Below, one piece after another: positions 1 through 64,000 of a stretch of DNA of 64,000 nucleotides. The DNA is from Candidatus Sulfomarinibacteraceae bacterium (GTDB lineage: Bacteria; Acidobacteriota; Thermoanaerobaculia; Thermoanaerobaculales; Sulfomarinibacteraceae). The notes under the pieces are model-generated. The model did not search any database, was not told where the DNA came from, and worked only from the letters and a program-made list of their open reading frames with translations. Numbering within the stretch: position 1 is the first letter of the stretch; each line of letters opens with the position of its first letter. Location of the stretch: positions 960,001 through 1,024,000 of the forward strand of contig CAWCLO010000001.1 of the NCBI GenBank assembly GCA_963796455.1. Direction: 5' to 3'. The translations under genes and the position numbers were made by a program.

Positions 1-1
1 C

Positions 2-1645
2 TTCGATCACGAGATCGAGGGCGATTCGCTGGTCATCGGCCGTTCTTCGCGGTGCGATCTTGCGGTCCTCGACCGCTGTCTCTCCAGACAACACGTCCGG
101 ATCTTCAAATCGGATGATGACTGGATGGTGGAGGATCTCGGGTCCAGAAATGGCACGACTCTCAATGGATTGCAGGTATCGAACCCGACCCGATTGCGAA
201 TCGGCGACACGATCGCCGCCTCGATGTCTGAGATCACATTCGGCGGTCCCGGGCTATTTGGAAATCACCCCGCGAGCGGTGATTCTCGGGCGCGGATCAG
301 TGAATCTTCCGACACCGACAGCCAGACCATCTTCCGGGCGGCAAGCGATATCCTCGCCGACTCGGAGCGCGAGCTCGCCGGCGCCGCTTTCGCCGCGAGC
401 GATGAGCTGCAGCGCGCTGCTACGCAACTTCGGGTTCTCAACGACATCCACCAGTCTTTAGCCGGGGCGACCACAACCGAGGAGCTTTTCGCGGAGATCC
501 TCGACCGCGTTTTTGCCCACTTCCGACCGCAAAACGCGGCGGTCTTCGTCAAGGACGGCGACCGTTTGATCCGCGCCGCGACGCGATCTGCCGTCGGCTG
601 CACGGAGGACTTTCCTGAATCATCGAGCTTGGCGAGGGAGGTCATCGACAAGGGCCTCGCGGCTGTTGTCCACGACACATCCACCGATATGAGATTCGCC
701 GGATCGGAGAGTCTCCTCGACGCCGGGGTACGTACGCTGGTCGCGGCGCCGCTTCTGACCCGCAAACTCGCGCTCGGGATGATCGTGCTCAGCTCGACCC
801 TCGCCGAGCGTCAGTTCGCCGAATCGGATATGGAGATGCTGACGGTCGTGGCCTCCGCGACCGGTCTGCGGTTGCGCAACCTCGCCCTCGCCGAGGAAGC
901 CGCCGAGCGGCAAAGATTCGAACGCGAGTTGGCCATCGCCCGGCGCATCCAGGTCGCGCTGCTGCCGGCCGCGATGCCGGAAGTGCCCGGCGTGCGGATT
1001 CACGGCGGCAACACACCATCGAGGGGAGTATCCGGCGACTATTTCCAAGTTGTCGATCGACCGGAACAGCATGAGGTGGCGTTGGTGATCGCCGACGTTT
1101 CGGGCAAGGGGATCGGCGCCTCCCTGCTGACCGGATACGTCGACGCACTGGTCATCGCCTACCTCGGGGAGAACCTCGAACCCGATGAGATCTTCAACCG
1201 GATTTCACCGCAGATGCATGCCAAAACACCGGTTGAGGCCTTTGCCACCGCTTTCCTCGGAATCTATTCGACCGACACCGGGAAGCTTCGTTTTGCCAGC
1301 GCGGGCCACGACCCCGCCCTCCTTGTTCGTTCATCGGGCGAGGTCGAGTTGCTCAGACCGACCGGGATGCCGCTCGGTCTGATGCCCGAGGCCCATTACA
1401 CCGCAACCGAGGCCGCGATGGGAATCGGCGACACCCTCGTCCTTTACACCGACGGCATTACCGAAGCCGCCAACCTTGAAGAAGATGAATTCGGCAGGAA
1501 GCGTCTGACAGCGACCTGCATCGAAAACCGGACCCGGACGGCGGAAGAGCTCGCCACGTCGATTCACCAACGGGTGCACCTTCACGTGGACGGTGTGCCC
1601 TACCACGACGACAGAACCTTGGTGATTCTGCAGCGGGTGGAGTAG
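2..1645 (+). CDS. FHA + GAF + SpoIIE/PP2C (RsbU-like) Ser/Thr phosphatase, 5' partial
   Basis: The frame is open from base 2 and reads an FHA signature (LVIGRSS...LSRQH...EDLGSRNGT). A GAF region follows, then PP2C motifs GDYF, ADVSGKG, YTDGITE and DDRTL. Confidence 0.9.
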   Translation, partial: FDHEIEGDSLVIGRSSRCDLAVLDRCLSRQHVRIFKSDDDWMVEDLGSRNGTTLNGLQVSNPTRLRIGDTIAASMSEITFGGPGLFGNHPASGDSRARISESSDTDSQTIFRAASDILADSERELAGAAFAASDELQRAATQLRVLNDIHQSLAGATTTEELFAEILDRVFAHFRPQNAAVFVKDGDRLIRAATRSAVGCTEDFPESSSLAREVIDKGLAAVVHDTSTDMRFAGSESLLDAGVRTLVAAPLLTRKLALGMIVLSSTLAERQFAESDMEMLTVVASATGLRLRNLALAEEAAERQRFERELAIARRIQVALLPAAMPEVPGVRIHGGNTPSRGVSGDYFQVVDRPEQHEVALVIADVSGKGIGASLLTGYVDALVIAYLGENLEPDEIFNRISPQMHAKTPVEAFATAFLGIYSTDTGKLRFASAGHDPALLVRSSGEVELLRPTGMPLGLMPEAHYTATEAAMGIGDTLVLYTDGITEAANLEEDEFGRKRLTATCIENRTRTAEELATSIHQRVHLHVDGVPYHDDRTLVILQRVE

Positions 1646-1756
1646 CTCGCGCCACCCCGCCACGAACGATTGTCGCGCTCTGCAGGCTTGATTCCAGGTC
1701 CACGTCGCAAAGTGACTGGTGATCCAGGTTAAGATATCCGCAGCGGAATCCTGAAA

Positions 1757-4465
1757 ATGCGTGATCTCATTGGTCTCACGCTCGATCACTACCGAATTGT
1801 CGAGAAAATCGGCGAAGGCGGAATGGGAATGGTTTATCGTGCCCACGACGAGACCCTCGATCGAGACGTGGCGATCAAGGTGCTGCCGGAAGAAGTGGCG
1901 CAGGACGCGGATCGGCTGGCCCGCTTTGAGCACGAAGCCAGGGCGGTCGCCAAACTCAATCACCCGAATATCCTCGCCATCCATGATTTCGAGGCCGAGG
2001 GCGAGATCACCTTTGCCGTCACCGAATTGCTCGAGGGTGAGTCACTGCGTGAGCGTCTTCTCAACCGGAGCGGCCCGCTGCCCTGGCGAAGGACCCGGGA
2101 AATCGGGGCCGCGGTGGCAACGGGTCTGGGGGCAGCCCACCACAAAGGAATTGTTCACCGGGACATCAAACCCGAGAATATTTTTCTGGTCAACGACGGC
2201 CGGGTCAAGATCCTCGATTTCGGGCTCGCCCAGGTCCACGAACCGGTGGACGCCAACGCCGATACAGCCACCCTCACCCCCGCCGGGACGGTGCCAGGCA
2301 GCGTGATGGGCACCGTCGGATACATGTCTCCGGAACAGGTTCGAGGTGAGCCGGCCGATGCGCGATCCGACATCTTTGCTCTCGGTTGTGTGCTCTTCGA
2401 AATGCTCGCGGGTCACCAGGCCTTCAAACGGGAAACCACCGCGGAGATCATGGCCGCGATTCTTCGCGAGGATCCGCCGTCCCTGGTCGAGTTTGGTATC
2501 GAGACCGCTCCCGAGGTCGAAAAAACAATCCAGCGTTGTCTGGAGAAAAACCCCGAGCGACGCTATCAGTCAGCGCGGGATCTGGCATTTGCAGTGGAGT
2601 CGCTGTCAGGCACGTCAGCCCCCGTCGCACCGGTCGAATCCGAACCATCCACCCGGTCACGTTCGTTGCCCCTGATCGCGGCAGCACTGGCTGTCCTTTC
2701 GGCTCTGTTGGTCGTGCTTCTCTGGCAGAAACCCACCGGCGCCGATCTCAGTACCTATCGATTCTCCCCCTTCGCTACGGGCGCCGAACCTGTGGGTGCG
2801 GCCGCCTGGTCCTATGATGGCCGCAGCATCGCCTACGTGAAACGCGCAAATGGTCGATCGAATATTTTTGTTCGCAGCCTCGACTCCGATTCGCCCGTCA
2901 AAATCACCGATTTTGACGGCCAAGGTGTCGACGCACCGTTCTGGTCGCCCGATGGAAGTCGGGTATGGTTTCGATCCGGTGGCAGGGTGATGTCTGTCGG
3001 ACGGGCGGGTGGGGAGCCTGAACTGGCCCAGGACGACACCTACGGGCGAGCCGGTGATCTGTCACCGGACGGACGAACTCTCGCCACCTGGCGATCTGAA
3101 AAGGAAAACGGAGTCTTCAGCGCCGGTGTCTGGCTTGCCGACCCGCCGACGGCCACACCAAGAAAATATGAACCCGCGCCATTTGAAATTACGGTACCCA
3201 ATTTTCCCGTATACCTGAAATTCTCCCCCGACGGAACACAGATACTGGCATCTTTTCCCGGGTCTGACGGCGTCGAGGTGTGGCTGCTTCCATTTCCGGA
3301 CGGGGAACCGGCATCTGGGAAATCCCGGAAGCTATTTTCAAATCATCCCTTTTCTGGATCGCCGGAGATCTCGTGGATGCCGGACGGCCGGCGCGTCGTG
3401 ATGGCCTTTCGAGAAAACCTCGGATCCAGAGCGAAACTCTGGATGGGGGACATTCGCGATGAAACGGTCCGACCTCTCACCGCAGGAGTCATCCCCGAAA
3501 GAGCGCCTGATGTCTCACCGGACGGTTTGACAATTGCCTTCAACTCGATTCGGAGCAATTTTGACATTGTGGAGGTTCAACTGGACGGCTCGCCACTGCG
3601 CGACCTGCTCACAAGCACTCAAGACGTGTATTCTGCGGCCTGGGTCCCCGGGAAAGACCGATTCGCCTATATGACCTCTCGAAATGGGCGCGTAGAAATC
3701 CGGGTTCGCAGCCGCTATGAAGACTGGGACCGCACCGTCGTATCCCAGAAAGACTTCCCCGATGACGTGACGAGAATCATGAGGGGTCCAATCGTTTCCC
3801 CGAACGGAAGTCAGATTGCGTTTGACCGGCAACCTGAAAACGGTCTCGCCGCCATCTGGATCTCGCCCACTGCCGGCGGAGCACCGACGAAGCTCGTCGA
3901 GACTATTGGAGCTCAATATGGGCCCGACTGGGGGCCGGACGGTAAATGGCTATCGTTTTTGTGGGCGAAGGGGGGCGCCATCAGCATCGCCAAGGTTCGG
4001 GTGGGTTCGAGCGACCCTCCCCAGACCCTGGTCGACGGCAATCTGGTGGCTTCCCTGATTCCCGCATGGTCACCGACGGGTGAATGGATCGTTTACTTTG
4101 GCCGCAACGAAACCGAGACCGGGCTCAGGTTGATCGACGCCGAAGGCACAACCTCACGTTTTCTCGCCGACATCGGTATCCCCGCGGGGTGGGTTTGGTC
4201 GCGCGACGGCGAGACGATCTACACTATCAAGGTCGATTCTGAAAACCCGCAACTCCTGGCGATAGACATCGAAACTGGCGCCGTGACCTCCATCGGCCAA
4301 TTTGGGGCAGAAAACACCTTCCAAGTCCCTTTCTCTCCCGGCATGAGATTCACTTTAGCCCCAGACGGCAAAAGCTTCTCCGCTTCGGTCTATCGAATCG
4401 ACAGCGACCTCTGGCTTCTCGAGGGTTTCGATCCAAAGAGGAATTGGCTCGATCGGTTCCGCTGA
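1757..4465 (+). CDS. Hanks-type Ser/Thr protein kinase with TM helix and TolB/PD40 beta-propeller
   Basis: GEGGMG, VAIK, HRDIKPEN, DFG and YMSPEQ motifs; a hydrophobic helix; repeated WSPDG/FSPDG motifs. Confidence 0.93.
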   Translation: MRDLIGLTLDHYRIVEKIGEGGMGMVYRAHDETLDRDVAIKVLPEEVAQDADRLARFEHEARAVAKLNHPNILAIHDFEAEGEITFAVTELLEGESLRERLLNRSGPLPWRRTREIGAAVATGLGAAHHKGIVHRDIKPENIFLVNDGRVKILDFGLAQVHEPVDANADTATLTPAGTVPGSVMGTVGYMSPEQVRGEPADARSDIFALGCVLFEMLAGHQAFKRETTAEIMAAILREDPPSLVEFGIETAPEVEKTIQRCLEKNPERRYQSARDLAFAVESLSGTSAPVAPVESEPSTRSRSLPLIAAALAVLSALLVVLLWQKPTGADLSTYRFSPFATGAEPVGAAAWSYDGRSIAYVKRANGRSNIFVRSLDSDSPVKITDFDGQGVDAPFWSPDGSRVWFRSGGRVMSVGRAGGEPELAQDDTYGRAGDLSPDGRTLATWRSEKENGVFSAGVWLADPPTATPRKYEPAPFEITVPNFPVYLKFSPDGTQILASFPGSDGVEVWLLPFPDGEPASGKSRKLFSNHPFSGSPEISWMPDGRRVVMAFRENLGSRAKLWMGDIRDETVRPLTAGVIPERAPDVSPDGLTIAFNSIRSNFDIVEVQLDGSPLRDLLTSTQDVYSAAWVPGKDRFAYMTSRNGRVEIRVRSRYEDWDRTVVSQKDFPDDVTRIMRGPIVSPNGSQIAFDRQPENGLAAIWISPTAGGAPTKLVETIGAQYGPDWGPDGKWLSFLWAKGGAISIAKVRVGSSDPPQTLVDGNLVASLIPAWSPTGEWIVYFGRNETETGLRLIDAEGTTSRFLADIGIPAGWVWSRDGETIYTIKVDSENPQLLAIDIETGAVTSIGQFGAENTFQVPFSPGMRFTLAPDGKSFSASVYRIDSDLWLLEGFDPKRNWLDRFR

Positions 4466-4571
4466 CCGATTCACGATCACGGGCCCAGCAATCTTGTCAA
4501 AATGACTGGCCTGAGCCGGGGTCTTGGTCCCCCCTGCTCCCTTTCTCCCTTTCTCCCTTTCGAGATCGGGT

Positions 4572-5801
4572 CTACCTCGACAGCTGATCCCAGATCGCCG
4601 CCATGCCCTCGTGTTCGGCGGCGAAGATCTCCACGAGGCGGGGGTCGAGGTGACGGCGGGGATCGAAGCGATCGTCGCCCTCCATAACGATGCGGCGAGT
4701 CTGCTCGTGGGTGAAGGCCGGTTTGTACGGGCGTTCGGAGCGCAGGGCGTCATAGATGTCGGCGAGGGTGACGATGCGGGCCGAGGCGGGGATCTCCCTG
4801 CCCTTGCGGCCGACCGGGTAGCCGCCGCCGTCCCATTGCTCGTGGTGGTTGAGGGCGATCTCGGCCGCCATTTGGAGGCGGTCGGAGGCCGAGAGAATCC
4901 GGTAGCCGTATTCAGGGTGGCGCTTCATCTCATGTCGCTCATCGTCATCGAGGGGGCCGTTTTTGCGCAGAATGGCGACGTTGATGCTCATCTTGCCCAC
5001 ATCGTGGAGCTGGGCCGAGTAACGGATTTCGTTGCAGAAGGACTTCGACTTGCCCATCTTTTCGGCCAGGAAAAATGAGTATTCATTGACCCGCTCGACA
5101 TGCTGAGCGGTGTTCTCATCGTGCAGTTCGGCCGCCCGCGACAAGAGATTGATCGAGATCTGGAACGCTTCCTCGGTCTCGTCCTGGAGCGCTGCGATGC
5201 GGGCGCGTTGTTCGCGCAGCGTCCGGTTGCGGTCGCGGAGGCGAAGATTCTGGGCCGAGATCCGGTCGAGCATATCGGCGCGCTCGATGGCGCCGCCGAC
5301 GATGTGGTTGAAGGGAACGATGAGATCGGCCTGTTCGCGCTCGAAAGGCACCGGGCCGTTGCCTGCGGCATCGAGACGATTGATGAGTTGCACGACACCA
5401 ATCGTCTCGCGATCATAGTTGAGGAGCGGGAAGCTGAGCATGGAGCGGCTGCGGTAGCCGTTGTCGCGGTCAAAACTGGGATCGAAGTCGAAGGGCAACT
5501 CGTCGGGAATATTGTAGAGATCGGCAACGAAGACCGTCTCGCCGGTGACCGCGGTATAACCGGCAATTGACGAGGTATTCAAGGGGACCACAAAACGTGA
5601 GGGTTCGAGCTCGATCCGGTCGTTCTGGGTGTTCGCCGCCTCGAGACGCTTGTCCTTGCCTCTGCCGCGGGTGACAAAGACAGTCCCCGCCTCGGCCCCG
5701 GTCAGACCGCGGCTCTTGAGCAACACCCGCCGCAGCAGTTCGTCCGCCGGCTGCGGTTTCGAGTATTCGATGAACTCCAGGAACTCTCTGAGGACGTCCA
5801 T
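4572..5801 (-). CDS. GAF + HD-GYP phosphodiesterase
   Basis: LHDVGK, HHEQWDGGGYP and ADIYDAL motifs; N-terminal GAF (SIAGY...DLY...GVVQLIN). Confidence 0.9.
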   Translation of the reverse strand: MDVLREFLEFIEYSKPQPADELLRRVLLKSRGLTGAEAGTVFVTRGRGKDKRLEAANTQNDRIELEPSRFVVPLNTSSIAGYTAVTGETVFVADLYNIPDELPFDFDPSFDRDNGYRSRSMLSFPLLNYDRETIGVVQLINRLDAAGNGPVPFEREQADLIVPFNHIVGGAIERADMLDRISAQNLRLRDRNRTLREQRARIAALQDETEEAFQISINLLSRAAELHDENTAQHVERVNEYSFFLAEKMGKSKSFCNEIRYSAQLHDVGKMSINVAILRKNGPLDDDERHEMKRHPEYGYRILSASDRLQMAAEIALNHHEQWDGGGYPVGRKGREIPASARIVTLADIYDALRSERPYKPAFTHEQTRRIVMEGDDRFDPRRHLDPRLVEIFAAEHEGMAAIWDQLSR

Positions 5802-5856
5802 CTGTGTTCCCCTCGATCAGAAAAATAAAACGGCAACTATCATACCGAATCCGAAC

Positions 5857-5892
5857 GCAAAACGACCCGGCAACGAGGGAGATGCCGGGTCG
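5857..5892 (-). terminator. Intrinsic terminator downstream of rpmG
   Basis: 10-bp stem CGACCCGGCA/TGCCGGGTCG followed by a short T run on the minus strand. Confidence 0.6.
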
Positions 5893-5932
5893 AGTTGGGG
5901 CACCCGTTTCGGGGCGCCGTGGCGTCCTCCGC

Positions 5933-6091
5933 TTAGCGGGACTCTTTGAAGACCACGTGTTTGCGCACGACCGGGTCGTACTTTTTGAGCTCGAGGCGCT
6001 CGGTGGTGTTCTGTTTGTTCTTTTTGACACTGTACATATAAGCACTCTCGGTGCTTTTGAGCTTGACGGTCACGCGATGTCCTTTGGCCAT
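5933..6091 (-). CDS. rpmG: 50S ribosomal protein L33 (52 aa, not in ORF track)
   Basis: Manual translation MAKGHRVTVKLKSTESAYMYSVKKNKQNTTERLELKKYDPVVRKHVVFKESR; GGAGG RBS upstream. Confidence 0.97.
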   Translation of the reverse strand: MAKGHRVTVKLKSTESAYMYSVKKNKQNTTERLELKKYDPVVRKHVVFKESR

Positions 6092-6192
6092 AGTTCCTCC
6101 ACTGTCTCAGCCGACGGATGATACTCATGGTGAGAAGTGGTGTCAAGTCTCTGGGGACCTGAGGCTTGGGGCCTGGGGCTTGGGGTTGCCGG

Positions 6193-6849
6193 CTAGATGC
6201 CGGCTTTCAACACTGCTCGCAGGATCCGCTCGAGTTCCTTTGCAAGATCGATCCAGAAACCCGCATAATCGGGATCACCTTTTTCGAAGGCCGCGCTTCC
6301 GCGAGGGTTCGCGGCGGGCTCGAGTCCCGTGACCAACAGCTGAGCGAGGTACAAAACCTTGAAGCCATCGCCGGCAGCGAGGTCTGGGAACACTTTTTCG
6401 ATCGCCTCGCCGATCTCCACAATCCTATCGCGCCGCCAACGCTGAAACCGAAAGACCTCCATCAGCTCGACGTTTTGCTCGAGGACCACCGGCATCACAC
6501 TGAGAAAACGGGTCAGAACGGGCCGCTCGCCCAGACTCCGGGCTATCAATTCGGCAAGGCGATCGATGCTCATCTCGCCATTGCAGCCCGAGAACTCGCT
6601 TTCGAGCGCCGTAAACCACTCGGCAAGTTCATCGCGCAACAGCAAGAGGAAGAGCTCTTCCCTGGTTCTGAAATACATCGATGCGATGCCTCGATCAACA
6701 TCGGCTTTTTGTCCAATGGTGTCCAGGGTGACCTCAACATAGGGCATGCGGGCAAAGGTCGACCGCGCGAGTTCGAAGATCTGCTGTTTGCGGACGGCCC
6801 GGTTTTCTTTGGCGCGTTTGAGCTTCTCGCGGTTGATCAGTCGTCCCAT
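6193..6849 (-). CDS. TetR/AcrR-family transcriptional regulator
   Basis: N-terminal HTH (VTLDTIGQKADVDRGIASMYFRTREELF). Confidence 0.8.
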   Translation of the reverse strand: MGRLINREKLKRAKENRAVRKQQIFELARSTFARMPYVEVTLDTIGQKADVDRGIASMYFRTREELFLLLLRDELAEWFTALESEFSGCNGEMSIDRLAELIARSLGERPVLTRFLSVMPVVLEQNVELMEVFRFQRWRRDRIVEIGEAIEKVFPDLAAGDGFKVLYLAQLLVTGLEPAANPRGSAAFEKGDPDYAGFWIDLAKELERILRAVLKAGI

Positions 6850-6883
6850 GGGCGCATTATCCTCGATTTTCCGGGGTGTGATG

Positions 6884-8038
6884 TCAGGCTGAATCTGCGA
6901 GCCGGATATGACCGGCCTTTGCGAGCTTCCAGAAGACGATGAGCGAGTCCACTTCGGACAAAGGTGAGACCCTGATCATCGACGCGATGTCGGTGTTGCC
7001 GTTGATACGGGAAAGGATGAAACCCTCTTCCGGCGAGAGATTCGAGCTCCGGAGATCATCGAGGGAGCCTTCGAGGCTTGGATAGGATTCGACGCGAACC
7101 CCATCCATCTCGATCGCGGCGAGGATCCGCGCCTCCAGCTCCTTGACCACGAGGGTCAACTCGCCGTTGTGTGGATCGAGGCTGGCGGCCGCGCGGATGT
7201 GGCGGGCGGCAGATTCAAAATCGCCGTCCTTGAAATAGGAATTGGAGAGCCCGATCAAGGCCTCGGGGCTGGTTGCCGGTGGCGCGATTTCCGTGCCCTC
7301 GACCTCGACTGCTTCGCTCGATTCCGCCTGGACGACCCGGGGACGAACGATTTTGATCGCGCCGTCTGAAATCTTGTGAAAAAGAATCTGGGACACGAAG
7401 AACTCGGTAGAGTGGGTGTGGAGACAGATGTCCTCGATCGAACGATCGTCGTCCACCGCTGCCAAGACACCCTTCCAACCGTGGTCCATCTCCTCGTCAT
7501 CGAGCAGATCAACGATCGCCACCGGCACGCACTGGGGCGACGGAATCACTTCCTTGATCGCCCGGCTGTGATCGATCCGGCGCATCCCCTCCATGACCAG
7601 CCCGGTGACATTGGCCGACATGGGAACCAGATCGTGATCGGGGAGCTCTCCATCGAGGAACTCGAAGCTCCCCTGCTCCCACGCAAAGAGATCGCAGATG
7701 TTTTCTTCGGCTTTGAGCCGCAACATGTGGTCGAGGGTTTCCTGGTCGAGAGCGCCGCCGGAAACCAGAATTTCACCCAGCATGCCGCCCTGTTCATCCT
7801 GCATGTCCATGGCCTGCGCCAGCGTTTCTTCGTCAATGACTCCCTTGGATACCAGAAAATGGCCCAGAAAACCCGTCGGATCGGAACTCGACGAGGACAC
7901 GATCTTGCCTTCGTCGAGGTAGATCTTCTTCTCCACGGTCCCGTTGGTGATGATCAAGGTGCCGGTCTGCTGCCCGTTGGACAACCATTGCAGCAGCTCT
8001 GCCAGGTTCATCGTTTCAAGGTTGCCGGTGATCGCCAT
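6884..8038 (-). CDS. DUF4388-domain protein with TPR-like repeat
   Basis: MAITGNLETMNLAELLQWL...TGTL and W..GSFEF patterns typical of DUF4388; TPR-like segment near the C-terminus. Confidence 0.8.
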   Translation of the reverse strand: MAITGNLETMNLAELLQWLSNGQQTGTLIITNGTVEKKIYLDEGKIVSSSSSDPTGFLGHFLVSKGVIDEETLAQAMDMQDEQGGMLGEILVSGGALDQETLDHMLRLKAEENICDLFAWEQGSFEFLDGELPDHDLVPMSANVTGLVMEGMRRIDHSRAIKEVIPSPQCVPVAIVDLLDDEEMDHGWKGVLAAVDDDRSIEDICLHTHSTEFFVSQILFHKISDGAIKIVRPRVVQAESSEAVEVEGTEIAPPATSPEALIGLSNSYFKDGDFESAARHIRAAASLDPHNGELTLVVKELEARILAAIEMDGVRVESYPSLEGSLDDLRSSNLSPEEGFILSRINGNTDIASMIRVSPLSEVDSLIVFWKLAKAGHIRLADSA

Positions 8039-8161
8039 CCTAGTTGTGGTACCCGATTCCGGTCGGCAGCAGCGGTGTTGAGTTCCTATTCATATCTACT
8101 CGAAAATATCCCACCACCTGTCCGGTGTCCATCGTTCTCTCTCTGGTGTTCATCAGCTGAT

Positions 8162-9919
8162 TCACTGGGTTTCGGGCAGATCGATGAAAAAAGTCGTCCC
8201 GGCCCCGGTCTCGGTTTCGAAACTGATGTCGCCACCGAGCTCCTCAACGATCGCCTTGGATATGTTCATTCCGAGACCCGTCCCACTGCGGTGGCGCCAG
8301 TCCGAATCCTCGAATTGCGCAAAGGCTTCAAAGACCCTGTCCCTGAACTCTTCACTGATCCCGGGTCCTCGGTCAGTCACCCGAATCCTCAGAAATCCGT
8401 CGTATCGGCCGATGTTCACGGTGACCGCTTCGTCGGCCGGGGAGAACCTCACGGCGTTCGAGAGCACATTCGTGACAACCTGGATGAGCCGGTCTGGATC
8501 GACCGTCACCCTGGCCTCGGGGATGGAATTCTCCAGCTCGAATCGTACGTTGTACCGCTCTCCATAAGCGGCGGTAGCCTCGATCGCCTGCTCGACCACC
8601 GGAGCCAACTCCACGGTCTCGAGATGAAACGCCATGTGGCCCGACTCGAGCTTTCGTGACGCCAGAATGTCGTTGACCAGGCGCTCCAGCCTTTCGCTGT
8701 GTCTCAGAGCGATCGCCACCAGTTCGCGCCCGCGGTCGCCGAGATCCCCCGCCACCCCACCATCGAGCAACCCGATCGCCCCTCGAACGGCGGTCAGTGG
8801 GGTCCGAACCTCATGGTGGACCATGGTCACAAAATCGTCCTTCTGCGCTTCGATCCGCAAGCGTTCGCCGATGTCTGCGGCGACCAGGATGGAGCCCTTG
8901 GGCTCACCGGGTGAAGAGTCGATGCTTGCCAGCGCAACCAACACCGGCACGGTGCTTCCGTCTTCGGCCAGCAGATCTGTTTCGAGACCACGGGTGGCTC
9001 CGCTCGTCCTCCCGGCATGGAGAATCGAGGCATATCCTTCCGGCGCCGCGATGATTTCACCACAATAGCGACCGATCAAGTCATTCTCTTCAGCTCCAAC
9101 AAGAGTGCAGAGCGCCCGGTTGACCCGGTTGATGGTGCCGTCGGGCTCCGTCACGATCAGACACTCGCCCATATTCTCGAGCACGCTGTCGAGATAGTCC
9201 CGCGAAACCGTCGTCTCGCGCAAACGGCGGGTCATCTCGTTGAAAGCTTCTGCGAGCTGGCCGACCTCGTCGCTGGTGCGGACCGGAACCTGCGGTACCG
9301 GTTGACCCTCCGAAAGGGCGCGGGTAGCGCTGATGACTTCCTTCAGAGGTCGAGTTACGGCCTCGGTCAGAAGGGCGGCAGAAAGAACACCCAGCAGCGC
9401 GAAGATCGCCCCCACCAGGGCGGTCTTGCGCGCAAGAGCCGCTTGATCCTCCACCAGACCCGCCAGTGAATAACGAATGCGAAGCCCACCGAGATTCTGG
9501 CTGCCGATTCGCACCGCTTTGGTCACCGTCATCTCTTCGCCCGCGAACTCCACGAGCAGGGCATCAGATTCGGAGACATGGCGCCTCGCGGTTTCTCCGA
9601 TGGGTTCATGTCGCAGTGGATTGTCGACCGTGCCGTCGGTGATGATGCGTCCATCCGCACCAAAAACCGTCGCCTCCAGTAGATTGTCGTGAGCCAGAGC
9701 CTCGTCCAGCAACCGGCGCAGTTCGTGGACTTCGAGCAGGGCAAGTGGGTCGGTCACGCTGGCCGAGATCACGGTGGTCAGGAGTTTGCCCTTCTCGACG
9801 AGCTCCGACCGGAGGCGGTCGTTCTGCACCTGGACTGCGAGAGCGGTCAAAACCACACCGAAGGCGATGACGATCGCCGACACAAAGGCCACGAAACGAC
9901 CTCTTAGCCCGAGACGCAT
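8162..9919 (-). CDS. Membrane sensor histidine kinase (HAMP-PAS-HisKA-HATPase)
   Basis: Two TM helices, HAMP, HEVRTPL H-box, NAVRFS, DRGPG and GTGLG boxes. Confidence 0.92.
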   Translation of the reverse strand: MRLGLRGRFVAFVSAIVIAFGVVLTALAVQVQNDRLRSELVEKGKLLTTVISASVTDPLALLEVHELRRLLDEALAHDNLLEATVFGADGRIITDGTVDNPLRHEPIGETARRHVSESDALLVEFAGEEMTVTKAVRIGSQNLGGLRIRYSLAGLVEDQAALARKTALVGAIFALLGVLSAALLTEAVTRPLKEVISATRALSEGQPVPQVPVRTSDEVGQLAEAFNEMTRRLRETTVSRDYLDSVLENMGECLIVTEPDGTINRVNRALCTLVGAEENDLIGRYCGEIIAAPEGYASILHAGRTSGATRGLETDLLAEDGSTVPVLVALASIDSSPGEPKGSILVAADIGERLRIEAQKDDFVTMVHHEVRTPLTAVRGAIGLLDGGVAGDLGDRGRELVAIALRHSERLERLVNDILASRKLESGHMAFHLETVELAPVVEQAIEATAAYGERYNVRFELENSIPEARVTVDPDRLIQVVTNVLSNAVRFSPADEAVTVNIGRYDGFLRIRVTDRGPGISEEFRDRVFEAFAQFEDSDWRHRSGTGLGMNISKAIVEELGGDISFETETGAGTTFFIDLPETQ

Positions 9920-9950
9920 GACCTTTTTCCGTCGCTATTCACTGGTCCAT

Positions 9951-10904
9951 TCATCCACCAAGGTCCGATTCAACGTATTGCATCAAGTCGATGATCTTTT
10001 CGATCGCCAGTTCTCCCCCGCCCGGAAACTCGTCGAATCGTGACGTCTCTTCGAAGTTTTCCATGACCTGCCTGCCGGCTTCGCTCAGACCCAGATTGAG
10101 CAGGGTCGTTGTCAGACCCTCGACGATTCGCCGATCGAGATCACCGCGAACGCTCACCAGGTTCCGAGGCACCTCCTCCGAGGTGTGAATGAGCCGGAGC
10201 TCATCGATGCGGCTCCCAGCCAGATCCTCGTAATAATCGAGATTGACGGCACCTGCGACGACCTTTTCGTTGAGCACCCAGAACATGGTGGTTTCGGCAT
10301 CCTCCGAAAACACATAGCCGACCCTGTCCGGCGGGACCGAGGCAGCCGCATCCTCGAAGCGCGTCATTCTCAAATCCATCGCGACCAGATCGGCTTTCGG
10401 CAAGAGGAATCCCGAGGTGGAATAGGGCTCACCAAAGGCGATCATCTTGCCCACCAGGTCATCTGGAGCCGCCACGGCACCATCGGAACGAGCAAAAATC
10501 GCACTTCGATAGACCTGAGTTCCCCGCTTCCAGCGCCGTAGAATAACTTCGATCTCGGTGCGGGTCGAAACAAAACCGACCGGGAACGGGCTGTCGATAA
10601 ACACATCCACCGTTCCCGACCGAAGCTCCTCGACCATTTTGCTCATCGAATCGACGACAACCACCCGACCCCGGCCGATTCCGAATTCACCCATCTGGGC
10701 CGCCACATGCTGTGCAAACGGTAGGAATGTCTCATACTCGCTGGCTGGATTGAGCGATACGGCCCCGAAGGTGAGCGTCCCGGAGGCGGTCGCGGTCGGT
10801 GACTCGGTCGATGAGGTCTTCCTATTGCCGCCGTCGCCGCAATTCGAGAGCACCAGAACGAGGGCCGCGAGAAGAATCCTGCTCGCTGCCGATTGCATAC
10901 TCAT
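9951..10904 (-). CDS. PhnD/phosphate-phosphonate-type substrate-binding lipoprotein
   Basis: Lipobox LSNC; GKMIAFGEPYSTSGFLLP motif of the PhnD family. Confidence 0.8.
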   Translation of the reverse strand: MSMQSAASRILLAALVLVLSNCGDGGNRKTSSTESPTATASGTLTFGAVSLNPASEYETFLPFAQHVAAQMGEFGIGRGRVVVVDSMSKMVEELRSGTVDVFIDSPFPVGFVSTRTEIEVILRRWKRGTQVYRSAIFARSDGAVAAPDDLVGKMIAFGEPYSTSGFLLPKADLVAMDLRMTRFEDAAASVPPDRVGYVFSEDAETTMFWVLNEKVVAGAVNLDYYEDLAGSRIDELRLIHTSEEVPRNLVSVRGDLDRRIVEGLTTTLLNLGLSEAGRQVMENFEETSRFDEFPGGGELAIEKIIDLMQYVESDLGG

Positions 10905-12580
10905 TCCCCCACGGCGTCGCGAACGACCCGGTTTCGACCCGCCCGTTTTCCTTCATAGAGCGCCTCATCGGCTGCGGCAATGAGTTCGGGGCCGGTGACG
11001 ACCGATGGATAGTCCGCAACCCCACAGCTCAAGGTCGCTGAAAAAGACCCTTCTCCGGTATCGTGCTCGACGGCCGCAAAGTTTTTTCGAATTTCATCCA
11101 TCTTGTCAGCCGCCGCCGCTCCGTCCGTGTCCGGCATGACGACCACAAACTCATCACCACCAAAGCGCCCCAGAATATCGCTGATCCGCAGACGCTGGCG
11201 CAGGAGATAGGCCAGCGCCTTGAGAACCTGGTCCCCCACCAGATGCCCGAATTCGTCATTGACCTGCTTGAATCCATCGATGTCAAGCATCGCTACAGCC
11301 AACCGGCCCTCGGCCCGATCAGCCCGCCGCACCGCGACCTCGAGCTGCTCGATGATGCGGCTGTGGGAATACAGACCCGTCAATCCGTCACGTTCCATGA
11401 ACATCCGCAGGGTTCGCCCACGTTGGGCCCGGGCCTGCACTGCAGGAACCAGTTGCCCAGGAGGCACCGGCTTGGTGAAAAAATCGTCACAACCCTCGCC
11501 AAGCGCGGCGATTTGCTTCATCCGATCCTGTTCGACCGACAGAAAGACAATTGGAACGCCAACAAAGGCCTCTTCCTGCCGAATCACCATCGCCAACTCA
11601 ATGCCGCTGCAACCCGGCATATAAACATCCATCAGGATCACATCCGGCTGGAACTCGACCAGCTGTGCAATCACAAGGAGGGGGTCGGTCAGAATGACGG
11701 CCTCGAGACCGGCCGCTCGAAGGTGGCCGGCGTGATACTCCGCCACATCTTCTTCGTCATCGATGATCAGAATCCTGAAGGGATCCGGTTCGCGCCGGGT
11801 CAATCGATCGAGGGTCTCGAGAATTTGTCCGTAGTTGACGGGCTTGACAAAAAACGCGCTGCACCCGGCCCGCACCGCGTCGAGCCGAATTTTGAAATCC
11901 GAATGATTCGAGACAAAGACCAGCGGCACATCGTCGCCCAGGGCCTTTCGGACCTCGGTCGCGGATTGTTCCGCACTCGAATCTGCGGATGGAGACGAGA
12001 GGTCGACGATCACCGCTGCCGGTTTCCGGCCAACCTCCGCGGCTGCTACCTCCTCCACCCTCTTGTACATCTGGAGTTCGAAACCGAAGTGACCCAGCTG
12101 AAAGACAAGCTCATTGGCAAAGGGGCCTTCTTTTTCGACCACGACAATCAGGTTTCGCAGCTCGAAAATACGCGCCTCGGGTGAGCCCTCGACATCAACC
12201 AGGGACGAGGAGATCTCTTTGCGGGCATCTTCAGCTGCCGCCTCGGCGATCCTCTCAAACCAACCCAAAACCTCGCGGCTGTCGTGATCGGTCGGGGGGG
12301 AGGCGGCATCGATGATGGCGAGCAACTGCCGCTCGAGACGGCGAGCGGTACCGGCCATGGCGGGAAATCCAAGACTCCCCGCTGTTCCGACCAACCCGTG
12401 CACCGCGCGATGAAGATCTCGCGCGCCATCTTCTTCCCACTGACCGGCAAACAAGCCCAGCCAGAGTACGGTGAGTTCCTGCAGCCGCCCCGGCAGCTTG
12501 TCAGCGAAATTTGCACGCAGGCGAACCAACTCGGTTTCAAGTGATTTTCCGGACCGCTTCTGTCGCTTTTCATCCGTCAT
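10901..12580 (-). CDS. Hpt-REC-REC-GGDEF diguanylate cyclase
   Basis: Hpt (HGLVGTAGSLG), two receiver domains, GRFGGDEF active site with RISD I-site. Start placed at MTDEK. Confidence 0.9.
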   Translation of the reverse strand: MTDEKRQKRSGKSLETELVRLRANFADKLPGRLQELTVLWLGLFAGQWEEDGARDLHRAVHGLVGTAGSLGFPAMAGTARRLERQLLAIIDAASPPTDHDSREVLGWFERIAEAAAEDARKEISSSLVDVEGSPEARIFELRNLIVVVEKEGPFANELVFQLGHFGFELQMYKRVEEVAAAEVGRKPAAVIVDLSSPSADSSAEQSATEVRKALGDDVPLVFVSNHSDFKIRLDAVRAGCSAFFVKPVNYGQILETLDRLTRREPDPFRILIIDDEEDVAEYHAGHLRAAGLEAVILTDPLLVIAQLVEFQPDVILMDVYMPGCSGIELAMVIRQEEAFVGVPIVFLSVEQDRMKQIAALGEGCDDFFTKPVPPGQLVPAVQARAQRGRTLRMFMERDGLTGLYSHSRIIEQLEVAVRRADRAEGRLAVAMLDIDGFKQVNDEFGHLVGDQVLKALAYLLRQRLRISDILGRFGGDEFVVVMPDTDGAAAADKMDEIRKNFAAVEHDTGEGSFSATLSCGVADYPSVVTGPELIAAADEALYEGKRAGRNRVVRDAVGE

Positions 12581-12965
12581 CGGCGATCCTCCAAATCCCC
12601 TGAATCCGCTCTGCAAGAGTCATTGGATCGAATGGTTTGAGAATAACGTCGGCCGCGCCGGCAGCGCGAAGAGCTTGCAGGTCGTTCCCGTTGATCACCC
12701 CGGTCACGAATACGACTGGGGTTTTTTCGAAGCCGGCAAGGCATCGCATGCGGCGCAGGACTTCGATGCCTTCCATCTCCGGCATCAAGACATCAATCAT
12801 CACGAGATCCGGATCGAAGTCGGGCAGACGGCGGAGCAATTCGGGTCCCGAGTCACAGGTACACACCTCATATCCGCCGACGGTTTCAAGGGCGATCCGC
12901 GAGATCGCGAGAATATCGGGCTCGTCGTCAACGAGCAGGATTTTTTGTAACGAAATCCTTGGCAC
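12570..12965 (-). CDS. Single-domain response regulator
   Basis: LLVDDE, DVLMPEMEG, FVTG and KPF receiver motifs. Confidence 0.9.
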   Translation of the reverse strand: MPRISLQKILLVDDEPDILAISRIALETVGGYEVCTCDSGPELLRRLPDFDPDLVMIDVLMPEMEGIEVLRRMRCLAGFEKTPVVFVTGVINGNDLQALRAAGAADVILKPFDPMTLAERIQGIWRIADDG

Positions 12966-13039
12966 GACTTCTACCCCATTTCAATATCGAGCCGAACTCG
13001 AAGGACGGGGGCCTCCTGATCCCCGCCAGGCTCAAACCT

Positions 13040-13540
13040 CTACTGCATCGCTGCCGAAACTTCCCCCGTATCGACCGGGGTCCACAATTCGCTTCGACCG
13101 AGCAGCGACACCCCGATAAAACCACGCACCTTGAGATCTCCACCCTCGGTGAGGCGTATCTTGCACTTATAGGTCTTGCCGTTTTCGGGGTCGTAGATCT
13201 TCCCCTTGTTCCAATTCCCGTCGCCGGCAAATTGAAACCCAAACAACAACTTCAACCCCACGATCGGTCTCGAACGCAGGCTGGGATCCGGGTTTTCGGT
13301 ATCGGTTTTGATTTCACCGACGGTCCCGTGCACATCCCCCTCCTGATAGACGGGGATCTCCATCCAGATGATTTTGCCCTCGTAGGTGCCCCCTACCTCA
13401 TAGATCTCGATGTGAGCCTGACCAACATCTGAATCGGGATTGGTCGCCCACACACCCACAATGTCATCGGCGTCGCCGGCTGCAACGAGCGAAGCAGCCG
13501 ACACCAACAAAAGCACGCCTAAAATCGCGGTTCGCTTCAA
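13040..13540 (-). CDS. DUF2147-family secreted protein
   Basis: Signal peptide from TTG at 13540; NPDPSLRSRPIVGL...GKIYDPENGKTY...VRGFIG motif. Confidence 0.85.
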   Translation of the reverse strand: MKRTAILGVLLLVSAASLVAAGDADDIVGVWATNPDSDVGQAHIEIYEVGGTYEGKIIWMEIPVYQEGDVHGTVGEIKTDTENPDPSLRSRPIVGLKLLFGFQFAGDGNWNKGKIYDPENGKTYKCKIRLTEGGDLKVRGFIGVSLLGRSELWTPVDTGEVSAAMQ

Positions 13541-13655
13541 ATTCTCGTCCCTTCCGGGATTACCGACCTGGAAATCATAACCCGGAAAGGCAAACCGTCG
13601 ATCTTCAACAACCATTGCTGTGACGGAGAGGGAGCGTCGGTAGTAGAGTGAAATC

Positions 13656-14168
13656 ATGGTGAGATCGAATCGACGCCGGTTTCTGACAGTTCGATCGGGG
13701 TGTCTCGGTCTCTTGATGATTGCAGCACAGGGCTGTTTCGGGCCCGGCCCACCTCCCGAAAAACCAACAGACGAACGAGTTGCAGCCAACAACAGCAGCT
13801 TCGGAATTCCCTACGGGCAGTTCATCCTGATCCGCACCGGCGATCGGTTCGTGGCCTTGCGCGTCAACGCAGCATCCGGGGTCGGAAATCAGATCGACTA
13901 CGAGTGGTACGCGCCGGAGCCCGGCAGCAGTGATTTCCAGAATGCCCACCAGCGCTTCGGTACCGCGGTCGAAGGACGCTTTCTCGGCCGGATCGACGCT
14001 GGACCGCTCAGTCTCAACTGGTCAAGAGGTTCGGCTGAGCTGGGCTGGATCTACTGGCCGGCCCCGGAGGTCGGTCTGAACGTCTGCTCGCGCACCTTTT
14101 CAAGCCTCGATGACATCGAGGCTGATTTGACTCGGCTGACCTTTTATTCGCAGGAGATGTTCGAGTAA
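13656..14168 (+). CDS. Hypothetical lipoprotein, possibly Tat-exported
   Basis: SNRRRFL twin-arginine-like motif and AQGC lipobox; fills the gap between flanking genes. Confidence 0.55.
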   Translation: MVRSNRRRFLTVRSGCLGLLMIAAQGCFGPGPPPEKPTDERVAANNSSFGIPYGQFILIRTGDRFVALRVNAASGVGNQIDYEWYAPEPGSSDFQNAHQRFGTAVEGRFLGRIDAGPLSLNWSRGSAELGWIYWPAPEVGLNVCSRTFSSLDDIEADLTRLTFYSQEMFE

Positions 14169-14228
14169 CGCCACGCACAAGGGAAACTGGGCGACCGGCA
14201 ACCATTTCCGCTCCCGATCCCGTTCCCG

Positions 14229-14437
14229 AAAGGGAGAAAGGGAGAAAGGGAGAAAGGGAGAAAGGGAGAAAGGGAGAAAGGGAGGGGAACCGTACCGGAA
14301 ACTTCGTTCGTGATAAGGAACGGGTGTCCTCTGCTCCTCTGCTCCTCTGCTCCTCTGCTCCTCTGCTCACTCTGCTCCTCTGCTTCTGCTCCTCTGCTCC
14401 TCTGCTCCTCTGCTCCTCTGCCCTCTGCTCCTCTGCT
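14229..14437. repeat. (AAAGGGAG)x7 array, short spacer, imperfect (CTCTGCTC)n array
   Basis: Seven perfect 8-mers at 14229-14284; imperfect CTCTGCTC array at about 14327-14437; the spacer is shared with 47617-47656. Confidence 0.95.
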
Positions 14438-14450
14438 ATCCTCCCTCCCC

Positions 14451-16373
14451 ATGATTACGGTCACCGATCTCGCCAAGGCTTATGGCAGCCAAACGCTGTT
14501 CCAGGGGGTGAATTTTCAACTCAACCCGGGGAGTCGATATGGGTTGGTCGGGGCCAACGGTTCGGGCAAGAGCACGCTCCTTCGCGTCCTCGCGGGTGAA
14601 GAAGAAGCAAGCGAGGGTGCGGTTTCGATGCCAAAGAGGCTTCGCCTCGGCGTGCTCGCACAGGATCATTTCCGTTATGAGAACAAACCGATCATCGATG
14701 TCACGATGATGGGCCACCAGGAGCTCTGGCAGGCCTTGGCCGAGAAGGATCGAATCCTCGAGGCGTCGGCGGAACATTTTGATGGCGATCGCTACGCCGA
14801 GGTCGAAGACCTGATCGTGAGTCTCGACGGGTACAGCTTCGAGGCCCGATCGAGCGAAATCCTCGAGGGGCTCGGCATCCCGACCGAAATCCACCGCGAA
14901 CCCCTGTCGACTCTTTCCGGCGGTTTCAAACTTCGAGTCCTTCTGGCCCAGGTCCTCGCCGCGGATCCGGGTGTCCTGCTCCTGGACGAACCGACCAACC
15001 ACCTCGACATCATTTCAATTCGTTGGCTCGAGAAATTTCTCGCGACCTACCGCGGCTGCGCAATCGTGATCTCCCACGACCACCGCTTCCTCGACAATGT
15101 CTGTACCAATATCCTCGATGTCGACTATGAGACCGTCACCCTCTACACCGGTAACTACAGCGATTTCACCAAGGCCAAGATCGCCGAAAGGGATCGGAAA
15201 GAAGGCGAGATCGCCCGTCAGGAAAAAAAGATCGCCCAGCAGCAAGCCTTCGTCGATCGTTTCAGGGCCAAGGCAACCAAGGCGCGGCAAGCGCAGAGCA
15301 AGCTCAAACAGATGGACCGTATCGAAGTCCTGACGCTCGCCCGATCGTCACGGAGATACCCGATCTTTCGCTTCAAGCAAACACGCCCGAGCGGCAAAGA
15401 GGCGCTCAATGTGGAGGGTCTCGATAAATCATTTGAAGACAACCAGGTGCTTCGCGGCATCAACCTCAACGTCCGCCGAGGAGACCGCCTCGCGATCATC
15501 GGTCCAAACGGAATCGGAAAATCGACTTTTCTCAAGATCGCCGTTGGTGAACTCGAGGCGGATCGCGGTGAACTCAAATGGGGCCACGAGGTGAGGCCCG
15601 GCTACTTCGCCCAGGATCACCGGCAATCGCTCAGCGGTCGAGACGTCACCGTAGAGAGCTGGCTGGCGGCGTTCTGCATCGGTGAAGGAACAGGGCCGGT
15701 CCGGAGCCGTCTCGGCCAGGTGCTTTTTTCGGGTGACGATGTGGAGAAACGGCTGTCGAGTCTGTCCGGTGGCGAGGCGGCACGATTGATTTTTGCTCGT
15801 TTGGTGGCCGAACAACCCAACGTGCTGGTCCTCGACGAACCTACGAACCATCTCGACCTCGAAGCGATTGAAGCCCTGGTTGCCGGGCTCGAAGCCTACG
15901 ACGGGACCTTGATTTTCGTTTCTCACGATCGTTGGTTCGTCTCCCGTCTCGCGACCCGGGTCCTCGAGATCACCCACGAAGGTCTCAACGACTACCGGGG
16001 GACCTACGATGAGTATCTGGCCAGTTGTGGCGACGATCACCTCGATGCCGATGCCGCCGTCTTGCGCGTGCGACGTGACAAACGCCACCGCAAGCGGGGC
16101 GCCTCGAAGGCACCCAAACCCAAAAACAGCGGCGACGTTGCAGCCAAGCGGAAGCGGATCATGCTCCGTCGCGATGTGGTCACCGCGGCCATCGAAAACA
16201 CCGAGGCGCGAATCGAGGAGATCGATGCCGCGTTCTGCAAACCCGGCTTTTTCGAAAAAAACTCGAAACAAAAGACCCGGTCCATGCAACAGGAACGGGA
16301 CAAAAAAGCATTGGAGCTCGAAAAGCTGATGGCGGAATGGGAAGAGCTCGAGGCCAAGTTGGAAGAGAATTAG
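14451..16373 (+). CDS. ABC-F family ATPase
   Basis: Two NBDs (GANGSGKS, LSGG, LDEPTNHLD; GPNGIGKS, LSGGE), no TM segments, C-terminal coiled coil. Start at MITVTDL. Confidence 0.93.
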   Translation: MITVTDLAKAYGSQTLFQGVNFQLNPGSRYGLVGANGSGKSTLLRVLAGEEEASEGAVSMPKRLRLGVLAQDHFRYENKPIIDVTMMGHQELWQALAEKDRILEASAEHFDGDRYAEVEDLIVSLDGYSFEARSSEILEGLGIPTEIHREPLSTLSGGFKLRVLLAQVLAADPGVLLLDEPTNHLDIISIRWLEKFLATYRGCAIVISHDHRFLDNVCTNILDVDYETVTLYTGNYSDFTKAKIAERDRKEGEIARQEKKIAQQQAFVDRFRAKATKARQAQSKLKQMDRIEVLTLARSSRRYPIFRFKQTRPSGKEALNVEGLDKSFEDNQVLRGINLNVRRGDRLAIIGPNGIGKSTFLKIAVGELEADRGELKWGHEVRPGYFAQDHRQSLSGRDVTVESWLAAFCIGEGTGPVRSRLGQVLFSGDDVEKRLSSLSGGEAARLIFARLVAEQPNVLVLDEPTNHLDLEAIEALVAGLEAYDGTLIFVSHDRWFVSRLATRVLEITHEGLNDYRGTYDEYLASCGDDHLDADAAVLRVRRDKRHRKRGASKAPKPKNSGDVAAKRKRIMLRRDVVTAAIENTEARIEEIDAAFCKPGFFEKNSKQKTRSMQQERDKKALELEKLMAEWEELEAKLEEN

Positions 16374-17060
16374 GGATTAGGATATTTCCAATTTCGAATT
16401 TCGGATTTCGAATTTCGGATTTCGGATTTCGGATTTCGGATTTCGGATTTTCGCCAACCCATCACATAAGAAACCGCAGATCACGCAGATGACATGAGGC
16501 CGTCCCGGCACTGGCCGATTGTCATCCTGAGCGACGGAGCTTCGCGACCGAGTCGAAGGATCTGCGCGGATAAGGAATCGCTTTCGATGTGGCGGCGATT
16601 CCGACCCGGCTGGGAGCAATCCGTATCTCCCTTTCCCCCCTGCTCCCTTTCTCCCCCCCCCCCCTTCGCCATTGGTCCGCCCAATTTCGGAATCGGGATC
16701 GGGATCGGAACTGTCGTTCAAGATGTCATCCTGAGCGAAGCGCCTGTGGCGCGGAGTCGAAGGATCTGCGGCCTTGGGTCTCTCCCGTGTGCGCCATAGA
16801 TCCTTCGACTACGCCTCTGCGGGGCTGCGCTCAGGATGACATCGGGAGGCGCCATTCGTGTGCTGGGAAAATCCGTAACCTGTGGTTCCCCCTTTCGGGA
16901 AAGCGTGCGAATCGCGAGTGGGGTAAGAAAGATGGACCATTGGTTGCCCATCGATAGCGATTCCGATAGCGATAGCAAGAGGAAGCCGAGCCGCCCCTCA
17001 GCCCCCGTGCCCCTCTACCATCCTGGTTCGTGCATCCTGCATCCTGCATCCTGCATCGAG
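16374..17060. repeat. Composite intergenic repeat locus (TTCGGAT array, AAACCGCAGATCACGCAGATGA motif, GTCATCCTGAGCG palindromes, CATCCTG array)
   Basis: Modules shared with 28903-29100, 48010-48240 and 52083-52160. Confidence 0.9.
16722..16843. repeat. REP/MITE-like palindromic element
   Basis: Perfect inverted pairs GATGTCATCCTGAGCG/CGCTCAGGATGACATC and AGTCGAAGGATCT/AGATCCTTCGACT. Confidence 0.85.
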
Positions 17061-17094
17061 TATCCCGATCTCAACTCACTCCTGACGCCGATCG

Positions 17095-18354
17095 TTATGA
17101 ACGTCGCACGGCGTGCATGGTGAATCCATCGCCGTCGGGGTTGGGCAGGATTCGGCAACCTCCAGTCGGGGTCGGGATCCACGGTGCGCCTTCGGGCATC
17201 GCCGCAGAGAGATTCTCGATCGCGAAACCCTCGGACAACCTGGAGACGACACCCTCATTCTCCTCTGGCTCGACCGAACAGGTCGAGTAGAGCAGAACCC
17301 CACCCGGCGCGACGAGCCCGAGCGCGGATTCAAAGAGCGCCCTCTGTTTGACGGCCATCTCTTGCACCGACTCCGGGCGCAAACGCCACTTGAGCTCCGG
17401 GTGGCGGCGAAAGGTCCCGCTCCCGGAACAGGGCGCATCGAGGAGAACCAGATCCCAGGATTCGGGCGCAAAGGGCGGTTGCATTGCGTCCGCCACCACC
17501 ACCGATTGCCCGGCCCAGCTCTCGAGAGTCCGCGCCATCATTCGCACCCTTTGAGGTGACACATCGGCCGCAACCCGCAGAGTGCCAAGGTCATTTTTCG
17601 CCATCAAAGCGGACTTCCCGCCAGGTGCGGCACAGAGGTCGATCACCCGGCCGGCCGTTCCCGTCAAACTCCCGGCGATATGCGCCACCAGCTGCGAACT
17701 CGGATCCTGGGCATAGGCTCTGCGCGCCGCAACCACCTGGACGAGATCCGCCGCTTTGCCCGGGGCCGTCCAGCAATCCGGCATCCAGGGGTGCGCTTCG
17801 AGTTCCACCCCATCCGCGGCGAGGGCCCGCCGGCCGTCATCATCGAGGAACCACACCCAGGTGACGGCCCCTTCCTGGGATGCCGCCATCGACTCCTTCG
17901 CTGGGCCGGAATCGAAGTTTTCGAGCCACCGTTGATAGAGCCACCCTGGATGGGAAAGCCGAATATCGATCGATGAGCTCTCGAGTATTTCGGGCCAACC
18001 GGCGGCCGCCTTGCGGAGGATCGCGTTGACCATCCCCGCAGCGGAGGATCGGCCAAGGCGGCGGGCCAGGCGAACGGCACCATCGGTGGCAAGCGCCGGA
18101 GGAACGTCCAGACGCATTACCTCGACCAGACCCAGGCGCAGGACCACCCGGACTTCCGGATCGAGTTTCTCGAGGTCCTTTCGACACCACTGCTGAAGCA
18201 CCACATCCAGGGCGCGCAGACAGCGGAGAACTTCGAGCACCCGAATCCTGACTGCCGGTGGTGAACCGCCGGCCATCAACCGGGAGGAGAAGGCCCCACC
18301 CTCGACCCGCAGCAGAAGGCGCGCGGCCGTCAGGCGATCAGCCGAAAGCCTCAC
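17095..18354 (-). CDS. rsmB: 16S rRNA m5C967 methyltransferase RsmB/Sun
   Basis: NusB-like N-terminus; QDPSSQ, DLCAAPGGKS, DAPCSGSG and YSTCS motifs; directly follows fmt. Confidence 0.9.
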   Translation of the reverse strand: MRLSADRLTAARLLLRVEGGAFSSRLMAGGSPPAVRIRVLEVLRCLRALDVVLQQWCRKDLEKLDPEVRVVLRLGLVEVMRLDVPPALATDGAVRLARRLGRSSAAGMVNAILRKAAAGWPEILESSSIDIRLSHPGWLYQRWLENFDSGPAKESMAASQEGAVTWVWFLDDDGRRALAADGVELEAHPWMPDCWTAPGKAADLVQVVAARRAYAQDPSSQLVAHIAGSLTGTAGRVIDLCAAPGGKSALMAKNDLGTLRVAADVSPQRVRMMARTLESWAGQSVVVADAMQPPFAPESWDLVLLDAPCSGSGTFRRHPELKWRLRPESVQEMAVKQRALFESALGLVAPGGVLLYSTCSVEPEENEGVVSRLSEGFAIENLSAAMPEGAPWIPTPTGGCRILPNPDGDGFTMHAVRRS

Positions 18355-19276
18355 CCGAGCTCACTCGCTCGCCGATCAGAAACGCATCCGCCGGCATCCG
18401 GCGACGGCCCTCGCGCTGCATCTCCGTGATCTTGGCAGCCGAACCGCGACCGCAGCGGACCACGATGCCATCCCCTTCGGCGATGAGGACGACTCCCGGT
18501 TCTTCTGAGCCCGGCGGTGGAGGTTTGACCTCCTCGAGACCGAAAATCTTCATTCGGCCGCCACGAAACTTGGTGTAGAGACCGGGCCAAGGCGAAAACC
18601 CCCGCAGACGATTCACCAGTTGACGCGCCGGCATCGTCCAATCCACTTTGGCGAAGTTGCGTCGCAACATCGGAGTCGTGTTGGATCCATCGGCGGGCTG
18701 CGGGCGAGGCGTCACCGTGCCCTCCTCGAGGGCGTCGAGAGTCTTCACGATCAACCGGGCACCGATCTCCGCCAGACGAGGACTCAGCATCTCGGCTGTT
18801 TCTTCATCCTCGATCGTGACCCGTTCCTGGAGAAGGAGCGGTCCGGTGTCCATTCCTTCATCGACCTGCATCGTCGTGACCCCGGTCGCCCGGTCGCCAC
18901 AAACGAGTGCCCACTGAATAGGTGACGGTCCCCTGTGGCGCGGCAACAGACTTGGGTGGAGGTTGACGAACCCATGTTCGAGGAGGGTGAGGAGCCGAGC
19001 GGGTATCAGCTTGCCGTAGGCCACCACCACAGCCACGTCGGCGCCGATTTCCGCCAGAGAATCGTCGATCTCCTTTGATTTGAGCGTCTTCGGCTGCACG
19101 ATTGGTATCTCGCGGTCTTGTACGAGTTCGACCACGGGGGGTGAAGACAGTACCTGGCGGCGCCCGACGGGTCGATCGGGCCGGGATACGACGAGCACGA
19201 CCTCGTGCCGGCTTTCGATCAACCGCTCGAGGGTCGGTACGGCGAATTCAGGGGTTCCAAAAAAGACGACCTTCAT
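18338..19276 (-). CDS. fmt: Methionyl-tRNA formyltransferase
   Basis: FFGTPEFA, NLHPSLLPRHRGPSPI and MDTGP motifs. Confidence 0.96.
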   Translation of the reverse strand: MKVVFFGTPEFAVPTLERLIESRHEVVLVVSRPDRPVGRRQVLSSPPVVELVQDREIPIVQPKTLKSKEIDDSLAEIGADVAVVVAYGKLIPARLLTLLEHGFVNLHPSLLPRHRGPSPIQWALVCGDRATGVTTMQVDEGMDTGPLLLQERVTIEDEETAEMLSPRLAEIGARLIVKTLDALEEGTVTPRPQPADGSNTTPMLRRNFAKVDWTMPARQLVNRLRGFSPWPGLYTKFRGGRMKIFGLEEVKPPPPGSEEPGVVLIAEGDGIVVRCGRGSAAKITEMQREGRRRMPADAFLIGERVSSGEAFG

Positions 19277-19358
19277 CCGCGCAGTGTACACGAAGATTCG
19301 GTCTCAATTCACTGTCAAGATCGGATCCTGTCAGGGCGATGTCCCGCAGGTTATGCAG

Positions 19359-19808
19359 GATCACTCTTGTCCCAGACAGAGTCTCGGATAGCGTGCAGGG
19401 ACAGCGCCAGAGAACGGTCGACAGCGTCAGCGAACTGGAGTCAGGGGCAGTGTTCAGCTATCAGCACTCAATTCGTCGGGTTCAAGAGCCGCAAGATAAT
19501 GGCCCGAACCTGATCGAAGGTGTTCATCGCCTCACGGGCGCCCGCCCACCGGCCACCCCGTTCCGTTGCACAACCCGGAGGTGGTGGCCACGCCGCCACC
19601 TGGACTCCTGAACGCTGCCGCCGATCGCTGCAAACTGATCGCTGACCGTTGTTCCCTGTCGCTGATCACTGTCGCTGCCGCTGCAATTCGGACGCGGACG
19701 AGGACGCGGGCACGGGGCAACGGCGAACCGAATATGCCCAAAACCAACCCGTAAACCCCGTGTTGTCAATCGGGCAACTTCAGATCACGATCTGTTTTGG
19801 ACAGCACT
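19359..19808. mobile_element. Copy A: L/R-framed element with four-helix-bundle gene remnant (minus strand, 19468-19540) plus shared ~100-bp module
   Basis: L end GATCACTCTTGTCC..., R end CACTGTCGCTGCCGCTGCAATTCGG; remnant reads EAMNTFDQVRAIILRLLNPTN*; colinear with the reverse complement of 39783-40293. Confidence 0.75.
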
Positions 19809-19972
19809 GATACAGGAAGATAGTCGATTCACCTGACGGCTTGCCACTGGTCGAGTGCGATGAATCCTGAATCCTGAGTCCTGTGGCCTGAATCCCGTTA
19901 CCGGGCGGGTTGGAAATAACTGAGAACTCATATACATTCCACTGTTCTGAGTAGATTGAACGGAGTGTGCTC

Positions 19973-22597
19973 ATGACAACCATGTCGCCGGAAGAGATCC
20001 GCGCGAAGCTCGATGACATATTGCCGGGGGTCCAGAAACCGACCCGCTATCTCGGCATCGAACGAAATCTGGTCCGCAAACCCTGGCAGTCGGTCAAGGT
20101 GCGAGTCGCCCTTGCCTTTCCAGATGCCTACGAGATCGGCATGTCCCATCAGGGGACTCGGGTGCTGTACCACCTCGTCAATCGACGTGACGACGCACTG
20201 GCCGAGCGGACCTTCGCCCCGATGCCGGACATGGCGGAAGCCCTGCGCAGCAACGATGTGCCCCTCTTCTCACTGGAAACCTATCAACCAGTTGGCGCAT
20301 TCGATATGGTCGGGATCTCGCTTCAGTCAGAGCTCAACTACATCAACATCCCGTACATGCTCGATCTTGCGCGGATCACGAGAAGGGCCTCGGACCGGGG
20401 TCACAATGAGCCCTTCGTCATCGGCGGTGGGCCCTGTACAGCCAACCCGGAACCAGTTGCCGACTTTTTCGATGCCATCCTGATCGGCGATGGAGAAGCG
20501 GCCCTCGACGACATCCTCGACACCATCGGCGACGGCCGCGCCGCCGGTTCCTCCAGGCTCGAGATCCTGAAGCGATTGGCCGCCATCCGTGGGGTCTATG
20601 TCCCAACCTTCTACAAATGGACGCCGGCAGAGGGCGACAAGCCTGCAACCTGGCAGACCCAGGACGCGCAAGCAGTTTTTCCGGTCGAGCGCGTCTGGGT
20701 GAAAGAACTCGATCCTGACAGCCAACCCGAATCGGTGATCGTTCCGTTTGCCGACGTGATCCAGGATCGTATCGGGATGGAAATCATGCGGGGCTGCACC
20801 CAGGGGTGCCGGTTCTGCCAGGCGGGTTACTGGTATCGACCGGTTCGCGAACACGACCCCGAAATGGTGCTCGAACGAATCCAGAAACAGGTTGCTGACA
20901 CCGGCTTCGAACAGGTTGGGCTACTCAGTCTCTCGACCGCCGACTACTCGCAGGTGGAACCGCTGGTATATCGCCTGTCGGAAGAACTGCAGGATCGCCG
21001 GGTCTCCGTGAGCCTGCCATCGCTCCGCGCCGATGCGTTCTCCGTCGGCCTTGCCGAGGCCGTTTCCCGGGTCCGCAAATCCGGTTTCACTTTCGCACCC
21101 GAAACCGGGTCCGATCGACTGCGGCGGGTCATCAACAAGACCTTCACCAACGCCGACATGGTGCAGGCTGCCGAGGCGGCGTTCTCGAAGGGCTGGAACC
21201 TCATCAAGGTCTACGCGATGATCGGGCTGCCCACCGAAACCGATGACGACCTCGAAGAGCTTGCCCGTTTGACCGAAGACATCCTCGAGGCCGCGCGTCG
21301 GTCCGGCAGAGGACGCAAGGTGCAGGTCAAGGTGTCGGTTGGCTGTTTCATCCCCAAGTCGTGGACGCCTTTTCAGTGGCAACCTTTTACCGGTGTTGGA
21401 GAACTCGAGCGCCGGATCCATCTCCTCAAGAACCGCTTCAAGAGGATTCGCGGCGCTCGCCTGACGTGGTCGGAACCGAGAGAAGCGGCTCTCGAGTCGC
21501 TGCTCTCGCGCGGCGGCCGAAATCTGTCCGAGACCATCGAACGAGCGCACGACCTCGGTGCCGTGTTCGACGGTTGGAATGATCTCCTCGACCTCGACGC
21601 CTGGCGCACAGCAATTGATGAGACCGGGGTCGATATGGAAACCGAACTGGGCGAGAGACAGCTCGGCGACACACTGCCCTGGGACGTCATCGACGCCGGC
21701 GTGCGCAAGGGTTATCTCAAGGCCGAATGGCGCCGCGCGCTCAAAGAGGACCAGACCGAAGACTGCAAGTGGGGCCACTGCTATCGCTGTGGGATTCCGG
21801 GCGACGGCGAAGACACCCAGCTCGCCCCGGCATCGCTGCCGGTGATTGGCGACGTTCTTCCCGAGGAGGACCAACCAAAGGCGGCAGCTTACCGCCTGCG
21901 GCCCGAGCCCCGCATCCCGCCACCGGACAAAAGCCGCGCCCAACCGCCGGTCTTTCGCCGCTTTCGCTTCACCTTCACCAAGACCGGCGACGCGAGATGG
22001 TTGTCTCACCGACAGATCATGGATGCCCTCGAACGGATTCTCCGCGCGGCCGAGATCCCGGTCCGATATACCGAAGGATTCAACCCCCATATCCGCCTAT
22101 CCATGGGCCCGGCCCTTTCGGTTGGTCACGAGGGTGAAGCAGAGATCTTCGACGTGGACTGCACCGCCCCGGTGCGCCCTCAGCACATCGAGCAGGCCAA
22201 CCGGCTCCTGCCTGACGGCGTCAAAATCACTGCTGTCCAGGCCTTGTTGCCCGGTGCCCCGTCACTCGGGAAGCTGATCGCAGCGGCCCGGTATCGGATA
22301 TCGGCGCCGCGCATCGACGATCGAAGCTGGCCAGCCTCGAGTGAAGGCCTTGCCGATGATCTGGGTTCAGGGGTCGGGAGCTGGGCCCTGCTCGAGGACG
22401 GCAGTCTTCGAGTCGAACTCAATGCCCGGCAAGAGGACGGCCCGACGGTTTCGGTCAAAAAGCTCCTTCTCGGTCTCGGACTCGACGAGGATGAATCCAT
22501 CCGGACAACGGTTGCCCGTGAAGGGCTGGTGCTCAGACCGCGAACCAAAAAAACAAAGCCTGCCGCAACGGAGACGACCGGGACGGTTCACCCGTGA
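19973..22597 (+). CDS. TIGR03960-type B12-binding radical SAM protein fused to a TIGR03936/DUF2344-type domain
   Basis: FPDAYEIGMS N-terminus, RGCTQGCRFC cluster motif, FAPETG; C-terminal FTKTGDARWLSH...YTEGFNPH domain. Confidence 0.88.
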   Translation: MTTMSPEEIRAKLDDILPGVQKPTRYLGIERNLVRKPWQSVKVRVALAFPDAYEIGMSHQGTRVLYHLVNRRDDALAERTFAPMPDMAEALRSNDVPLFSLETYQPVGAFDMVGISLQSELNYINIPYMLDLARITRRASDRGHNEPFVIGGGPCTANPEPVADFFDAILIGDGEAALDDILDTIGDGRAAGSSRLEILKRLAAIRGVYVPTFYKWTPAEGDKPATWQTQDAQAVFPVERVWVKELDPDSQPESVIVPFADVIQDRIGMEIMRGCTQGCRFCQAGYWYRPVREHDPEMVLERIQKQVADTGFEQVGLLSLSTADYSQVEPLVYRLSEELQDRRVSVSLPSLRADAFSVGLAEAVSRVRKSGFTFAPETGSDRLRRVINKTFTNADMVQAAEAAFSKGWNLIKVYAMIGLPTETDDDLEELARLTEDILEAARRSGRGRKVQVKVSVGCFIPKSWTPFQWQPFTGVGELERRIHLLKNRFKRIRGARLTWSEPREAALESLLSRGGRNLSETIERAHDLGAVFDGWNDLLDLDAWRTAIDETGVDMETELGERQLGDTLPWDVIDAGVRKGYLKAEWRRALKEDQTEDCKWGHCYRCGIPGDGEDTQLAPASLPVIGDVLPEEDQPKAAAYRLRPEPRIPPPDKSRAQPPVFRRFRFTFTKTGDARWLSHRQIMDALERILRAAEIPVRYTEGFNPHIRLSMGPALSVGHEGEAEIFDVDCTAPVRPQHIEQANRLLPDGVKITAVQALLPGAPSLGKLIAAARYRISAPRIDDRSWPASSEGLADDLGSGVGSWALLEDGSLRVELNARQEDGPTVSVKKLLLGLGLDEDESIRTTVAREGLVLRPRTKKTKPAATETTGTVHP

Positions 22598-22974
22598 GGG
22601 CACGATGGGTCATTCACTCGCGTTCGAATTTCAACGCGCACCACGCCCTGACCATTTACCTGGGCCAAGCGGAAGCCTCCCACAGTCACGAGTGGCAGGT
22701 CGAGGTACAGGTCGGCACGGATCGCCTCAACGACGAGGGATATGCGCTCGATTTCCACGCGGTACATCGGATTCTCAAAGATGCGGTGGCTCCCCTCGAG
22801 GACATGGACCTCAACCAACACCCTGAGATCGGCAAGCCGACACCCTCGGCCGAGCGGGTGGCCGAGGTGCTCGCCGGCCACCTGGCGCCGAAGTTCGAAG
22901 AGATCGGGGGCCGTCTCATTTCAGTGAGTGTGTGGGAGGGACCGGAGAACCGGGTTGATCTCAACCTCGGTTGA
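22594..22974 (+). CDS. 6-pyruvoyl-tetrahydropterin synthase/QueD-family protein with Glu-type active-site motif
   Basis: FNAHHAL...EASHSH...LDF...PSAE...VSVWE; GTGA overlap with the upstream gene. Confidence 0.8.
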   Translation: MRARWVIHSRSNFNAHHALTIYLGQAEASHSHEWQVEVQVGTDRLNDEGYALDFHAVHRILKDAVAPLEDMDLNQHPEIGKPTPSAERVAEVLAGHLAPKFEEIGGRLISVSVWEGPENRVDLNLG

Positions 22975-22992
22975 CACGGGACGCAACGGGGT

Positions 22993-23073
22993 TGGGCTAT
23001 GGGGCTATGCGCTATGGGGCTATGGGGCTATGCGCTACTTAGGGGCTATGGGGCTATGGGGCTATGGGGCTAT
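22993..23073. repeat. (GGGGCTAT)n left arm of four-helix-bundle cassette
   Basis: Imperfect tandem 8-mer array read directly from the sequence. Confidence 0.95.
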
Positions 23074-23100
23074 TGAGCAATCGGTGTTCGTTGGCAGGAG

Positions 23101-23457
23101 TCAATAGGACCTGCGCTTCTGAATGAATGAGGCAAGAGCGGCCGCCGTTCTGCCTTGCGATTCGCGCAGCTTTTCTGATTTCCCATCGGCCAAATATCCC
23201 AGCCTGTGAGAAAGGTCGATCAGGTACCCCAATTCCCGGACCGATCCAAATGCGATATCGAGAAAACGGTCGAATTCGGTTTCAGTCCTTCGGCCACAAC
23301 CTTCTACAATATTTGCGGCGACAGAGACGGAGCACCGTCTCATCTGGCTGACCAATCCATAGAGTTCGTCCTGTGGATAACTTTTTGTCGCTTGGTAAAC
23401 GAGAATCACCAGATCATCTGCCAACCGATAAACATCAAGCTTTCGATGGTCTCTCAA
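23101..23457 (-). CDS. Four helix bundle protein (TIGR02436 / 23S rRNA-IVP / bAvd-like)
   Basis: HRKLDVY...YPQDELYGLVSQMRRCSVSVAANIVEGCGR...FLDIAFGSVREL...LGYL is the family signature; visibly more AT-rich than its neighbours. Confidence 0.92.
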   Translation of the reverse strand: MRDHRKLDVYRLADDLVILVYQATKSYPQDELYGLVSQMRRCSVSVAANIVEGCGRRTETEFDRFLDIAFGSVRELGYLIDLSHRLGYLADGKSEKLRESQGRTAAALASFIQKRRSY

Positions 23458-23497
23458 AGCGTTCTCACTTTAGATCGGAGGCTCCAAACCCGTGATC

Positions 23498-23533
23498 GCC
23501 ATAGCCTTATAGCCCCACAGCCTCATAGCCTCA
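23498..23533. repeat. Degenerate (ATAGCCYY)n right arm, inverted relative to 22993-23073
   Basis: catagccttatagccccacagcctcatagcctca; ATAGCCCC is the reverse complement of GGGGCTAT. Confidence 0.85.
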
Positions 23534-25546
23534 TTGCCCATTCACCGCCTGCGCTACCAACTCGATGACATCGTAGGTCGTCGCGTCCTCATGCCCCATT
23601 TCGTTCTGGGCATCGGAGAGCATCGAGTAGCAGTAGGGGCATGCGACTGCCGTGTCCTTCGTTCCGGTGGCCTCGAGCTGGGCGAACCGGGTCTGGTTGA
23701 TGCGCTCTCCGATGCTTTCCTCGAGCCACATCCGACCGCCGCCGGCGCCGCAGCACATCGAGGTTTCACGACTGAGTTCGGCCTCCCGTACATTGACGCC
23801 CGGAATCGCGTTGAGGAGGAATCGCGGCGCGTCGTATTCGCCGTTGGTGCGGCCGAGATAACAGGGATCGTGATAAGCCACGTCGACATCGACCGTCGCG
23901 GTGAGCTTCACCTTGCCCGACCGTACGAGATCGGCGACGAGTTGGGTGCCGTGGACGACTTCGTACTCTCCGCCGAACTCGGGATACTCGTGCGCCAAGG
24001 TATTGAAGGCGTGCGGGCAATTGGTGACGATTTTCTTGACGCCATAGCCGTTCATGGTCTCGATGTTTTGCTGCGCCAGCATCTGGAAGAGGTATTCGTT
24101 GCCGAGCCGGCGCGCCGCGTCGCCGGTCGAGACCTCCTCGGGACCGAGGATGGCGATCTTGACACCGGCGGTCTGGAGAATCTTGACCATCGCCTGCGAG
24201 ACCTTTTTGCCGTGATCGTCGTAGCTTCCGGGCGACCCGACAAAAAACAGATATTCGAAATCGCCCGCGGCCTCCGCAGCAAGCGGGACACCGAGATCTG
24301 AGGCCCAGTTGCCGCGTTCTTCCGCCGGCAGCTGCCACGGGTTGCCGTTGACCTCGTAGCCGCGGAAGGCAGGTTGGGCTTCGTCGGGGAACTCCGCTTT
24401 CTCGAGCACCAGGTTCCGCCGCAACTCCACCAGCTTGTCGACGTAGCTGATATCGAGGGGACACGCCCGTTCGCACCAGCGGCAGGTGGTGCAAGCCCAG
24501 ATGACCTCGGGATCAACGACCACCGGCACCAGTTGATGTTCGGATCGGTGATCCGCTTCTCCGGGCGAACCGAGAATGTCCTGCTGCTCGGCATAGAGTT
24601 GATCTCGCACGCTCTTCAGAAAAAGCACCGGCTGCAGCGGTTTGTGGGTGAGGGTGGTCGGACAATACTCCCGGCAGCGTCCGCACTCGGTACAGGTGTA
24701 CATATCGAGCATCTGCTTCCAGGTGAAGTCGGTCACCGTCGAGATACCGAACGTGGTGTTGTCGTCGATGTTCTCGAGATCCATGCTCGGCAATTTGCCG
24801 GGAGCATCGAGATTGGCGAAAAAGACGTTGAATATCGAGGTGTAGACGTGGAAGTGCTTGGAGTACGGCAGTTCGTTGGCAAAGGCGAACAGGGTGATGA
24901 GGTGGACCCACCAGCTGAAGCCGTAGATGAATTGGAGCTTCGCCGCGCTGAGACCTGAAAAGGCGCCCGCTACGAGACTCGAGATCGGAAGATAGGAGCC
25001 CTCGAGCTCACCGGCCGCAATGCGCGCGCCCTCCGATGTCAGGTCGGTGATCATGAGGATGGCGATAAAACCAATCACCAACCAGGCGCCCCAGCTCTGA
25101 ATCACGCGCTCCTTCTTCTGGATGCCCCGTCGCCAGATGGCGAAAGCGAGACCGACCAATACCAGCAACTCGAATATGTCCTTGGAGAACAAATAGGCGT
25201 GGCCCACCGGCGAATCGAGGAGCGGCAGTTCCCAACCCGCAAAAAGGCCCTCGAGGACCATGGTCACCGTGCGCACGCTGACCACCAGGAAACCGTAGAA
25301 GATCAGCAGGTGATAGAAACCGGCCAGCTTGTCGTCAAACATCTTCCTCTGACCGAAGGCGTAGACCATCATGTGTTTGAATCGCTCACCTATACGGTCG
25401 AAACGATTGTCCGCCCGGCCGCTCCTGAGAAGCTGAATCCGCCGGCTCAGCGAAAAGATGACTGCGCCGACACCGAAAATCGTGAGAATCCAGAACCAAA
25501 CAACCCCGGAAATCCCCAGAAACGACCCAGCGGTGGCGTGATGCAT
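23531..25546 (-). CDS. Membrane-anchored Fe-S oxidoreductase with CCG domains (FadF/HdrD-like)
   Basis: N-terminal TM helices; CTECGRCREYCP and CTTCRWCERACP; YHDPC, CCGAGGG and ACPYC motifs. Confidence 0.88.
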   Translation of the reverse strand: MHHATAGSFLGISGVVWFWILTIFGVGAVIFSLSRRIQLLRSGRADNRFDRIGERFKHMMVYAFGQRKMFDDKLAGFYHLLIFYGFLVVSVRTVTMVLEGLFAGWELPLLDSPVGHAYLFSKDIFELLVLVGLAFAIWRRGIQKKERVIQSWGAWLVIGFIAILMITDLTSEGARIAAGELEGSYLPISSLVAGAFSGLSAAKLQFIYGFSWWVHLITLFAFANELPYSKHFHVYTSIFNVFFANLDAPGKLPSMDLENIDDNTTFGISTVTDFTWKQMLDMYTCTECGRCREYCPTTLTHKPLQPVLFLKSVRDQLYAEQQDILGSPGEADHRSEHQLVPVVVDPEVIWACTTCRWCERACPLDISYVDKLVELRRNLVLEKAEFPDEAQPAFRGYEVNGNPWQLPAEERGNWASDLGVPLAAEAAGDFEYLFFVGSPGSYDDHGKKVSQAMVKILQTAGVKIAILGPEEVSTGDAARRLGNEYLFQMLAQQNIETMNGYGVKKIVTNCPHAFNTLAHEYPEFGGEYEVVHGTQLVADLVRSGKVKLTATVDVDVAYHDPCYLGRTNGEYDAPRFLLNAIPGVNVREAELSRETSMCCGAGGGRMWLEESIGERINQTRFAQLEATGTKDTAVACPYCYSMLSDAQNEMGHEDATTYDVIELVAQAVNGQ

Positions 25547-25625
25547 GACCCCTCCTTCAATTCGGGCGGTTCAACCCGTGCACGAGCAGCACCGATCACG
25601 GGCGAGTATAGCGGGGAGACATGAA

Positions 25626-25660
25626 AATTAGGATTTAGGATTTAGGATTTAGGAATTCAG
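25626..25660. repeat. (TTTAGGA)n heptamer array
   Basis: ttaggatttaggatttaggatttaggaatt. Confidence 0.9.
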
Positions 25661-25742
25661 ATTTCGGGCCACAAACGACCGGCGAATGCGTAACCCGGCA
25701 GCAGATGTCGAGCACAGCCACGATGAGAGATCAGGGCATGAT

Positions 25743-26783
25743 TCAGACTGAGAGAGCGGCAACCAGTTTTTCGAGGAGGGACGAGGTCGGGACCTCCGGG
25801 TCCTCCGGATCGATCCAACGCCATGCCTCTGAGGGGGGCTCCAGCACGCCGATATCAAATCGGACCGGGATGACATCAATCTTCCGGTGGGTGATGTTGT
25901 GGCGAACCGGGGCGCCGACGACGCCGTTCGAAGCGGCGGTTTCGGGCAGGAGGTCGCGGGCAGTAGCAGCCGGATCGTCACGATCCCCGATTTCGGTGAA
26001 GGGTGGCAGCCAGAGACCCCTGAGTATCGGACCGTCGTCCACCCTGCGGAGCAACCACAATCCGCCACGGTTGACACAACAGGCTGCCGCCCAGCGGAGC
26101 GCGATCGTGGCCCGCCGGCGACGGGGCGGCGGGTAGGCTTCCTGTTGCCCACCCGCACGCGCTCGACATTTTGACTGCAGCGGACATCGATCGCAGCCCG
26201 GATCGGTTGGTGTGCAGACGGTGGCGCCGAGCTCCATCAGCGCCTCGTTGACCTCGCCCGGCGGCAACCCTTCCTGCATGGATGCGACCCATCCACCGAG
26301 ATGGCGCCGTCCGCCCGCCGATCGCGGGTCGAGATCGAGTGCCTCGACCCGCGCAGCCACGCGCATGACATTGCCATCAAGGACCGGCACCTGTTCGCCA
26401 AATGCCAACGATGCCACCGCAGCCGCAGTATAGGGACCGATTCCAGGAAGCTTCTGGAGCTCGGCGGCAGTCCGCGGGAAATCGCCCCCGACCCCCGATA
26501 ACTCCCGAGCCATTTGATGCAACAGGCGAGCACGCCGGTAGTAGCCGAGGCCTGACCAGGAGGCAAGGACCTCCTCCTCGCTGGCCGACGCGAGTTCCGC
26601 AATTGAGGGAAAACGATCTATAAACGCTTCAAAACGGGGCACGACCCGGTCGACCTGGGTCTGCTGGAGCATGAACTCGCTGACCACTACATGGTAGGGA
26701 TTCCGGGGTTCGGCCCGCCAGGGTAAGCAGCGGGCATTGGTGCGGTACCAGGTCAGAAGCTTTTGGTTCATCAACCCCGCCAT
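25743..26783 (-). CDS. mutY: A/G-specific adenine glycosylase
   Basis: LPWR, SEFMLQQT, WSGLGYY, HhH LPGIGPYTA, DGNVMRV, 4Fe-4S Cys motif, NUDIX-like C-terminus. Confidence 0.95.
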   Translation of the reverse strand: MAGLMNQKLLTWYRTNARCLPWRAEPRNPYHVVVSEFMLQQTQVDRVVPRFEAFIDRFPSIAELASASEEEVLASWSGLGYYRRARLLHQMARELSGVGGDFPRTAAELQKLPGIGPYTAAAVASLAFGEQVPVLDGNVMRVAARVEALDLDPRSAGGRRHLGGWVASMQEGLPPGEVNEALMELGATVCTPTDPGCDRCPLQSKCRARAGGQQEAYPPPRRRRATIALRWAAACCVNRGGLWLLRRVDDGPILRGLWLPPFTEIGDRDDPAATARDLLPETAASNGVVGAPVRHNITHRKIDVIPVRFDIGVLEPPSEAWRWIDPEDPEVPTSSLLEKLVAALSV

Positions 26784-26830
26784 CCTACCCGGACCGGGCC
26801 TCCGCGCTATAATGCGCCACAGATCGCCAC

Positions 26831-26858
26831 GTAACAAACCTGTCTGGGAGGGCAAAAC
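26831..26858 (+). promoter_or_regulatory. Candidate autoregulatory ECF promoter GTAACA-N16-CAAA
   Basis: Resembles GTAAC-type promoters of SigF/NrsF-type ECF systems; lies immediately before ATG 26863. Confidence 0.35.
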
Positions 26859-26862
26859 ATCC

Positions 26863-27423
26863 ATGGGAGTCGACCGGAAAGCCGAGGACGAGCGCCTGAT
26901 CGAGCTCATGATCGGCTATCAGAAAGGCAGCATGGATGATTTCGAGGGCTTGTACGCCGCTCTCAAACAACCCCTCGTCCGGTATCTCTGGACCTTTGTG
27001 CGCAACGCGACGATGGCCGAGGACCTCCTGCAGGACACATTTCTCCAGATCCATCGCGCACGACAGACCTACACACCAAGACGACCCGTACGGCCGTGGA
27101 TCTATGCGATCACCAGGCATGTGGCCTTGATGCACCTGAGGTCAGGCCGCCGCCGCAAGGAAATGTTGGCGAATGACGAGTTGCCCGAGGTCCCGGTGCC
27201 GCCGGAAGTGGAAAGTCTCGCGGATCGGGCGACTCTGCAAAAAATGTTGTCAGAACTTCCGAAACCAGCCCAGGAGGTCCTGACCTTGCACCATCTGTTG
27301 GGTATGAGCTTTCAGGAGGTGGGCGAGATTCTCGGGATTGCGCCGGGCACCGCCAAGGTGCGCGCTCACCGGGCGCTCAAGAGCATACGGGCGAGACTCG
27401 ACAAACAGGGAGGCAGCGCGTGA
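26863..27423 (+). CDS. ECF sigma-70 factor
   Basis: Region 2 (AEDLLQDTFL...PWIYAITR) and region 4 (SFQEVGEILGIAPGTAKVRAHRA). Confidence 0.92.
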   Translation: MGVDRKAEDERLIELMIGYQKGSMDDFEGLYAALKQPLVRYLWTFVRNATMAEDLLQDTFLQIHRARQTYTPRRPVRPWIYAITRHVALMHLRSGRRRKEMLANDELPEVPVPPEVESLADRATLQKMLSELPKPAQEVLTLHHLLGMSFQEVGEILGIAPGTAKVRAHRALKSIRARLDKQGGSA

Positions 27424-28109
27424 ATAGCGAACTCGTTCCGGAGTCCCTGCGCAGCTCCATCGCAGAGGATCTCCAGCTTGTCAGGCCACTGCCTCCGGCA
27501 TGGATGCGGACCCTGGAGGCGGCAGCGGTCGCGGCGCTGGGTCTGGCCGCGGTTGTCGTGTTCTTCCACCTCCAGATTCGACCGGACATGGATCAACTCC
27601 CGATGTGGTTGGGCTGGGGATGCACGGTGGTCCAGATTGGTATCGGCATCCTTTTGGTCGGCATGGCGATGCGCGAAGCGGTGCCGGGTCTCGGTGTTCC
27701 CAAGGGTGCCATCATCCTCGCCCTCGGTACCGCGGTCCTGATGCAACTCCTGGTGGCCGTCGTTACCTGGATGTACAGCCCCGGAATGCCGCTGACAGAA
27801 GAGATCTTCGTGAAAACCGGCATGTCCTGCGCGAGCCACGACACCTCGATGGCGTTGCCGGCATTGGCGGTGACCCTCTGGTTGGTCTTCAGAGCCTTGC
27901 CGCTGCGTCCTTCCATCGCGGGTCTGCTCGGTGGGGCCGGCGCCGCAGTCACCGCCGATGCGATGACCCACGTCCTGTGCCCAATGTCCGATCTGCGGCA
28001 CGTGCTTGTCTGGCATACCGGCGCCCTGCTCGGTCTGATGCTGATCGGATGGATCGTCGGCAAGGTTTGGGAGTGGAAGCGGTTTGGATCAGGCGCCGCG
28101 TCGGATTGA
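27420..28109 (+). CDS. NrsF/DUF1109-type membrane anti-sigma factor
   Basis: Multi-TM protein overlapping the sigma gene; DLQLVRPL N-terminus and C-P...H...WH C-terminal motif. Confidence 0.75.
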   Translation: MNSELVPESLRSSIAEDLQLVRPLPPAWMRTLEAAAVAALGLAAVVVFFHLQIRPDMDQLPMWLGWGCTVVQIGIGILLVGMAMREAVPGLGVPKGAIILALGTAVLMQLLVAVVTWMYSPGMPLTEEIFVKTGMSCASHDTSMALPALAVTLWLVFRALPLRPSIAGLLGGAGAAVTADAMTHVLCPMSDLRHVLVWHTGALLGLMLIGWIVGKVWEWKRFGSGAASD

Positions 28110-28121
28110 TTCGAAGAAACC

Positions 28122-28241
28122 GAGTTCGAAATTCGGAGTTCGGAGTTCGGAGTTCCGTGCATCCAACCACGCGGTGACACCCAAGATCATTCGAGAAATG
28201 GCCGAAAATTCCGAATTCCGAATTCATCATTCCGAATTCGA
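28122..28241. repeat. Inverted heptamer arms (GGAGTTC)n...(GAATTCC)n with no cargo gene
   Basis: Left arm 28122-28157, right arm 28207-28241. Confidence 0.85.
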
Positions 28242-28257
28242 CCGTTCGCGCTGCTGC

Positions 28258-28286
28258 TTGACAACCCGGCTCATTGAGTTCACAGT
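28258..28286 (+). promoter_or_regulatory. Candidate sigma70 promoter for the rubrerythrin-like gene
   Basis: TTGACA-N17-CACAGT. Confidence 0.35.
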
Positions 28287-28317
28287 TTGCGCCGGATGAT
28301 GTTCCCTGGAGGATCCC

Positions 28318-28839
28318 ATGAGTCACGACATTGATTTCAGTACCCTTTCGCTCCGCGACACCCTCGACCTCGCCGTATCGGTGGAGGAAGAAGCCAAGGA
28401 GCGCTATGACGATTTCGCCGAGCAGATGGATGCGCACCGGACGCCTGAGGCCGCGAAGTTTTTCCGCTTCATGGCGGACAACGAGATCAAGCATGCCGAG
28501 AAGTTGAGCGCCCGGCGCAAGGAACTCTTTGGCGACGCACCGAGCACGGCCGACACATCGATGATTTATGACATCGAGGCTCCGGAGTTTGATGCCGCGC
28601 GCGCGTTCATGTCCATTCGCGCCGCCCTCGATGTCGCGATGGAGTCCGAGGTCAAGGCCTATGAATTCTACGACCAGGCGCTGCCGACCATCGAAGACCG
28701 TGAAGTCAAAAAGCTCTTCATCGAGCTCCGAGACGAAGAAATGCGTCATCAGGAGATGATCACCGAAACGATGGCCAAGGTTCCCGAGGGCGACGGCTTC
28801 GACCCCGACGATTTCGTGGACGGTCCGGCCGCTCAATAG
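28318..28839 (+). CDS. Rubrerythrin/ferritin-like di-iron protein
   Basis: E...Y...ExxH motif pairs (EEEAKERY, NEIKH, EVKAYEFY, EEMRH). Confidence 0.85.
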   Translation: MSHDIDFSTLSLRDTLDLAVSVEEEAKERYDDFAEQMDAHRTPEAAKFFRFMADNEIKHAEKLSARRKELFGDAPSTADTSMIYDIEAPEFDAARAFMSIRAALDVAMESEVKAYEFYDQALPTIEDREVKKLFIELRDEEMRHQEMITETMAKVPEGDGFDPDDFVDGPAAQ

Positions 28840-28902
28840 CTCGAAGCGCACCAGAAAAAATCTCGGAAAACCGCGGAGTATCCAGGGGCCGGATACGGTC
28901 TG

Positions 28903-29575
28903 AGAAACCGCAGATCACGCAGATGACATGAGGCGGTGCCGACCGTGGCTACACCGCCTCATGTCATCCTGAGCGAGGGAGTTTCGCGACCGAGTCGAAG
29001 GATCTACGCAGATAAGGAATCGCTACCGTCATCGTGTCGCTATCGCTATCGAAAAGCGAAAACTCCGAGGTCTATTCAATGGCGGTCCCGATCCCGATCC
29101 CGAATTGCAGCGGCAGCGACAGTGTTCAGCGTCAGCGACAGGCAACAGCGAACAGGGACAGCGACAGAGAACAGCGATCAGTGTTCAGCGGCAGCGGCAG
29201 CGATCAGGTCCGTGCCATGACCTGGCGGCTGTTGAACCCAAAAATTAACGTACCGTTCCCTGACGCTGACGCTGCTCGCCGACGCTGGTTCCTGTCGCTG
29301 TCGCCGACTCCTGTTCGCTGACGCTGTACACTGATCGCTGTTCCCTGTCTCTGACGCTGATCGCTGTCTAAGACCCTGTCTTGGACAAGAGTGATCGAGT
29401 ATCGAGTATCGAGTATCGAGCGAATGGTCTCCCTTTCCCCATGCTCCTCTGCCGATGGTTGACGCGCCAAAAATCCGAAATCCGAAATCCGAAATTGATC
29501 TCCCCTTCCCCCTTTCTCCCCTTCCCCCTTTCTCCCTTTCTCCCTTTCTCCCTTTCTCCTCTTCTACCCGGCACC
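28903..29575. mobile_element. Copy B: composite element (motif+hairpin+half palindrome, R/L frame 29099-29396, four-helix remnant 29201-29248, TATCGAG, AATCCGA and CTCCCTTT arrays)
   Basis: 28903-29182 closely matches the reverse complement of 47922-48230; remnant reads DQVRAMTWRLLNPK. Confidence 0.78.
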
Positions 29576-29626
29576 CGTTCTCACAATTGATGAACCCGCA
29601 AGGTCGTTGCGGTTACACTTGAAGGG

Positions 29627-30649
29627 ATGCCTTATTCCCCCGAGCCCGCCGCCGTTTCTGATCCGCCGCCAGCGGGTGTCCTGCTCGTCAACACCGGGTC
29701 ACCGGTCGAAGCAAAAGCGGCAGCGGCACGAGAGTACCTCCGTCAATTCCTTACCGATCCGAGGGTCGTCGAACTGCCCCGCCTCCGATGGTGGTTGCTG
29801 CGAAACCTGATCATCCTCCCCTTCAGGCCCTATCGGACGGCCCGCGCCTACCGCCGAATATGGACCGAGGACGGTTCGCCTCTCGTCGCCACCGGGCGCC
29901 ACCAGGCCGCCGACCTCGAGTGGCAGCTCGGGCAGAGAATCGACCGGCCTGTGCCCGTCTTTACAGGGATGCGCTATGGGAAACCTTCCATAGCCGCGGC
30001 GCTCGGCGTTCTTCGGCGTCGCGGCTGCCGGAGAATTCTCGTGCTCCCCCTCTTTCCGCAGTATTCGGCGACCACCACCGCTTCCGCCTACGACGAGGTA
30101 TTTCGCGAACTTTCGGCTTGGCGGCGGGTTCCCGAACTGCGGACAGTCGGCGACTATCACGACCACCCCGCCTATATCGGTTCGGTGATTTCGAGTATTT
30201 ACGATTTTTGGAAGGACAAAGGCAAACCGCAACGCCTCTTGATCAGCTTCCACGGTCTACCGGTTCGTTATATTGAAAACGGCGACCCTTACGAGGACCA
30301 CTGTCGTGCGACAGCGGCTATCATTTCTTCCCGGCTCGATTTTGATAACAATCGCGTCGAAACCGTCTTCCAGTCTCGCTTTGGCCGCGAGGCGTGGATC
30401 GAACCCTACCTCACCGACGTCCTCCGCCGCTCGGGACGCGAAAGACTGTCGACCCTGGACGTGGTCTGTCCCGGTTTTGCCGCCGACTGTCTGGAGACCC
30501 TCGAGGAGATCGATGTGGCCGGCCGCAAGATCTTCACGAAGGCCGGCGGCGAAGAGCTTCGCTACATCCCCGCACTCGGCCGCCGCCCCGATCACATCAG
30601 TGCGCTGGCCGAGGTGGCGATCGAGCATCTCGGTGGGTGGATCGTCTAA
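29627..30649 (+). CDS. hemH: Ferrochelatase
   Basis: GVLLVNTGSP, FLTDPRVVE, PLFPQYS, SFHGLP, FQSRFG and DCLETLEE motifs. Confidence 0.95.
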   Translation: MPYSPEPAAVSDPPPAGVLLVNTGSPVEAKAAAAREYLRQFLTDPRVVELPRLRWWLLRNLIILPFRPYRTARAYRRIWTEDGSPLVATGRHQAADLEWQLGQRIDRPVPVFTGMRYGKPSIAAALGVLRRRGCRRILVLPLFPQYSATTTASAYDEVFRELSAWRRVPELRTVGDYHDHPAYIGSVISSIYDFWKDKGKPQRLLISFHGLPVRYIENGDPYEDHCRATAAIISSRLDFDNNRVETVFQSRFGREAWIEPYLTDVLRRSGRERLSTLDVVCPGFAADCLETLEEIDVAGRKIFTKAGGEELRYIPALGRRPDHISALAEVAIEHLGGWIV

Positions 30650-30698
30650 GGAGGCGAAGGGCTAAGGGGCTCTAGCCACCGCCGCTTCATCGCGCCTT

Positions 30699-31166
30699 TC
30701 AAAACGCCAGCACGAGCGCGATCATCAAAAAGATGTACACGGTGGTCGTGGCGAGCAGGTACACCAGCAGCCCGTGGCCGATATCGGTTTTGAACAGAAG
30801 CTTGACACCCACTGCCCCACCGAGGACCCCGCCACACGCTGCGATCACCTGCAACAACTCGGGCGGCAGAAAGAACATGACCATCGAGGCGATAAAAACA
30901 ACGACGCCGCCGACGATGCCTCCAAGCAGGACCGCGAGAATCGCGGCGAAGATGCCACCGTCGAGACCGAGCACCTTGGCGAATACAAAAACGCAAAGAA
31001 TATGGCCGATGATGAATCCTGCGGCAAAGATGATCATCGTCACCGTGGTCTTCTCAAAGAATTCCTCTGCCATATCGCTTGCCGATGCCGGCACCGTGAG
31101 AAGGAGCAACCCGACGGCCACTGCGATCGATCTGCAGATCGAAGTACGGCCTGCGACAGAATCCAT
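30699..31166 (-). CDS. Hypothetical membrane protein
   Basis: Signal-like segment followed by about four hydrophobic helices; start placed at MDSVAG. Confidence 0.6.
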   Translation of the reverse strand: MDSVAGRTSICRSIAVAVGLLLLTVPASASDMAEEFFEKTTVTMIIFAAGFIIGHILCVFVFAKVLGLDGGIFAAILAVLLGGIVGGVVVFIASMVMFFLPPELLQVIAACGGVLGGAVGVKLLFKTDIGHGLLVYLLATTTVYIFLMIALVLAF

Positions 31167-31204
31167 TCTGTTTTCGTCGGGCGACCGGAGGGAGAATCTC
31201 ACAA

Positions 31205-32008
31205 TCACAACCGATCGATGATTTCTCGCGCGAAAGCACGGGCCTTCACCTGCGGACCGATGAGTGCCAGCATCGCCGATTCCCCGTCCGCGGTATGAAT
31301 TGGTATCAGGTACAGATGATTGCCCTGGGCACCACCCAGGAGGAGGATTCTGCCGGTCAGTTGCTCGTCCCCCTGTTCGACTGTCCCCCTTCTCACCTCC
31401 GACCAGTCGATTTCGAAGAAATCCAGAATCTTCTCCGCGCCGGCATCCAGCTCCGAGACATCGAGCGGCCTGGCCGGCCATCGATGGAAATAGACGAACA
31501 GTCCCAGTTCGTCCCGATGTTCCAGTCCGACGACCCGGCGGCCTACAAAATGGCCCGCGTACCCGGCTTCGAAACCCTTCGGGGGGTACCTCCCGACGAC
31601 ATGACGATACGCCTGTTCCACGGCACGAGGAGTGGTCGTGACGCTGACCGCAAACCTCCCGAATACCCACAGGATCGCAGCAAATAAAACGATGGCTCCA
31701 AACACCGCGACCGCCAGATTGTCGTCGATCCAACCCCGCAAGGACCTGGGCGGCGGACTCGCCTTGGCGATCCGGCTGGACGACAGAGTCCGGGGGGCAA
31801 CGGACGCAGCCCCGGGCGACGGCGCATCGCCGGCCGCTGCCTCTTCGCCGGCTCTACCGTCAAAGACCACTCCACACCTGACGCAATCCCAGGCGTGATT
31901 GAGCCTCGGTGTGCCGCATTTCGGACAGGTCAGGGGGGTTTCGTTCTCAATCACCCAGGTCTCACTCCGGATCCGGTCTATGTTCTTCCATCTCAAGAAT
32001 ATCACCAA
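31205..32008 (-). CDS. Hypothetical protein with N-terminal zinc ribbon and one TM helix (start uncertain)
   Basis: CPKC...CVRC followed by a low-complexity linker and a TM segment. Confidence 0.6.
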   Translation of the reverse strand: MVIFLRWKNIDRIRSETWVIENETPLTCPKCGTPRLNHAWDCVRCGVVFDGRAGEEAAAGDAPSPGAASVAPRTLSSSRIAKASPPPRSLRGWIDDNLAVAVFGAIVLFAAILWVFGRFAVSVTTTPRAVEQAYRHVVGRYPPKGFEAGYAGHFVGRRVVGLEHRDELGLFVYFHRWPARPLDVSELDAGAEKILDFFEIDWSEVRRGTVEQGDEQLTGRILLLGGAQGNHLYLIPIHTADGESAMLALIGPQVKARAFAREIIDRL

Positions 32009-32097
32009 GTCCCTCTGGATCTTGGTTCTTGGATCTCCACATTAACCAATCAGTCGGCTCCGGGAATACTCATCCCCAATCGACCGCTACACCTCAT

Positions 32098-32994
32098 ATG
32101 AGAATCATCATCTCCGGTGCCAGCGGTCTCGTCGGTTCAGCTCTTGTTCCTTCATTGAAGGCTGCGGGTCACCATGTCGTGCGTCTTGTCAGACCTCCAT
32201 CGAAACCGGGAGTGGGCCAGGCGCCATGGGACCCCCAGGCAGGGATCCTCGATCCAGAGATCCTCTCCGGCGCCGATGCCGTCATCAATCTCAACGGCCA
32301 GAATATTGGCGACCGACGGTGGACACCGGCGGTCAAGGAGGGACTGCGAAAAAGTCGTCTCGACGCCACCCGGACGGTCGTCGATTCGTTCCGCCGCGCA
32401 GCCGATCCTCCGAGAGTCCTGATCAACGCCTCCGCAACGGGTTTCTACGGCGATCGCGGCGAAGAATTGCTTGACGAGAATTCTGAGGCCGGTCGAGGCT
32501 ACCTGTCCGATCTGGCGGGCGACTGGGAAAAGGCGGCGGCGGCAGCTCGCTCCGAGATGACTCGTGTCGTTTCGATCCGACTCGGAATGGTCGTCGCGGC
32601 TGAGGGCGCCCTGAAAAAAATGTTGTTGCCGTTCAAATTGGGTGCCGGCGGTCCGATCGGCAATGGGCGGCAATTCTGGCCGTGGATCGGCATCGACGAT
32701 GTCTGCGGTGCCATCCTCCACATACTCGCGAAGGAGGAGATCTCGGGACCGGTCAATCTCGTCTCGCCCGCGGAGACCCGCTGCAAAGATTTCACGAGCA
32801 CCCTCGGCCGAGTTCTGCGCCGTCCCGCGCTGGTTCCCCTCCCCGCCTTTGCCGCCCGTCTTGCGCTCGGGGAGATGGCGGATGATCTCTTGCTTGCGTC
32901 GACACGTGTACGGCCGGGAGTTCTCGAGCAAAGCGGTTACGCATTCCACTCTCCCGATCTCGAAAAGGCAATTCGAGGCGCGATCGACCGTTGA
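32098..32994 (+). CDS. TIGR01777/YfcH-family NAD-dependent epimerase-like protein
   Basis: SGASGLVG, ASATGFYGD, FKLGAGGPIG.G.Q..PWI and GEMA motifs. Confidence 0.9.
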   Translation: MRIIISGASGLVGSALVPSLKAAGHHVVRLVRPPSKPGVGQAPWDPQAGILDPEILSGADAVINLNGQNIGDRRWTPAVKEGLRKSRLDATRTVVDSFRRAADPPRVLINASATGFYGDRGEELLDENSEAGRGYLSDLAGDWEKAAAAARSEMTRVVSIRLGMVVAAEGALKKMLLPFKLGAGGPIGNGRQFWPWIGIDDVCGAILHILAKEEISGPVNLVSPAETRCKDFTSTLGRVLRRPALVPLPAFAARLALGEMADDLLLASTRVRPGVLEQSGYAFHSPDLEKAIRGAIDR

Positions 32995-33062
32995 TGACGC
33001 GCCGCGCCCTGCCATCTCTCACCAGTTTTATTGGCATGAGAATGAGATTGAAGTAGGATCGC

Positions 33063-33998
33063 ATGATGCGTGCTGTCAATTCTATTCTGGACCTGATCGG
33101 TAACACCCCGCTCGTCCGTCTCGGAGGACTCGAAGACCCCGGTTCCGGCGAAGTCTGGGCCAAGCTCGAAAGCCTCAACCCCGGCTTTTCGGTCAAAGAT
33201 CGTGTCGGTCTGGCGCTCATCCGACAAGCAGAGCTTGATGGGATCCTCGAACCCGGCGGCACAATTGTCGAGGCCACCGCCGGGAACACGGGTCTGGCGT
33301 TGGCGATGGTCGGCCGACGACTCGGATACCGGGTCATCCTGGTAATGCCGGAGCAGTTCTCGATCGAGAAACGGCGACTGATGCGGGCCCTCGGCGGCGA
33401 GGTCATCGTCTCACCATCCAATGAAGGGATTCCCGGCGCCCAGCAACGCGCGCGGGATATTGCTGCAAACACCCCGGGGGCGGTCTACGTCGATCAGTTT
33501 GCCAACCCGGCCAATCCGGATGCCCATGCCGCAACCACCGGGCCCGAAATCTACGAACAGATGGGCGGCCACATCGATGCCCTGGTGGCCGGCTGCGGTT
33601 CGGGAGGCACTTTCTCGGGGACCGCCCGTTTTCTCAAACAGGAGATCCCCCGCCTTTTGGCGGTGGCGGTGGAGCCAAAGGGCTCGATCCTCGGCGGCGG
33701 CGACCCAGGTGAATACGAAGTCGAGGGCATCGGCATGAAAACGCTGCACCCGACCATGGATCTCGACATCGCCGATGAAATCATCAGCGTGCCCGACATC
33801 AGTGCCTTCAGATATGTGCGGCGCCTGGCATCCGATTGCGGAATCCTGGCTGGATCATCCGCAGGTGCAGCGGTGTGGGCCGCAGTCCAGGTCGCACGAA
33901 GGCTCGGCACCGACAAGCGGGTGGTAACGATCGTGCCAGACTCGTCCGAGCGTTATCTTTCGAAAGACGTCTACGACCGATTCCTGGAGGATTCTTGA
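33063..33998 (+). CDS. mccA: Cysteine synthase-family PLP enzyme, probably O-acetylserine-dependent cystathionine beta-synthase
   Basis: NPGFSVKDR, EATAGNTG, PEQFSIEK and GSGGT motifs; coupled to a cystathionine gamma-lyase gene. Confidence 0.75.
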   Translation: MMRAVNSILDLIGNTPLVRLGGLEDPGSGEVWAKLESLNPGFSVKDRVGLALIRQAELDGILEPGGTIVEATAGNTGLALAMVGRRLGYRVILVMPEQFSIEKRRLMRALGGEVIVSPSNEGIPGAQQRARDIAANTPGAVYVDQFANPANPDAHAATTGPEIYEQMGGHIDALVAGCGSGGTFSGTARFLKQEIPRLLAVAVEPKGSILGGGDPGEYEVEGIGMKTLHPTMDLDIADEIISVPDISAFRYVRRLASDCGILAGSSAGAAVWAAVQVARRLGTDKRVVTIVPDSSERYLSKDVYDRFLEDS

Positions 33999-35143
33999 AA
34001 ATCGCCACCACCTGCGTGCACGCCGGCCATCAACCGGATGACGAAACCGGTGCGATCAACGTCCCCATCTACGCCTCCTCGACCTACGCCTACCGGGAGT
34101 TTGGCGAGCACCGAGGTTGGGAGTATTCGCGCACCGGGAACCCGACGCGAAATACCCTCGAACGGGCGATGGCCGAACTCGAGGGTGGGGCCGACGGTAT
34201 TGCCTTCGCCTCCGGGCTCGCCGCCATCGACGCGATCACCGATCTGCTCGAAGCGGGTGATCACATCGTCGCGGCCGACAATCTCTATGGCGGGACCTAT
34301 CGTCTTTTGACCACGACGACCGAAGGCCACGGCATACCCGTCAGTTTTGTCAACGCGGCAGACACCGAGGCCTTCCGAGACGCCTGCTCCGAACGTACCC
34401 GGCTGATATTTGTCGAGACCCCCACCAACCCACTCATGCAACTCGTCGATCTGGCGGCGGTAGCCGCGATCGCCAAGGGTTGCGGCGCCATGTTGGTGGT
34501 GGACAACACTTTTCTCACGCCGGTATTGCAACGACCGATCGATTTCGGCGCCGATCTCGTAGTGCATTCGACCACCAAATATCTCAACGGGCACTCCGAT
34601 GGTGTCGGTGGCGTGGTCGTGACCCGCAACCCCGAACTCGGCGAGCGCCTGCACACGGTCCAGAACAACGTCGGCGCCATCCTCGGGCCCTTCGACGCCT
34701 ATCTGGTCCTGCGTGGTTTGAAGACTCTGGCCATCCGGATGGCAACCCATGAATCCAACGCCCGGAACCTGGCCGGATTCCTGCTCACCCGCAGCGAACT
34801 CGTTTCGCTGCGATACCCCGGCCTCGCCAACCACCCGCAGCACCAACTGGCGCGCCAACAACAATCGGGATTCGGCGGCATGATTTCCTTCGATCTCGGT
34901 TCGCTTGAAAAGGCGCGCGCCTTTTGCAATGCCGTCGAGATCTTCACGCTTGCCGAATCACTCGGCGGTGTGGAGTCTTTGGTATGCCACCCGGCGACGA
35001 TGACCCATGCTTCGGTGCCAACCGAAGAACGGGAACGAATCGGGATCGGCGAAGGCCTGGTCCGGCTGTCGGTTGGTATCGAGCATGCGAGTGATCTCGA
35101 GGTGGATCTCACCCGCGCCCTCGACGCCGCCGCTCAGTTTTGA
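33995..35143 (+). CDS. mccB: Cystathionine gamma-lyase/synthase
   Basis: YSRTGNPT, ETPTNP, DNTF, HSTTKYLNGHSD and AESLGGVESL motifs; TTG start overlaps the upstream stop. Confidence 0.8.
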   Translation: MKIATTCVHAGHQPDDETGAINVPIYASSTYAYREFGEHRGWEYSRTGNPTRNTLERAMAELEGGADGIAFASGLAAIDAITDLLEAGDHIVAADNLYGGTYRLLTTTTEGHGIPVSFVNAADTEAFRDACSERTRLIFVETPTNPLMQLVDLAAVAAIAKGCGAMLVVDNTFLTPVLQRPIDFGADLVVHSTTKYLNGHSDGVGGVVVTRNPELGERLHTVQNNVGAILGPFDAYLVLRGLKTLAIRMATHESNARNLAGFLLTRSELVSLRYPGLANHPQHQLARQQQSGFGGMISFDLGSLEKARAFCNAVEIFTLAESLGGVESLVCHPATMTHASVPTEERERIGIGEGLVRLSVGIEHASDLEVDLTRALDAAAQF

Positions 35144-35232
35144 GTTATGAGTTTTGAGTTATGAGTTGAGAACCCGATATTTGGGTGGCGACTGGTAACT
35201 CAAAACTCAAAACTCAACTCTCAAAACTCAAA
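35136..35232. repeat. Inverted heptamer arms (TTTTGAG)n...(CTCAAAA)n with ~26-bp spacer
   Basis: Directly visible between convergent genes; the left arm contains the TGA stop of the upstream gene. Confidence 0.92.
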
Positions 35233-35249
35233 CCTCGGCCCGGGAGCCT

Positions 35250-36479
35250 CTAGCCTGCCAATGCTTCCACGGGCGTGAGCCGCGCCGCCTTGAGCGACGG
35301 ATAAAAGCCCGCGACGATCCCGATGCTGATGGCGAATATGACCGCCAACCCGACCGCGAACCCGGAGATCGGCAACCCGGCCTCGAAGAACTGGCCGGCA
35401 AAGGCGCACAGCACCACCGCCACACCAAAACCGATGACCGCGCCTACCGCGGATAAAAAGACCGCTTCGACGAGGAATTGGAGCAGGATGTCGCGGTCTT
35501 CAGCGCCGATCGATTTGCGGAGACCGATCTCGTAAAGTCTCTCCGCCAGGGATATCTGGAGGACCGAAAAAATACCGACGCCACCGACAACCAGCGAGAT
35601 CGCGGAAATCGAAAAGAGGATGATCGTCCAGCCTCGCATCATGACGTCGATCTCTTCTTCGGCCTGGAGGATCTCGGCCGCCACGTTTTCGACCTCGAAA
35701 TCCTCCACCCGGTTGTGTTGCCGCCACAGCCTGTTCTTGAGGTGGGCAAAAAGCTCCGCGAGATTGTCGGTGTTGGCCGCCTTGACCATCATCATCGGCA
35801 CTTTCTCGCCGCTTCCGTAGAGCCCCTGCATGGTCGTCAGGGGTATGGTCGCCCCCTCCATCTCACGCCGGCTCCAACCGTCGTTGATCATCTCGTTGCC
35901 GATCCGTTCGCCGACACCGATGACCTCGAAACGGTGATCTCCGATGCGCACCCACTGGCCGACCCCATCGCTACTGCCAAAGAGGTCTTCAGCAAGGAAG
36001 TGGCCGAGGACCACCACTCTCCGCCGGCGCTCGATATCGAGGTCGGCGATGTAGCGGCCCGCTTCCGTCCGGCGATCAAAGACCACCGCATAATCCGGAG
36101 TCGTCCCGGTGATTCGCACCGATTGACTGGCGTCACCCCACGCGATCACCTGCTGGCCGAATGCCACGGGAGCCGCCGACGTCACCTGGTCGGTCGCAGC
36201 AACCAGCGACGCGGCGTCCTCACGCCGCAGACCTTCGGAAAGGTGGGAGCGTTTGATATCGAGGTTGGAGGTCGGGTCTTCGGCGCTGACGAAGAGGACC
36301 CCACGCAGACCGAGGGAATCGATGCCGCTCCAGATCTCGACCTTGATGGCCTCGATCAGGCTGACCATGGTGACTACAGCCATCGTTCCGAGGACGACTC
36401 CGAAGAGGGTCAGGAGCGAACGCATCTTGTGCGCCCAGACCTCGGTGATGGTGGTTCTCAGGGATTCGCCGATATACAT
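35250..36479 (-). CDS. MacB/FtsX-type ABC permease
   Basis: RSLLTLFGVVLG; SLVVGGVGI...ERLYEIGLRKSIGA...QFLVEA. Confidence 0.92.
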   Translation of the reverse strand: MYIGESLRTTITEVWAHKMRSLLTLFGVVLGTMAVVTMVSLIEAIKVEIWSGIDSLGLRGVLFVSAEDPTSNLDIKRSHLSEGLRREDAASLVAATDQVTSAAPVAFGQQVIAWGDASQSVRITGTTPDYAVVFDRRTEAGRYIADLDIERRRRVVVLGHFLAEDLFGSSDGVGQWVRIGDHRFEVIGVGERIGNEMINDGWSRREMEGATIPLTTMQGLYGSGEKVPMMMVKAANTDNLAELFAHLKNRLWRQHNRVEDFEVENVAAEILQAEEEIDVMMRGWTIILFSISAISLVVGGVGIFSVLQISLAERLYEIGLRKSIGAEDRDILLQFLVEAVFLSAVGAVIGFGVAVVLCAFAGQFFEAGLPISGFAVGLAVIFAISIGIVAGFYPSLKAARLTPVEALAG

Positions 36480-36486
36480 CAGATCC

Positions 36487-37719
36487 TCATTCGTATCGCA
36501 GCGCGACGACCGGGTCGAGCCTCGACGCCTTGACTGCGGGATAAAGGCCGAAAACCAAACCAACCACGGTCGCGGATGCCACCGAGACCAGCACCATCGA
36601 TGGGGTGATCGTCATTTCCATCTGCATGATGCTCATGATTCCGAAGGTAAAAACGATACCGAGCGCGAGACCCGCGGCACCGCCACAGACCGTGACCACG
36701 ATGGCCTCGATCAGGACCTGGACAAAGACCTGCCAGCCGGTGGCCCCGAGCGCCTTACGAACACCCACTTCGCGCATCCGTTCGGTGAAGGAGGCGAGCA
36801 TGATGTTGGTGATCACGATGCCGCCCACCAGCAGGGAGATCACGCCGCAGGCCAGAAACGTGAAGTTGTAAACCATATCCTCCTGGGCACCCTGTTCGAG
36901 CCTTTCCTGGCGGTCCCAGATTCCAAAGTCCTCGATCCCGTGCCGCGCCCTCAGCAACATTTCCAGGGCCTCGCGAGACTCCTTGTGCACCTCGGCCGAG
37001 TGGAGCCGCAAATTGAGCTCGTCGATCCGTTCGGCGCCCGGTTCCTGGTGGCGCTTCATGTAGGAGGTGATCGGCACGGTGACAAGCCGGTTGAGCCACT
37101 CGTGCGCGTTGTAACTGTCCGACTCCTGCCAGAAGAAAATCTTTTCCGCGGTCACACCGACCACCGTGTAGGCCTTGCCATCAATGTTCAGTGCCTTGCC
37201 CACCGGATCGGCGGTGCCGAAGAGCTCCCGGGCCCGGGTCGATCCGAGCACCACGACCGCGGCGGCCGTATCGAGATCATGATCGGTGATATAGCGTCCG
37301 CTGCCCATGGTCAGTTCGCGCATCTGTTTGAATTGCGGTTCAATGGCGGTCACGCGGAAGGTCTCTTCGGTTGCGCCCGCCCGCATCCGGTGGCTCCGGG
37401 AGATCTCGGCCACTACCAGATCGAAGCCGTCAATGGTTTCTCGAATGGCCTCGGCGTCCTCGAGTTTGAGCCCCGTCCTCGCCTTCTGGCGCGCCGTCAT
37501 CTCGAGCTCACCCGGTGGCTGGTTGTAAATCCCCATGAGACGGGTTCCACCGGATTCGCGAAAATACTGGTCCCGCCGGGCATCCATGCTCGCGGTCATA
37601 CCCAGGGTGGCTACCACCGAGGCCACCCCTAGAATCACACCGAGGGTCTGGAGCACCGTGCGACCAATGTGCTCGCGGATCTCGACGAAGCCCTCGCGGA
37701 TGAAGCCGATCGGGTTCAT
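36487..37719 (-). CDS. MacB/FtsX-type ABC permease
   Basis: SLLVGGIVITNIML...ERMREVGVRKALGA; PAVKASRLDPVVALRYE. Confidence 0.92.
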   Translation of the reverse strand: MNPIGFIREGFVEIREHIGRTVLQTLGVILGVASVVATLGMTASMDARRDQYFRESGGTRLMGIYNQPPGELEMTARQKARTGLKLEDAEAIRETIDGFDLVVAEISRSHRMRAGATEETFRVTAIEPQFKQMRELTMGSGRYITDHDLDTAAAVVVLGSTRARELFGTADPVGKALNIDGKAYTVVGVTAEKIFFWQESDSYNAHEWLNRLVTVPITSYMKRHQEPGAERIDELNLRLHSAEVHKESREALEMLLRARHGIEDFGIWDRQERLEQGAQEDMVYNFTFLACGVISLLVGGIVITNIMLASFTERMREVGVRKALGATGWQVFVQVLIEAIVVTVCGGAAGLALGIVFTFGIMSIMQMEMTITPSMVLVSVASATVVGLVFGLYPAVKASRLDPVVALRYE

Positions 37720-38408
37720 GCGGCCACTCTCTCGCTCTCGTTCAGAACCTGACCATCGACGATCCGGATCGTCCGTCGTGCACGGGCGGCGATGGACGGA
37801 TCGTGGGTCACCATGATCAGCGTCTGGCCGCCGGCCCGCAGCTCATCGAAGAGGGCCAGAATCTCGCCGCCGGTCTGTTGATCGAGGTTGCCGGTCGGTT
37901 CGTCGGCCATGATGACCGATGGGCGGCCGACGATCGCCCGCGCGATCGCACCACGCTGCCTCTGACCACCTGAAAGCTCGTTCGGACGATGTCGTCCACG
38001 ATCTCCGAGCCCGACCTTCGCCAGAGCCTCAAGTGCGAGCTGACGCCGTTCCGCCCGACCCACCCCGCCGTAGAGCAGGGGCAGTTCCACGTTTCGCAGC
38101 AGGCTCGCCTTGGGCAGAAGGTTGAAGTTCTGAAAAATGAACCCGATCTTGCGGTTGCGAAGATGGGCCAACTTGCGGCGAGAAAAACCCGAGACCTCTT
38201 CGCCGTCGAGCTTGTAAGAGCCACCGGAGGGTGTGTCCAGAAGCCCGAGAATGTGCATCAGGGTGGACTTTCCGGAGCCCGATGGCCCCATCACCGCCAG
38301 GTAGTCGCCCGCACCCACCACGAGGTTGATGCCTTTGAGCGCCTCCACCGACAGGTCTCCGCTCCCATAAACCTTCGTGATGCCATCAAGTTGCATCAGG
38401 GGTTGCAT
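37716..38408 (-). CDS. ABC transporter ATP-binding protein (MacB/LolD-like)
   Basis: GPSGSGKST, LSGGQRQR, ADEPTGNLD and VTHD motifs. Confidence 0.95.
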   Translation of the reverse strand: MQPLMQLDGITKVYGSGDLSVEALKGINLVVGAGDYLAVMGPSGSGKSTLMHILGLLDTPSGGSYKLDGEEVSGFSRRKLAHLRNRKIGFIFQNFNLLPKASLLRNVELPLLYGGVGRAERRQLALEALAKVGLGDRGRHRPNELSGGQRQRGAIARAIVGRPSVIMADEPTGNLDQQTGGEILALFDELRAGGQTLIMVTHDPSIAARARRTIRIVDGQVLNESERVAA

Positions 38409-39661
38409 CAGGACCTCTCCTCCTGCGGCTTGCTGGGATCGGCCAGCGCCACCTTTTCGCCCTCTTCGATGCCCTCGACAATCTCCACCTCGGCGGTGGA
38501 GGCGATGCCGGTCACGACTCTGCGCTCCTCGAACCACCGCCGCCACTCCTGGCGTGGATCGTCCCGCCACGGTTCGTCTCCGCGGGCACCGGCATCAGCG
38601 ATTCCCGATGCGTTCGCATCTTCCGCGTCGTCTCCCTCTTCGCTCAACTCGACGGGGAGTGGTTCATCACGAAGCACGTAGACCATCTCCTCGTCACCAC
38701 GCAGAAAGACCGACTCCACGGGGATCGCAAGAACCTGTTCGCGGATCTCGCCGCGGATCTCGAGGTTGGCGGTCATGCCGGTCCTCAGTTCGTGGCCGAT
38801 CACCGCGAGGGAGATTTCCACATCGAAGACCTTGATCTGGTTGTCGAGTCGTGCCGCCGGCGCGATCCGGCTGATGGTCCCGTCAAAAAGAACCCGCGGG
38901 AAAGCATCGAGGGTCACCCGGGCGGTCTGGCCGAGGTGGATCTTGCCGATATCGACCTCGTTGATACCGGCCTTAACCAGCATCGTCCCGAGATCGGCGA
39001 CTGTGGAAATCACCGTGCCCGCGTTGAAAGACCCGCTGCCGGTCACGGTCTCACCAAGCTCCACGGGGCGTTCGATGACGACGCCGTCCATCGGAGAAAC
39101 GATATTCACGACCTGCCGGGGATTATCGCCAACCGGGATCCCGGATGCCTCGACCAGGCCGATCTGGTCCTGCGCTTCTTCCTGCGCCTGTACGGCCTGA
39201 CGATAACGGGTCTCCGCCTCACGGTTGACCTCGACCGAGATCAGACCGTTTTCGAAGAGCTTCCGTTTGGCGTCGTAGTCCTGCTTGGCATCTTCGAGAT
39301 CGATTGATGAGGCCTCCACCTGATTGCGGACCGACAGCAGGTTTTGCGCCTGATTGATATCGGGCTCGATCCGGGCGATGAGCTGGCCCTTCTTGACCAC
39401 GTCACCGGCTCGAATCGGCAGATCCACGACCCGGCCCGAAAGGTTGGATTTGATCTCGACCTTGACCTCGGGCTCGACCGTGCCGACCTCACGGACAATG
39501 ACCTGGACATCATCGATGCCTGCGGCCAGAGTCGGAATCTCGGGAGCCTCTTCTTCGTCGCCGTTTCCGTTGCCCTTGTTGATCGATGCGTAAGCCACCG
39601 CCGCAACGGTAATGAGCAACACGGCGATGATCACAAACCAGCGTTTTCGTTTCGGAGCCAT
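38408..39661 (-). CDS. Efflux periplasmic adaptor subunit (MacA-like)
   Basis: N-terminal TM, lipoyl/barrel-sandwich segments (GDVVKKGQ, SPMDGVV), coiled coil. Confidence 0.9.
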   Translation of the reverse strand: MAPKRKRWFVIIAVLLITVAAVAYASINKGNGNGDEEEAPEIPTLAAGIDDVQVIVREVGTVEPEVKVEIKSNLSGRVVDLPIRAGDVVKKGQLIARIEPDINQAQNLLSVRNQVEASSIDLEDAKQDYDAKRKLFENGLISVEVNREAETRYRQAVQAQEEAQDQIGLVEASGIPVGDNPRQVVNIVSPMDGVVIERPVELGETVTGSGSFNAGTVISTVADLGTMLVKAGINEVDIGKIHLGQTARVTLDAFPRVLFDGTISRIAPAARLDNQIKVFDVEISLAVIGHELRTGMTANLEIRGEIREQVLAIPVESVFLRGDEEMVYVLRDEPLPVELSEEGDDAEDANASGIADAGARGDEPWRDDPRQEWRRWFEERRVVTGIASTAEVEIVEGIEEGEKVALADPSKPQEERS

Positions 39662-39782
39662 CGGGTCCTCCCTCACTCAGAACAAACGACTCGATTCGCC
39701 CTTCATTACGTCGGAACGAGGAGAAATGTTCGCACCGGCACGGAAGTATCGAACCAATCGCAAGTTATCGATGTTGGATCAA

Positions 39783-40410
39783 AACTGTCCAAAACAAATC
39801 AACATGTGAAGTTTCCCAACTGACAACACGTGGTTTACGAGTTGGTTTTTGGCATTTCCGGTTCGCGGTTGCCCCGCGCCCGCGTCCGTTTCCGGAATGG
39901 AGCGGCAGCGACAGGGACAGGAACCGGCGAACAGGGACAGCGATCAGTGATCAGGTGCAGCGATCAGGTGCAGCGACGGCGTGGCCACCACCGGGTCGTT
40001 CAACAGAAGGGGTAGCCGGTGGGCGGCCGAGTTGGTAGAGACCGGTCGAACCACTGGAGAATCGCCTACGCCTCGGCCAAAGGGGTCGACAGCCACTTGC
40101 AGCTCCTCGCCCACGCCGGGGCGATCAGCCCGAACGGAGCCAGTGAAGCGATGAACGCCTTCGATCAGGTCCGTGCGATGACCTGGCGCCTCTTGAACCC
40201 GAAAATGTGAGCGCTGGTCGCTGCCGCTGTCTGCTGTTCCCCTGTCGCTGTCCCTGAATCTTGTCCGAGACACTATCTTGGACAACAGTGATCCAGTATC
40301 GAGCATCAAGTATCGAGTATCGAGCGAAAGCTCACCCTTTCTCCCTTTCCCCCTCCCTTTCCCCCTTTCCCCCTTTCTCACATTCGGGTACGGGATCGGG
40401 ATCGGAACGG
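39783..40410. mobile_element. Copy C: shared module, R/L frame (39892-40293), longest four-helix remnant, TATCGAG and CCCTTT arrays
   Basis: Colinear with the reverse complement of copy A. Confidence 0.78.
40024..40210 (+). pseudogene. C-terminal half of a four helix bundle gene
   Basis: GRVGRDRSNHWRIAYASAKGVDSHLQLLAHAGAI...AMNAFDQVRAMTWRLLNPKM* fits the EG.GR...IA.GS..E half of the family; the N-terminal half is absent. Confidence 0.7.
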
Positions 40411-40468
40411 ACGGGCGGACGGCGAGCAGCCTGTGTAAAATACCGGTCAATCGGCGAAGGAGGATGCC

Positions 40469-41680
40469 ATGCAGGAGTTGCTGAGCAAGGAGAACCTCGA
40501 TTATCAGGAACGAGCCCGCGAGGTGGCCGAAAAGTACGTGCGGCCCCGGGCGGCCGAGCTCGACCAGACCGGCGAATACGGCTGGGACATCCTGGAGGCC
40601 CTCAAGTCCTACGATCTGACCGGGTCGTGGATACCCAAAGAGTATGGCGGCCACGATGCGGGCGTCCTCAACCTCTGTCTCATCGTCGAGCAGCTGTCGC
40701 GGGCCTGCGGCGGAGTCGGTGTGGCCTACGCGGTCAACGCTCTCGGGTCCTTTCCGATCATCATCGGCGGCACCGAGGAACAGAAACAGAAGTACCTCCC
40801 GTCGATCGCAAAGGGTGAAAACCTGATCGCCTTTGGTCTCTCAGAAAAAGCATCGGGCTCCGATGCCGGCAGCTTGCGAACCACCGCCACCGAGGACGGC
40901 GACGATTTCATCCTCAACGGCCAGAAGAAGTGGAACACCAACGGCGGTGTGGCATCGTTCTTCACCATCTATGCCCTCACCCGGCCGGATCGAGGAATGC
41001 GGGGAATCTCGGCATTCATCGTGGAAAAAGACACCCCCGGTTTTACGATCGGAAAACGCGAAGACACGATGGGCATCCGCACCGTGTCGGTCAACGAGCT
41101 CGAGTTCACGGATTGCCGGGTACCATCGTCACAGCTCATGGGTCACACCGAGGGCAACGGGTTCAAAAACGCCATGATGACCCTCGATCGCGCCCGGCCC
41201 GGCGTCGCCGCTCAGGCACTGGGCCTCGCCCAGGGAGCCTTCGAGTGGGCCATGCGTTATACCTCCGAGCGAAAACAATTCGGCCAGATGGTGATGTCGC
41301 ACCAGGCGGTCCAGTTCATGCTTGCCGATATGGCAACCCAGATCGAGGCCGCCCGGCAGTTGGTCTATGCCTCGGCAAGGCTGATCGATTCGGGAGCAAA
41401 AAACATCAACAAACTGGCGGCCATGGGCAAGGTCTTCGCTACCGACACGGCGATGAAGGTGACCACCGACGCGGTCCAGCTCTTCGGTGGTTATGGATAC
41501 TGCAAGGACTATCCAATCGAGAAATACATGCGGGACGCCAAGATCACCCAGATCTATGAGGGCACCAACCAGGTTCAGCGTCTGGTGATCGGCCGCGCGT
41601 TGACCCGGGAACTCAAGGAGCTGACCGGCCACCTCGATGTGATCGTCGAGCATTTTCCGGAGGACGAGAAGGACGACTGA
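40469..41680 (+). CDS. Acyl-CoA dehydrogenase
   Basis: FGLSEKASGSD, NGQKKWNTNG, QLFGGYGY and TQIYEGTNQVQR motifs. Confidence 0.95.
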   Translation: MQELLSKENLDYQERAREVAEKYVRPRAAELDQTGEYGWDILEALKSYDLTGSWIPKEYGGHDAGVLNLCLIVEQLSRACGGVGVAYAVNALGSFPIIIGGTEEQKQKYLPSIAKGENLIAFGLSEKASGSDAGSLRTTATEDGDDFILNGQKKWNTNGGVASFFTIYALTRPDRGMRGISAFIVEKDTPGFTIGKREDTMGIRTVSVNELEFTDCRVPSSQLMGHTEGNGFKNAMMTLDRARPGVAAQALGLAQGAFEWAMRYTSERKQFGQMVMSHQAVQFMLADMATQIEAARQLVYASARLIDSGAKNINKLAAMGKVFATDTAMKVTTDAVQLFGGYGYCKDYPIEKYMRDAKITQIYEGTNQVQRLVIGRALTRELKELTGHLDVIVEHFPEDEKDD

Positions 41681-41689
41681 CGTCGTCCT

Positions 41690-42196
41690 GAATTCGGAGT
41701 TCGGGCGGAGTTCGGAGTTCGGAGTTCGGAGTTCGGAGTTCGGAGTTCGGAGTCACTCTAGTCCAAGACAACGTCTCGGACAGCGTCCAGGGGCAGGGAA
41801 GAGCAAACAGCGACGGCGAACAGCCGCCCATGACGCGATGAAGGCGTTCGACCAGGTCCGTGCCATGACTTGGCGGCTGTTGAATCCGAAGGAGTGAGTG
41901 CTGTCTGCTGTCGCTGACCGCTGTCCCTGTTCGCTGCTGCCTGTCGCTGACGCTGGACACTGTCGCTGCCGCTGCAATTCGGGATTGGGATCGGGTACGG
42001 GCCAATCGCGAACAGGATATGTCAACAACCAACCAGTCAACCTCGGGTTGTCACATGGGCAACTTCACGTGGCGAACAGGATATGACAGCAGTGGTTCGG
42101 AGTTCTGAGTTCGAAATGCCGTCGACCCACCCCGGGGACCATGGCGTTCCGATCGATCGCAGTTTGCAATCCCGAATTCCGAATTCCGAACTTTGA
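41690..42196. mobile_element. Copy D: L/R-framed element (41753-41983) plus shared module, inserted in a (GGAGTTC)n arm; remnant 41819-41897 flipped relative to the frame
   Basis: Remnant reads HDAMKAFDQVRAMTWRLLNPKE*; the GGAGTTC array resumes at about 42095; inverted GAATTCC arm at 42170-42195. Confidence 0.78.
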
Positions 42197-42197
42197 C

Positions 42198-42836
42198 CTA
42201 GCCCTCATCCAGCGAACGGTGATACTCGTGCTCCCAGTCGTTCCACCATTCCTTCTCGATGCCGCCGCAGGTCACGGCAAAGGCCGAACATGCAACGCAG
42301 CCGTCGCCACGAATGGCATCCTCGTCATCGAGGGGAGGGAACCGCTCGATCAGTTCTTCACCGAGAACACGGGCGGCTTCCTCGGCGGGTTCTGGCGGCC
42401 GACCCTCGAGGCGGGCGACTCCGCCGCGTATCAGGCGTTGCTTCGCTTCAGGGAAAATGACGCTGTCTTCCTTGTCCAGGTGCTCCCACAGATGATGGGC
42501 GATGCGTCGGGCGATCTCAGGAGCTCTGTCAGGGTCTTTCGCAGCCGCCTCGAGCTCGACGACCATCGCCTCCGACTCGCGGTGTTCGGCATTCATGATG
42601 GCGATCGGCCCACGATCTCCGGGCACCTCGGCGCGTTCGACGAGAATGGGGAAAAGGACTTTTTCTTCACGCTCATGGTGGTAGCCACCAATATAGACCC
42701 TTAGAACGCGAACGAAATCGTCAACATCAGAACTGGAGACAGCCCCCTCCTTCGAGCGTTCCGCGAGGCGCACCAGCGATCCTGCCAGTCGATCAACGAG
42801 ACGGTGTTCGGCTTCGAACTCCTCGAAAAGCTTCAT
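42198..42836 (-). CDS. Hemerythrin (HHE) domain protein with Cys-rich C-terminal tail
   Basis: EH...HHEREE..LFP...EH...HLDKED motifs; tail GCVACSAFAVTCGG. Confidence 0.8.
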   Translation of the reverse strand: MKLFEEFEAEHRLVDRLAGSLVRLAERSKEGAVSSSDVDDFVRVLRVYIGGYHHEREEKVLFPILVERAEVPGDRGPIAIMNAEHRESEAMVVELEAAAKDPDRAPEIARRIAHHLWEHLDKEDSVIFPEAKQRLIRGGVARLEGRPPEPAEEAARVLGEELIERFPPLDDEDAIRGDGCVACSAFAVTCGGIEKEWWNDWEHEYHRSLDEG

Positions 42837-44566
42837 CAGTCGATGGCGGGGACCACGACACCCGCCGCTCCCGGGCCCCGTGGGTCCTGTGCCGCCTTCA
42901 ACTCCCCGGCCATCACACCGCGCACCGCATGCACTTCGCCAAGGCTTCTGGTATCACGAAGCTCATGTCCGCGCCCTAACAAAACTTTCGCCGTGTCCGG
43001 GCCGAATGCATCCGCTTCGAAAAAAATGGCGTCAGGAAACCACTGGTGGTGAATGCGTCCGCGGTCCACCGCCGCCTGCAGTTCATCCGAATCGACAATC
43101 AGGTTGAGAAGCACCTGGGCCGTGGCGGTCGGAATGCGCGATCCACCCGGAGAGCCGACAACGATCACCTCGCGGCCCTTCCAGGCCACAGTGGGGCTCA
43201 TGGATGACAGCATCCGTTTGCCCGGGCCGACGGAGTTGGCCTCTCCCTGGATGAGACCGTAATAGTTCGGTTTTCCCGGTGCAACGGCAAAATCGTCCAT
43301 CTCGTTGTTGAGAATGAAGCCCGCACCGGGGACCAGCAGGCCACATCCATAGCTCCCGTTGAGGGTGGTGGTCAAAGACACCGCGTTGCCATCGCCATCC
43401 ATTACGGAAAGGTGAGTGGTTTCCGGCGATTCCTCGGCCAATTCGCGCGACCAGGAGGCAACGCTGTCGGAGGGTGTAGCCCTATCGGTGGTTATTTCGG
43501 CCGCCCGAAGATCGAGCCAATCGGGGTCGAGGAGCTGGCTGGAATTCGCAAGGCTGGTCCTCGGATCGCCGAGGAGATAACGATCCGCGTAGGCCCGCCG
43601 CCATACCTCCGCCAAAAGGTGTGAACGATCAGCACCGAAACGGGGCAATTCTTCCCACTCCAGTCGTTCAAGAAGGCCGCAGGTTTCGCCGAGAATAATG
43701 CCACCCGAGGATGGCAGCGGCATGGAAATCACATCCCAACCATAGGCCTTGAATCTGACCGGTTTGCGCCAAACGGCCCGATAGGCCGAAAGATCGGCGG
43801 CTCTCAAGATCCCGCCGTGAAGCCGAGATGCCATTTCGACGGCGGCCGCAATCGGACCCTCTGTCAACGCCGGCACGCCCCGTTCGGCATAGGCCTCGAG
43901 CGTGGCGGCAAGATGGGGCAAACGCATGACACTGCCCGGTTTGGGCGGTTTGCCACCCGGAAACCAGACCGCCGCCGTCTCCGGAAAACTTAACAATTTT
44001 TCGGAGCTGGCCTCGAGCGACCGCTCGAGGCGGCGGGTGACCACGAATCCCTCACGCGCGAGCCGGATCGCAGGCTCGACCACCCGTTTCCATGGCAACT
44101 GTCCGTACTTCTTATGGAGTTCAAAAAGACCGGTCGGTGAGCCCGGCACGCCCGCCGCCAGCGGGCCGATCAACGACGCCTCCCGACGGGGCTCACCTTT
44201 GGCGTCGAGGTACATATCGTGGGTCGCGTCGGCCGGGGCGGTCTCGCGGAAATCGAGGGTGTTGACTTCGCCCCGGATCCGCACAACTGCAAACCCACCA
44301 CCTCCCAGGTTTCCAGCCGATGGATGAACAACGGCCAGGGCCAGGGCGGTGGCGACAGCGGCATCGGCGGCGTTGCCGCCGGCGGCAAGGGTTTCGAGAC
44401 CGGCCGCCGTGGCCGCAGGCGCGGCACACGCAACCGCACCCCCGGTACCTCGCGCCGCCTCCGGGTGGGCGGCGATGGCCGGATCTGCGATCACAATCGA
44501 AAGAAAAAAGGCGGCCGTTGTGACCGCGATCAGGGAACAGTGGCGGATGGTTCGTGGCGTCATCAT
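42836..44566 (-). CDS. ggt: Gamma-glutamyltransferase
   Basis: GGNAADAA, GGGGF, DFRE, ETTHLS, LNNEMDDF, LSSMSPT and GSPGG motifs. Confidence 0.95.
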   Translation of the reverse strand: MMTPRTIRHCSLIAVTTAAFFLSIVIADPAIAAHPEAARGTGGAVACAAPAATAAGLETLAAGGNAADAAVATALALAVVHPSAGNLGGGGFAVVRIRGEVNTLDFRETAPADATHDMYLDAKGEPRREASLIGPLAAGVPGSPTGLFELHKKYGQLPWKRVVEPAIRLAREGFVVTRRLERSLEASSEKLLSFPETAAVWFPGGKPPKPGSVMRLPHLAATLEAYAERGVPALTEGPIAAAVEMASRLHGGILRAADLSAYRAVWRKPVRFKAYGWDVISMPLPSSGGIILGETCGLLERLEWEELPRFGADRSHLLAEVWRRAYADRYLLGDPRTSLANSSQLLDPDWLDLRAAEITTDRATPSDSVASWSRELAEESPETTHLSVMDGDGNAVSLTTTLNGSYGCGLLVPGAGFILNNEMDDFAVAPGKPNYYGLIQGEANSVGPGKRMLSSMSPTVAWKGREVIVVGSPGGSRIPTATAQVLLNLIVDSDELQAAVDRGRIHHQWFPDAIFFEADAFGPDTAKVLLGRGHELRDTRSLGEVHAVRGVMAGELKAAQDPRGPGAAGVVVPAID

Positions 44567-44636
44567 GCGAGTGTACTGCAACCAGGTGGAACCAAAACAG
44601 TCCCTGGCGCGTAGTCAAGATATGGGAGGAAAAACC

Positions 44637-45086
44637 ATGCCCGTTTCTTCAGAATCGAGCCCGGCAGAGGTGCCGGCGAACGATCTTGCACGCCACATCC
44701 GCCGCACACTCGGCCAACTCGAGCATGTGGATCGCGATACGGCCGGATATCTCAACTCTCTCGCCTTCATTCTGCAACGGGTTGCGGGCGCCGACGACGA
44801 GATCAGCGATGACGAGGTCGATCGGATGGAAAAGATTCTGATCGAACACGCAGAAATCACCGCCCCACAGGCCGTATTGACGGTCGAGATCGCCAAACAC
44901 CGTTGGCAGCTGGCCGATTGTTGCTGCTCCTACCGATCGTCGCGCGAACTCCGGGAACGACTCGATCCTCGATCGCGAAAACAACTGCAGGGCTTTCTCC
45001 GTTCGGTTGCCAATGCCGACGGTGTTGTCCACCCTTCGGAGCAGGCAGAAATCCGGCAGATTTCTGCCGAACTCGGGATGATCTGA
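44637..45086 (+). CDS. TerB/DjlA-N-like protein
   Basis: VAGADDEISDDE and VANADGVVHPSE paired motifs. Confidence 0.75.
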   Translation: MPVSSESSPAEVPANDLARHIRRTLGQLEHVDRDTAGYLNSLAFILQRVAGADDEISDDEVDRMEKILIEHAEITAPQAVLTVEIAKHRWQLADCCCSYRSSRELRERLDPRSRKQLQGFLRSVANADGVVHPSEQAEIRQISAELGMI

Positions 45087-45117
45087 GCCTCTTTTCCGGT
45101 GCTGCGAGCTTTTTCTG

Positions 45118-45193
45118 GAGTTTTGAGGTCTGAGTTTTGAGTTTTGAGTTGAGGAACCGTCATCAGTGGTGGTGGAACTCAAAACTCAGACCT
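45118..45193. repeat. Inverted (TTTTGAG)n arms, empty
   Basis: Perfect 18-bp inverted repeat AGGTCTGAGTTTTGAGTT (45126-45143) / AACTCAAAACTCAGACCT (45176-45193). Confidence 0.9.
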
Positions 45194-45264
45194 GAGCTTT
45201 TTCGGCGCCCGGAATCAGCTATCATTCCTATTCAAGGCCGTGTCCGGTGCGGCTGGAGGAATGG

Positions 45265-46224
45265 ATGACTTGGAACTACTCAGAAAAAACCACCGAGCTC
45301 TTTATGGCTGCGGTGCAGGGAAAACCTGGGACCCACCTCGGGGAAATCGAAGACTCCGACGGTTACGGCGAGCACGGTTCGATCGCGTGCGGCGACGCAC
45401 TCCGATTCACCTTCAGAGTCGAGCGTCACCCGACTGAACCGGTCAAAGACCGAATAACCGAAGCGCGCTACCTGACCTTTGGATGCACCTCGGCGATCGC
45501 CGCATCGGAAGCGCTGTGCGCCATCATCGAGAAAGGCGACTACACGCCGATCGAGGCCCTCAAAATCACCAACAACGACATCGTCGATTATCTCGAGGGG
45601 CTGCCCCAGGCGAAGATCCACTGTTCGGTCATGGGTGCCGAGGCACTCGAAGCAGCGGTTTTCAACTGGGCCCAGAAACGGGGAGTGGACCTGGTCGAGT
45701 TGGGTGTCGATATCCGGCGCGAGGAGCAGGAGGAGGGCCGGCTGGTCTGCACCTGCTTTGGGCTCACCGAGCCGTATATCGAACGCAAGATCGCGGAGCT
45801 CGAACTCAAGACCATTCCCGAAATCACCAATGCCATCAAGGCGGGCGGCGCCTGCATGTCGTGCCACCACACCCCAGGAGGCTTGCAGGATCTCCTGGCG
45901 AAAGTCTGGGGACAACAACCAACGACGTTCAAGGAACTCCCGGTGCTGCCGACGTCGCGCGAACCCAGAGCGCAACCCCCTCGGGAAATGTCACCGTTCA
46001 AGTTCGCCAAACTCGTGGAACACGTGCTCGACGAACGCGTGCGCCCGCAACTTGCCAAGGACGGCGGAGACATCGAAATCATCGACATCAAAGACCAGGT
46101 GGTCTACGTCGGCATGACGGGAGCATGTTCGGATTGCATGGGTTCGACCAACACCATCAAGATGCTCGTCGAACAGGCTCTGAAGGATCAGATCGACGAA
46201 CGAATTCGAGTCGTCCAGGTTTGA
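45265..46224 (+). CDS. nifU: NifU-type Fe-S scaffold (IscU + BFD-like 2Fe-2S + Nfu domains)
   Basis: ACGD, FGCTSAIA and KIHCS; CTC...CMSC; DGGDIE...GACSDC. Confidence 0.92.
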   Translation: MTWNYSEKTTELFMAAVQGKPGTHLGEIEDSDGYGEHGSIACGDALRFTFRVERHPTEPVKDRITEARYLTFGCTSAIAASEALCAIIEKGDYTPIEALKITNNDIVDYLEGLPQAKIHCSVMGAEALEAAVFNWAQKRGVDLVELGVDIRREEQEEGRLVCTCFGLTEPYIERKIAELELKTIPEITNAIKAGGACMSCHHTPGGLQDLLAKVWGQQPTTFKELPVLPTSREPRAQPPREMSPFKFAKLVEHVLDERVRPQLAKDGGDIEIIDIKDQVVYVGMTGACSDCMGSTNTIKMLVEQALKDQIDERIRVVQV

Positions 46225-46241
46225 TTCGATCTTTACAGATC

Positions 46242-46288
46242 TCATTTTTTGCCGCGCGTGCCCGCCTGGCGACCGCGGCAAAAAATGA
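46242..46288. repeat. Perfect 15-bp inverted repeat between nifU and nifS
   Basis: TCATTTTTTGCCGCG-N17-CGCGGCAAAAAATGA. Confidence 0.85.
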
Positions 46289-46309
46289 ATAGCAGACAGG
46301 AAACGAACA

Positions 46310-47545
46310 GTGGACGTGATCTACCTCGACAACAACGCAACCACCAGGGTGGCACCCGAAGTCGTAGAGGCGATGATGCCCTACCTGACGGATGAGTACT
46401 TCAACCCGAGTTCCATGTACGAAGCGGCGCGGGTGCCGGCCGACGCGGTGACCGCCGCGAGAAAGACGATTGCCCGCTGTCTTGGCAAGGTGCGCCCGAG
46501 CGAGGTCCTTTTCACCTCCTGTGCCTCGGAAAGCAACAACCACGCGGTCTTCGGCACGATTGCCGCCAATCCGGAACGACGCCACGTGGTCACCACCGGG
46601 GTCGAACACCCGGCCATCTACGAGGTCGGGAAGGATCTCGAGCGGCGAAATCTCGAGGTCGACTTCGTACCAGTCGACAGCCAAGGACGAATCGACACCA
46701 GGGAATTCGTTCGGGCCCTTCGCCCCGACACCCTACTGGTTTCGGTGATGCACGCTAACAACGAAACCGGTGTCATCTTTCCGGTGGAGGAGCTGGCGCG
46801 AATCAGCAAAGAGACCGACCCCTCGATCGTTTTTCACACCGATGCCACCCAGACCACCGGCAAACTTCCGATCGATCTGCGTGGAGCCTTCAAAAACGTC
46901 GACCTGCTCTCCTTCTCCGGCCACAAACTGCACGCCCCGAAGGGCATCGGAGCGCTGTATATCCGACGCGGCACACCGTGCCGGCCGTTCCTGCTCGGCG
47001 GGCACCAGGAAGACGGCCGTCGCGCCGGCACCGAAAACGTGGCCTTCATCGTCGGTCTGGCGCGGGCCCTCGAGTTGGCCGTGGAGCGGCACGCCGAAGA
47101 CGAACCCAGGATCACCGCCATGCGCGACCGTCTCCAGCGTGAACTTGTGAAACGAATTCCCTATCTCGAGGTCAACGGCGGCGAGGCCCCCCGACTCGAC
47201 AACACCCTGAACGTCGCCTGCCACTTCGTCGAAGGCGAGGGCATCCTCTACCAGCTTTCAGAGCACGGTATCTGCGCCTCGTCGGGCTCTGCCTGCACCT
47301 CCGGCTCCCTCGAGCCCTCGCATGTTCTGCGGGGCATGAAGGTGCCCTTTACCGCCGTCCACGGATCGGTTCGCTTCAGCCTCAGCCACTACACCACCGA
47401 TGCCGAGATCGACAAGGTCATCGAGGTCTTCCCCGAGATCATCGCCAGCCTGCGCCGCCTTTCACCCTACTGGGACTCCACGAAAAACGCGCCCCGACCC
47501 GAGGCGCTGGAGATGCTCGAAGAAACCGAGATGCCGCACGCCTGA
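46310..47545 (+). CDS. nifS: Cysteine desulfurase NifS
   Basis: YLDNNATT, ANNETG, SGHKLHAPKG and SSGSACTSGSLEPSHVL motifs. Confidence 0.93.
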   Translation: MDVIYLDNNATTRVAPEVVEAMMPYLTDEYFNPSSMYEAARVPADAVTAARKTIARCLGKVRPSEVLFTSCASESNNHAVFGTIAANPERRHVVTTGVEHPAIYEVGKDLERRNLEVDFVPVDSQGRIDTREFVRALRPDTLLVSVMHANNETGVIFPVEELARISKETDPSIVFHTDATQTTGKLPIDLRGAFKNVDLLSFSGHKLHAPKGIGALYIRRGTPCRPFLLGGHQEDGRRAGTENVAFIVGLARALELAVERHAEDEPRITAMRDRLQRELVKRIPYLEVNGGEAPRLDNTLNVACHFVEGEGILYQLSEHGICASSGSACTSGSLEPSHVLRGMKVPFTAVHGSVRFSLSHYTTDAEIDKVIEVFPEIIASLRRLSPYWDSTKNAPRPEALEMLEETEMPHA

Positions 47546-47589
47546 CGGGAGCGCCGGCGACCGTCCCCGCACCCGGTGATGGCAGAGGG

Positions 47590-48320
47590 GCAGAGGAGAA
47601 AGGGTGAAAGGGTGAAAGGGAGAACCGTACCGGAAACTCTGTTCGAGACAAGGAGAGAGTATTCGCAATCCCTAATCACTCTTGTCCAATACAGGGTTGC
47701 GGACCGCGATCAGGGACGGCGACAGCGATCAGCGTCAGCGACAGCGTTCAGTGGTCAGCGGCAGCGACCAGCCACCGGGGCAGCGTCAGCGTCGGCGAAC
47801 AGCCCTTACTGGTCGGGTTCAAGAGCCGCCAGGTCATCGCTCGGACCTGATCGAAGGCGTTCATCGCGTCGCGGGCGGCTGTCGCACTGATCGCCCCGGG
47901 GGTGGCCTCGCCGTCACTGCACCTGATCGCTGTTCTCTGTCGCTGTCCCTGTTCGCTGTTGCCTGTCGCTGGCGCTGGCGCTGAACACTGTCGCTGCCGC
48001 TGCAATTCGGGATCAAGATCGGGATCGGGACCGCCATTGAATGGACCTCGGAGTTTTCGCTTTTCGATAGCGATAGCGATAGCGATAGCGATGACGGTAA
48101 GGATGACGGTAGGGATTCCTTATCTGCGTAGATCCTTCGACTCGGTCGCGAAGCTCCCTCGCTCAGGATGACATCAGGCGGTGTAGCCTCGGCCAGCACC
48201 GCCTCATGTCATCTGCGTGATCTGCGGTTTGTGATGGGATCCGATGCGATGGAATTCCCAATTCCCAATTCCCAATTCCTAATTCCTAATTCCTAATTCC
48301 TACCGGCTCCCCTGCTCCCA
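47590..48320. mobile_element. Copy E: composite element with L/R frame (47675-48011), four-helix remnant on minus strand (47806-47900), half palindrome, hairpin and AATTCCY array
   Basis: Remnant reads PGAISATAARDAMNAFDQVRAMTWRLLNP; the right part is the reverse complement of copy B's left part. Confidence 0.78.
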
Positions 48321-48343
48321 CTAAATCAGCTAGAGTATCCCGC

Positions 48344-50143
48344 ATGAAGAAACTGACCATTTTTGCTGTCGCCTTTTTCTGTTCCACTCTGGTGTTCGCT
48401 GCCGACGAGATACCCCGCGAGTGGCTCACCGTCGCCGAGCAGACCGATTTCCGGGCCACCTCGACTCTCGAAGAGACCATGACATTCCTCCAGAAAGTGC
48501 AGTCTCAAGCGCCAGAGATCATCCGGGTCGGCCTCTTCGGTTCATCCGGCCGGGGATTCGGCCTCCCAATGGTCATCGTTTCGGCCGAGGGTGCCTTTAC
48601 TCCCGGTGCCATCGTAAGTTCGGGGAAACCGGTACTGCTTTTTCAGAGCTGTATCCACGCCGGTGAGGTCGACGGGAAAGTGGCCAGTTTGATGATCCTG
48701 CGCGACATCGCTCTCGGCAAACGACAGGATCTGGTGGATTCTGCGATCCTCGTCTTCACTCCCATTTACAACGCCGATGGACACGAGCACGTGTCGCCCT
48801 ACAACCGATCCAACCAGAATGGCCCGGTTGACGGCCAGGGATACCGGGCGACTGCCAACGGCATCAACCTCAATCGCGACTACCTCAGGCTCATCAGCTC
48901 CGAGGCCAGGTCGATGGCACGGCTCGTCGGCACGCTCAACCCGCACATCCACGTGGACAACCACGTCACCAACGGTTCCGACCATGCCTGGGTTCTGACC
49001 TGGCTGGTCGCAGAAGCACCCCAGCTCCACCCGGCATTGGACTCCTGGCTCGATGATCATCTGCCGGCGGTCCTCGCCGCGACCAGCGCGGCCGGCCATC
49101 CCAATGGGCCCTACGTCAACCTCATTTCGGGTTCCGACCCGAGTAAGGGCATGATCTGGGATGTGGCGCAGCCACGTTATTCCTCGGGTTACTTTCCACT
49201 CCGCAACCGTATTTCGATCCTGATCGAGATGCACGCCCACAAACCCTTCCGTGACCGCGTATTTGCCAACAAATCCTTCATGGAGGAACTGATTCTCCAG
49301 GCCGGACGATCCGGCGAGGCTCTGGTGGCCGCCGTCGCCGAGGCCAATGCCGCCACGGTCGCCCTCGGCACGGAGGACGCGGATCCATCTGAAATCGTCC
49401 TCCGTTGGGGAGTGGAAGAAGAGGGTGAAACCATCACCTGGCCCGCATACCGCTGGAGTCAAGAAGACTCGGTCGTGAGCGGCGGCACCCGCGTTCGATA
49501 TCACCGGGGCGAGATCAGCGAGGTGGAACTCGAGTGGCGACACCTTCCGGTGGCCGAGCTGACGCTCCCTCGACCTCGTGGCTACATCGTTTCCGCCGGT
49601 TGGCCCCAGATCGAGCAGGTCATCGCCGGCCACGGCCTGCGAACCCATCGTCTCACCGCCGAGCAGGAGATCACGGTCGAAACGACGAGGCTCTCAGATC
49701 CCGAGTTTGCTTCCTCTCCCTTCCAGGGCACGGTCATGGTCCGCGATTTCAAAACCGCGCGACAGAACGAAAGGCGTTCGGTCCCCGGAGACAGTCTTTG
49801 GATTCCCGCAGACCAGCCCAACTTCGAGATTGCGGTGCAACTCTTCGAGCCCGAGGCCCCGGACAGCCTCGTCAGGTGGGGGGCGATCTCTTCTCTCTTC
49901 GAACGCAAGATCTATATCGGAAGGGATGTGCTGGAAAACCTCGCGAAAGAGATGCTGAATGACCCTGCGGTCAAAAAGGAGTGGAAAGAGGCCCTCGAAG
50001 ATCCGGCCTTTGCCGAGGACGGCCGTGCCCGCTATCTGTGGTGGTACAAACGCACACCCTTTTGGGACGAAACCGTCGGGTTGTTACCAATTTTCCGGGT
50101 CATGGGCCCGCCCTCTTTCAGATTCGAAGCGGTCCCGGAGTAG
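48344..50143 (+). CDS. Secreted M14 zinc carboxypeptidase-like protein
   Basis: Signal peptide; IHAGE, NADG, NLNRD and DNH motifs. Confidence 0.88.
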   Translation: MKKLTIFAVAFFCSTLVFAADEIPREWLTVAEQTDFRATSTLEETMTFLQKVQSQAPEIIRVGLFGSSGRGFGLPMVIVSAEGAFTPGAIVSSGKPVLLFQSCIHAGEVDGKVASLMILRDIALGKRQDLVDSAILVFTPIYNADGHEHVSPYNRSNQNGPVDGQGYRATANGINLNRDYLRLISSEARSMARLVGTLNPHIHVDNHVTNGSDHAWVLTWLVAEAPQLHPALDSWLDDHLPAVLAATSAAGHPNGPYVNLISGSDPSKGMIWDVAQPRYSSGYFPLRNRISILIEMHAHKPFRDRVFANKSFMEELILQAGRSGEALVAAVAEANAATVALGTEDADPSEIVLRWGVEEEGETITWPAYRWSQEDSVVSGGTRVRYHRGEISEVELEWRHLPVAELTLPRPRGYIVSAGWPQIEQVIAGHGLRTHRLTAEQEITVETTRLSDPEFASSPFQGTVMVRDFKTARQNERRSVPGDSLWIPADQPNFEIAVQLFEPEAPDSLVRWGAISSLFERKIYIGRDVLENLAKEMLNDPAVKKEWKEALEDPAFAEDGRARYLWWYKRTPFWDETVGLLPIFRVMGPPSFRFEAVPE

Positions 50144-50187
50144 ATATCGGTCAACCCAGCCTCGGCGCTCGCTGGCTGCCCCTCGGA

Positions 50188-50883
50188 ATGGCGCTGCGCG
50201 ATTTCCATGAAGGGAAGGCCTCGGCCTCGATCATCGTTCACAGCGATATCTGGGCGGCTGAAGATACGCCGGTGGAGGATTTTTATCGTCCTGCGGGAGG
50301 AGCGCTTCCGGAGATTGAACGGAGGGCGCTTTCCTTGTGCCGGGGCCGCGTCCTCGATCTCGGGGCCGGGGCCGGCCGTCACGCCCTCGACCTCCAGAGC
50401 CAGGGCATCGATGTCACGGCCGTCGACATCCTGGACGAGGCGGTCGCCGTGATGCGTAGCCGCGGAGTCCGGGATGCCCGCCAGGGTGATCTCGATACCG
50501 TCGAGGGAGAACGATTCGATACCGTTCTGCTCCTGATGCACGGCATCGGACTGGTCGGAAACCTCCAGGGCCTGGCGGATTTCCTGCATCGAATTCGAAA
50601 TTTTTTGACTCGAGGCGGACGCATCCTCTGCGATTCGGCAGATCTCGATCTCGTGCTCCCGGAATTGTCGACAGAAGTCGGGAACGAATTTGAAGCCGGA
50701 GACTCATACTACGGAGAGGTGGAGTTTCGCCTCGAATACGGCACCCATGAAGGTCAACCCTATCCATGGCTCTTTGTCGATCACCGGACTCTGATACGTT
50801 TTGCAGCCCGCGAGAACATGCGTTGCGTTGTGGACTCGCGCGGTAGTCGTGGGTCGTATCTAGCCCGTATCGACACGATATAG
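50188..50883 (+). CDS. Class I SAM-dependent methyltransferase (start uncertain)
   Basis: VLDLGAGAG, FDTVLLLMHGIG and YYGEV...PWLFVD motifs. Confidence 0.82.
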   Translation: MALRDFHEGKASASIIVHSDIWAAEDTPVEDFYRPAGGALPEIERRALSLCRGRVLDLGAGAGRHALDLQSQGIDVTAVDILDEAVAVMRSRGVRDARQGDLDTVEGERFDTVLLLMHGIGLVGNLQGLADFLHRIRNFLTRGGRILCDSADLDLVLPELSTEVGNEFEAGDSYYGEVEFRLEYGTHEGQPYPWLFVDHRTLIRFAARENMRCVVDSRGSRGSYLARIDTI

Positions 50884-50941
50884 TAGTATTCAGCGCTCTC
50901 AGCCGCATAAAACAGGCGGCGTAGCGCGAGAAAGGTCCAAC

Positions 50942-51967
50942 ATGAAAAGCACAACCCTGGCACGAGCGATCGCTATCGTGGCGATGCTCGCCATTGCCTC
51001 GGCCGCCGGCGCCCAAACCGCCGCGGCTCCGTCCGAAAACGTCAATCCAGCCGTCCTCAAGGTCAACGATGAGTTGATCTATGCCGCCGAAATCAGTATG
51101 GCCATGGCGAACATCGCGTCTCAACTCAGCTCCCAGGGAGAGAAACCGAATCAGGAGCAAGTGGTCCAGATGGCGACCCAACGCGTGGTGGAACAAAAGC
51201 TTCTGGCCCAGGAGGCTAGACGGCAGGGTCTTCAGCCCAATGAGCTCCGAGTCGCCGAAATGATGCAGGCGCTCGAAGAACAGGTCGGAGGGAGCGCCAA
51301 CCTCAGCAAATCCCTCACCGAAAGGGGCTCGAACCTGGAGCAGATGCAGGGCACGCTCGAAGAAATGGATCTCGCCCGGGGCTTGATCGAACGCAAGATC
51401 GTCCCCACCATCAAGGTCACGGATGAGGAGCTGGCTGCATATTATGCGGAAAACCAGGACACATTCAACCATGATGACCAGGTCCATGCGCGACATATCA
51501 TTTTCTTCGCGCCCGAAGAAACCACCGTCCAGATAGTCGTCGACCAAAGAGGAAAGGCGGACGAGGCGCGGCGACGCGCACTTGCCGGAGAAGACTTTGG
51601 GGATCTTGTCAAAGAGCTTTCTGAAGACCCGGCAGCTGCTGAAAACGGGGGTGATGTCGGTTTCTTCAGCTATCCGCAAATGGTACCGACATTTGCCGCG
51701 GCAGCTTTTGCAACCGAACCGGGCGGCATCTCGGAAGTCGTGCGCACCGAGTTCGGTTTTCACGTCATCAACGTCATCGAGAAACGTCCCGCCGGCACGA
51801 TCCCGCTCGATGAGGTCAGCGACGACCTCCGGTTGATGATCGGTCAGCGGCGGACCGGCGAGGCGGTCGCGGCTCTGATCAAGAGCCTGGCCGAAGCCGC
51901 AACCGTCACGCCCCTGCTCGCGCAGCCGGGCGCCGCGCCCGCAGCTCCCCAGGGAGGCGGCCAGTAG
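50942..51967 (+). CDS. SurA/PrsA-like parvulin peptidyl-prolyl isomerase
   Basis: Signal peptide; VHARHI, GGDVGF and TEFGFHVI motifs. Confidence 0.9.
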   Translation: MKSTTLARAIAIVAMLAIASAAGAQTAAAPSENVNPAVLKVNDELIYAAEISMAMANIASQLSSQGEKPNQEQVVQMATQRVVEQKLLAQEARRQGLQPNELRVAEMMQALEEQVGGSANLSKSLTERGSNLEQMQGTLEEMDLARGLIERKIVPTIKVTDEELAAYYAENQDTFNHDDQVHARHIIFFAPEETTVQIVVDQRGKADEARRRALAGEDFGDLVKELSEDPAAAENGGDVGFFSYPQMVPTFAAAAFATEPGGISEVVRTEFGFHVINVIEKRPAGTIPLDEVSDDLRLMIGQRRTGEAVAALIKSLAEAATVTPLLAQPGAAPAAPQGGGQ

Positions 51968-51979
51968 GACGAAACACAG

Positions 51980-52172
51980 CTGTCCAGGACACGGGCGACA
52001 GCGACAGGAAGCGGCAAACAGGGACAGGTATCAGAGGTCCGCGGCAGCGACAGTGTTCAGCGCCAGCGATCGTTATCTGCGCTCATCTGCGTGATCTGCG
52101 GTTTCTCCTGTGATGGGTGAACGAGAATCCGAAATCCGAAATCCGAAATCCGAAATTCCTAATTCCTAGTTC
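51980..52172. repeat. Partial composite element (CAGCGA-type arm, reverse-complement AAACCGCAGATCACGCAGATGA motif, AATCCGA/AATTCCT arrays)
   Basis: 52083-52157 resembles the reverse complement of about 16410-16492; GGCAGCGACAGTGTTCAGCG is shared with copies B and E. Confidence 0.85.
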
Positions 52173-52178
52173 TCCTAC

Positions 52179-53420
52179 CTAGCCGTCCGCCGAGTCGCCC
52201 AACACATCTGCCAGGGTCGTCGTGACTTCGGCAGGCCCTTCCAGGGTGCGGTGGACCGGGCAGCGGTCGGCGATTGCAAGCAGCCGTTGCCGCTGTTTTT
52301 CGTCCAGAGGGCCTTCGAGCAGGATCTCCCGAGTGAAGTGATCGATGCGGGCACCCGGCTTTTCGACGTCGGCACAATCCTCACAGTGGATTTTTTCGTG
52401 CTGCAGCCGTACCTCCACAGCTTCGAGGGGCCACTCCTTGCGATCTGCATACATTCTGAGCGTGATCGAGGTGCACGCGCCAAGGGCCGAAGACAGCAAC
52501 TCATAAGGGGTCGGCCCCATATTTGTTCCCCCGATCGCAAGGGGTTCGTCGGCTACCAACGGGTGGCCGTTGGCGAGCACCTCGGTTCGATAGCCCTGTC
52601 CCGTCCGCACCACGACCTGGTTTGCTCCGGGGCGCGCCTTTTTGACCTCCTCCTGAGCTTCGCCGAGATAACGCTTCGCCCACGAGGCGACCATAGAACC
52701 GACATAACGGCCGTCTTCTGCATCGCTCAAGAGGTGATCGGCATTGTCGAGCGCGACGATGCTCTTGGGTTGGCGGGCGGTTTCGTAGATCTTCTCGGCA
52801 TGGTCGATGCCCACGGTCGTGTCGCGCGGCGAGTGAAAGACCATCAGGGCTTTTCCAAGTCCGGCGATCGCTCCGTCCATTTTGGTCGTGGAGAGATCGT
52901 CGAGAAACTCTTTGCGGATCCGAAACGGTCGACCGGCAATCTGGACTTCGGCCTCACCGGCAGTCTCGATCTCGGCACTCGATGATCTGATCATCCCGGC
53001 GAGATGATCGAGGGAGGAGGGCGATGCGATCGTGACGACCGCGTCGGCCGACGGAATACGCGCCGCCGCCTGAAGCACGGCCGCGCCACCAAGCGAATGT
53101 CCGATGAGAATCTTTGGTGCCTCCAGATTTTGTTCCATGAATTCTGCGGCGGCCAGCAGGTCGTCCACATTTGAAGAGAATGTGGTCGAAGAGAAATCCC
53201 CTTCGCTCTCACCGAGGCCCGTAAAGTCGAAACGCAGAACCGCCACCCCTTCGGCCGCCAGGGCTCTGGAGACCCGCGCCACTCCCTTGTAGTTTTTCGA
53301 ACAGGTGAAACAGTGGGCGAAAAGAGCGTAGGCAATCGGCTTGTCGTCCACCGGTTGGTCGAGCAGTGCGGCCAATTTGTGCCCCGACGCGTTTTCAAAT
53401 GAGATCTTTCTGGTGTGCAT
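52179..53420 (-). CDS. Bifunctional alpha/beta hydrolase / OsmC-family protein
   Basis: FAHCFTC, GHSLGG, ADHLL; OsmC domain ADEP...ALGACTS...RCPVHRTL. Confidence 0.92.
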   Translation of the reverse strand: MHTRKISFENASGHKLAALLDQPVDDKPIAYALFAHCFTCSKNYKGVARVSRALAAEGVAVLRFDFTGLGESEGDFSSTTFSSNVDDLLAAAEFMEQNLEAPKILIGHSLGGAAVLQAAARIPSADAVVTIASPSSLDHLAGMIRSSSAEIETAGEAEVQIAGRPFRIRKEFLDDLSTTKMDGAIAGLGKALMVFHSPRDTTVGIDHAEKIYETARQPKSIVALDNADHLLSDAEDGRYVGSMVASWAKRYLGEAQEEVKKARPGANQVVVRTGQGYRTEVLANGHPLVADEPLAIGGTNMGPTPYELLSSALGACTSITLRMYADRKEWPLEAVEVRLQHEKIHCEDCADVEKPGARIDHFTREILLEGPLDEKQRQRLLAIADRCPVHRTLEGPAEVTTTLADVLGDSADG

Positions 53421-53556
53421 TTCTTCTCCCGTCTGCACGAAATCGTATCTTCAGCGGAGTCATTTGGCGAGGGTTTTCAACATTGGAATGTGCTTTGAAA
53501 GGGTGTACCTTCGATCATCGTTCGCACAGGATAATATTGTCGACCCGGGAGAAAAA

Positions 53557-54831
53557 TTGCCACACGCCACAACCTTGATGCTCGTTCTCGCCGCCTCCAT
53601 GAGTGTTTCGACACTCTCGGGCCAGGAGTTTCGGCCCGCAGCTCCGGAAACCGTAGGCATGTCGAGCAAACGCCTTGCGGGAATCGACGAGTACATCCAG
53701 CGGCACCTCGACGCCTCTCATTTTGCCGGTGCGGTCACGGTTGTCGCCCGGCGCGGGAAGGTCGTCCAGTTCAAGGCCTACGGTATGCAGGACATCGAAA
53801 ACGTGGTCCCGATGGCCACCGACTCGATCTTCAGGATCTACTCGATGACCAAACCGATCACAAGTGTTGCGGTCATGACGCTTTTTGAAGAGGGCCGGTT
53901 CTTACTCAACGATCCCGTGTCCAAATTCCTCCCGGAGTTCAAAGACCTCGTCGTAGGGCTTGACGAGGTCGACGAGACGACTGGCGAAACTGTACTGACG
54001 ACCGAGGCCGCCATCCGCGAGGTCACCATTCGCGACCTGTTGCGCCACACCTCGGGGCTGACCTATGGATTCTGGGGAAACACCTTGGTGGACAAGATGT
54101 ACCTCGAGAAACAGGTCCTTTCCAGGGAAACGACCATTCAGGACACCGTCACCAAACTCGGCACCATCCCGCTCAGGCATCAACCCGGAACCGTCTGGGA
54201 GTACAGCGTCTCCACCGACGTATTGGGACGCCTCGTCGAAGTGGTTTCCGGGATGCCATTTGACGAATTCCTTCGGGCTCGCATATTCGTGCCCCTCGGG
54301 ATGAAAGACACCGGGTTTTTCGTGCCAACGGGCAAGGGCCGACCGGTTGACCACCGTCTACACACCCAACGAAGACAACTCGGCCCTCTCGCCAAACAAC
54401 CCGCGAAGGCGCGCGATTTCACCGAGCCGCCGGGATATTTTTCCGGCGGCGGAGGCCTCGTCTCGACGGCTGCCGACTATCTCCGATTCGCTCAGATGCT
54501 GCTCAACCGCGGCGAGCTCGCCGGAACGAGAATCCTCGGGTCCGAGACCGTCGAACTGATGACAAGCAACCACCTGGCCGGCATCGAAGACCGCGGTTAT
54601 CTCAACCCAAACGGTTTTGGACTCGGGTTCATGATCATGCCGGAGCGCGGGGTCTCGGGATTGATCCTTTCTGAAGGCTCGTTCGGTTGGGGCGGTCTTG
54701 CCCACACCAACTTCTGGGTGGATCCGGAGGAAGAACTGGTCGGGGTCTTTTTGATCCAGATCCTGCCCGAGGCACCGATCCCATACCGCGATCTCTTCAG
54801 ACCGGTGGTCTACCAGGCCATCATCGATTGA
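53557..54831 (+). CDS. Beta-lactamase-related serine hydrolase
   Basis: FRIYSMTK, LLRHTSG, WEYS, GGGGL and FGWGG motifs; an internal segment appears out of frame (see findings). Confidence 0.88.
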   Translation: MPHATTLMLVLAASMSVSTLSGQEFRPAAPETVGMSSKRLAGIDEYIQRHLDASHFAGAVTVVARRGKVVQFKAYGMQDIENVVPMATDSIFRIYSMTKPITSVAVMTLFEEGRFLLNDPVSKFLPEFKDLVVGLDEVDETTGETVLTTEAAIREVTIRDLLRHTSGLTYGFWGNTLVDKMYLEKQVLSRETTIQDTVTKLGTIPLRHQPGTVWEYSVSTDVLGRLVEVVSGMPFDEFLRARIFVPLGMKDTGFFVPTGKGRPVDHRLHTQRRQLGPLAKQPAKARDFTEPPGYFSGGGGLVSTAADYLRFAQMLLNRGELAGTRILGSETVELMTSNHLAGIEDRGYLNPNGFGLGFMIMPERGVSGLILSEGSFGWGGLAHTNFWVDPEEELVGVFLIQILPEAPIPYRDLFRPVVYQAIID

Positions 54832-54881
54832 CGATGCCCCGCGACCACCGGTGAAATCTCTGTTGAATCAGATAACCGGGG

Positions 54882-55761
54882 TCACTGCCGCTTGATCCAG
54901 TCGGCGAGGAGCCCCAGCCATTGTGCAGTACCGTCTTCCGCTCTGCCTGGGCCAAACCCGTGCCCCCCCTCCGGCAAAGAAGTGCACCTCAACGGCCTGG
55001 CCGACAGCGGTCAAGGCCTCGGCATAGAGCAGCGACTCTTCGACCGGCACGACGTCGTCGTCATAGGCGTGGACCAGGAAGGCGGGCGGAGTCGACAAAT
55101 CGACGTGGTCGACCAGGGCGTACTGTCGCTTCTCGGAATCAGTCATCGGCCGGTGGAAGAGGGTCTCCTCGAGCCATTCCTGGTTTTCGGGGCCCAGCGT
55201 GGTCACGGGATAGATCGGTGCCGAAAAATCGGGATTCTCGTCGGCAACCGGGGATCGCAAGACGCTGACGGCCGTCGCGAGGTTGCCGCCGGCCGAAAAA
55301 CCCATGATTCCGACCTTCGATCGATCAAAACCGTAGGCCTCCGCCAGGGATTTCATCAGGCTGATCGCTCTCCTGGCATCAGTGATCGGCACCAGATGGG
55401 GTTGATCTGAGGATTCAGGCAGTGGAAGTCTGTATTTCAAAACTGCAGCGGTGATACCCTGTGCCGCGAGCGCCTCGGCTATCTCCTGACCCTCCGCCAC
55501 TATCGACTCCTCGACATATCCCCCACCGGGCACGACGATCATCGCCCGTCCCGAATTTCTTCCAATGGCGGCGTGGATCGTCAGGGTCGGCCGTGTGACG
55601 TTGTATGCACAGAGCACGTGATAGGAGGATTCCTTGACGTACTCCTCGAGGAAGTTCGGTTTCGAGTAAGGCGGCGGCCCGTCCCACAGATCGACAATGT
55701 CCTCGGCGCCGGCGACGGGAACGAGGAAAACAAACAGGAGAAACCAGATTCTTTTCATCAT
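54882..55761 (-). CDS. Secreted alpha/beta hydrolase (xylan/pectin acetylesterase-like), frameshifted near the 3' end
   Basis: PGGGY and GFSAGG motifs; the catalytic GHGFG segment and TGA at 54882 appear only after a shift at the C7 run near 54965. Confidence 0.8.
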
Positions 55762-55762
55762 C

Positions 55763-58127
55763 TCATTTCGATTCTGACTGGATCCGGCGCCCCGTCTCGA
55801 CCGCATCCGCGGCTTCGGAGGCGCGGCCAGTTCGATTGAGAATGTCCGCCAACACGTAGTAACCCAGGGGTCCTTCCGATAGATCCGGATCCTTTTCGAT
55901 CCCCAGGCGAACGAGCTCTTCGGCCCTCACGAGATCCCCACCCCGGTCCATCAACAACTTGGAGAGATAGTAGTAGCCCTGGACAAAACGCGGGTTGGAT
56001 TCGATCGACGCTCGCCACAGCTCCTCTTGCCGGTCGGCCTGCCCAAGGTATCCAAAGAGGCGCCCGAGATTGAACTGGGCCTCGTGGTATTTCGGAGCCA
56101 GCTCGATCGCCTTCTCATAGTGTGCAATGGCCGGCTCCGCCTCGCCCCGTTCTTCGTAGAGGACCGCGAGATTGAAATGGGGCAATGCAAAATCGTCGCG
56201 CTCGTCGACCGCCTGGTTGAAAAGCTTCATCGCCTCGTCGGGCCGACCCTGCTCAGCCCTCACCTCACCGAGTTTGTTGAAAATCAGTCCAGGGGCCTCC
56301 GTCGTCGCCGTCGCCTCGTCGAGGGCGGAGGCGGCCGCATCGAGATTGCCCAGTCCGACCTCGATATCGGCGATGGCGAGGGTCGCCCTGGTATCGGCAC
56401 CCGAAACCTCGAGCACCCTCCGGAAGCCGACGAGAGCCTCGTCCATCTGTCCGAGGGCCCGGTAGGACGAGGCCATGCCCATCAACGAGTTTGTGTGGCC
56501 GGGATCCAGCTCGAGCGCCCGTCGGAAATGCTCCAGGGCCTCCTCAAATCGCTGCTTGCCGGCAACGAGTTGACCCAACATCTGATGGGCATCGAGGATC
56601 CCCGAGTCTTCCTGAGCACCGCGACGAGGGTCTTCTCCGCTGCATCCTGATCGCTGCCCATCTCGGTCTGAGCCCTCATGATCGTCCGGTGGAGACCGAT
56701 CTTGTCCTTGGGGTCGGCACGCGGTTGATCGCCTTCGTCCTCCAGATCCACGCCACCCTGCCCGGCAACATATCCCAGGGCCTGGAGCTGGGCCAGGGTC
56801 TGCGCGTCGAGGTCGGGCTCGCCTCCGCCAGAAGGCGGCGCGGTTTCGATCTGCTCTCGCAGTTCTGCCAACCGGGCTTCGAGATCTTCCACCGCGGCCG
56901 GTTGTTCGAGAGATAAGTCATGTTTTTCACGAGGGTCATTTTCGATGTCGAACATTTCCCGACGCGGGGCACTGATCAGCTTTCGGTCATCGGTCCTAAG
57001 AGCCCGCAACGGCGCCCATCCGTAGTGCAGCAGCGGGTAGAGCGATTCGGAGTAGACACCCCGATCCAGCACCGATTCCTCACCCCTGATCATCGGCAAC
57101 AGGCTGTGACCGTGAACCCGTTCGGCGCCGCGACCACCGTGTCGAGAACCGTCGGAAAAATATCAACGTGACTCACAACCTCGTCAACCACTTTCGCCTC
57201 ACTGGCCCCCCCCGGTGGACGCATGATCAGGGCGACGTGGATCGTCGAATCGTAGACAAAGAACCCGTGCGAATTCTCTCCGTGATCACCAAGGCCTTCG
57301 CCGTGGTCGGCGGTAAGGATGACCAACGAGTCTTGCAGCAATTCGCGTTTCTCCAGCGCCCTGCGAAACTCGCCGATGAGCGAATCGGTGTAGGCGACCT
57401 CTCCTTCATACGGTCGGTCACGATACATCGAAGCGTAGGGCTCGGGCGGTGAATATGGATCGTGCGGGTCGTAGAGATGGAGCCAGAGAAAAAATGGTGA
57501 TTCGTCACTTCGCCCGTCGAGCCAACTGATGGCCTCCGCAACGGTTTCGTCGCCGCGGCGCTGCACGGAGCTGAGATTCGGAGTGTCGAAATCTGCCAGA
57601 TTGAAGTCGTCGAAATAGTGCTCGAAACCCCTGCCGATGCCCCAACGCCGATCGAGTACAAATGCGCTGACAAAACCCGCCGTGCTCCACCCGTTGTCGG
57701 AGAGGACCTCGGCCAGAGTCGGGATGCCCTCATCGAGGGTGTATCCAACATTCTCGCGAACTCCGTGGCCTGGCGGATACAGCCCGGTGAGTATGGACGA
57801 GTGGGCCGGCAGGGTGTAGGCAACCGTACTGGCGGCATTTGAAAAGAGCACGCCGTCGGACGCAAAACTGTCGATGTTGGGGGTGTCGACGCGGTTGGAT
57901 CCATAGCTCGAGACCCGGTCGGTTCGAAGAGTGTCGAGAGTGATGAGAATGATATTCGGCCGTGTCGAGTCATCTCCGCCGACTCGAGCCAGTTCGGGAG
58001 CCTCGGTCGCCGGCTCCTGATCCGGCGCGCCATCGCGGCCGCAGCCGGCCGTCGAGGCGGCGATCAACAGTGCGATGACCGGAAGCCCCCAGCCGCGGAT
58101 TTTTCTCCGCTCGAGAATATTTCTCAC
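55763..58127 (-). CDS. Sulfatase-like hydrolase with C-terminal TPRs, split by two frameshifts
   Basis: PNIILITLDTLR, TLPAHSSILTG, YDPHDPY and ADHGE motifs; continues across shifts near 57120 and 56612 into LQALGY, DPKD and TPRs. Confidence 0.8.
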
Positions 58128-58194
58128 ACCAACCCTCCCGCGACTCGAATCTCTTTTTGCATTCTAATGCTTCGAATCGGGGTGCGCCTCAGGA

Positions 58195-58977
58195 TCAGGT
58201 GCGCAACACGGCTTCTCGCAAAATGAAGTCCAGATCGGCCCTCTCGTTGCCGACCGGGCAGGCATTCTCACATTTTCGGCAGTAAACGATGACCTTGCAC
58301 GACTCTTCGATACCCATGACCGGACCTTCGAATCTTTCCACGTCGGCATCGTTCTGATCCATCTCCTGCTTGCACAAGGCCTGTTCGTAGGAGCCGCTCT
58401 TGAATGCCCCCCTCGGACACGCCGCATGGCACGGCATGTCGCACCCCTTGCACGGGTCAAAACCGGTCATCGGTCCGGTCGCCTCGAGATCGGCTTCCAT
58501 GAAAATTCCCCGCAGCCTATGATCCGAACCGAACTCCGGTGTGACCAGAAGGTTGTGTTTACCGATCACCCCGAGACCCGCCAACACAGCCGAATCCTTC
58601 AAAAAGGTGCCTCCGAACTCGATCTGATAGGGCAACGAAAGCGCATTGATCCCGAGTTCCTCGCCCAGCCAGATCCGCATCCGCCGCGATTGCTTTCTCA
58701 GAACCCGGTTTCCCGGGGTGAAACCCGGGACCTTGAAGCTCCACCAATCCAGCACCGGTTCCGACGGCGGGTGAGCCAGAGCCCACACCAACACCGATTT
58801 GTACTCCGGTTTCCACTCGACGCCCTTGTAATCGTCGTAGTAAGGGTTCTGATCGTAGATTTCGAAGGATCTGGATTTCTTCAGATCCTCGACCCGCGCG
58901 ATGCCCGCCAGGGAGGCACCAGAATCCATTGCCTTCTCGACGATCGTCTCTTCAATCGTCTTGCCGTTTGAGTTCAT
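58195..58977 (-). CDS. QueG/epoxyqueuosine-reductase-like Fe-S protein
   Basis: AVLAGLGVIGKHNLLVTPEFGS; CKGCDMPCHAACP and CRKCENACPVG motifs. Confidence 0.75.
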   Translation of the reverse strand: MNSNGKTIEETIVEKAMDSGASLAGIARVEDLKKSRSFEIYDQNPYYDDYKGVEWKPEYKSVLVWALAHPPSEPVLDWWSFKVPGFTPGNRVLRKQSRRMRIWLGEELGINALSLPYQIEFGGTFLKDSAVLAGLGVIGKHNLLVTPEFGSDHRLRGIFMEADLEATGPMTGFDPCKGCDMPCHAACPRGAFKSGSYEQALCKQEMDQNDADVERFEGPVMGIEESCKVIVYCRKCENACPVGNERADLDFILREAVLRT

Positions 58978-59837
58978 ACCAAGACGTCCTTTCGCTCACG
59001 CAACCGGGTGAGCATCTCCACCCGCCATTTTTCGGTGCTCTTGATCTGGTTGAACGAATAGAAATGAACCCCTTCGATCCTGCACGGCGGCGTGTCGAAA
59101 TGAGGGGCCAAGGAGAGGAGGAGTTCGTCCGGGCTATACCCGCCCGGCACCATCATCCGGCCGACCAGACCGAGATTTGATTTGAGGAATCGTGCCGATT
59201 GCCCAACTCCGATCTTCAAAGCGATTTGCAGGAGCCTGGCTCGTTCGGCCACACCTGGGACGCCGAGATGGACGGGTAGATCGACTCCCTCGGCGCGGAC
59301 GCCACGCAACCAGTTCACGATCACCTCGGGGTCAAAACACATCTGGGTGACCATGTACATGGCGAAACGCTGTTTCTCGCGGAGGAACTGCAGCAGGGTC
59401 GAATCGTCGATCAGGGGGTGTCCCTCAGGGTAGGCGCCGATACCGATGATCTCGACACTGTGATCGAGGGACGACATGTGTTCCAGAATCTGGAGTGAGG
59501 AATCGAATTTTCCAGCCGGCTTCTCGGCGTCACCGCCGACAACAAAGATCCGGTGGACACCGAAACCTTCGAGCCGGTTGAGAATCAAGCGCAGGTGGTC
59601 TTCATCGCGGACCATTCGGGCGGCGATGTGCGGTATCAGAACGAAACCGTGATCTTTCAGCAACTCAGTCAGTTCGAGGGTTGCAGAGATCCCCTTGTCG
59701 GGCGAACAGGTGATGGCCACATCGGACCCCGGCGGGATGTCCGCCACCTTTTTTTCCACCCCTTTGAGCGGAATGATCTCGAAGCACGGGTCCTGCAACC
59801 GTTTCCGTAACGCGCTGAATCCATTATTGTTGTTCAT
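58974..59837 (-). CDS. Methylenetetrahydrofolate reductase-like flavoprotein
   Basis: PHIAAR, VVGGD, AYPEGHP, VTQMCFD and HFYSFN motifs. Confidence 0.85.
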   Translation of the reverse strand: MNNNNGFSALRKRLQDPCFEIIPLKGVEKKVADIPPGSDVAITCSPDKGISATLELTELLKDHGFVLIPHIAARMVRDEDHLRLILNRLEGFGVHRIFVVGGDAEKPAGKFDSSLQILEHMSSLDHSVEIIGIGAYPEGHPLIDDSTLLQFLREKQRFAMYMVTQMCFDPEVIVNWLRGVRAEGVDLPVHLGVPGVAERARLLQIALKIGVGQSARFLKSNLGLVGRMMVPGGYSPDELLLSLAPHFDTPPCRIEGVHFYSFNQIKSTEKWRVEMLTRLRERKDVLV

Positions 59838-59852
59838 TCAGACTCCGACTGC

Positions 59853-60635
59853 CTAACGGCCCTTCCATTCCGGCTCTCTCTTGTCGACAAAGGCCTTGGC
59901 GCCTTCCTGAGCGTCTTCGCTTGCCAGCATTCGCATGAAAGCCGGCCAGGTCTTCGACCGCAGCGCGGCGTAGCTCTCCTCGAAAGTGAGCTTCTCCGTC
60001 ATCAGAGCCGCTTCCTTGATCGCGGCCAGCGAAAGCGGCGCCGCACGCAGGAGATCCCGCGCCAGATCACGAGCCCTCTCCATCAGATGATCGGCTGGTG
60101 CGACTTCGTTGACCAGACCCAGGGACGCCAACTCCCTGGCGGGGAAGGACCTGCCCGACATGAGGATTTCGAAGGCCTTCTGACGGGGCAGCAACTTCGG
60201 CAACATGAAGGTACCGACGTCGGGCGCGATTCCGATCCGGGCCTCCGGCAACATGAACTCAGCGTGCTCGGCAGCGACAACAAAATCCGCACGAAGCAGC
60301 ATTTCAAACCCGGCGCCGACGGCCATTCCGTTAACCGCACAGATCACCGGTTTGAGAAGATCCGTCATCTCCGGAAAACCGCCAAATCCGCCCTCACCAA
60401 AGTCTCCGAGGTATTCCTCGCCCTCTGCCACGGCATTCAGATCCCATCCGCCCGAGAAGAACTTTTCTCCCGCCCCGGTGAGGATCGCGACCCGCAGATC
60501 CGGATCATCGCGGAAGCCCGCAAAGACTTCGCCCAGCTCCCGGCTGGCGGGAGCGTCGAGCGCATTGGCCTTCGGTCGATCCAATACGATTTCGAGAATC
60601 TGACCGTTACGATTGATCTCGAGGAAATCACTCAT
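59853..60635 (-). CDS. caiD: Crotonase-family enzyme, carnitinyl-CoA dehydratase-like
   Basis: LDRPKANA...FRDDPDLRVAILTGAGEKFFSGGWDL...DFGEGGFGG closely follows the CaiD pattern. Confidence 0.7.
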   Translation of the reverse strand: MSDFLEINRNGQILEIVLDRPKANALDAPASRELGEVFAGFRDDPDLRVAILTGAGEKFFSGGWDLNAVAEGEEYLGDFGEGGFGGFPEMTDLLKPVICAVNGMAVGAGFEMLLRADFVVAAEHAEFMLPEARIGIAPDVGTFMLPKLLPRQKAFEILMSGRSFPARELASLGLVNEVAPADHLMERARDLARDLLRAAPLSLAAIKEAALMTEKLTFEESYAALRSKTWPAFMRMLASEDAQEGAKAFVDKREPEWKGR

Positions 60636-62685
60636 TGTTTGAGCCCCTCAGGCTGATCAGGGCATCCGCAGCGATCACTCCACGCCCTTCAGCCAGAACC
60701 ATCAGCGGATTGATATCCAGTTCTGAGATAGTTTCGGGTTGATTCGCCACAAAAGTTCCAAGCGTCAGAATCGCCGAGACGGCGGAACTCAGATCACCCG
60801 GCGGCTTTCCTCGGAAGCCCTCAAGGAGGGGGGCGCACTTCAGCCCAACCACCGCGCTCTCTACTCTCTCTCTGGTTGTCGGCAGCAGGAGTGACACGCT
60901 GTCCTTCATCATTTCGACAAGGATTCCGCCACCTCCGACGACAAGGTATGGACCGAACTGCTGATCCCGCGCCACACCCACAATCAACTCGGCGACGGCA
61001 TCGTCGACCATCTCTTCGATCAGGAAAGAGTCGGAAAGGTGAGACATCTCGCTCACTGCGGCGAGAACCGCTTCTGTGCTTCCGAGATTCAACCTGACGC
61101 CCCCGACATCGGTTTTGTGCGCGACGCCCAATGCCTTGACCACAACCGGGAAACCCAGCATCTCTGCCGCGGCGACCGCCTCTGAAGCACCACGAACGAC
61201 TCTCGAGCCGGGACGGGGATTCCCATCTCCCGGAGGACGGATTTTGAATCGACTTCGTCGAGGACGCGGGCCGAGCCGTCCTCCTGCCCAGCCAGGTTCC
61301 GCAACAAGGGCGGAGCGGCCTGCATTTTCCATGCGGCGCCGATATCGATTGCAGCCTGTATACCCTCGAGCCCGGCATCGATACCGGCAAGGGGCGCGAC
61401 GCCCTCGGCAATCAGTCGCTCCGCCACCGCTTCCGAAATGGTGTCAGAGAAGGTCGCCAGGATGGCGCCCTTGGTGCCGGTGTCGTGAACCGCCCGCACA
61501 AAACCCTTCTCCGCACCACCCCAGGTCGACTGATCACACAGATCCTCCCGTGGATAGTCGAGCAAACACAAGGAGAGATCGAAGCCTTTGGATATGAATG
61601 GGGTGAAGGTTGCGGCCAACCGGTCCTCGTTGTCCCAGTCGAACATCTGGTAGTCGAGGGGATTGGCGGCCACCATACGTTCGTGGACCACCGCTCGAAG
61701 ACGTTTTGTCACCTCATCCGACAATGGAGGCATGGTCAGTCTCGAGCCCGCCATCGAGTCGGCAAGCAGTGTGAGATCACCACCCGATGTGCTCATGGCG
61801 GCCACCCGACCTCCGTCGATTGGGCCGAGCACGTGCAGTACCTTGAGGGCTTCGACGAGGGTTTCCAGGGAGTCGACGCGCGCCACACCGAGGCGGTCGA
61901 AGAGGTCATTGATCAGCGTATCAGAGCCGGCAAGCGAGGCTGTGTGCGACACGACGATCTTCTGAGCGACGTCGGAGCGACCGGTTTTTATGGCAACGAC
62001 CGGCTTGCCCAGCTGACGAGCCACATTGACCGCGATCTCGAAGGCCACCGGATCGGACATCGCTTCGAGGTAGAGCCCCAGCGCCGTGACCCGCTCCTGT
62101 CGCGCAAACATGAGGATCGCATCTTCGAGTTTGAATTTCAGCTGGTTCCCGAGGGACATCATGTATGCGATCGGCAAACCTCGCCGCTGCATCGAGAGAT
62201 TGAAGGCCACGTTTGACGACATCGAAACGATTGCCACGCCCGTTTCAACCCGCCGGCCGCCTTGCTGGTCAGGCCAGAGCATCGCTCCATCGACGTAATT
62301 GAGCAGCCCGTAACAATTCGGGCCCACCAGGGGCATTTCACCCGCGGCGTCCAGGAGTTGTTTTTCGAGCTCTGAGCCTTCCTCGCCGGCCTCGGTAAAA
62401 CCGGTGGCATAACAGATCGCTCCACCAGCGTCCCGCGTCGCAAGACCCCTGACGATGTCGATGGTGAGATTCCGGTTGACGCCGACATAGGCCGCATCCG
62501 GGCTTCCCGGGAGATCTTCGACCGTTCGATAGACCCTACGGCCCAGGACGTTTTCCTTTTTTGGGTGGACCGGCCAGATCTCGCCTCCGTAACCCATCCG
62601 GTCGCATTGGCGCAACGAGCTCCTCAGCAACTCCCCCACCAAAAACCGCGATCGACTTGGGCCGCAACAAGCGCTCGAAGGACAT
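60628..62685 (-). CDS. NDP-forming acyl-CoA synthetase (acetate-CoA ligase family, fused CoA-binding + ATP-grasp), two frameshifts
   Basis: MSFERLLRPKSIAVFGG, GPNCYG, SHTASLAG, HKTDVGGV and LDINPL motifs; shifts near 62613 and 61210. Confidence 0.82.
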
Positions 62686-62708
62686 CTTTTCTCCCTCGGA
62701 ATCGACCT

Positions 62709-63684
62709 TCACTGCGACATTCCTCGCAGCTTCTCATTGATGATGGTCTCGGCGTCCGAGACAATTCGAGAAACCAGTTCCGCCACGGTCGGGATGTCAT
62801 AAACCAGACCTGCCGAAGCTCCGGCCCACCAGATCCCGTGTTCCAGATCACCGGTTTCGAGCACAACGGCACCGCGTTCTCCAGCTACCAATTCCTCGAC
62901 ATCAGCAAACTCGGTCCCGGTGCGTTTTTCGATCTCGGCGACCTCGAGTGCGACCGAATTCTTGAATACTCGGGCGGTATTTCTGAATTTTCGAAAAATG
63001 AGCTGGGTATCGAGTTCGCTGGCCTCAACCAGTTTCTGCTTCAGATTGTCATGCACCGGCGCCTCTTTGGTCGCCACGAAACGGGTCCCCATGCTGATGC
63101 CCACCGCTCCCATCGCCAGAGCGGCAACCAGGCCGCGGCCATCGCTGAATCCCCCGCACGCGATCACCGGCACATCCAGCTCATCGACCGCTCGCGGCAG
63201 CAGGACCAGAGATCCGATATCGTCCTCGCCGGGATGGCCCGCCGCTTCAAAACCGTCGATCGAGACTGCGGCGCACCCGACCTTCTGCGCCTTGAGCGCG
63301 TGTTTGATGGCGGTGCACTTGTGGATGACCTTGATCCCTGCGGCGTCAAAGCCGGACATGAACGGTTCAGGACTGTGACCCGCCGTCTCCACAACCTTGA
63401 TTCCAGAGTCAACGATGACCGCCGCAATTTTTTCGTATGGAGGCGGCGTGCGGCTCGGGAGGATTGTCACATTGACCCCAAAGGGGCGGTCGGTCATCGA
63501 GCGGGTTCGTTCGATCTCCTCGGCCAGGGCCTCCGGCGTCGGCTGCGTCAGTGCGGTCAGAAACCCGAGTGCTCCCGCATTGGCCACGGCAGAAACAAGC
63601 TCGGCCGTCGAGACGCGCTGCATTCCCCCCCTGTACAACGGGGTGCTCGATACCCAGCATCTCGGTGAGCGGTGTCTTCAGCAT
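62709..63684 (-). CDS. Nitronate monooxygenase/FabK-like flavoenzyme, frameshift at G7 run near 63628
   Basis: MLKTPLTEMLGIEHPVVQGG joins MQRVS...PFGVN...DGFEAAGHPG...MGTRF if one G is removed. Confidence 0.85.
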
Positions 63685-63709
63685 CTGGACTCCCTGTTCC
63701 ACGAATCGG

Positions 63710-64000
63710 TCATGGTGATTCCCCGGCGTCATCCTCCTTGAGCCATCTGAGGAGTGACCACACACTCAAAGCAATGACAAAAATCAGCGGCAGGGCAACG
63801 ATCAACGAGGCGGTCTGGAGTGGTTTCAAGCCTCCGAGATACATCAGGGCGACCGCCATCCCACCGAGCGCCAGCGCCCAAAAGAGCCGGTTCCACCGCA
63901 GGGGCTCCGATTCGCCCGCCACCATCTCCTTCGAAGCGACGGATGCGATCGTGTAGGCCGAGGCCTGGAGAGTGGTCGCCGAGTAGATAAAGGCCATTGC
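63710..64000 (-). CDS. BCCT-family (betaine/carnitine/choline) transporter, C-terminal part
   Basis: ATTL..SAY...RLFWAL...GGLKPLQTASLIVALP, typical of the BCCT C-terminus. Confidence 0.75.
   Translation of the reverse strand, partial: AMAFIYSATTLQASAYTIASVASKEMVAGESEPLRWNRLFWALALGGMAVALMYLGGLKPLQTASLIVALPLIFVIALSVWSLLRWLKEDDAGESP

Follow-up and report, generated by a model that had tools for sequence, protein, structure and literature searches.

An IS4-ended cassette without a transposase as the likely source of five dispersed four-helix-bundle gene fragments in a Sulfomarinibacteraceae genome

A 64,000-nucleotide stretch of a Candidatus Sulfomarinibacteraceae genome, referred to here as the window, contains five dispersed segments (copies A to E) which each carry the 3' end of a four-helix-bundle gene, raising the question of what kind of element left them there and why only this end of the gene was kept. 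The original prediction, made from the sequence, regarded them as a small mobile family without a transposase that has spread and decayed, framed by an L and an R motif. The analysis of this genome (G000, 90.5% complete) in a set of 41 genomes supports such a family and places its ends elsewhere. We hold with good confidence that the cassette is an IS4-ended unit without a transposase, likely moved in trans by an IS4 transposase, and that the five segments are deleted copies of it.

Copies in the window

All five copies are real and present at the predicted coordinates, and each of them has the L and R motifs together with the inward CAG-rich and CTG-rich arms. The predicted peptide is encoded as AMNTFDQVRAIILRLLNP in copy A, DQVRAMTWRLLNP in copy B and AMKAFDQVRAMTWRLLNP in copy D, with copies C and E both translating to AMNAFDQVRAMTWRLLNP. 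The R motif, which had been taken for an end of the element, is internal, since the homology between sister copies continues for about 130 nt to a second inverted repeat; a module of about 110 to 130 nt and this second terminal repeat (the M end) lie outside the R motif. The L and R motifs do not form the frame as predicted, the outer ends being of the IS4-family type, and the M module of copy A is the counterpart of the end lying downstream of the transposase on autonomous IS4 elements.

The window copies are all intergenic (Table 1). Copy A carries an internal deletion from the leader hairpin to the 3' part of the gene, keeping positions 2 to 70 and 439 to 505 of the 513-nt cassette core, and in copy C the 5' leader arm is fused to the 3' half of the gene at a GGCCGA microhomology (core 71|327 deletion), with flanks agreeing at 5 of 9 positions. 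The target duplication of copy D sits within an array of the heptamer GGAGTTC. No M end was found for copies B and E, of which the L end is the sole end kept. Reads of four sequencing runs covered positions 38500-49000 of the window thinly and unevenly and yielded no usable joint; among the runs listed for the genome the best share is 0.18, and none is RNA.

Table 1. Cassette copies and associated features in the window
Feature	Position	Strand	Remarks
Copy A, complete framed element	19362..19809	-	L end 19362, M end 19809
Copy A, left target duplication ATGCAGGAT	19353..19361	+	Partner 19810-19818 ATACAGGAA, 7/9 match
Copy A, M module and terminal repeat	19692..19809	-	Outside R motif
Copy B	29099..29393	+	R motif, CAG arm, gene 3' remnant (last ~14 codons, 29201-29244), CTG arm, L end (29393)
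Copy C, complete framed element, worn M end	39780..40290	+	
Copy C, gene remnant, 55 codons	40043..40210	+	Weak PF05635/TIGR02436 match
Copy D, complete framed element, cargo inverted relative to frame	41754..42094	+	Gene remnant 41831-41890
Copy D, left target duplication GTTCGGAGT	41745..41753	+	Partner 42095-42103 identical, 9/9
Copy E	47677..48011	-	L end (47677), CTG arm, 3' gene remnant (47813-47899), CAG arm, R motif
Sixth, arm-only remnant of the cassette family	51995..52069	+	Absent from the original prediction

Cassette ends and target duplications

The cassette ends are inverted repeats of 16 to 17 bp (CACTGCTGTCCAAAAC and CACTCTTGTCCAAGAC). Target duplications of 9 bp are perfect in 21 of 86 inward end pairs, compared to 2.6 expected in shuffled pairings (300 shuffles, maximum of 9 perfect), and 8 or 9 of the 9 positions match in 39 of 81 pairs. 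Scanning lengths from 2 to 16 gave no signal comparable to that at 9 bp, with weak echoes at 2 and 16. The duplications are also perfect in 12 of 20 cases in genome G006, where these 20 were selected for exact ends. Much of the target signal lies within tandem heptamers, where 9-bp repeats can arise without duplication, which the shuffles control for in part; 49 of 97 heptamer arrays adjoin a cassette end, and several duplications matching at 8 or 9 positions lie outside the heptamer pattern, for example, TCTTTGCGT.

Eleven elements of 1344-1418 bp bear the same ends, and every one of them has a YREK-type transposase frame. Perfect 9-bp duplications flank 5 of the 11, and all four frames tested score 240-251 bits against the NF033592 IS4 transposase profile (cut-off 115). 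The gene of the cassette runs opposite to the transposase of these autonomous elements. Table 1 of PMC2266710 gives CA------T ends and 8-10-bp repeats for subgroup IS4Sa, which the cassette ends fit, an assignment by end pattern alone. The absence of a known mobility route implied by the original prediction does not hold, the ends and the 9-bp duplications being those of the IS4 family. The cassette combines inverted repeats of a known IS family, a passenger gene without a transposase and a target duplication of the family's length, three features of a mobile insertion cassette (MIC).

Only one of the 41 genomes, G017, yielded a cognate transposase; the genomes richest in the ends (G000, G006 and G021) did not, and for this reason we infer a helper transposase, which would mobilise the cassette in trans. 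The tblastn search of G000 with the cognate IS4 frames gave no match, the transposase profiles PF14706 and PF01610 gave 0 matches each in this genome, and no transposase frame lies between its end pairs. The lone DDE_Tnp_1 gene of G000 was rejected as the source, being unrelated and without cassette ends. Nor is the cassette itself an autonomous IS4 element, as its sole gene is a PF05635 gene and no DDE/YREK transposase is encoded. Having IS4 ends and 9-bp duplications in a genome without a detected cognate transposase, the cassette appears to work like an IS4-derived MIC. Within the species of G000, neither transposition nor excision was observed, nor any empty allele.

Copy number and internal deletions

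The full cassette is about 850 bp long, the five window copies being internally deleted versions. The BLASTN search of G000 yields 182 loci matching the core, 63 of them near-full, a recurrence far beyond chance. Most near-full copies hold an intact 117-aa gene, so that the intact framed gene sought by the original prediction does exist. Both ends are present on 33 of the 63 near-full cores, and no end is left on 8. Among 81 framed pairs in G000, 32 enclose the near-full 117-aa gene and 28 have another hairpin in its place, gene-less derivatives being roughly equal to intact copies in number. Since the gene-less derivatives have also multiplied, the IS4 frame does not require the protein in cis.

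The part retained most often is the 5' leader arm, with core position 41 kept in 169 of the 182 loci. Each of the 9 loci with the 71|327 deletion has its nearest relative among full copies and not among the other loci with this deletion, which does not support a single origin. The retained 3' end reflects internal deletions starting in the leader hairpin, not a retro-type 5' truncation. Two copies with 99% identity (C4:42245 / C7:250907), lying in unrelated flanks, are homologous along the whole stretch bounded by the M and L repeats, arms included, which rules out that the arms are rebuilt at every jump. Linkage between variable sites falls with distance, from an r2 of 0.126 within 10 nt to 0.03 beyond 80 nt (permutation p<0.0005).

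Cargo gene and protein

The family of the cargo gene was first known from ribosomal-RNA inserts. The intact 117-aa gene scores 59.7 bits with TIGR02436 (cut-off 24) and 57.7 bits with PF05635 (cut-off 33.8), passing both, whereas the fragment of copy C, to which the original prediction had fitted this family, reaches 15.7 bits on each when searched alone, below both cut-offs. The predicted structure has a pLDDT of 94 and folds into four helices. The Foldseek matches 2GSC and 2RLD have a TM of about 0.8 (0.82) and E-values of 3e-5 to 2e-3, and the model superposes on Avd with a TM of 0.74-0.79, weak E-values and 8-13% identity. The profile scores of the intact gene and the fold comparison place the protein in the IVP/Avd structural family, as predicted. 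The top structural matches include no catalytic neighbour, the predicted fold being a plain four-helix bundle. A Xanthomonas protein of the same family is described as a homopentamer (PMC4990558).

The gene is preceded by a strong GGAGG site and is under purifying selection, with a dN/dS of 0.14 over 53 ORFs and a pN/pS of 0.12-0.14 for shared variants versus 0.43 for singletons. It is intact in dozens of G000 copies and therefore likely has a job worth testing. A purely passive cargo explains neither the pN/pS of the shared variants nor the 40 and 36 matches in genomes G040 and G004, where the copies read are mostly unframed.

Leader hairpin

The leader hairpin covaries, with compensatory changes at 15 of 46 pairs in 18 sequences, and its outer stem is almost invariant throughout the genus. 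No Rfam family matches the leader; Acido-Lenti-1 hairpins were found elsewhere, in two G006 loci only. Among the 112 leaders parsed out of 138 (26 were not parsed), the bottom-strand arm carries TTGACA in 92 and TA at a spacer of 16-17 in 93, and the gene-side arm carries TA in 0 of the 112. The -10 hexamer is poor beyond TA, being mostly TACCCC. Judged from these boxes, the leader may be a single-stranded-DNA promoter, which it fits, and the boxes could equally be an outward-facing double-stranded promoter. The Frpo/ssp promoters of conjugative plasmids are described as a stable stem-loop upstream of a gene, with the -35 and -10 boxes rebuilt only on folding (PMC9849209, bioRxiv 10.64898/2026.01.09.698686); unlike these, the candidate leader is chromosomal, lies on a transposable cassette and has a weak -10 box.

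The same cargo in relatives

The cassette at site A is present in 0 of 16 orthologous spacers read in relatives, and the sites are thus polymorphic among relatives, as expected for a mobile family. The relatives are about 70% identical, so the empty sites are defined at the level of the gene spacer and not of the base. Genome G021 has 45 exact ends, largely on elements of about 388 bp with other cargo. The same cargo lies inside ends shared with ISL3 elements in G008, G014 and G017, where duplications of 8 bp are no more than hinted at: 4 of 10 pairs are perfect, the identity is 0.93 versus 0.84 when cross-paired, and 10 of 20 loci gave no pair. Neither frame was seen on the 15 G040 and 8 G004 loci inspected by eye, and G004 also carries 14 exact ISL3-type ends. 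The midpoint-rooted gene tree of 49 rows groups 13 G000 and 6 G006 genes in a single clade (100/99) that is nested within a wider set of ISL3-framed and unframed copies, with unframed copies in a basal position. Frame and cargo are separable, and the cargo (leader hairpin, gene and CAG arms) looks older than the IS4 frame.

Proposed mechanism and alternative explanations

A DUF4372+DDE transposase, absent from the G000 assembly and present in a congener, would bind both ends and insert the cassette through cuts staggered by 9 bp; most targets would be AT-N5-AT sites within heptamer arrays. The frame would be younger than the cargo (CAG arm, hairpin leader, gene and CTG arm), which the IS4 ends presumably captured once, in the gene lineage of G000 and G006, and the ISL3 ends separately in other species. 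Copies would then decay through deletions beginning in the hairpin, which would account for the 3' end being all that is left of the gene in the five window copies, and short tracts would be exchanged between copies by recombination. The leader likely keeps the gene silent both in double-stranded DNA and in read-through RNA; folded single-stranded DNA may fire it, and the protein would act briefly while the cassette is single-stranded. This silencing and firing is the weakest step, tentative and somewhat doubtful on its own.

A rather unlikely alternative is that the cassette of hairpin, gene and arms is itself selfish, with its own spreading route involving the four-helix-bundle protein, and that the IS ends are later, optional vehicles. 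The two explanations are compatible and differ on the role of the protein. The match numbers in G040 and G004, the lack of either frame on all 15 and 8 loci inspected there and the basal unframed copies would be in line with a selfish cassette, yet unframed copies may have lost old frames, as 8 of 63 G000 cores have no end, and G004 holds ISL3-type ends too. The difference in pN/pS between shared variants and singletons is expected if only working copies leave descendants, and the outer leader stem is nearly invariant; however, host-level selection with gene conversion could yield the same pN/pS pattern, the predicted fold has no catalytic neighbour among the top matches, and gene-less derivatives are about as many as intact copies. 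It is improbable, though conceivable, that the cassette is undescribed selfish DNA whose single-stranded-DNA promoter turns on a four-helix-bundle nucleic-acid chaperone exclusively in the single-stranded state. The protein would aid copying or establishment, hence the capture by IS4 and ISL3 ends and the roughly 40 unframed copies, and rRNA intervening sequences would represent insertions of this element into rRNA.

We consider it very unlikely that the copies spread chiefly by recombination or gene conversion among repeat arrays already in place, and not by transposition. The decay of linkage, the 9 loci with the 71|327 deletion lying nearest to full copies and the heptamer arrays abutting ends would agree with recombination, but the duplications track the local sequence at non-array targets too, the 99% pair has sharp ends in unrelated flanks and the ends are identical to those found on autonomous IS4 elements, which largely refutes it for new insertions. 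Hardly credible is a retroelement with an Avd-like protein and a reverse transcriptase, leaving 5'-truncated copies. The 3' gene end kept in all five window copies and the superposition on Avd recall one, but the reverse transcriptase profile PF00078 has 0 matches in G000 at 90.5% completeness, copies A and C retain the 5' end and lost the middle, the leader arm is the most retained part and both ends are IS4-type DNA ends. No link to diversity-generating retroelements, which the original prediction mentions in connection with Avd, was found, with 0 matches to PF00078 in G000 and only the 117-aa gene on intact cassettes.

Comparison with known systems

MICs are described as consisting, like the cassette, of a passenger gene enclosed by two IS4-family inverted repeats, with no transposase, in a size range of 0.7-3 kb that includes the cassette (PMC6199540). 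In the same account, the cognate transposase acts in trans on MIC231 of Bacillus cereus (IS231 subgroup of IS4) and mobilises it. Unlike MIC231, the cassette has ends fitting IS4Sa and not IS231, more than 60 near-full copies in one genome and a single conserved cargo, which comes with a hairpin leader and repeat arms of its own and is also found in ISL3 ends or unframed; mobilisation of the cassette in trans is presumed. Elements of the IS4Sa pattern as given in PMC2266710 share the CA------T ends and the 9-bp duplication, with a YREK-type transposase in the cognate elements; the cassette differs in being without one. The vehicle, an IS-ended cassette moved in trans, is an already known kind. 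What would strike a specialist as odd is how many copies there are, that a passenger is under purifying selection and that two IS families within a genus took up one cargo. The literature searched, which lay mostly outside subscription papers, contained no description of the cassette.

The 23S rRNA intervening sequences (S23p/PF05635; Coxiella, Leptospira) share the protein family and fold, and in their description complementary arms enclose the gene and short tandem repeats adjoin it, as in the cassette (PMC4990558). The cassette, unlike them, is intergenic, multi-copy, under purifying selection and equipped with a strong GGAGG site. It is not such an intervening sequence, as no locus lies inside an rRNA gene; rRNA motifs are located at C10:141116 and 145108, and the nearest core loci at C10:120628 and 147300. 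That ORF-bearing rRNA intervening sequences are transposition remnants, and that the ORF has a role in mobility, are listed as untested ideas in PMC4990558, and the defined IS4 ends, a candidate transposase, more than 60 natural alleles and many gene-less controls make both directly testable. BrickBuilt of Porphyromonas gingivalis is, like the cassette, intergenic and associated with tandem repeats, and is described as a non-coding MITE with 19 copies, one 23-nt repeat and no conserved passenger gene, in which it differs from the cassette (PMC4596501).

The cassette and its ends

Copies A to E, five repeats in the window, lie where the original prediction had placed them, and the sequence read at each translates to the peptide it gave. 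They are worn forms of a cassette of about 850 bp, composed of an M end, a CAG arm, a leader hairpin, a gene, a CTG arm and an L end, which is very probably a mobile insertion cassette derived from IS4, mobilized in trans and carrying an older cargo.

Two 99%-identical copies are homologous from CACTGCTGTCCAAAAC (the M end) through the L end, arms included, with unrelated flanks; one member has its L end cut short. The R motif, taken earlier for an element end, is not one, lying about 130 nt inside the M end. Perfect 9-bp repeats flank 21 of 86 inward-facing end pairs versus 2.6 in shuffled pairings (maximum 9, 300 shuffles). Five of the 86 are spurious pairs of 35 to 36 bp, and 39 of the remaining 81 longer pairs match at 8 or 9 of 9 flanking positions. 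The target consensus is AT-N5-AT, as in local heptamer arrays; several duplications are unrelated to arrays.

The intact gene expected behind the fragment exists in the source genome (G000; assembly of 5.0 Mb, 90.5% complete), of which the window is C1:960001-1024000, and its 117-residue product exceeds the cut-offs of TIGR02436 and PF05635. The predicted fold is a four-helix bundle, nearest to 2GSC and 2RLD, with a weaker likeness to Avd. PF05635 has 70 matches in G000, mostly one subfamily, and a 513-nt core (leader hairpin and gene) finds 182 loci, 63 of them near-full; of these, 33 retain the two ends, 22 a single end and 8 neither. Genes are broken in at least 6 of the 63 (five in one screen, one further frameshift). 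Over 53 normal-length ORFs, dN/dS is 0.14 at dS 0.35, a value biased downward by dropping broken copies (6 of 63 unparsed and 4 broken were left out); pN/pS is 0.12-0.14 for variants common to several copies versus 0.43 for singletons. Linkage between variable sites falls off within about 80 nt, indicating that cassette copies recombine. About 4,000 protein clusters match the protein at E<=1e-10, and the gene is present in 21 of 40 relatives (maximum 48 matches).

A second, distantly related four-helix-bundle gene lies in the window, adjoined by octamer arrays; its product scores 101 bits on TIGR02436 and shares 24% identity with the cassette protein.

Positions of features (window coordinates unless a contig, C, or a relative's locus, L, is named)
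Feature	Position	Genome
Copies A to E	19359-48011	G000
Upstream extension, copy B	28905-29099	G000
Upstream extension, copy E	48017-48230	G000
Pieces related to extensions	16461-16786	G000
R motif	29099-29110, 47999-48011, others	G000
Second four-helix-bundle gene	23101-23457 (-)	G000
GGGGCTAT octamer arrays	22983-23082	G000
Tandem-array spacers (examples)	14228-14434, 16382-16451, 28108-28239, 35135-35190, 45118-45159, 48238-48313, 52118-52172	G000
Gene-less subfamily (example)	C1:10444-10899	G000
388-/311-bp miniatures	L019, L050	G021
388-/311-bp miniatures	L039-L040	G020
388-/311-bp miniatures	L033-L038	G024, G008
ISL3 element and cassette	L245:948-3186	G017
Acido-Lenti-1 hairpins	L169:279-325, L005:100-146, L005:275-321	G006

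Decay and insertion sites in the window

All five copies stand between ordinary genes and lack the middle of the cassette. Target duplications match at 9/9 positions in copy D, 7/9 in A and 5/9 in C, and B and E have an L end only. Copies A and C retain the 5' leader arm, joined to the 3' gene part. The joint in C is a GGCCGA microhomology found at nine loci, whose closest relatives are full copies, so this deletion either arises repeatedly or is passed between copies by conversion. The cargo of D is inverted inside its own frame, for which recombination across the inverted arms would be the simplest cause. Where the M end would stand, B and E have a common extension of about 200 nt (95-98% alike) made of other hairpin and hexamer repeats, possibly another mobile composite, with related pieces near 16.5 kb.

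Copy A lies between fmt and a radical-SAM gene, which are direct neighbors in most of 24 congeners. The site polymorphism foreseen was found here, the cassette occurring in 0 of 16 orthologous spacers examined; one spacer, in G021, has a 388-bp element in which the two ends of the cassette enclose different cargo. By coordinates only, the copy C spacer is about 730 nt in G000 versus 84-94 nt in seven relatives, and the copy D spacer is about 500 nt, with 80-186 nt in six relatives and 570-673 nt in three. Coverage by public sequencing reads is too thin here to reveal empty alleles.

Tandem arrays of 7- and 8-mers, often in inverted pairs, occupy almost every window spacer. The array type favored by IS4-framed copies differs from that favored by ISL3-framed copies, so arrays may be common landing sites.

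Frame and cargo as separate layers

G000 contains 90 exact IS4-type ends, G006 71 and G021 45; each of the other 38 genomes has 0-4. The G006 copies are young; they are mostly 84-99% identical, with perfect duplications in 12/20 and the gene in 19/20. The 81 framed pairs of G000 comprise 32 with the full gene, 15 with part of it, 28 with another hairpin and 6 with neither, the last two classes indicating that the frame moves without the gene. In a gene-less subfamily of about 450 bp, most of the leader and gene has given way to another hairpin; the subfamily's motif occurs 90 times in G000 and within 28 of the 81 framed pairs. Miniature elements of 388 and 311 bp have the same IS4 ends, 9-bp duplications and other hairpin cargo.

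The same leader, gene and arms are enclosed in G008, G014 and G017 by GGCTCATCCGGAATT ends, common to ISL3 elements; 11 of 40 relatives have these ends, with none in G000, G006 or G021. By eye, copies in G040 (40 matches; 15 of 25 loci examined) and G004 (36 matches; 8 loci) are unframed. In a 49-gene tree, for which 14 of the 63 G000 copies were sampled at random (one was left out because its alignment was short), copies cluster by genome, and G000 and G006 form one clade (100/99, midpoint root only). At one G017 locus an intact ISL3 element directly adjoins an ISL3-ended cassette, each of them within AACGTT-type arrays, which may record a capture in progress. Over ten bases only, the internal R motif CCGAATTGCA is similar to the inner part of the relatives' ISL3-type end CCGGAATTGCA and might be a vestige of a former frame.

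Source of the ends and mode of spread

A scan of a contig collection for the M end found 118 loci, distributed over 14 of its 64 parts. Among these and the congener loci are 11 elements (1344-1418 bp) that have a YREK-type frame between the two ends, 5 of them with perfect 9-bp duplications; many other matches break off at contig ends. All four proteins tested score 240-251 bits with the IS4 transposase model (domains DUF4372 and DDE_Tnp_1). End pattern and repeat length fit subgroup IS4Sa as given in Table 1 of PMC2266710. The transposase reads L to M in 10 of 11 elements, so the cassette gene runs the opposite way.

The cassette parallels MIC231 (PMC6199540); it shows the three sequence characters of that kind and would work like it, mobilized in trans. 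Lacking a transposase, it is not an autonomous IS, and its location rejects an rRNA intervening sequence, for which PMC4990558 raises transposition remnants and a mobility role of the ORF as untested ideas. No description of the cassette was found in the literature searched.

Against movement in trans count the lack of a helper in the genomes richest in copies and of any observed movement: the cognate transposase was found in one of 41 genomes (G017), and a search with cognate frames found none in G000 (90.5% complete). Spread by recombination only fits poorly and is very improbable. A retro route fits poorly too and has next to no likelihood; no reverse transcriptase was found in G000 at 90.5% completeness, and a diversity-generating retroelement was rejected. 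Passive cargo leaves purifying selection on the gene and the unframed expansions without explanation; that the 117-residue protein itself takes part in the spread has a smaller, still appreciable probability.

The leader hairpin

The leader of about 140 nt folds at -86.9 kcal/mol (z -8.2), with compensatory change at 15 of 46 pairs across 18 sequences; no Rfam family matches it. The leader's outer stem is nearly invariant and base-pairs with the GGAGG site and the start codon. Among the 112 of 138 leaders parsed in a fold-back promoter test, 92 carry TTGACA on the bottom-strand arm and 93 have TA there at spacer 16-17, with a weak -10; on the gene-side arm TTGACA occurs in 94 and TA in none. 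This asymmetry would fit a Frpo/ssp-like promoter acting in single-stranded DNA, as described in PMC9849209 and bioRxiv 10.64898/2026.01.09.698686, and would equally fit an outward-facing ordinary promoter. In G006, Acido-Lenti-1 (RF01687) hairpins are present within a framed cassette's upstream arm and in flanking sequence.

Follow-up and report, generated by a model that had tools for sequence, protein, structure and literature searches.

A four-helix-bundle gene lies between two converging host genes of the source genome, enclosed by inverted arrays of a tandem octamer. Inverted arms of this kind recur around its homologues, the site is patchily occupied among relatives, and a sister family of the gene is carried in the manner of a transposon. 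Comparisons of sequences and a predicted structure lead us to give about an even chance to the following interpretation: the locus is a hairpin-forming passenger cassette, resembling the ORF-bearing intervening sequences of rRNA but residing outside rRNA, that would hitch-hike or recombine into place and whose Avd-fold protein probably binds the repeat stem. The class is real, general and apparently undescribed in print; no literature linking the PF05635 family to inverted tandem arrays was found, in searches that covered subscription journals poorly.

The locus joins two puzzles, the function of PF05635 and that of intergenic arrays with units of 7-8 bases. We know of no function for PF05635 proteins outside the DGR homologue Avd, although they are widespread and structures have been solved, and such arrays are, to our knowledge, common and unexplained.

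The cassette, its arms and its protein

The window is the whole 64-kb stretch analysed (G000:C1:960001-1024000, G000 being the source genome). Its features at this locus are:

22594-22974, plus strand: PTPS/QueD-like host gene (PF01242, profile match), the left boundary, outside the cassette
22993-23073, plus strand: arm downstream of the cassette gene, about ten tandem GGGGCTAT/GCGCTAT octamer units
23101-23457, minus strand: four-helix-bundle cassette gene (PF05635/TIGR02436, Xcc0516/Avd fold)
23500-23540, minus strand: arm upstream of the cassette gene, about five units, reading (A/G)GGCTATG on the minus strand
23531-25546, minus strand: host gene for a CCG-domain Fe-S oxidoreductase (profile match)

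The cassette ORF starts with TTG and encodes 118 amino acids. Its GC content is 50.1%, compared with 60-62% in the three adjoining genes and 60.4% in the whole genome, which agrees with the earlier note's description of an AT-richer gene of this length amid convergent host genes and inverted flanks. The gene is present in a single copy in G000. Its product matches only the PF05635 family in profile searches (PF05635, E 3e-30, 104.9 bits against a curated cut-off of 33.8; TIGR02436, E 3e-29, 101.3 bits against a cut-off of 24); it is not a Y1 tyrosine transposase like that of RAYTs, and no recognisable recombinase is encoded by the cassette. The named records nearest to the protein carry the labels Ca. 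Sulfomarinibacteraceae and Thermoanaerobaculia. A model predicted from an alignment of 41 rows has four helices (pLDDT 96) and a TM score of 0.93 to Xcc0516 (2GSC). The predicted fold is also that of the DGR protein Avd (TM 0.79 to 4DWL), from which the cassette protein differs in sequence (10% amino-acid identity) and in its setting, reverse transcriptase not having been found in G000 and no template or variable repeat having been noticed beside the gene. The protein is just mildly basic (19 K+R, 16 D+E; pI 9.0). PF05635 has been likened to Avd in published descriptions (PMC10053308, 10.1101/2023.10.23.563531), and the latter source describes Avd as a pentameric barrel whose five protomers touch an RNA stem-loop.

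The downstream array (22994-23073; period 8, 9.9 copies, consensus GGGCTATG) begins 19 nt past the queD-like stop. The upstream array (23500-23538; 4.9 copies, consensus CATAGCCT) extends to about 23540 and overlaps the stop codon (TGA) of the Fe-S gene. The second arm had been taken for the reverse complement of the first; it is inverted, but degenerate, being mostly CATAGCCT and not CATAGCCC. The best inverted match between the arms is 31 nt at 87%. Of 3000 pairs drawn at random with matching geometry from the genome, itself rich in repeats, 4 reached the score of the two arms (22). The minus-strand RNA over the cassette is predicted to fold with z = -5.7 (0 of 100 shuffles equally good), the arms forming a 35-bp duplex of -61 kcal/mol, in line with the suggestion that they can form a stem enclosing the gene. 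Rfam gave no match at E≤1 across 22500-24000.

The end of the Fe-S gene is 73 nt from the cassette gene and both are on the minus strand; the Fe-S gene is the probable origin of any read-through into the cassette gene. A sigma-70 scan found 0 promoters, and two terminator-like matches within the cassette gene are on the opposite strand and near shuffle level. The cassette lacks flanking terminal repeats and a target duplication; its ends show just a 5-bp direct repeat, and no terminal sequence is common to the five known alleles. Movement of the cassette itself is therefore inferred and not seen.

As proposed here, the Fe-S transcript would continue into the cassette gene, and the arms would base-pair to form a stem with the gene in its loop, as in ORF-bearing rRNA intervening sequences. 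RNase III, whose gene is present in G000, would cut the stem, and the Avd-fold protein would bind its own repeat stem in cis, helping its copy to persist and spread. Because the cassette has no recognisable recombinase, movement would be by borrowing: non-autonomous transposons could carry it, as they do the sister family, or it could recombine into a site already occupied, the likely route here.

ORF-bearing intervening sequences of 23S rRNA encoding S23p are described from helix 45 of Coxiella and from Leptospira (PMC4990558). As far as that account goes, the cassette has the same protein family, complementary borders predicted to form a stem around the ORF, a patchy distribution and a host with RNase III; unlike those elements, it sits between two protein-coding genes and not within an rRNA gene, has a stem of tandem octamers, and has gene-less copies dispersed through the genome. 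The same source indicates that Coxiella S23p is apparently not produced in vivo. The cassette thus resembles the ORF-bearing intervening sequences in design and RAYT/REPIN systems in its gene-less doublets, and is a member of neither. It suggests a possible route for the origin and spread of ORF-bearing rRNA intervening sequences.

Inverted arms around homologues and gene-less copies

The expectation that homologues would also have inverted flanks was borne out. From a start set of 80 loci, 70 remained after removal of 4 duplicates, 1 locus without a match and 5 with short flanks. In 62 of the 70, a homologue's own flanks had an inverted score above the 95th percentile of scores from 4830 mismatched pairs, and in 40 above the 99th; the cassette locus, at 22.0, is slightly below the 99th. 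Host-like ORFs used as controls passed the 95th-percentile bar in 7 of 47 cases, and the PF05635 matches of G000 in 4 of 4 plus 62 of 66, the latter being members of a 66-copy family.

Addition of 80 metagenome loci gave 155, of which 131 were usable and 108 were left by dereplication at 90%. Periodic arm words agree in inverted orientation in 63 of these 108 loci and in direct orientation in 4. Loci with more similar proteins have more similar arms (Mantel rho 0.33, p 0.001; 87 of the 108 loci), a common arm word being found in 0.4% of pairs below 40% protein identity, 22% at 60-70% and 82% at 80-90%. Shared descent alone yields such a trend, which therefore shows co-inheritance and not recognition. 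The idea that each protein subfamily pairs with its own arm word can accordingly be retained as a lineage correlation, since the words follow the protein lineage, but not as a one-to-one code. When residues were compared with arm letters, positions 102 and 109 passed the permutation maximum for some features (56 of 108 loci anchored, 60 permutations, no phylogenetic correction).

Five homologues from Gemmatimonadota (L089, L095, L097, L088 and L092) have very strong inverted flanks (scores 55-91) and mostly little tandem periodicity; long plain stems replace the repeat arms in these loci. Elsewhere in the source genome, a 142-amino-acid PF13366 PD-(D/E)XK gene (L248:115-543; G000:C1:453894-454322), which we take to be of the GxxExxY type, lies within inverted CACAGAG/CTCTGTG arrays. 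This locus has the cassette's design with a different, possibly catalytic cargo. Because the same arm design here surrounds an unrelated gene, it counts against the passenger interpretation.

The octamer of the cassette is found at 42 sites in G000. Two-armed sites number 16, including the cassette, so that many copies at unrelated sites, as expected of a MITE, are seen for gene-less arm pairs (15 further sites) and not for the gene. All 16 have one polarity, the G-rich arm first, and 0 are reversed. A small hairpin is inserted at 12 of the 42 sites, its stem differing between copies. A hairpin of about 24 nt in the C-rich arm of gene-less elements occurs at G000:C3:113118-113230 and about 20 other sites; at one site it is repeated three times in tandem, and its stem variants preserve pairing. 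It presumably resembles the small dispersed repeats of cyanobacteria.

The gene-less spacers have no significant sequence in common with the cassette interior (best other match, E 0.14), and being unlike the gene they lend no support to the candidate explanation that these elements are plain deletion products retaining gene sequence. The gene-less GGGGCTAT hairpins are likely to be non-coding derivatives of the cassette or to share its means of spread.

Overlapping matches to a three-unit octamer pattern were counted across 25 genomes of the genus. The four carriers of the cassette have 46 (G000), 50 (G024), 27 (G014) and 8 (G008), the sister genome G016 has 15, and the other 20 have 0-2. G016 is 81% complete, its junction is at a contig end, and the cognate gene was not found in it. 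The cassette arms read GGCAAT in G024 (both arms) and GGCTAT in G000, G014 and the metagenome contig L104. Dispersed arrays share the letter of the local cassette in 45 of 46 matches in G000, 26 of 27 in G014 and 49 of 50 in G024. In G008 they retain the letter of the sisters (8 of 8), and the cassette, which was likely swapped, has the other letter.

Two-armed, hairpin-capable sites of the octamer (16 of 42, one being the cassette) recall RAYT/REPIN systems, in which, by the published account consulted (PMC3116915), a gene is linked to inverted repeats and gene-less doublets of its repeat are dispersed through the genome; the cassette differs from these in that its gene encodes a non-catalytic-looking four-helix bundle and not a Y1 transposase, and its arms are tandem 8-mers and not REP palindromes. 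By analogy, the protein could be a specificity factor that spreads and homogenises its own repeats, with a catalytic partner in trans; the cassette would be the autonomous element and the gene-less hairpins dependent on it. The restriction of abundant octamers to the four carriers and G016, the agreement between dispersed and cassette letters in three of the four carriers, and the single polarity of the two-armed sites all favour this alternative, and action in cis agrees with the purifying selection seen in shared variants of the 66-copy family. It is nevertheless unlikely. Three further repeat families fit it loosely or not at all, the fold has no known catalytic motif, no RVT_1 match occurs in G000, no arrays lie beside the six Y1 matches there, and the kin are not independent, the carrier pattern amounting to about three lineages.

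The other repeat families bear on the passenger interpretation as well, since arrays without a cognate gene speak against it. GGCTTGR arrays occur in 19 of the 25 genomes and are most numerous in G000 (77 matches), itself without that subfamily. ACGGC-type matches number 43, 12 and 7 in G006, G007 and G015, in which profiles find no member at E≤1e-25. Two further families correspond loosely to the presence of the cognate gene.

A more general proposal, rather doubtful, is that an undescribed kind of bacterial mobile DNA has four-helix-bundle cassettes as its master genes: each protein lineage would recognise a 7-8-base word of its own, act in cis on its hairpin transcript and, with a borrowed enzyme, seed and homogenise the gene-less hairpins of the genome. 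Such a class, if real, would account both for this protein family, large yet orphan, and for the heptamer and octamer arrays long known to be in excess in bacteria. The locus provides natural test material in its own arm word, the GGCTAT and GGCAAT variants, the likely swapped allele and the moving sister family.

Heptameric intergenic repeats have been described from Xanthomonas and Nostoc, with 70 and 75 inverted pairs in two Xanthomonas genomes (PMC4692102). Like the cassette arms they are G-rich, short, tandem and intergenic and often form inverted pairs; in that source, as available to us, they are tied to no gene family or mobile element and the words "four helix" never occur, whereas the cassette arms enclose a gene and co-vary with it.

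The 66-copy sister family and how it moves

Among the 70 PF05635 matches in G000, 66 constitute one family, to which the "remnants" of the earlier note belong. The cassette gene is distinct from it, as had been stated (28% identity over 60 amino acids and other arm words). Intact copies number 53 of the 66; they are of the same length, all distinct and 83-99% identical. These copies are the full state of that family, and the cassette is not its filled form; the claim that the cassette is a full state applies instead to the gene-less GGGGCTAT elements, of which it is the filled form. Truncated members are found in the window at 19361-19810, 29151-29394, 40025-40291, 41753-41894 and 47676-47906, the first retaining the terminal repeat at either end, with a 7-bp duplication that is nearly perfect (TGCAGGA/TACAGGA). 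PF05635 copies range from 0 to 70 per genome across the 25 genomes (G006, 55; G004, 42).

The dN/dS of the family is 0.16 in 300 sampled pairs, with 0.15 for shared variants and 0.60 for singletons. This pattern would be expected if the protein aids multiplication of its own copy; gene conversion, repeated import or sequencing error in singletons could mimic it.

Both ends are recognisable in 31 of the 66 copies, and a 7-bp duplication without mismatch accompanies 9 of these 31 (permutation mean 0.8, maximum 5). In G008, a 72%-identical protein is carried in a core of 822-823 bp, both ends of which were measured at 8 of 10 near-identical sites. The ends of this core differ from those of the G000 family. 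Among 21 end pairs, drawn from three genomes and including two duplicate rows, 10 have 8-bp duplications centred on AACGTT (permutation mean 1.8). At the four G008 sites compared, the junction in relatives is either empty, the target units there numbering from one to about six, or occupied by other elements; in one case the element is gene-less with the same ends. The terminal repeats, target duplications and empty sites of a MITE are thus all found in the sister family. An ISL3 transposase element of G008 starts with GGTTCATC at both ends, as does the sister core (first 8 nt shared), and has no exact duplication itself. We take the ends of the G008 core to be ISL3-like from the usual end and duplication traits of ISL3 elements. 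Like ISL3-type MITEs, the sister family combines short inverted repeats at its termini with target duplications of 7 or 8 bp, and it has gene-less versions; the cassette differs in having no such ends or duplication, and the G000 family in having other ends. No ISL3 transposase match was found in G000, and no cognate transposase with the ends of the G000 family.

The inner arms of the sister family move as part of the mobile core, with every letter preserved, and the mobile unit ends at the short terminal repeats, outside the tandem arms. Its outer arrays are targets and its inner arms are cargo. The arms are therefore not established as transposon ends, and of the earlier proposal that they bound a mobile unit, what holds is that the gene and its inverted arms recur as a unit. 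Common arrays coincide with the duplicated target words, TSCWGSA in G000 and NAACGTTN in G008 (L184-L193). Array length at empty sites ranges between one and about six units, and such arrays may have been built by repeated insertion and excision.

These outer heptamer and octamer arrays, demonstrably targets, raise the alternative that the arrays are independent repeats or transposon targets and that the cassette gene landed in a pre-existing inverted pair, the arms lying outside the unit. G000 is rich in arrays (1264 of short period) and in inverted pairs (151 within 3 kb), arrays exist without cognate genes, and the empty junctions of relatives are filled by unrelated arrays. We consider this alternative distinctly unlikely, as the arm words track the protein across host sites and phyla and the inner arms of the sister family move within its core; if a gene came to rest in its own word every time, some recognition of that sequence would be needed in any case.

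G000 has six Y1 matches, with no short-period arrays within 1.2 kb of them, and also multi-copy IS91-type genes (three copies). A pair of Y1 transposase elements, 97% identical and each with inverted ends, lies 3 kb apart (L249:109-1107; G000:C4:1146349-1147449).

Occupancy and history of the queD/Fe-S junction

Empty sites, for which relatives were searched, are common. A queD-like gene is present in 23 of 41 genomes; the converging junction is assembled in 14 of these, 4 have another gene order, and 5 have no Fe-S gene in the locus. The cassette occupies 4 of the 14 assembled junctions (G000, G014, G008 and G024), and at the remaining 10 there are different repeats, an additional gene or a gap of 34-51 bp. 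The metagenome contig L104 is a fifth carrier. All five alleles are at the same site and co-directional with the Fe-S gene, and the four genus alleles form one clade (support 97/80, in a tree that includes four of the five alleles). The hosts of the carriers represent three lineages, G008 and G024 being nested among non-carriers. Several further host sites are occupied by a sister clade, 65-70% identical, whose arms are of the ACGGC type.

The cassette genes of G008 and G024 have 71% nucleotide identity (dS 1.66, dN 0.18), which is the distance between alleles of distant hosts, whereas their Fe-S genes are 95% identical (dS 0.18) and their queD genes 88% (dS 0.50, dN 0.04). The drop in identity, from about 83-97% to 57-79%, is confined to the stretch that separates the two host stops. 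The discordance is most simply, and on these alignments most probably, explained by replacement at a site already occupied; a very uneven rate is the alternative. In distant pairs the cassette gene is more conserved than queD (dN about 0.2 versus 0.25-0.34), with saturated dS. Two of the four alleles are broken as assembled, by an in-frame TAG in G014 and a start-region frameshift in G008, either of which may be an assembly error.

A fresh insertion is ruled out by the sharing of the cassette with three genus genomes and one contig, the saturated dS and the lack of a duplication. Stable vertical synteny, which would have told against a mobile cassette, describes the locus in part, given one clade at one site in four genus genomes and one metagenome contig; its strict form is ruled out by the 10 of 14 junctions without the gene and by the G008/G024 discordance, one allele looking swapped. 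Judged from these sequences, the cassette is an old resident of the junction that has been repeatedly lost and probably replaced at least once.

Excised forms were also searched, and no excision joint or circle was found in four contig sets. Reads of one DNA run match both host genes without differences and skip 23104-23572; at a depth of about 3, and with no contig spanning the stretch, the gap is no evidence of an empty allele. In a run labelled as a metatranscriptome, three stretches (22932-23024, 23045-23193 and 23173-23422) are covered by contigs carrying no more than one substitution apiece, one contig has 7 extra bases in an arm, and no joint skips the cassette. These contigs provide evidence of presence and of arm-length variation, and not of transcription.

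A domesticated role could also be considered, in which an RNA-binding protein acts on repeat-bearing transcripts and the arms are an autoregulatory site or a two-way terminator. A regulatory network has been proposed, in the part of the source consulted, for the TAACTGA repeats of Beggiatoaceae (PMC4679880). The constancy of site and orientation in all five alleles, their single clade, the low dN beside saturated dS, and the coverage of 22932-23422 by RNA-library contigs almost without differences are compatible with such a role, although the RNA-library signal may include DNA carry-over. Absence from 10 of 14 junctions, alleles broken as assembled in 2 of 4 and a family copy number of 0-70 make it highly doubtful. 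A DGR or retroelement context is ruled out by the 0 matches to RVT_1 reverse transcriptase (PF00078) in G000, which is 90.5% complete.

The junction between queD and the Fe-S gene (L022-L042) is a hotspot in its own right. Nearly every relative has its own stack of repeats or REP-like hairpins there, and two relatives have an extra gene.
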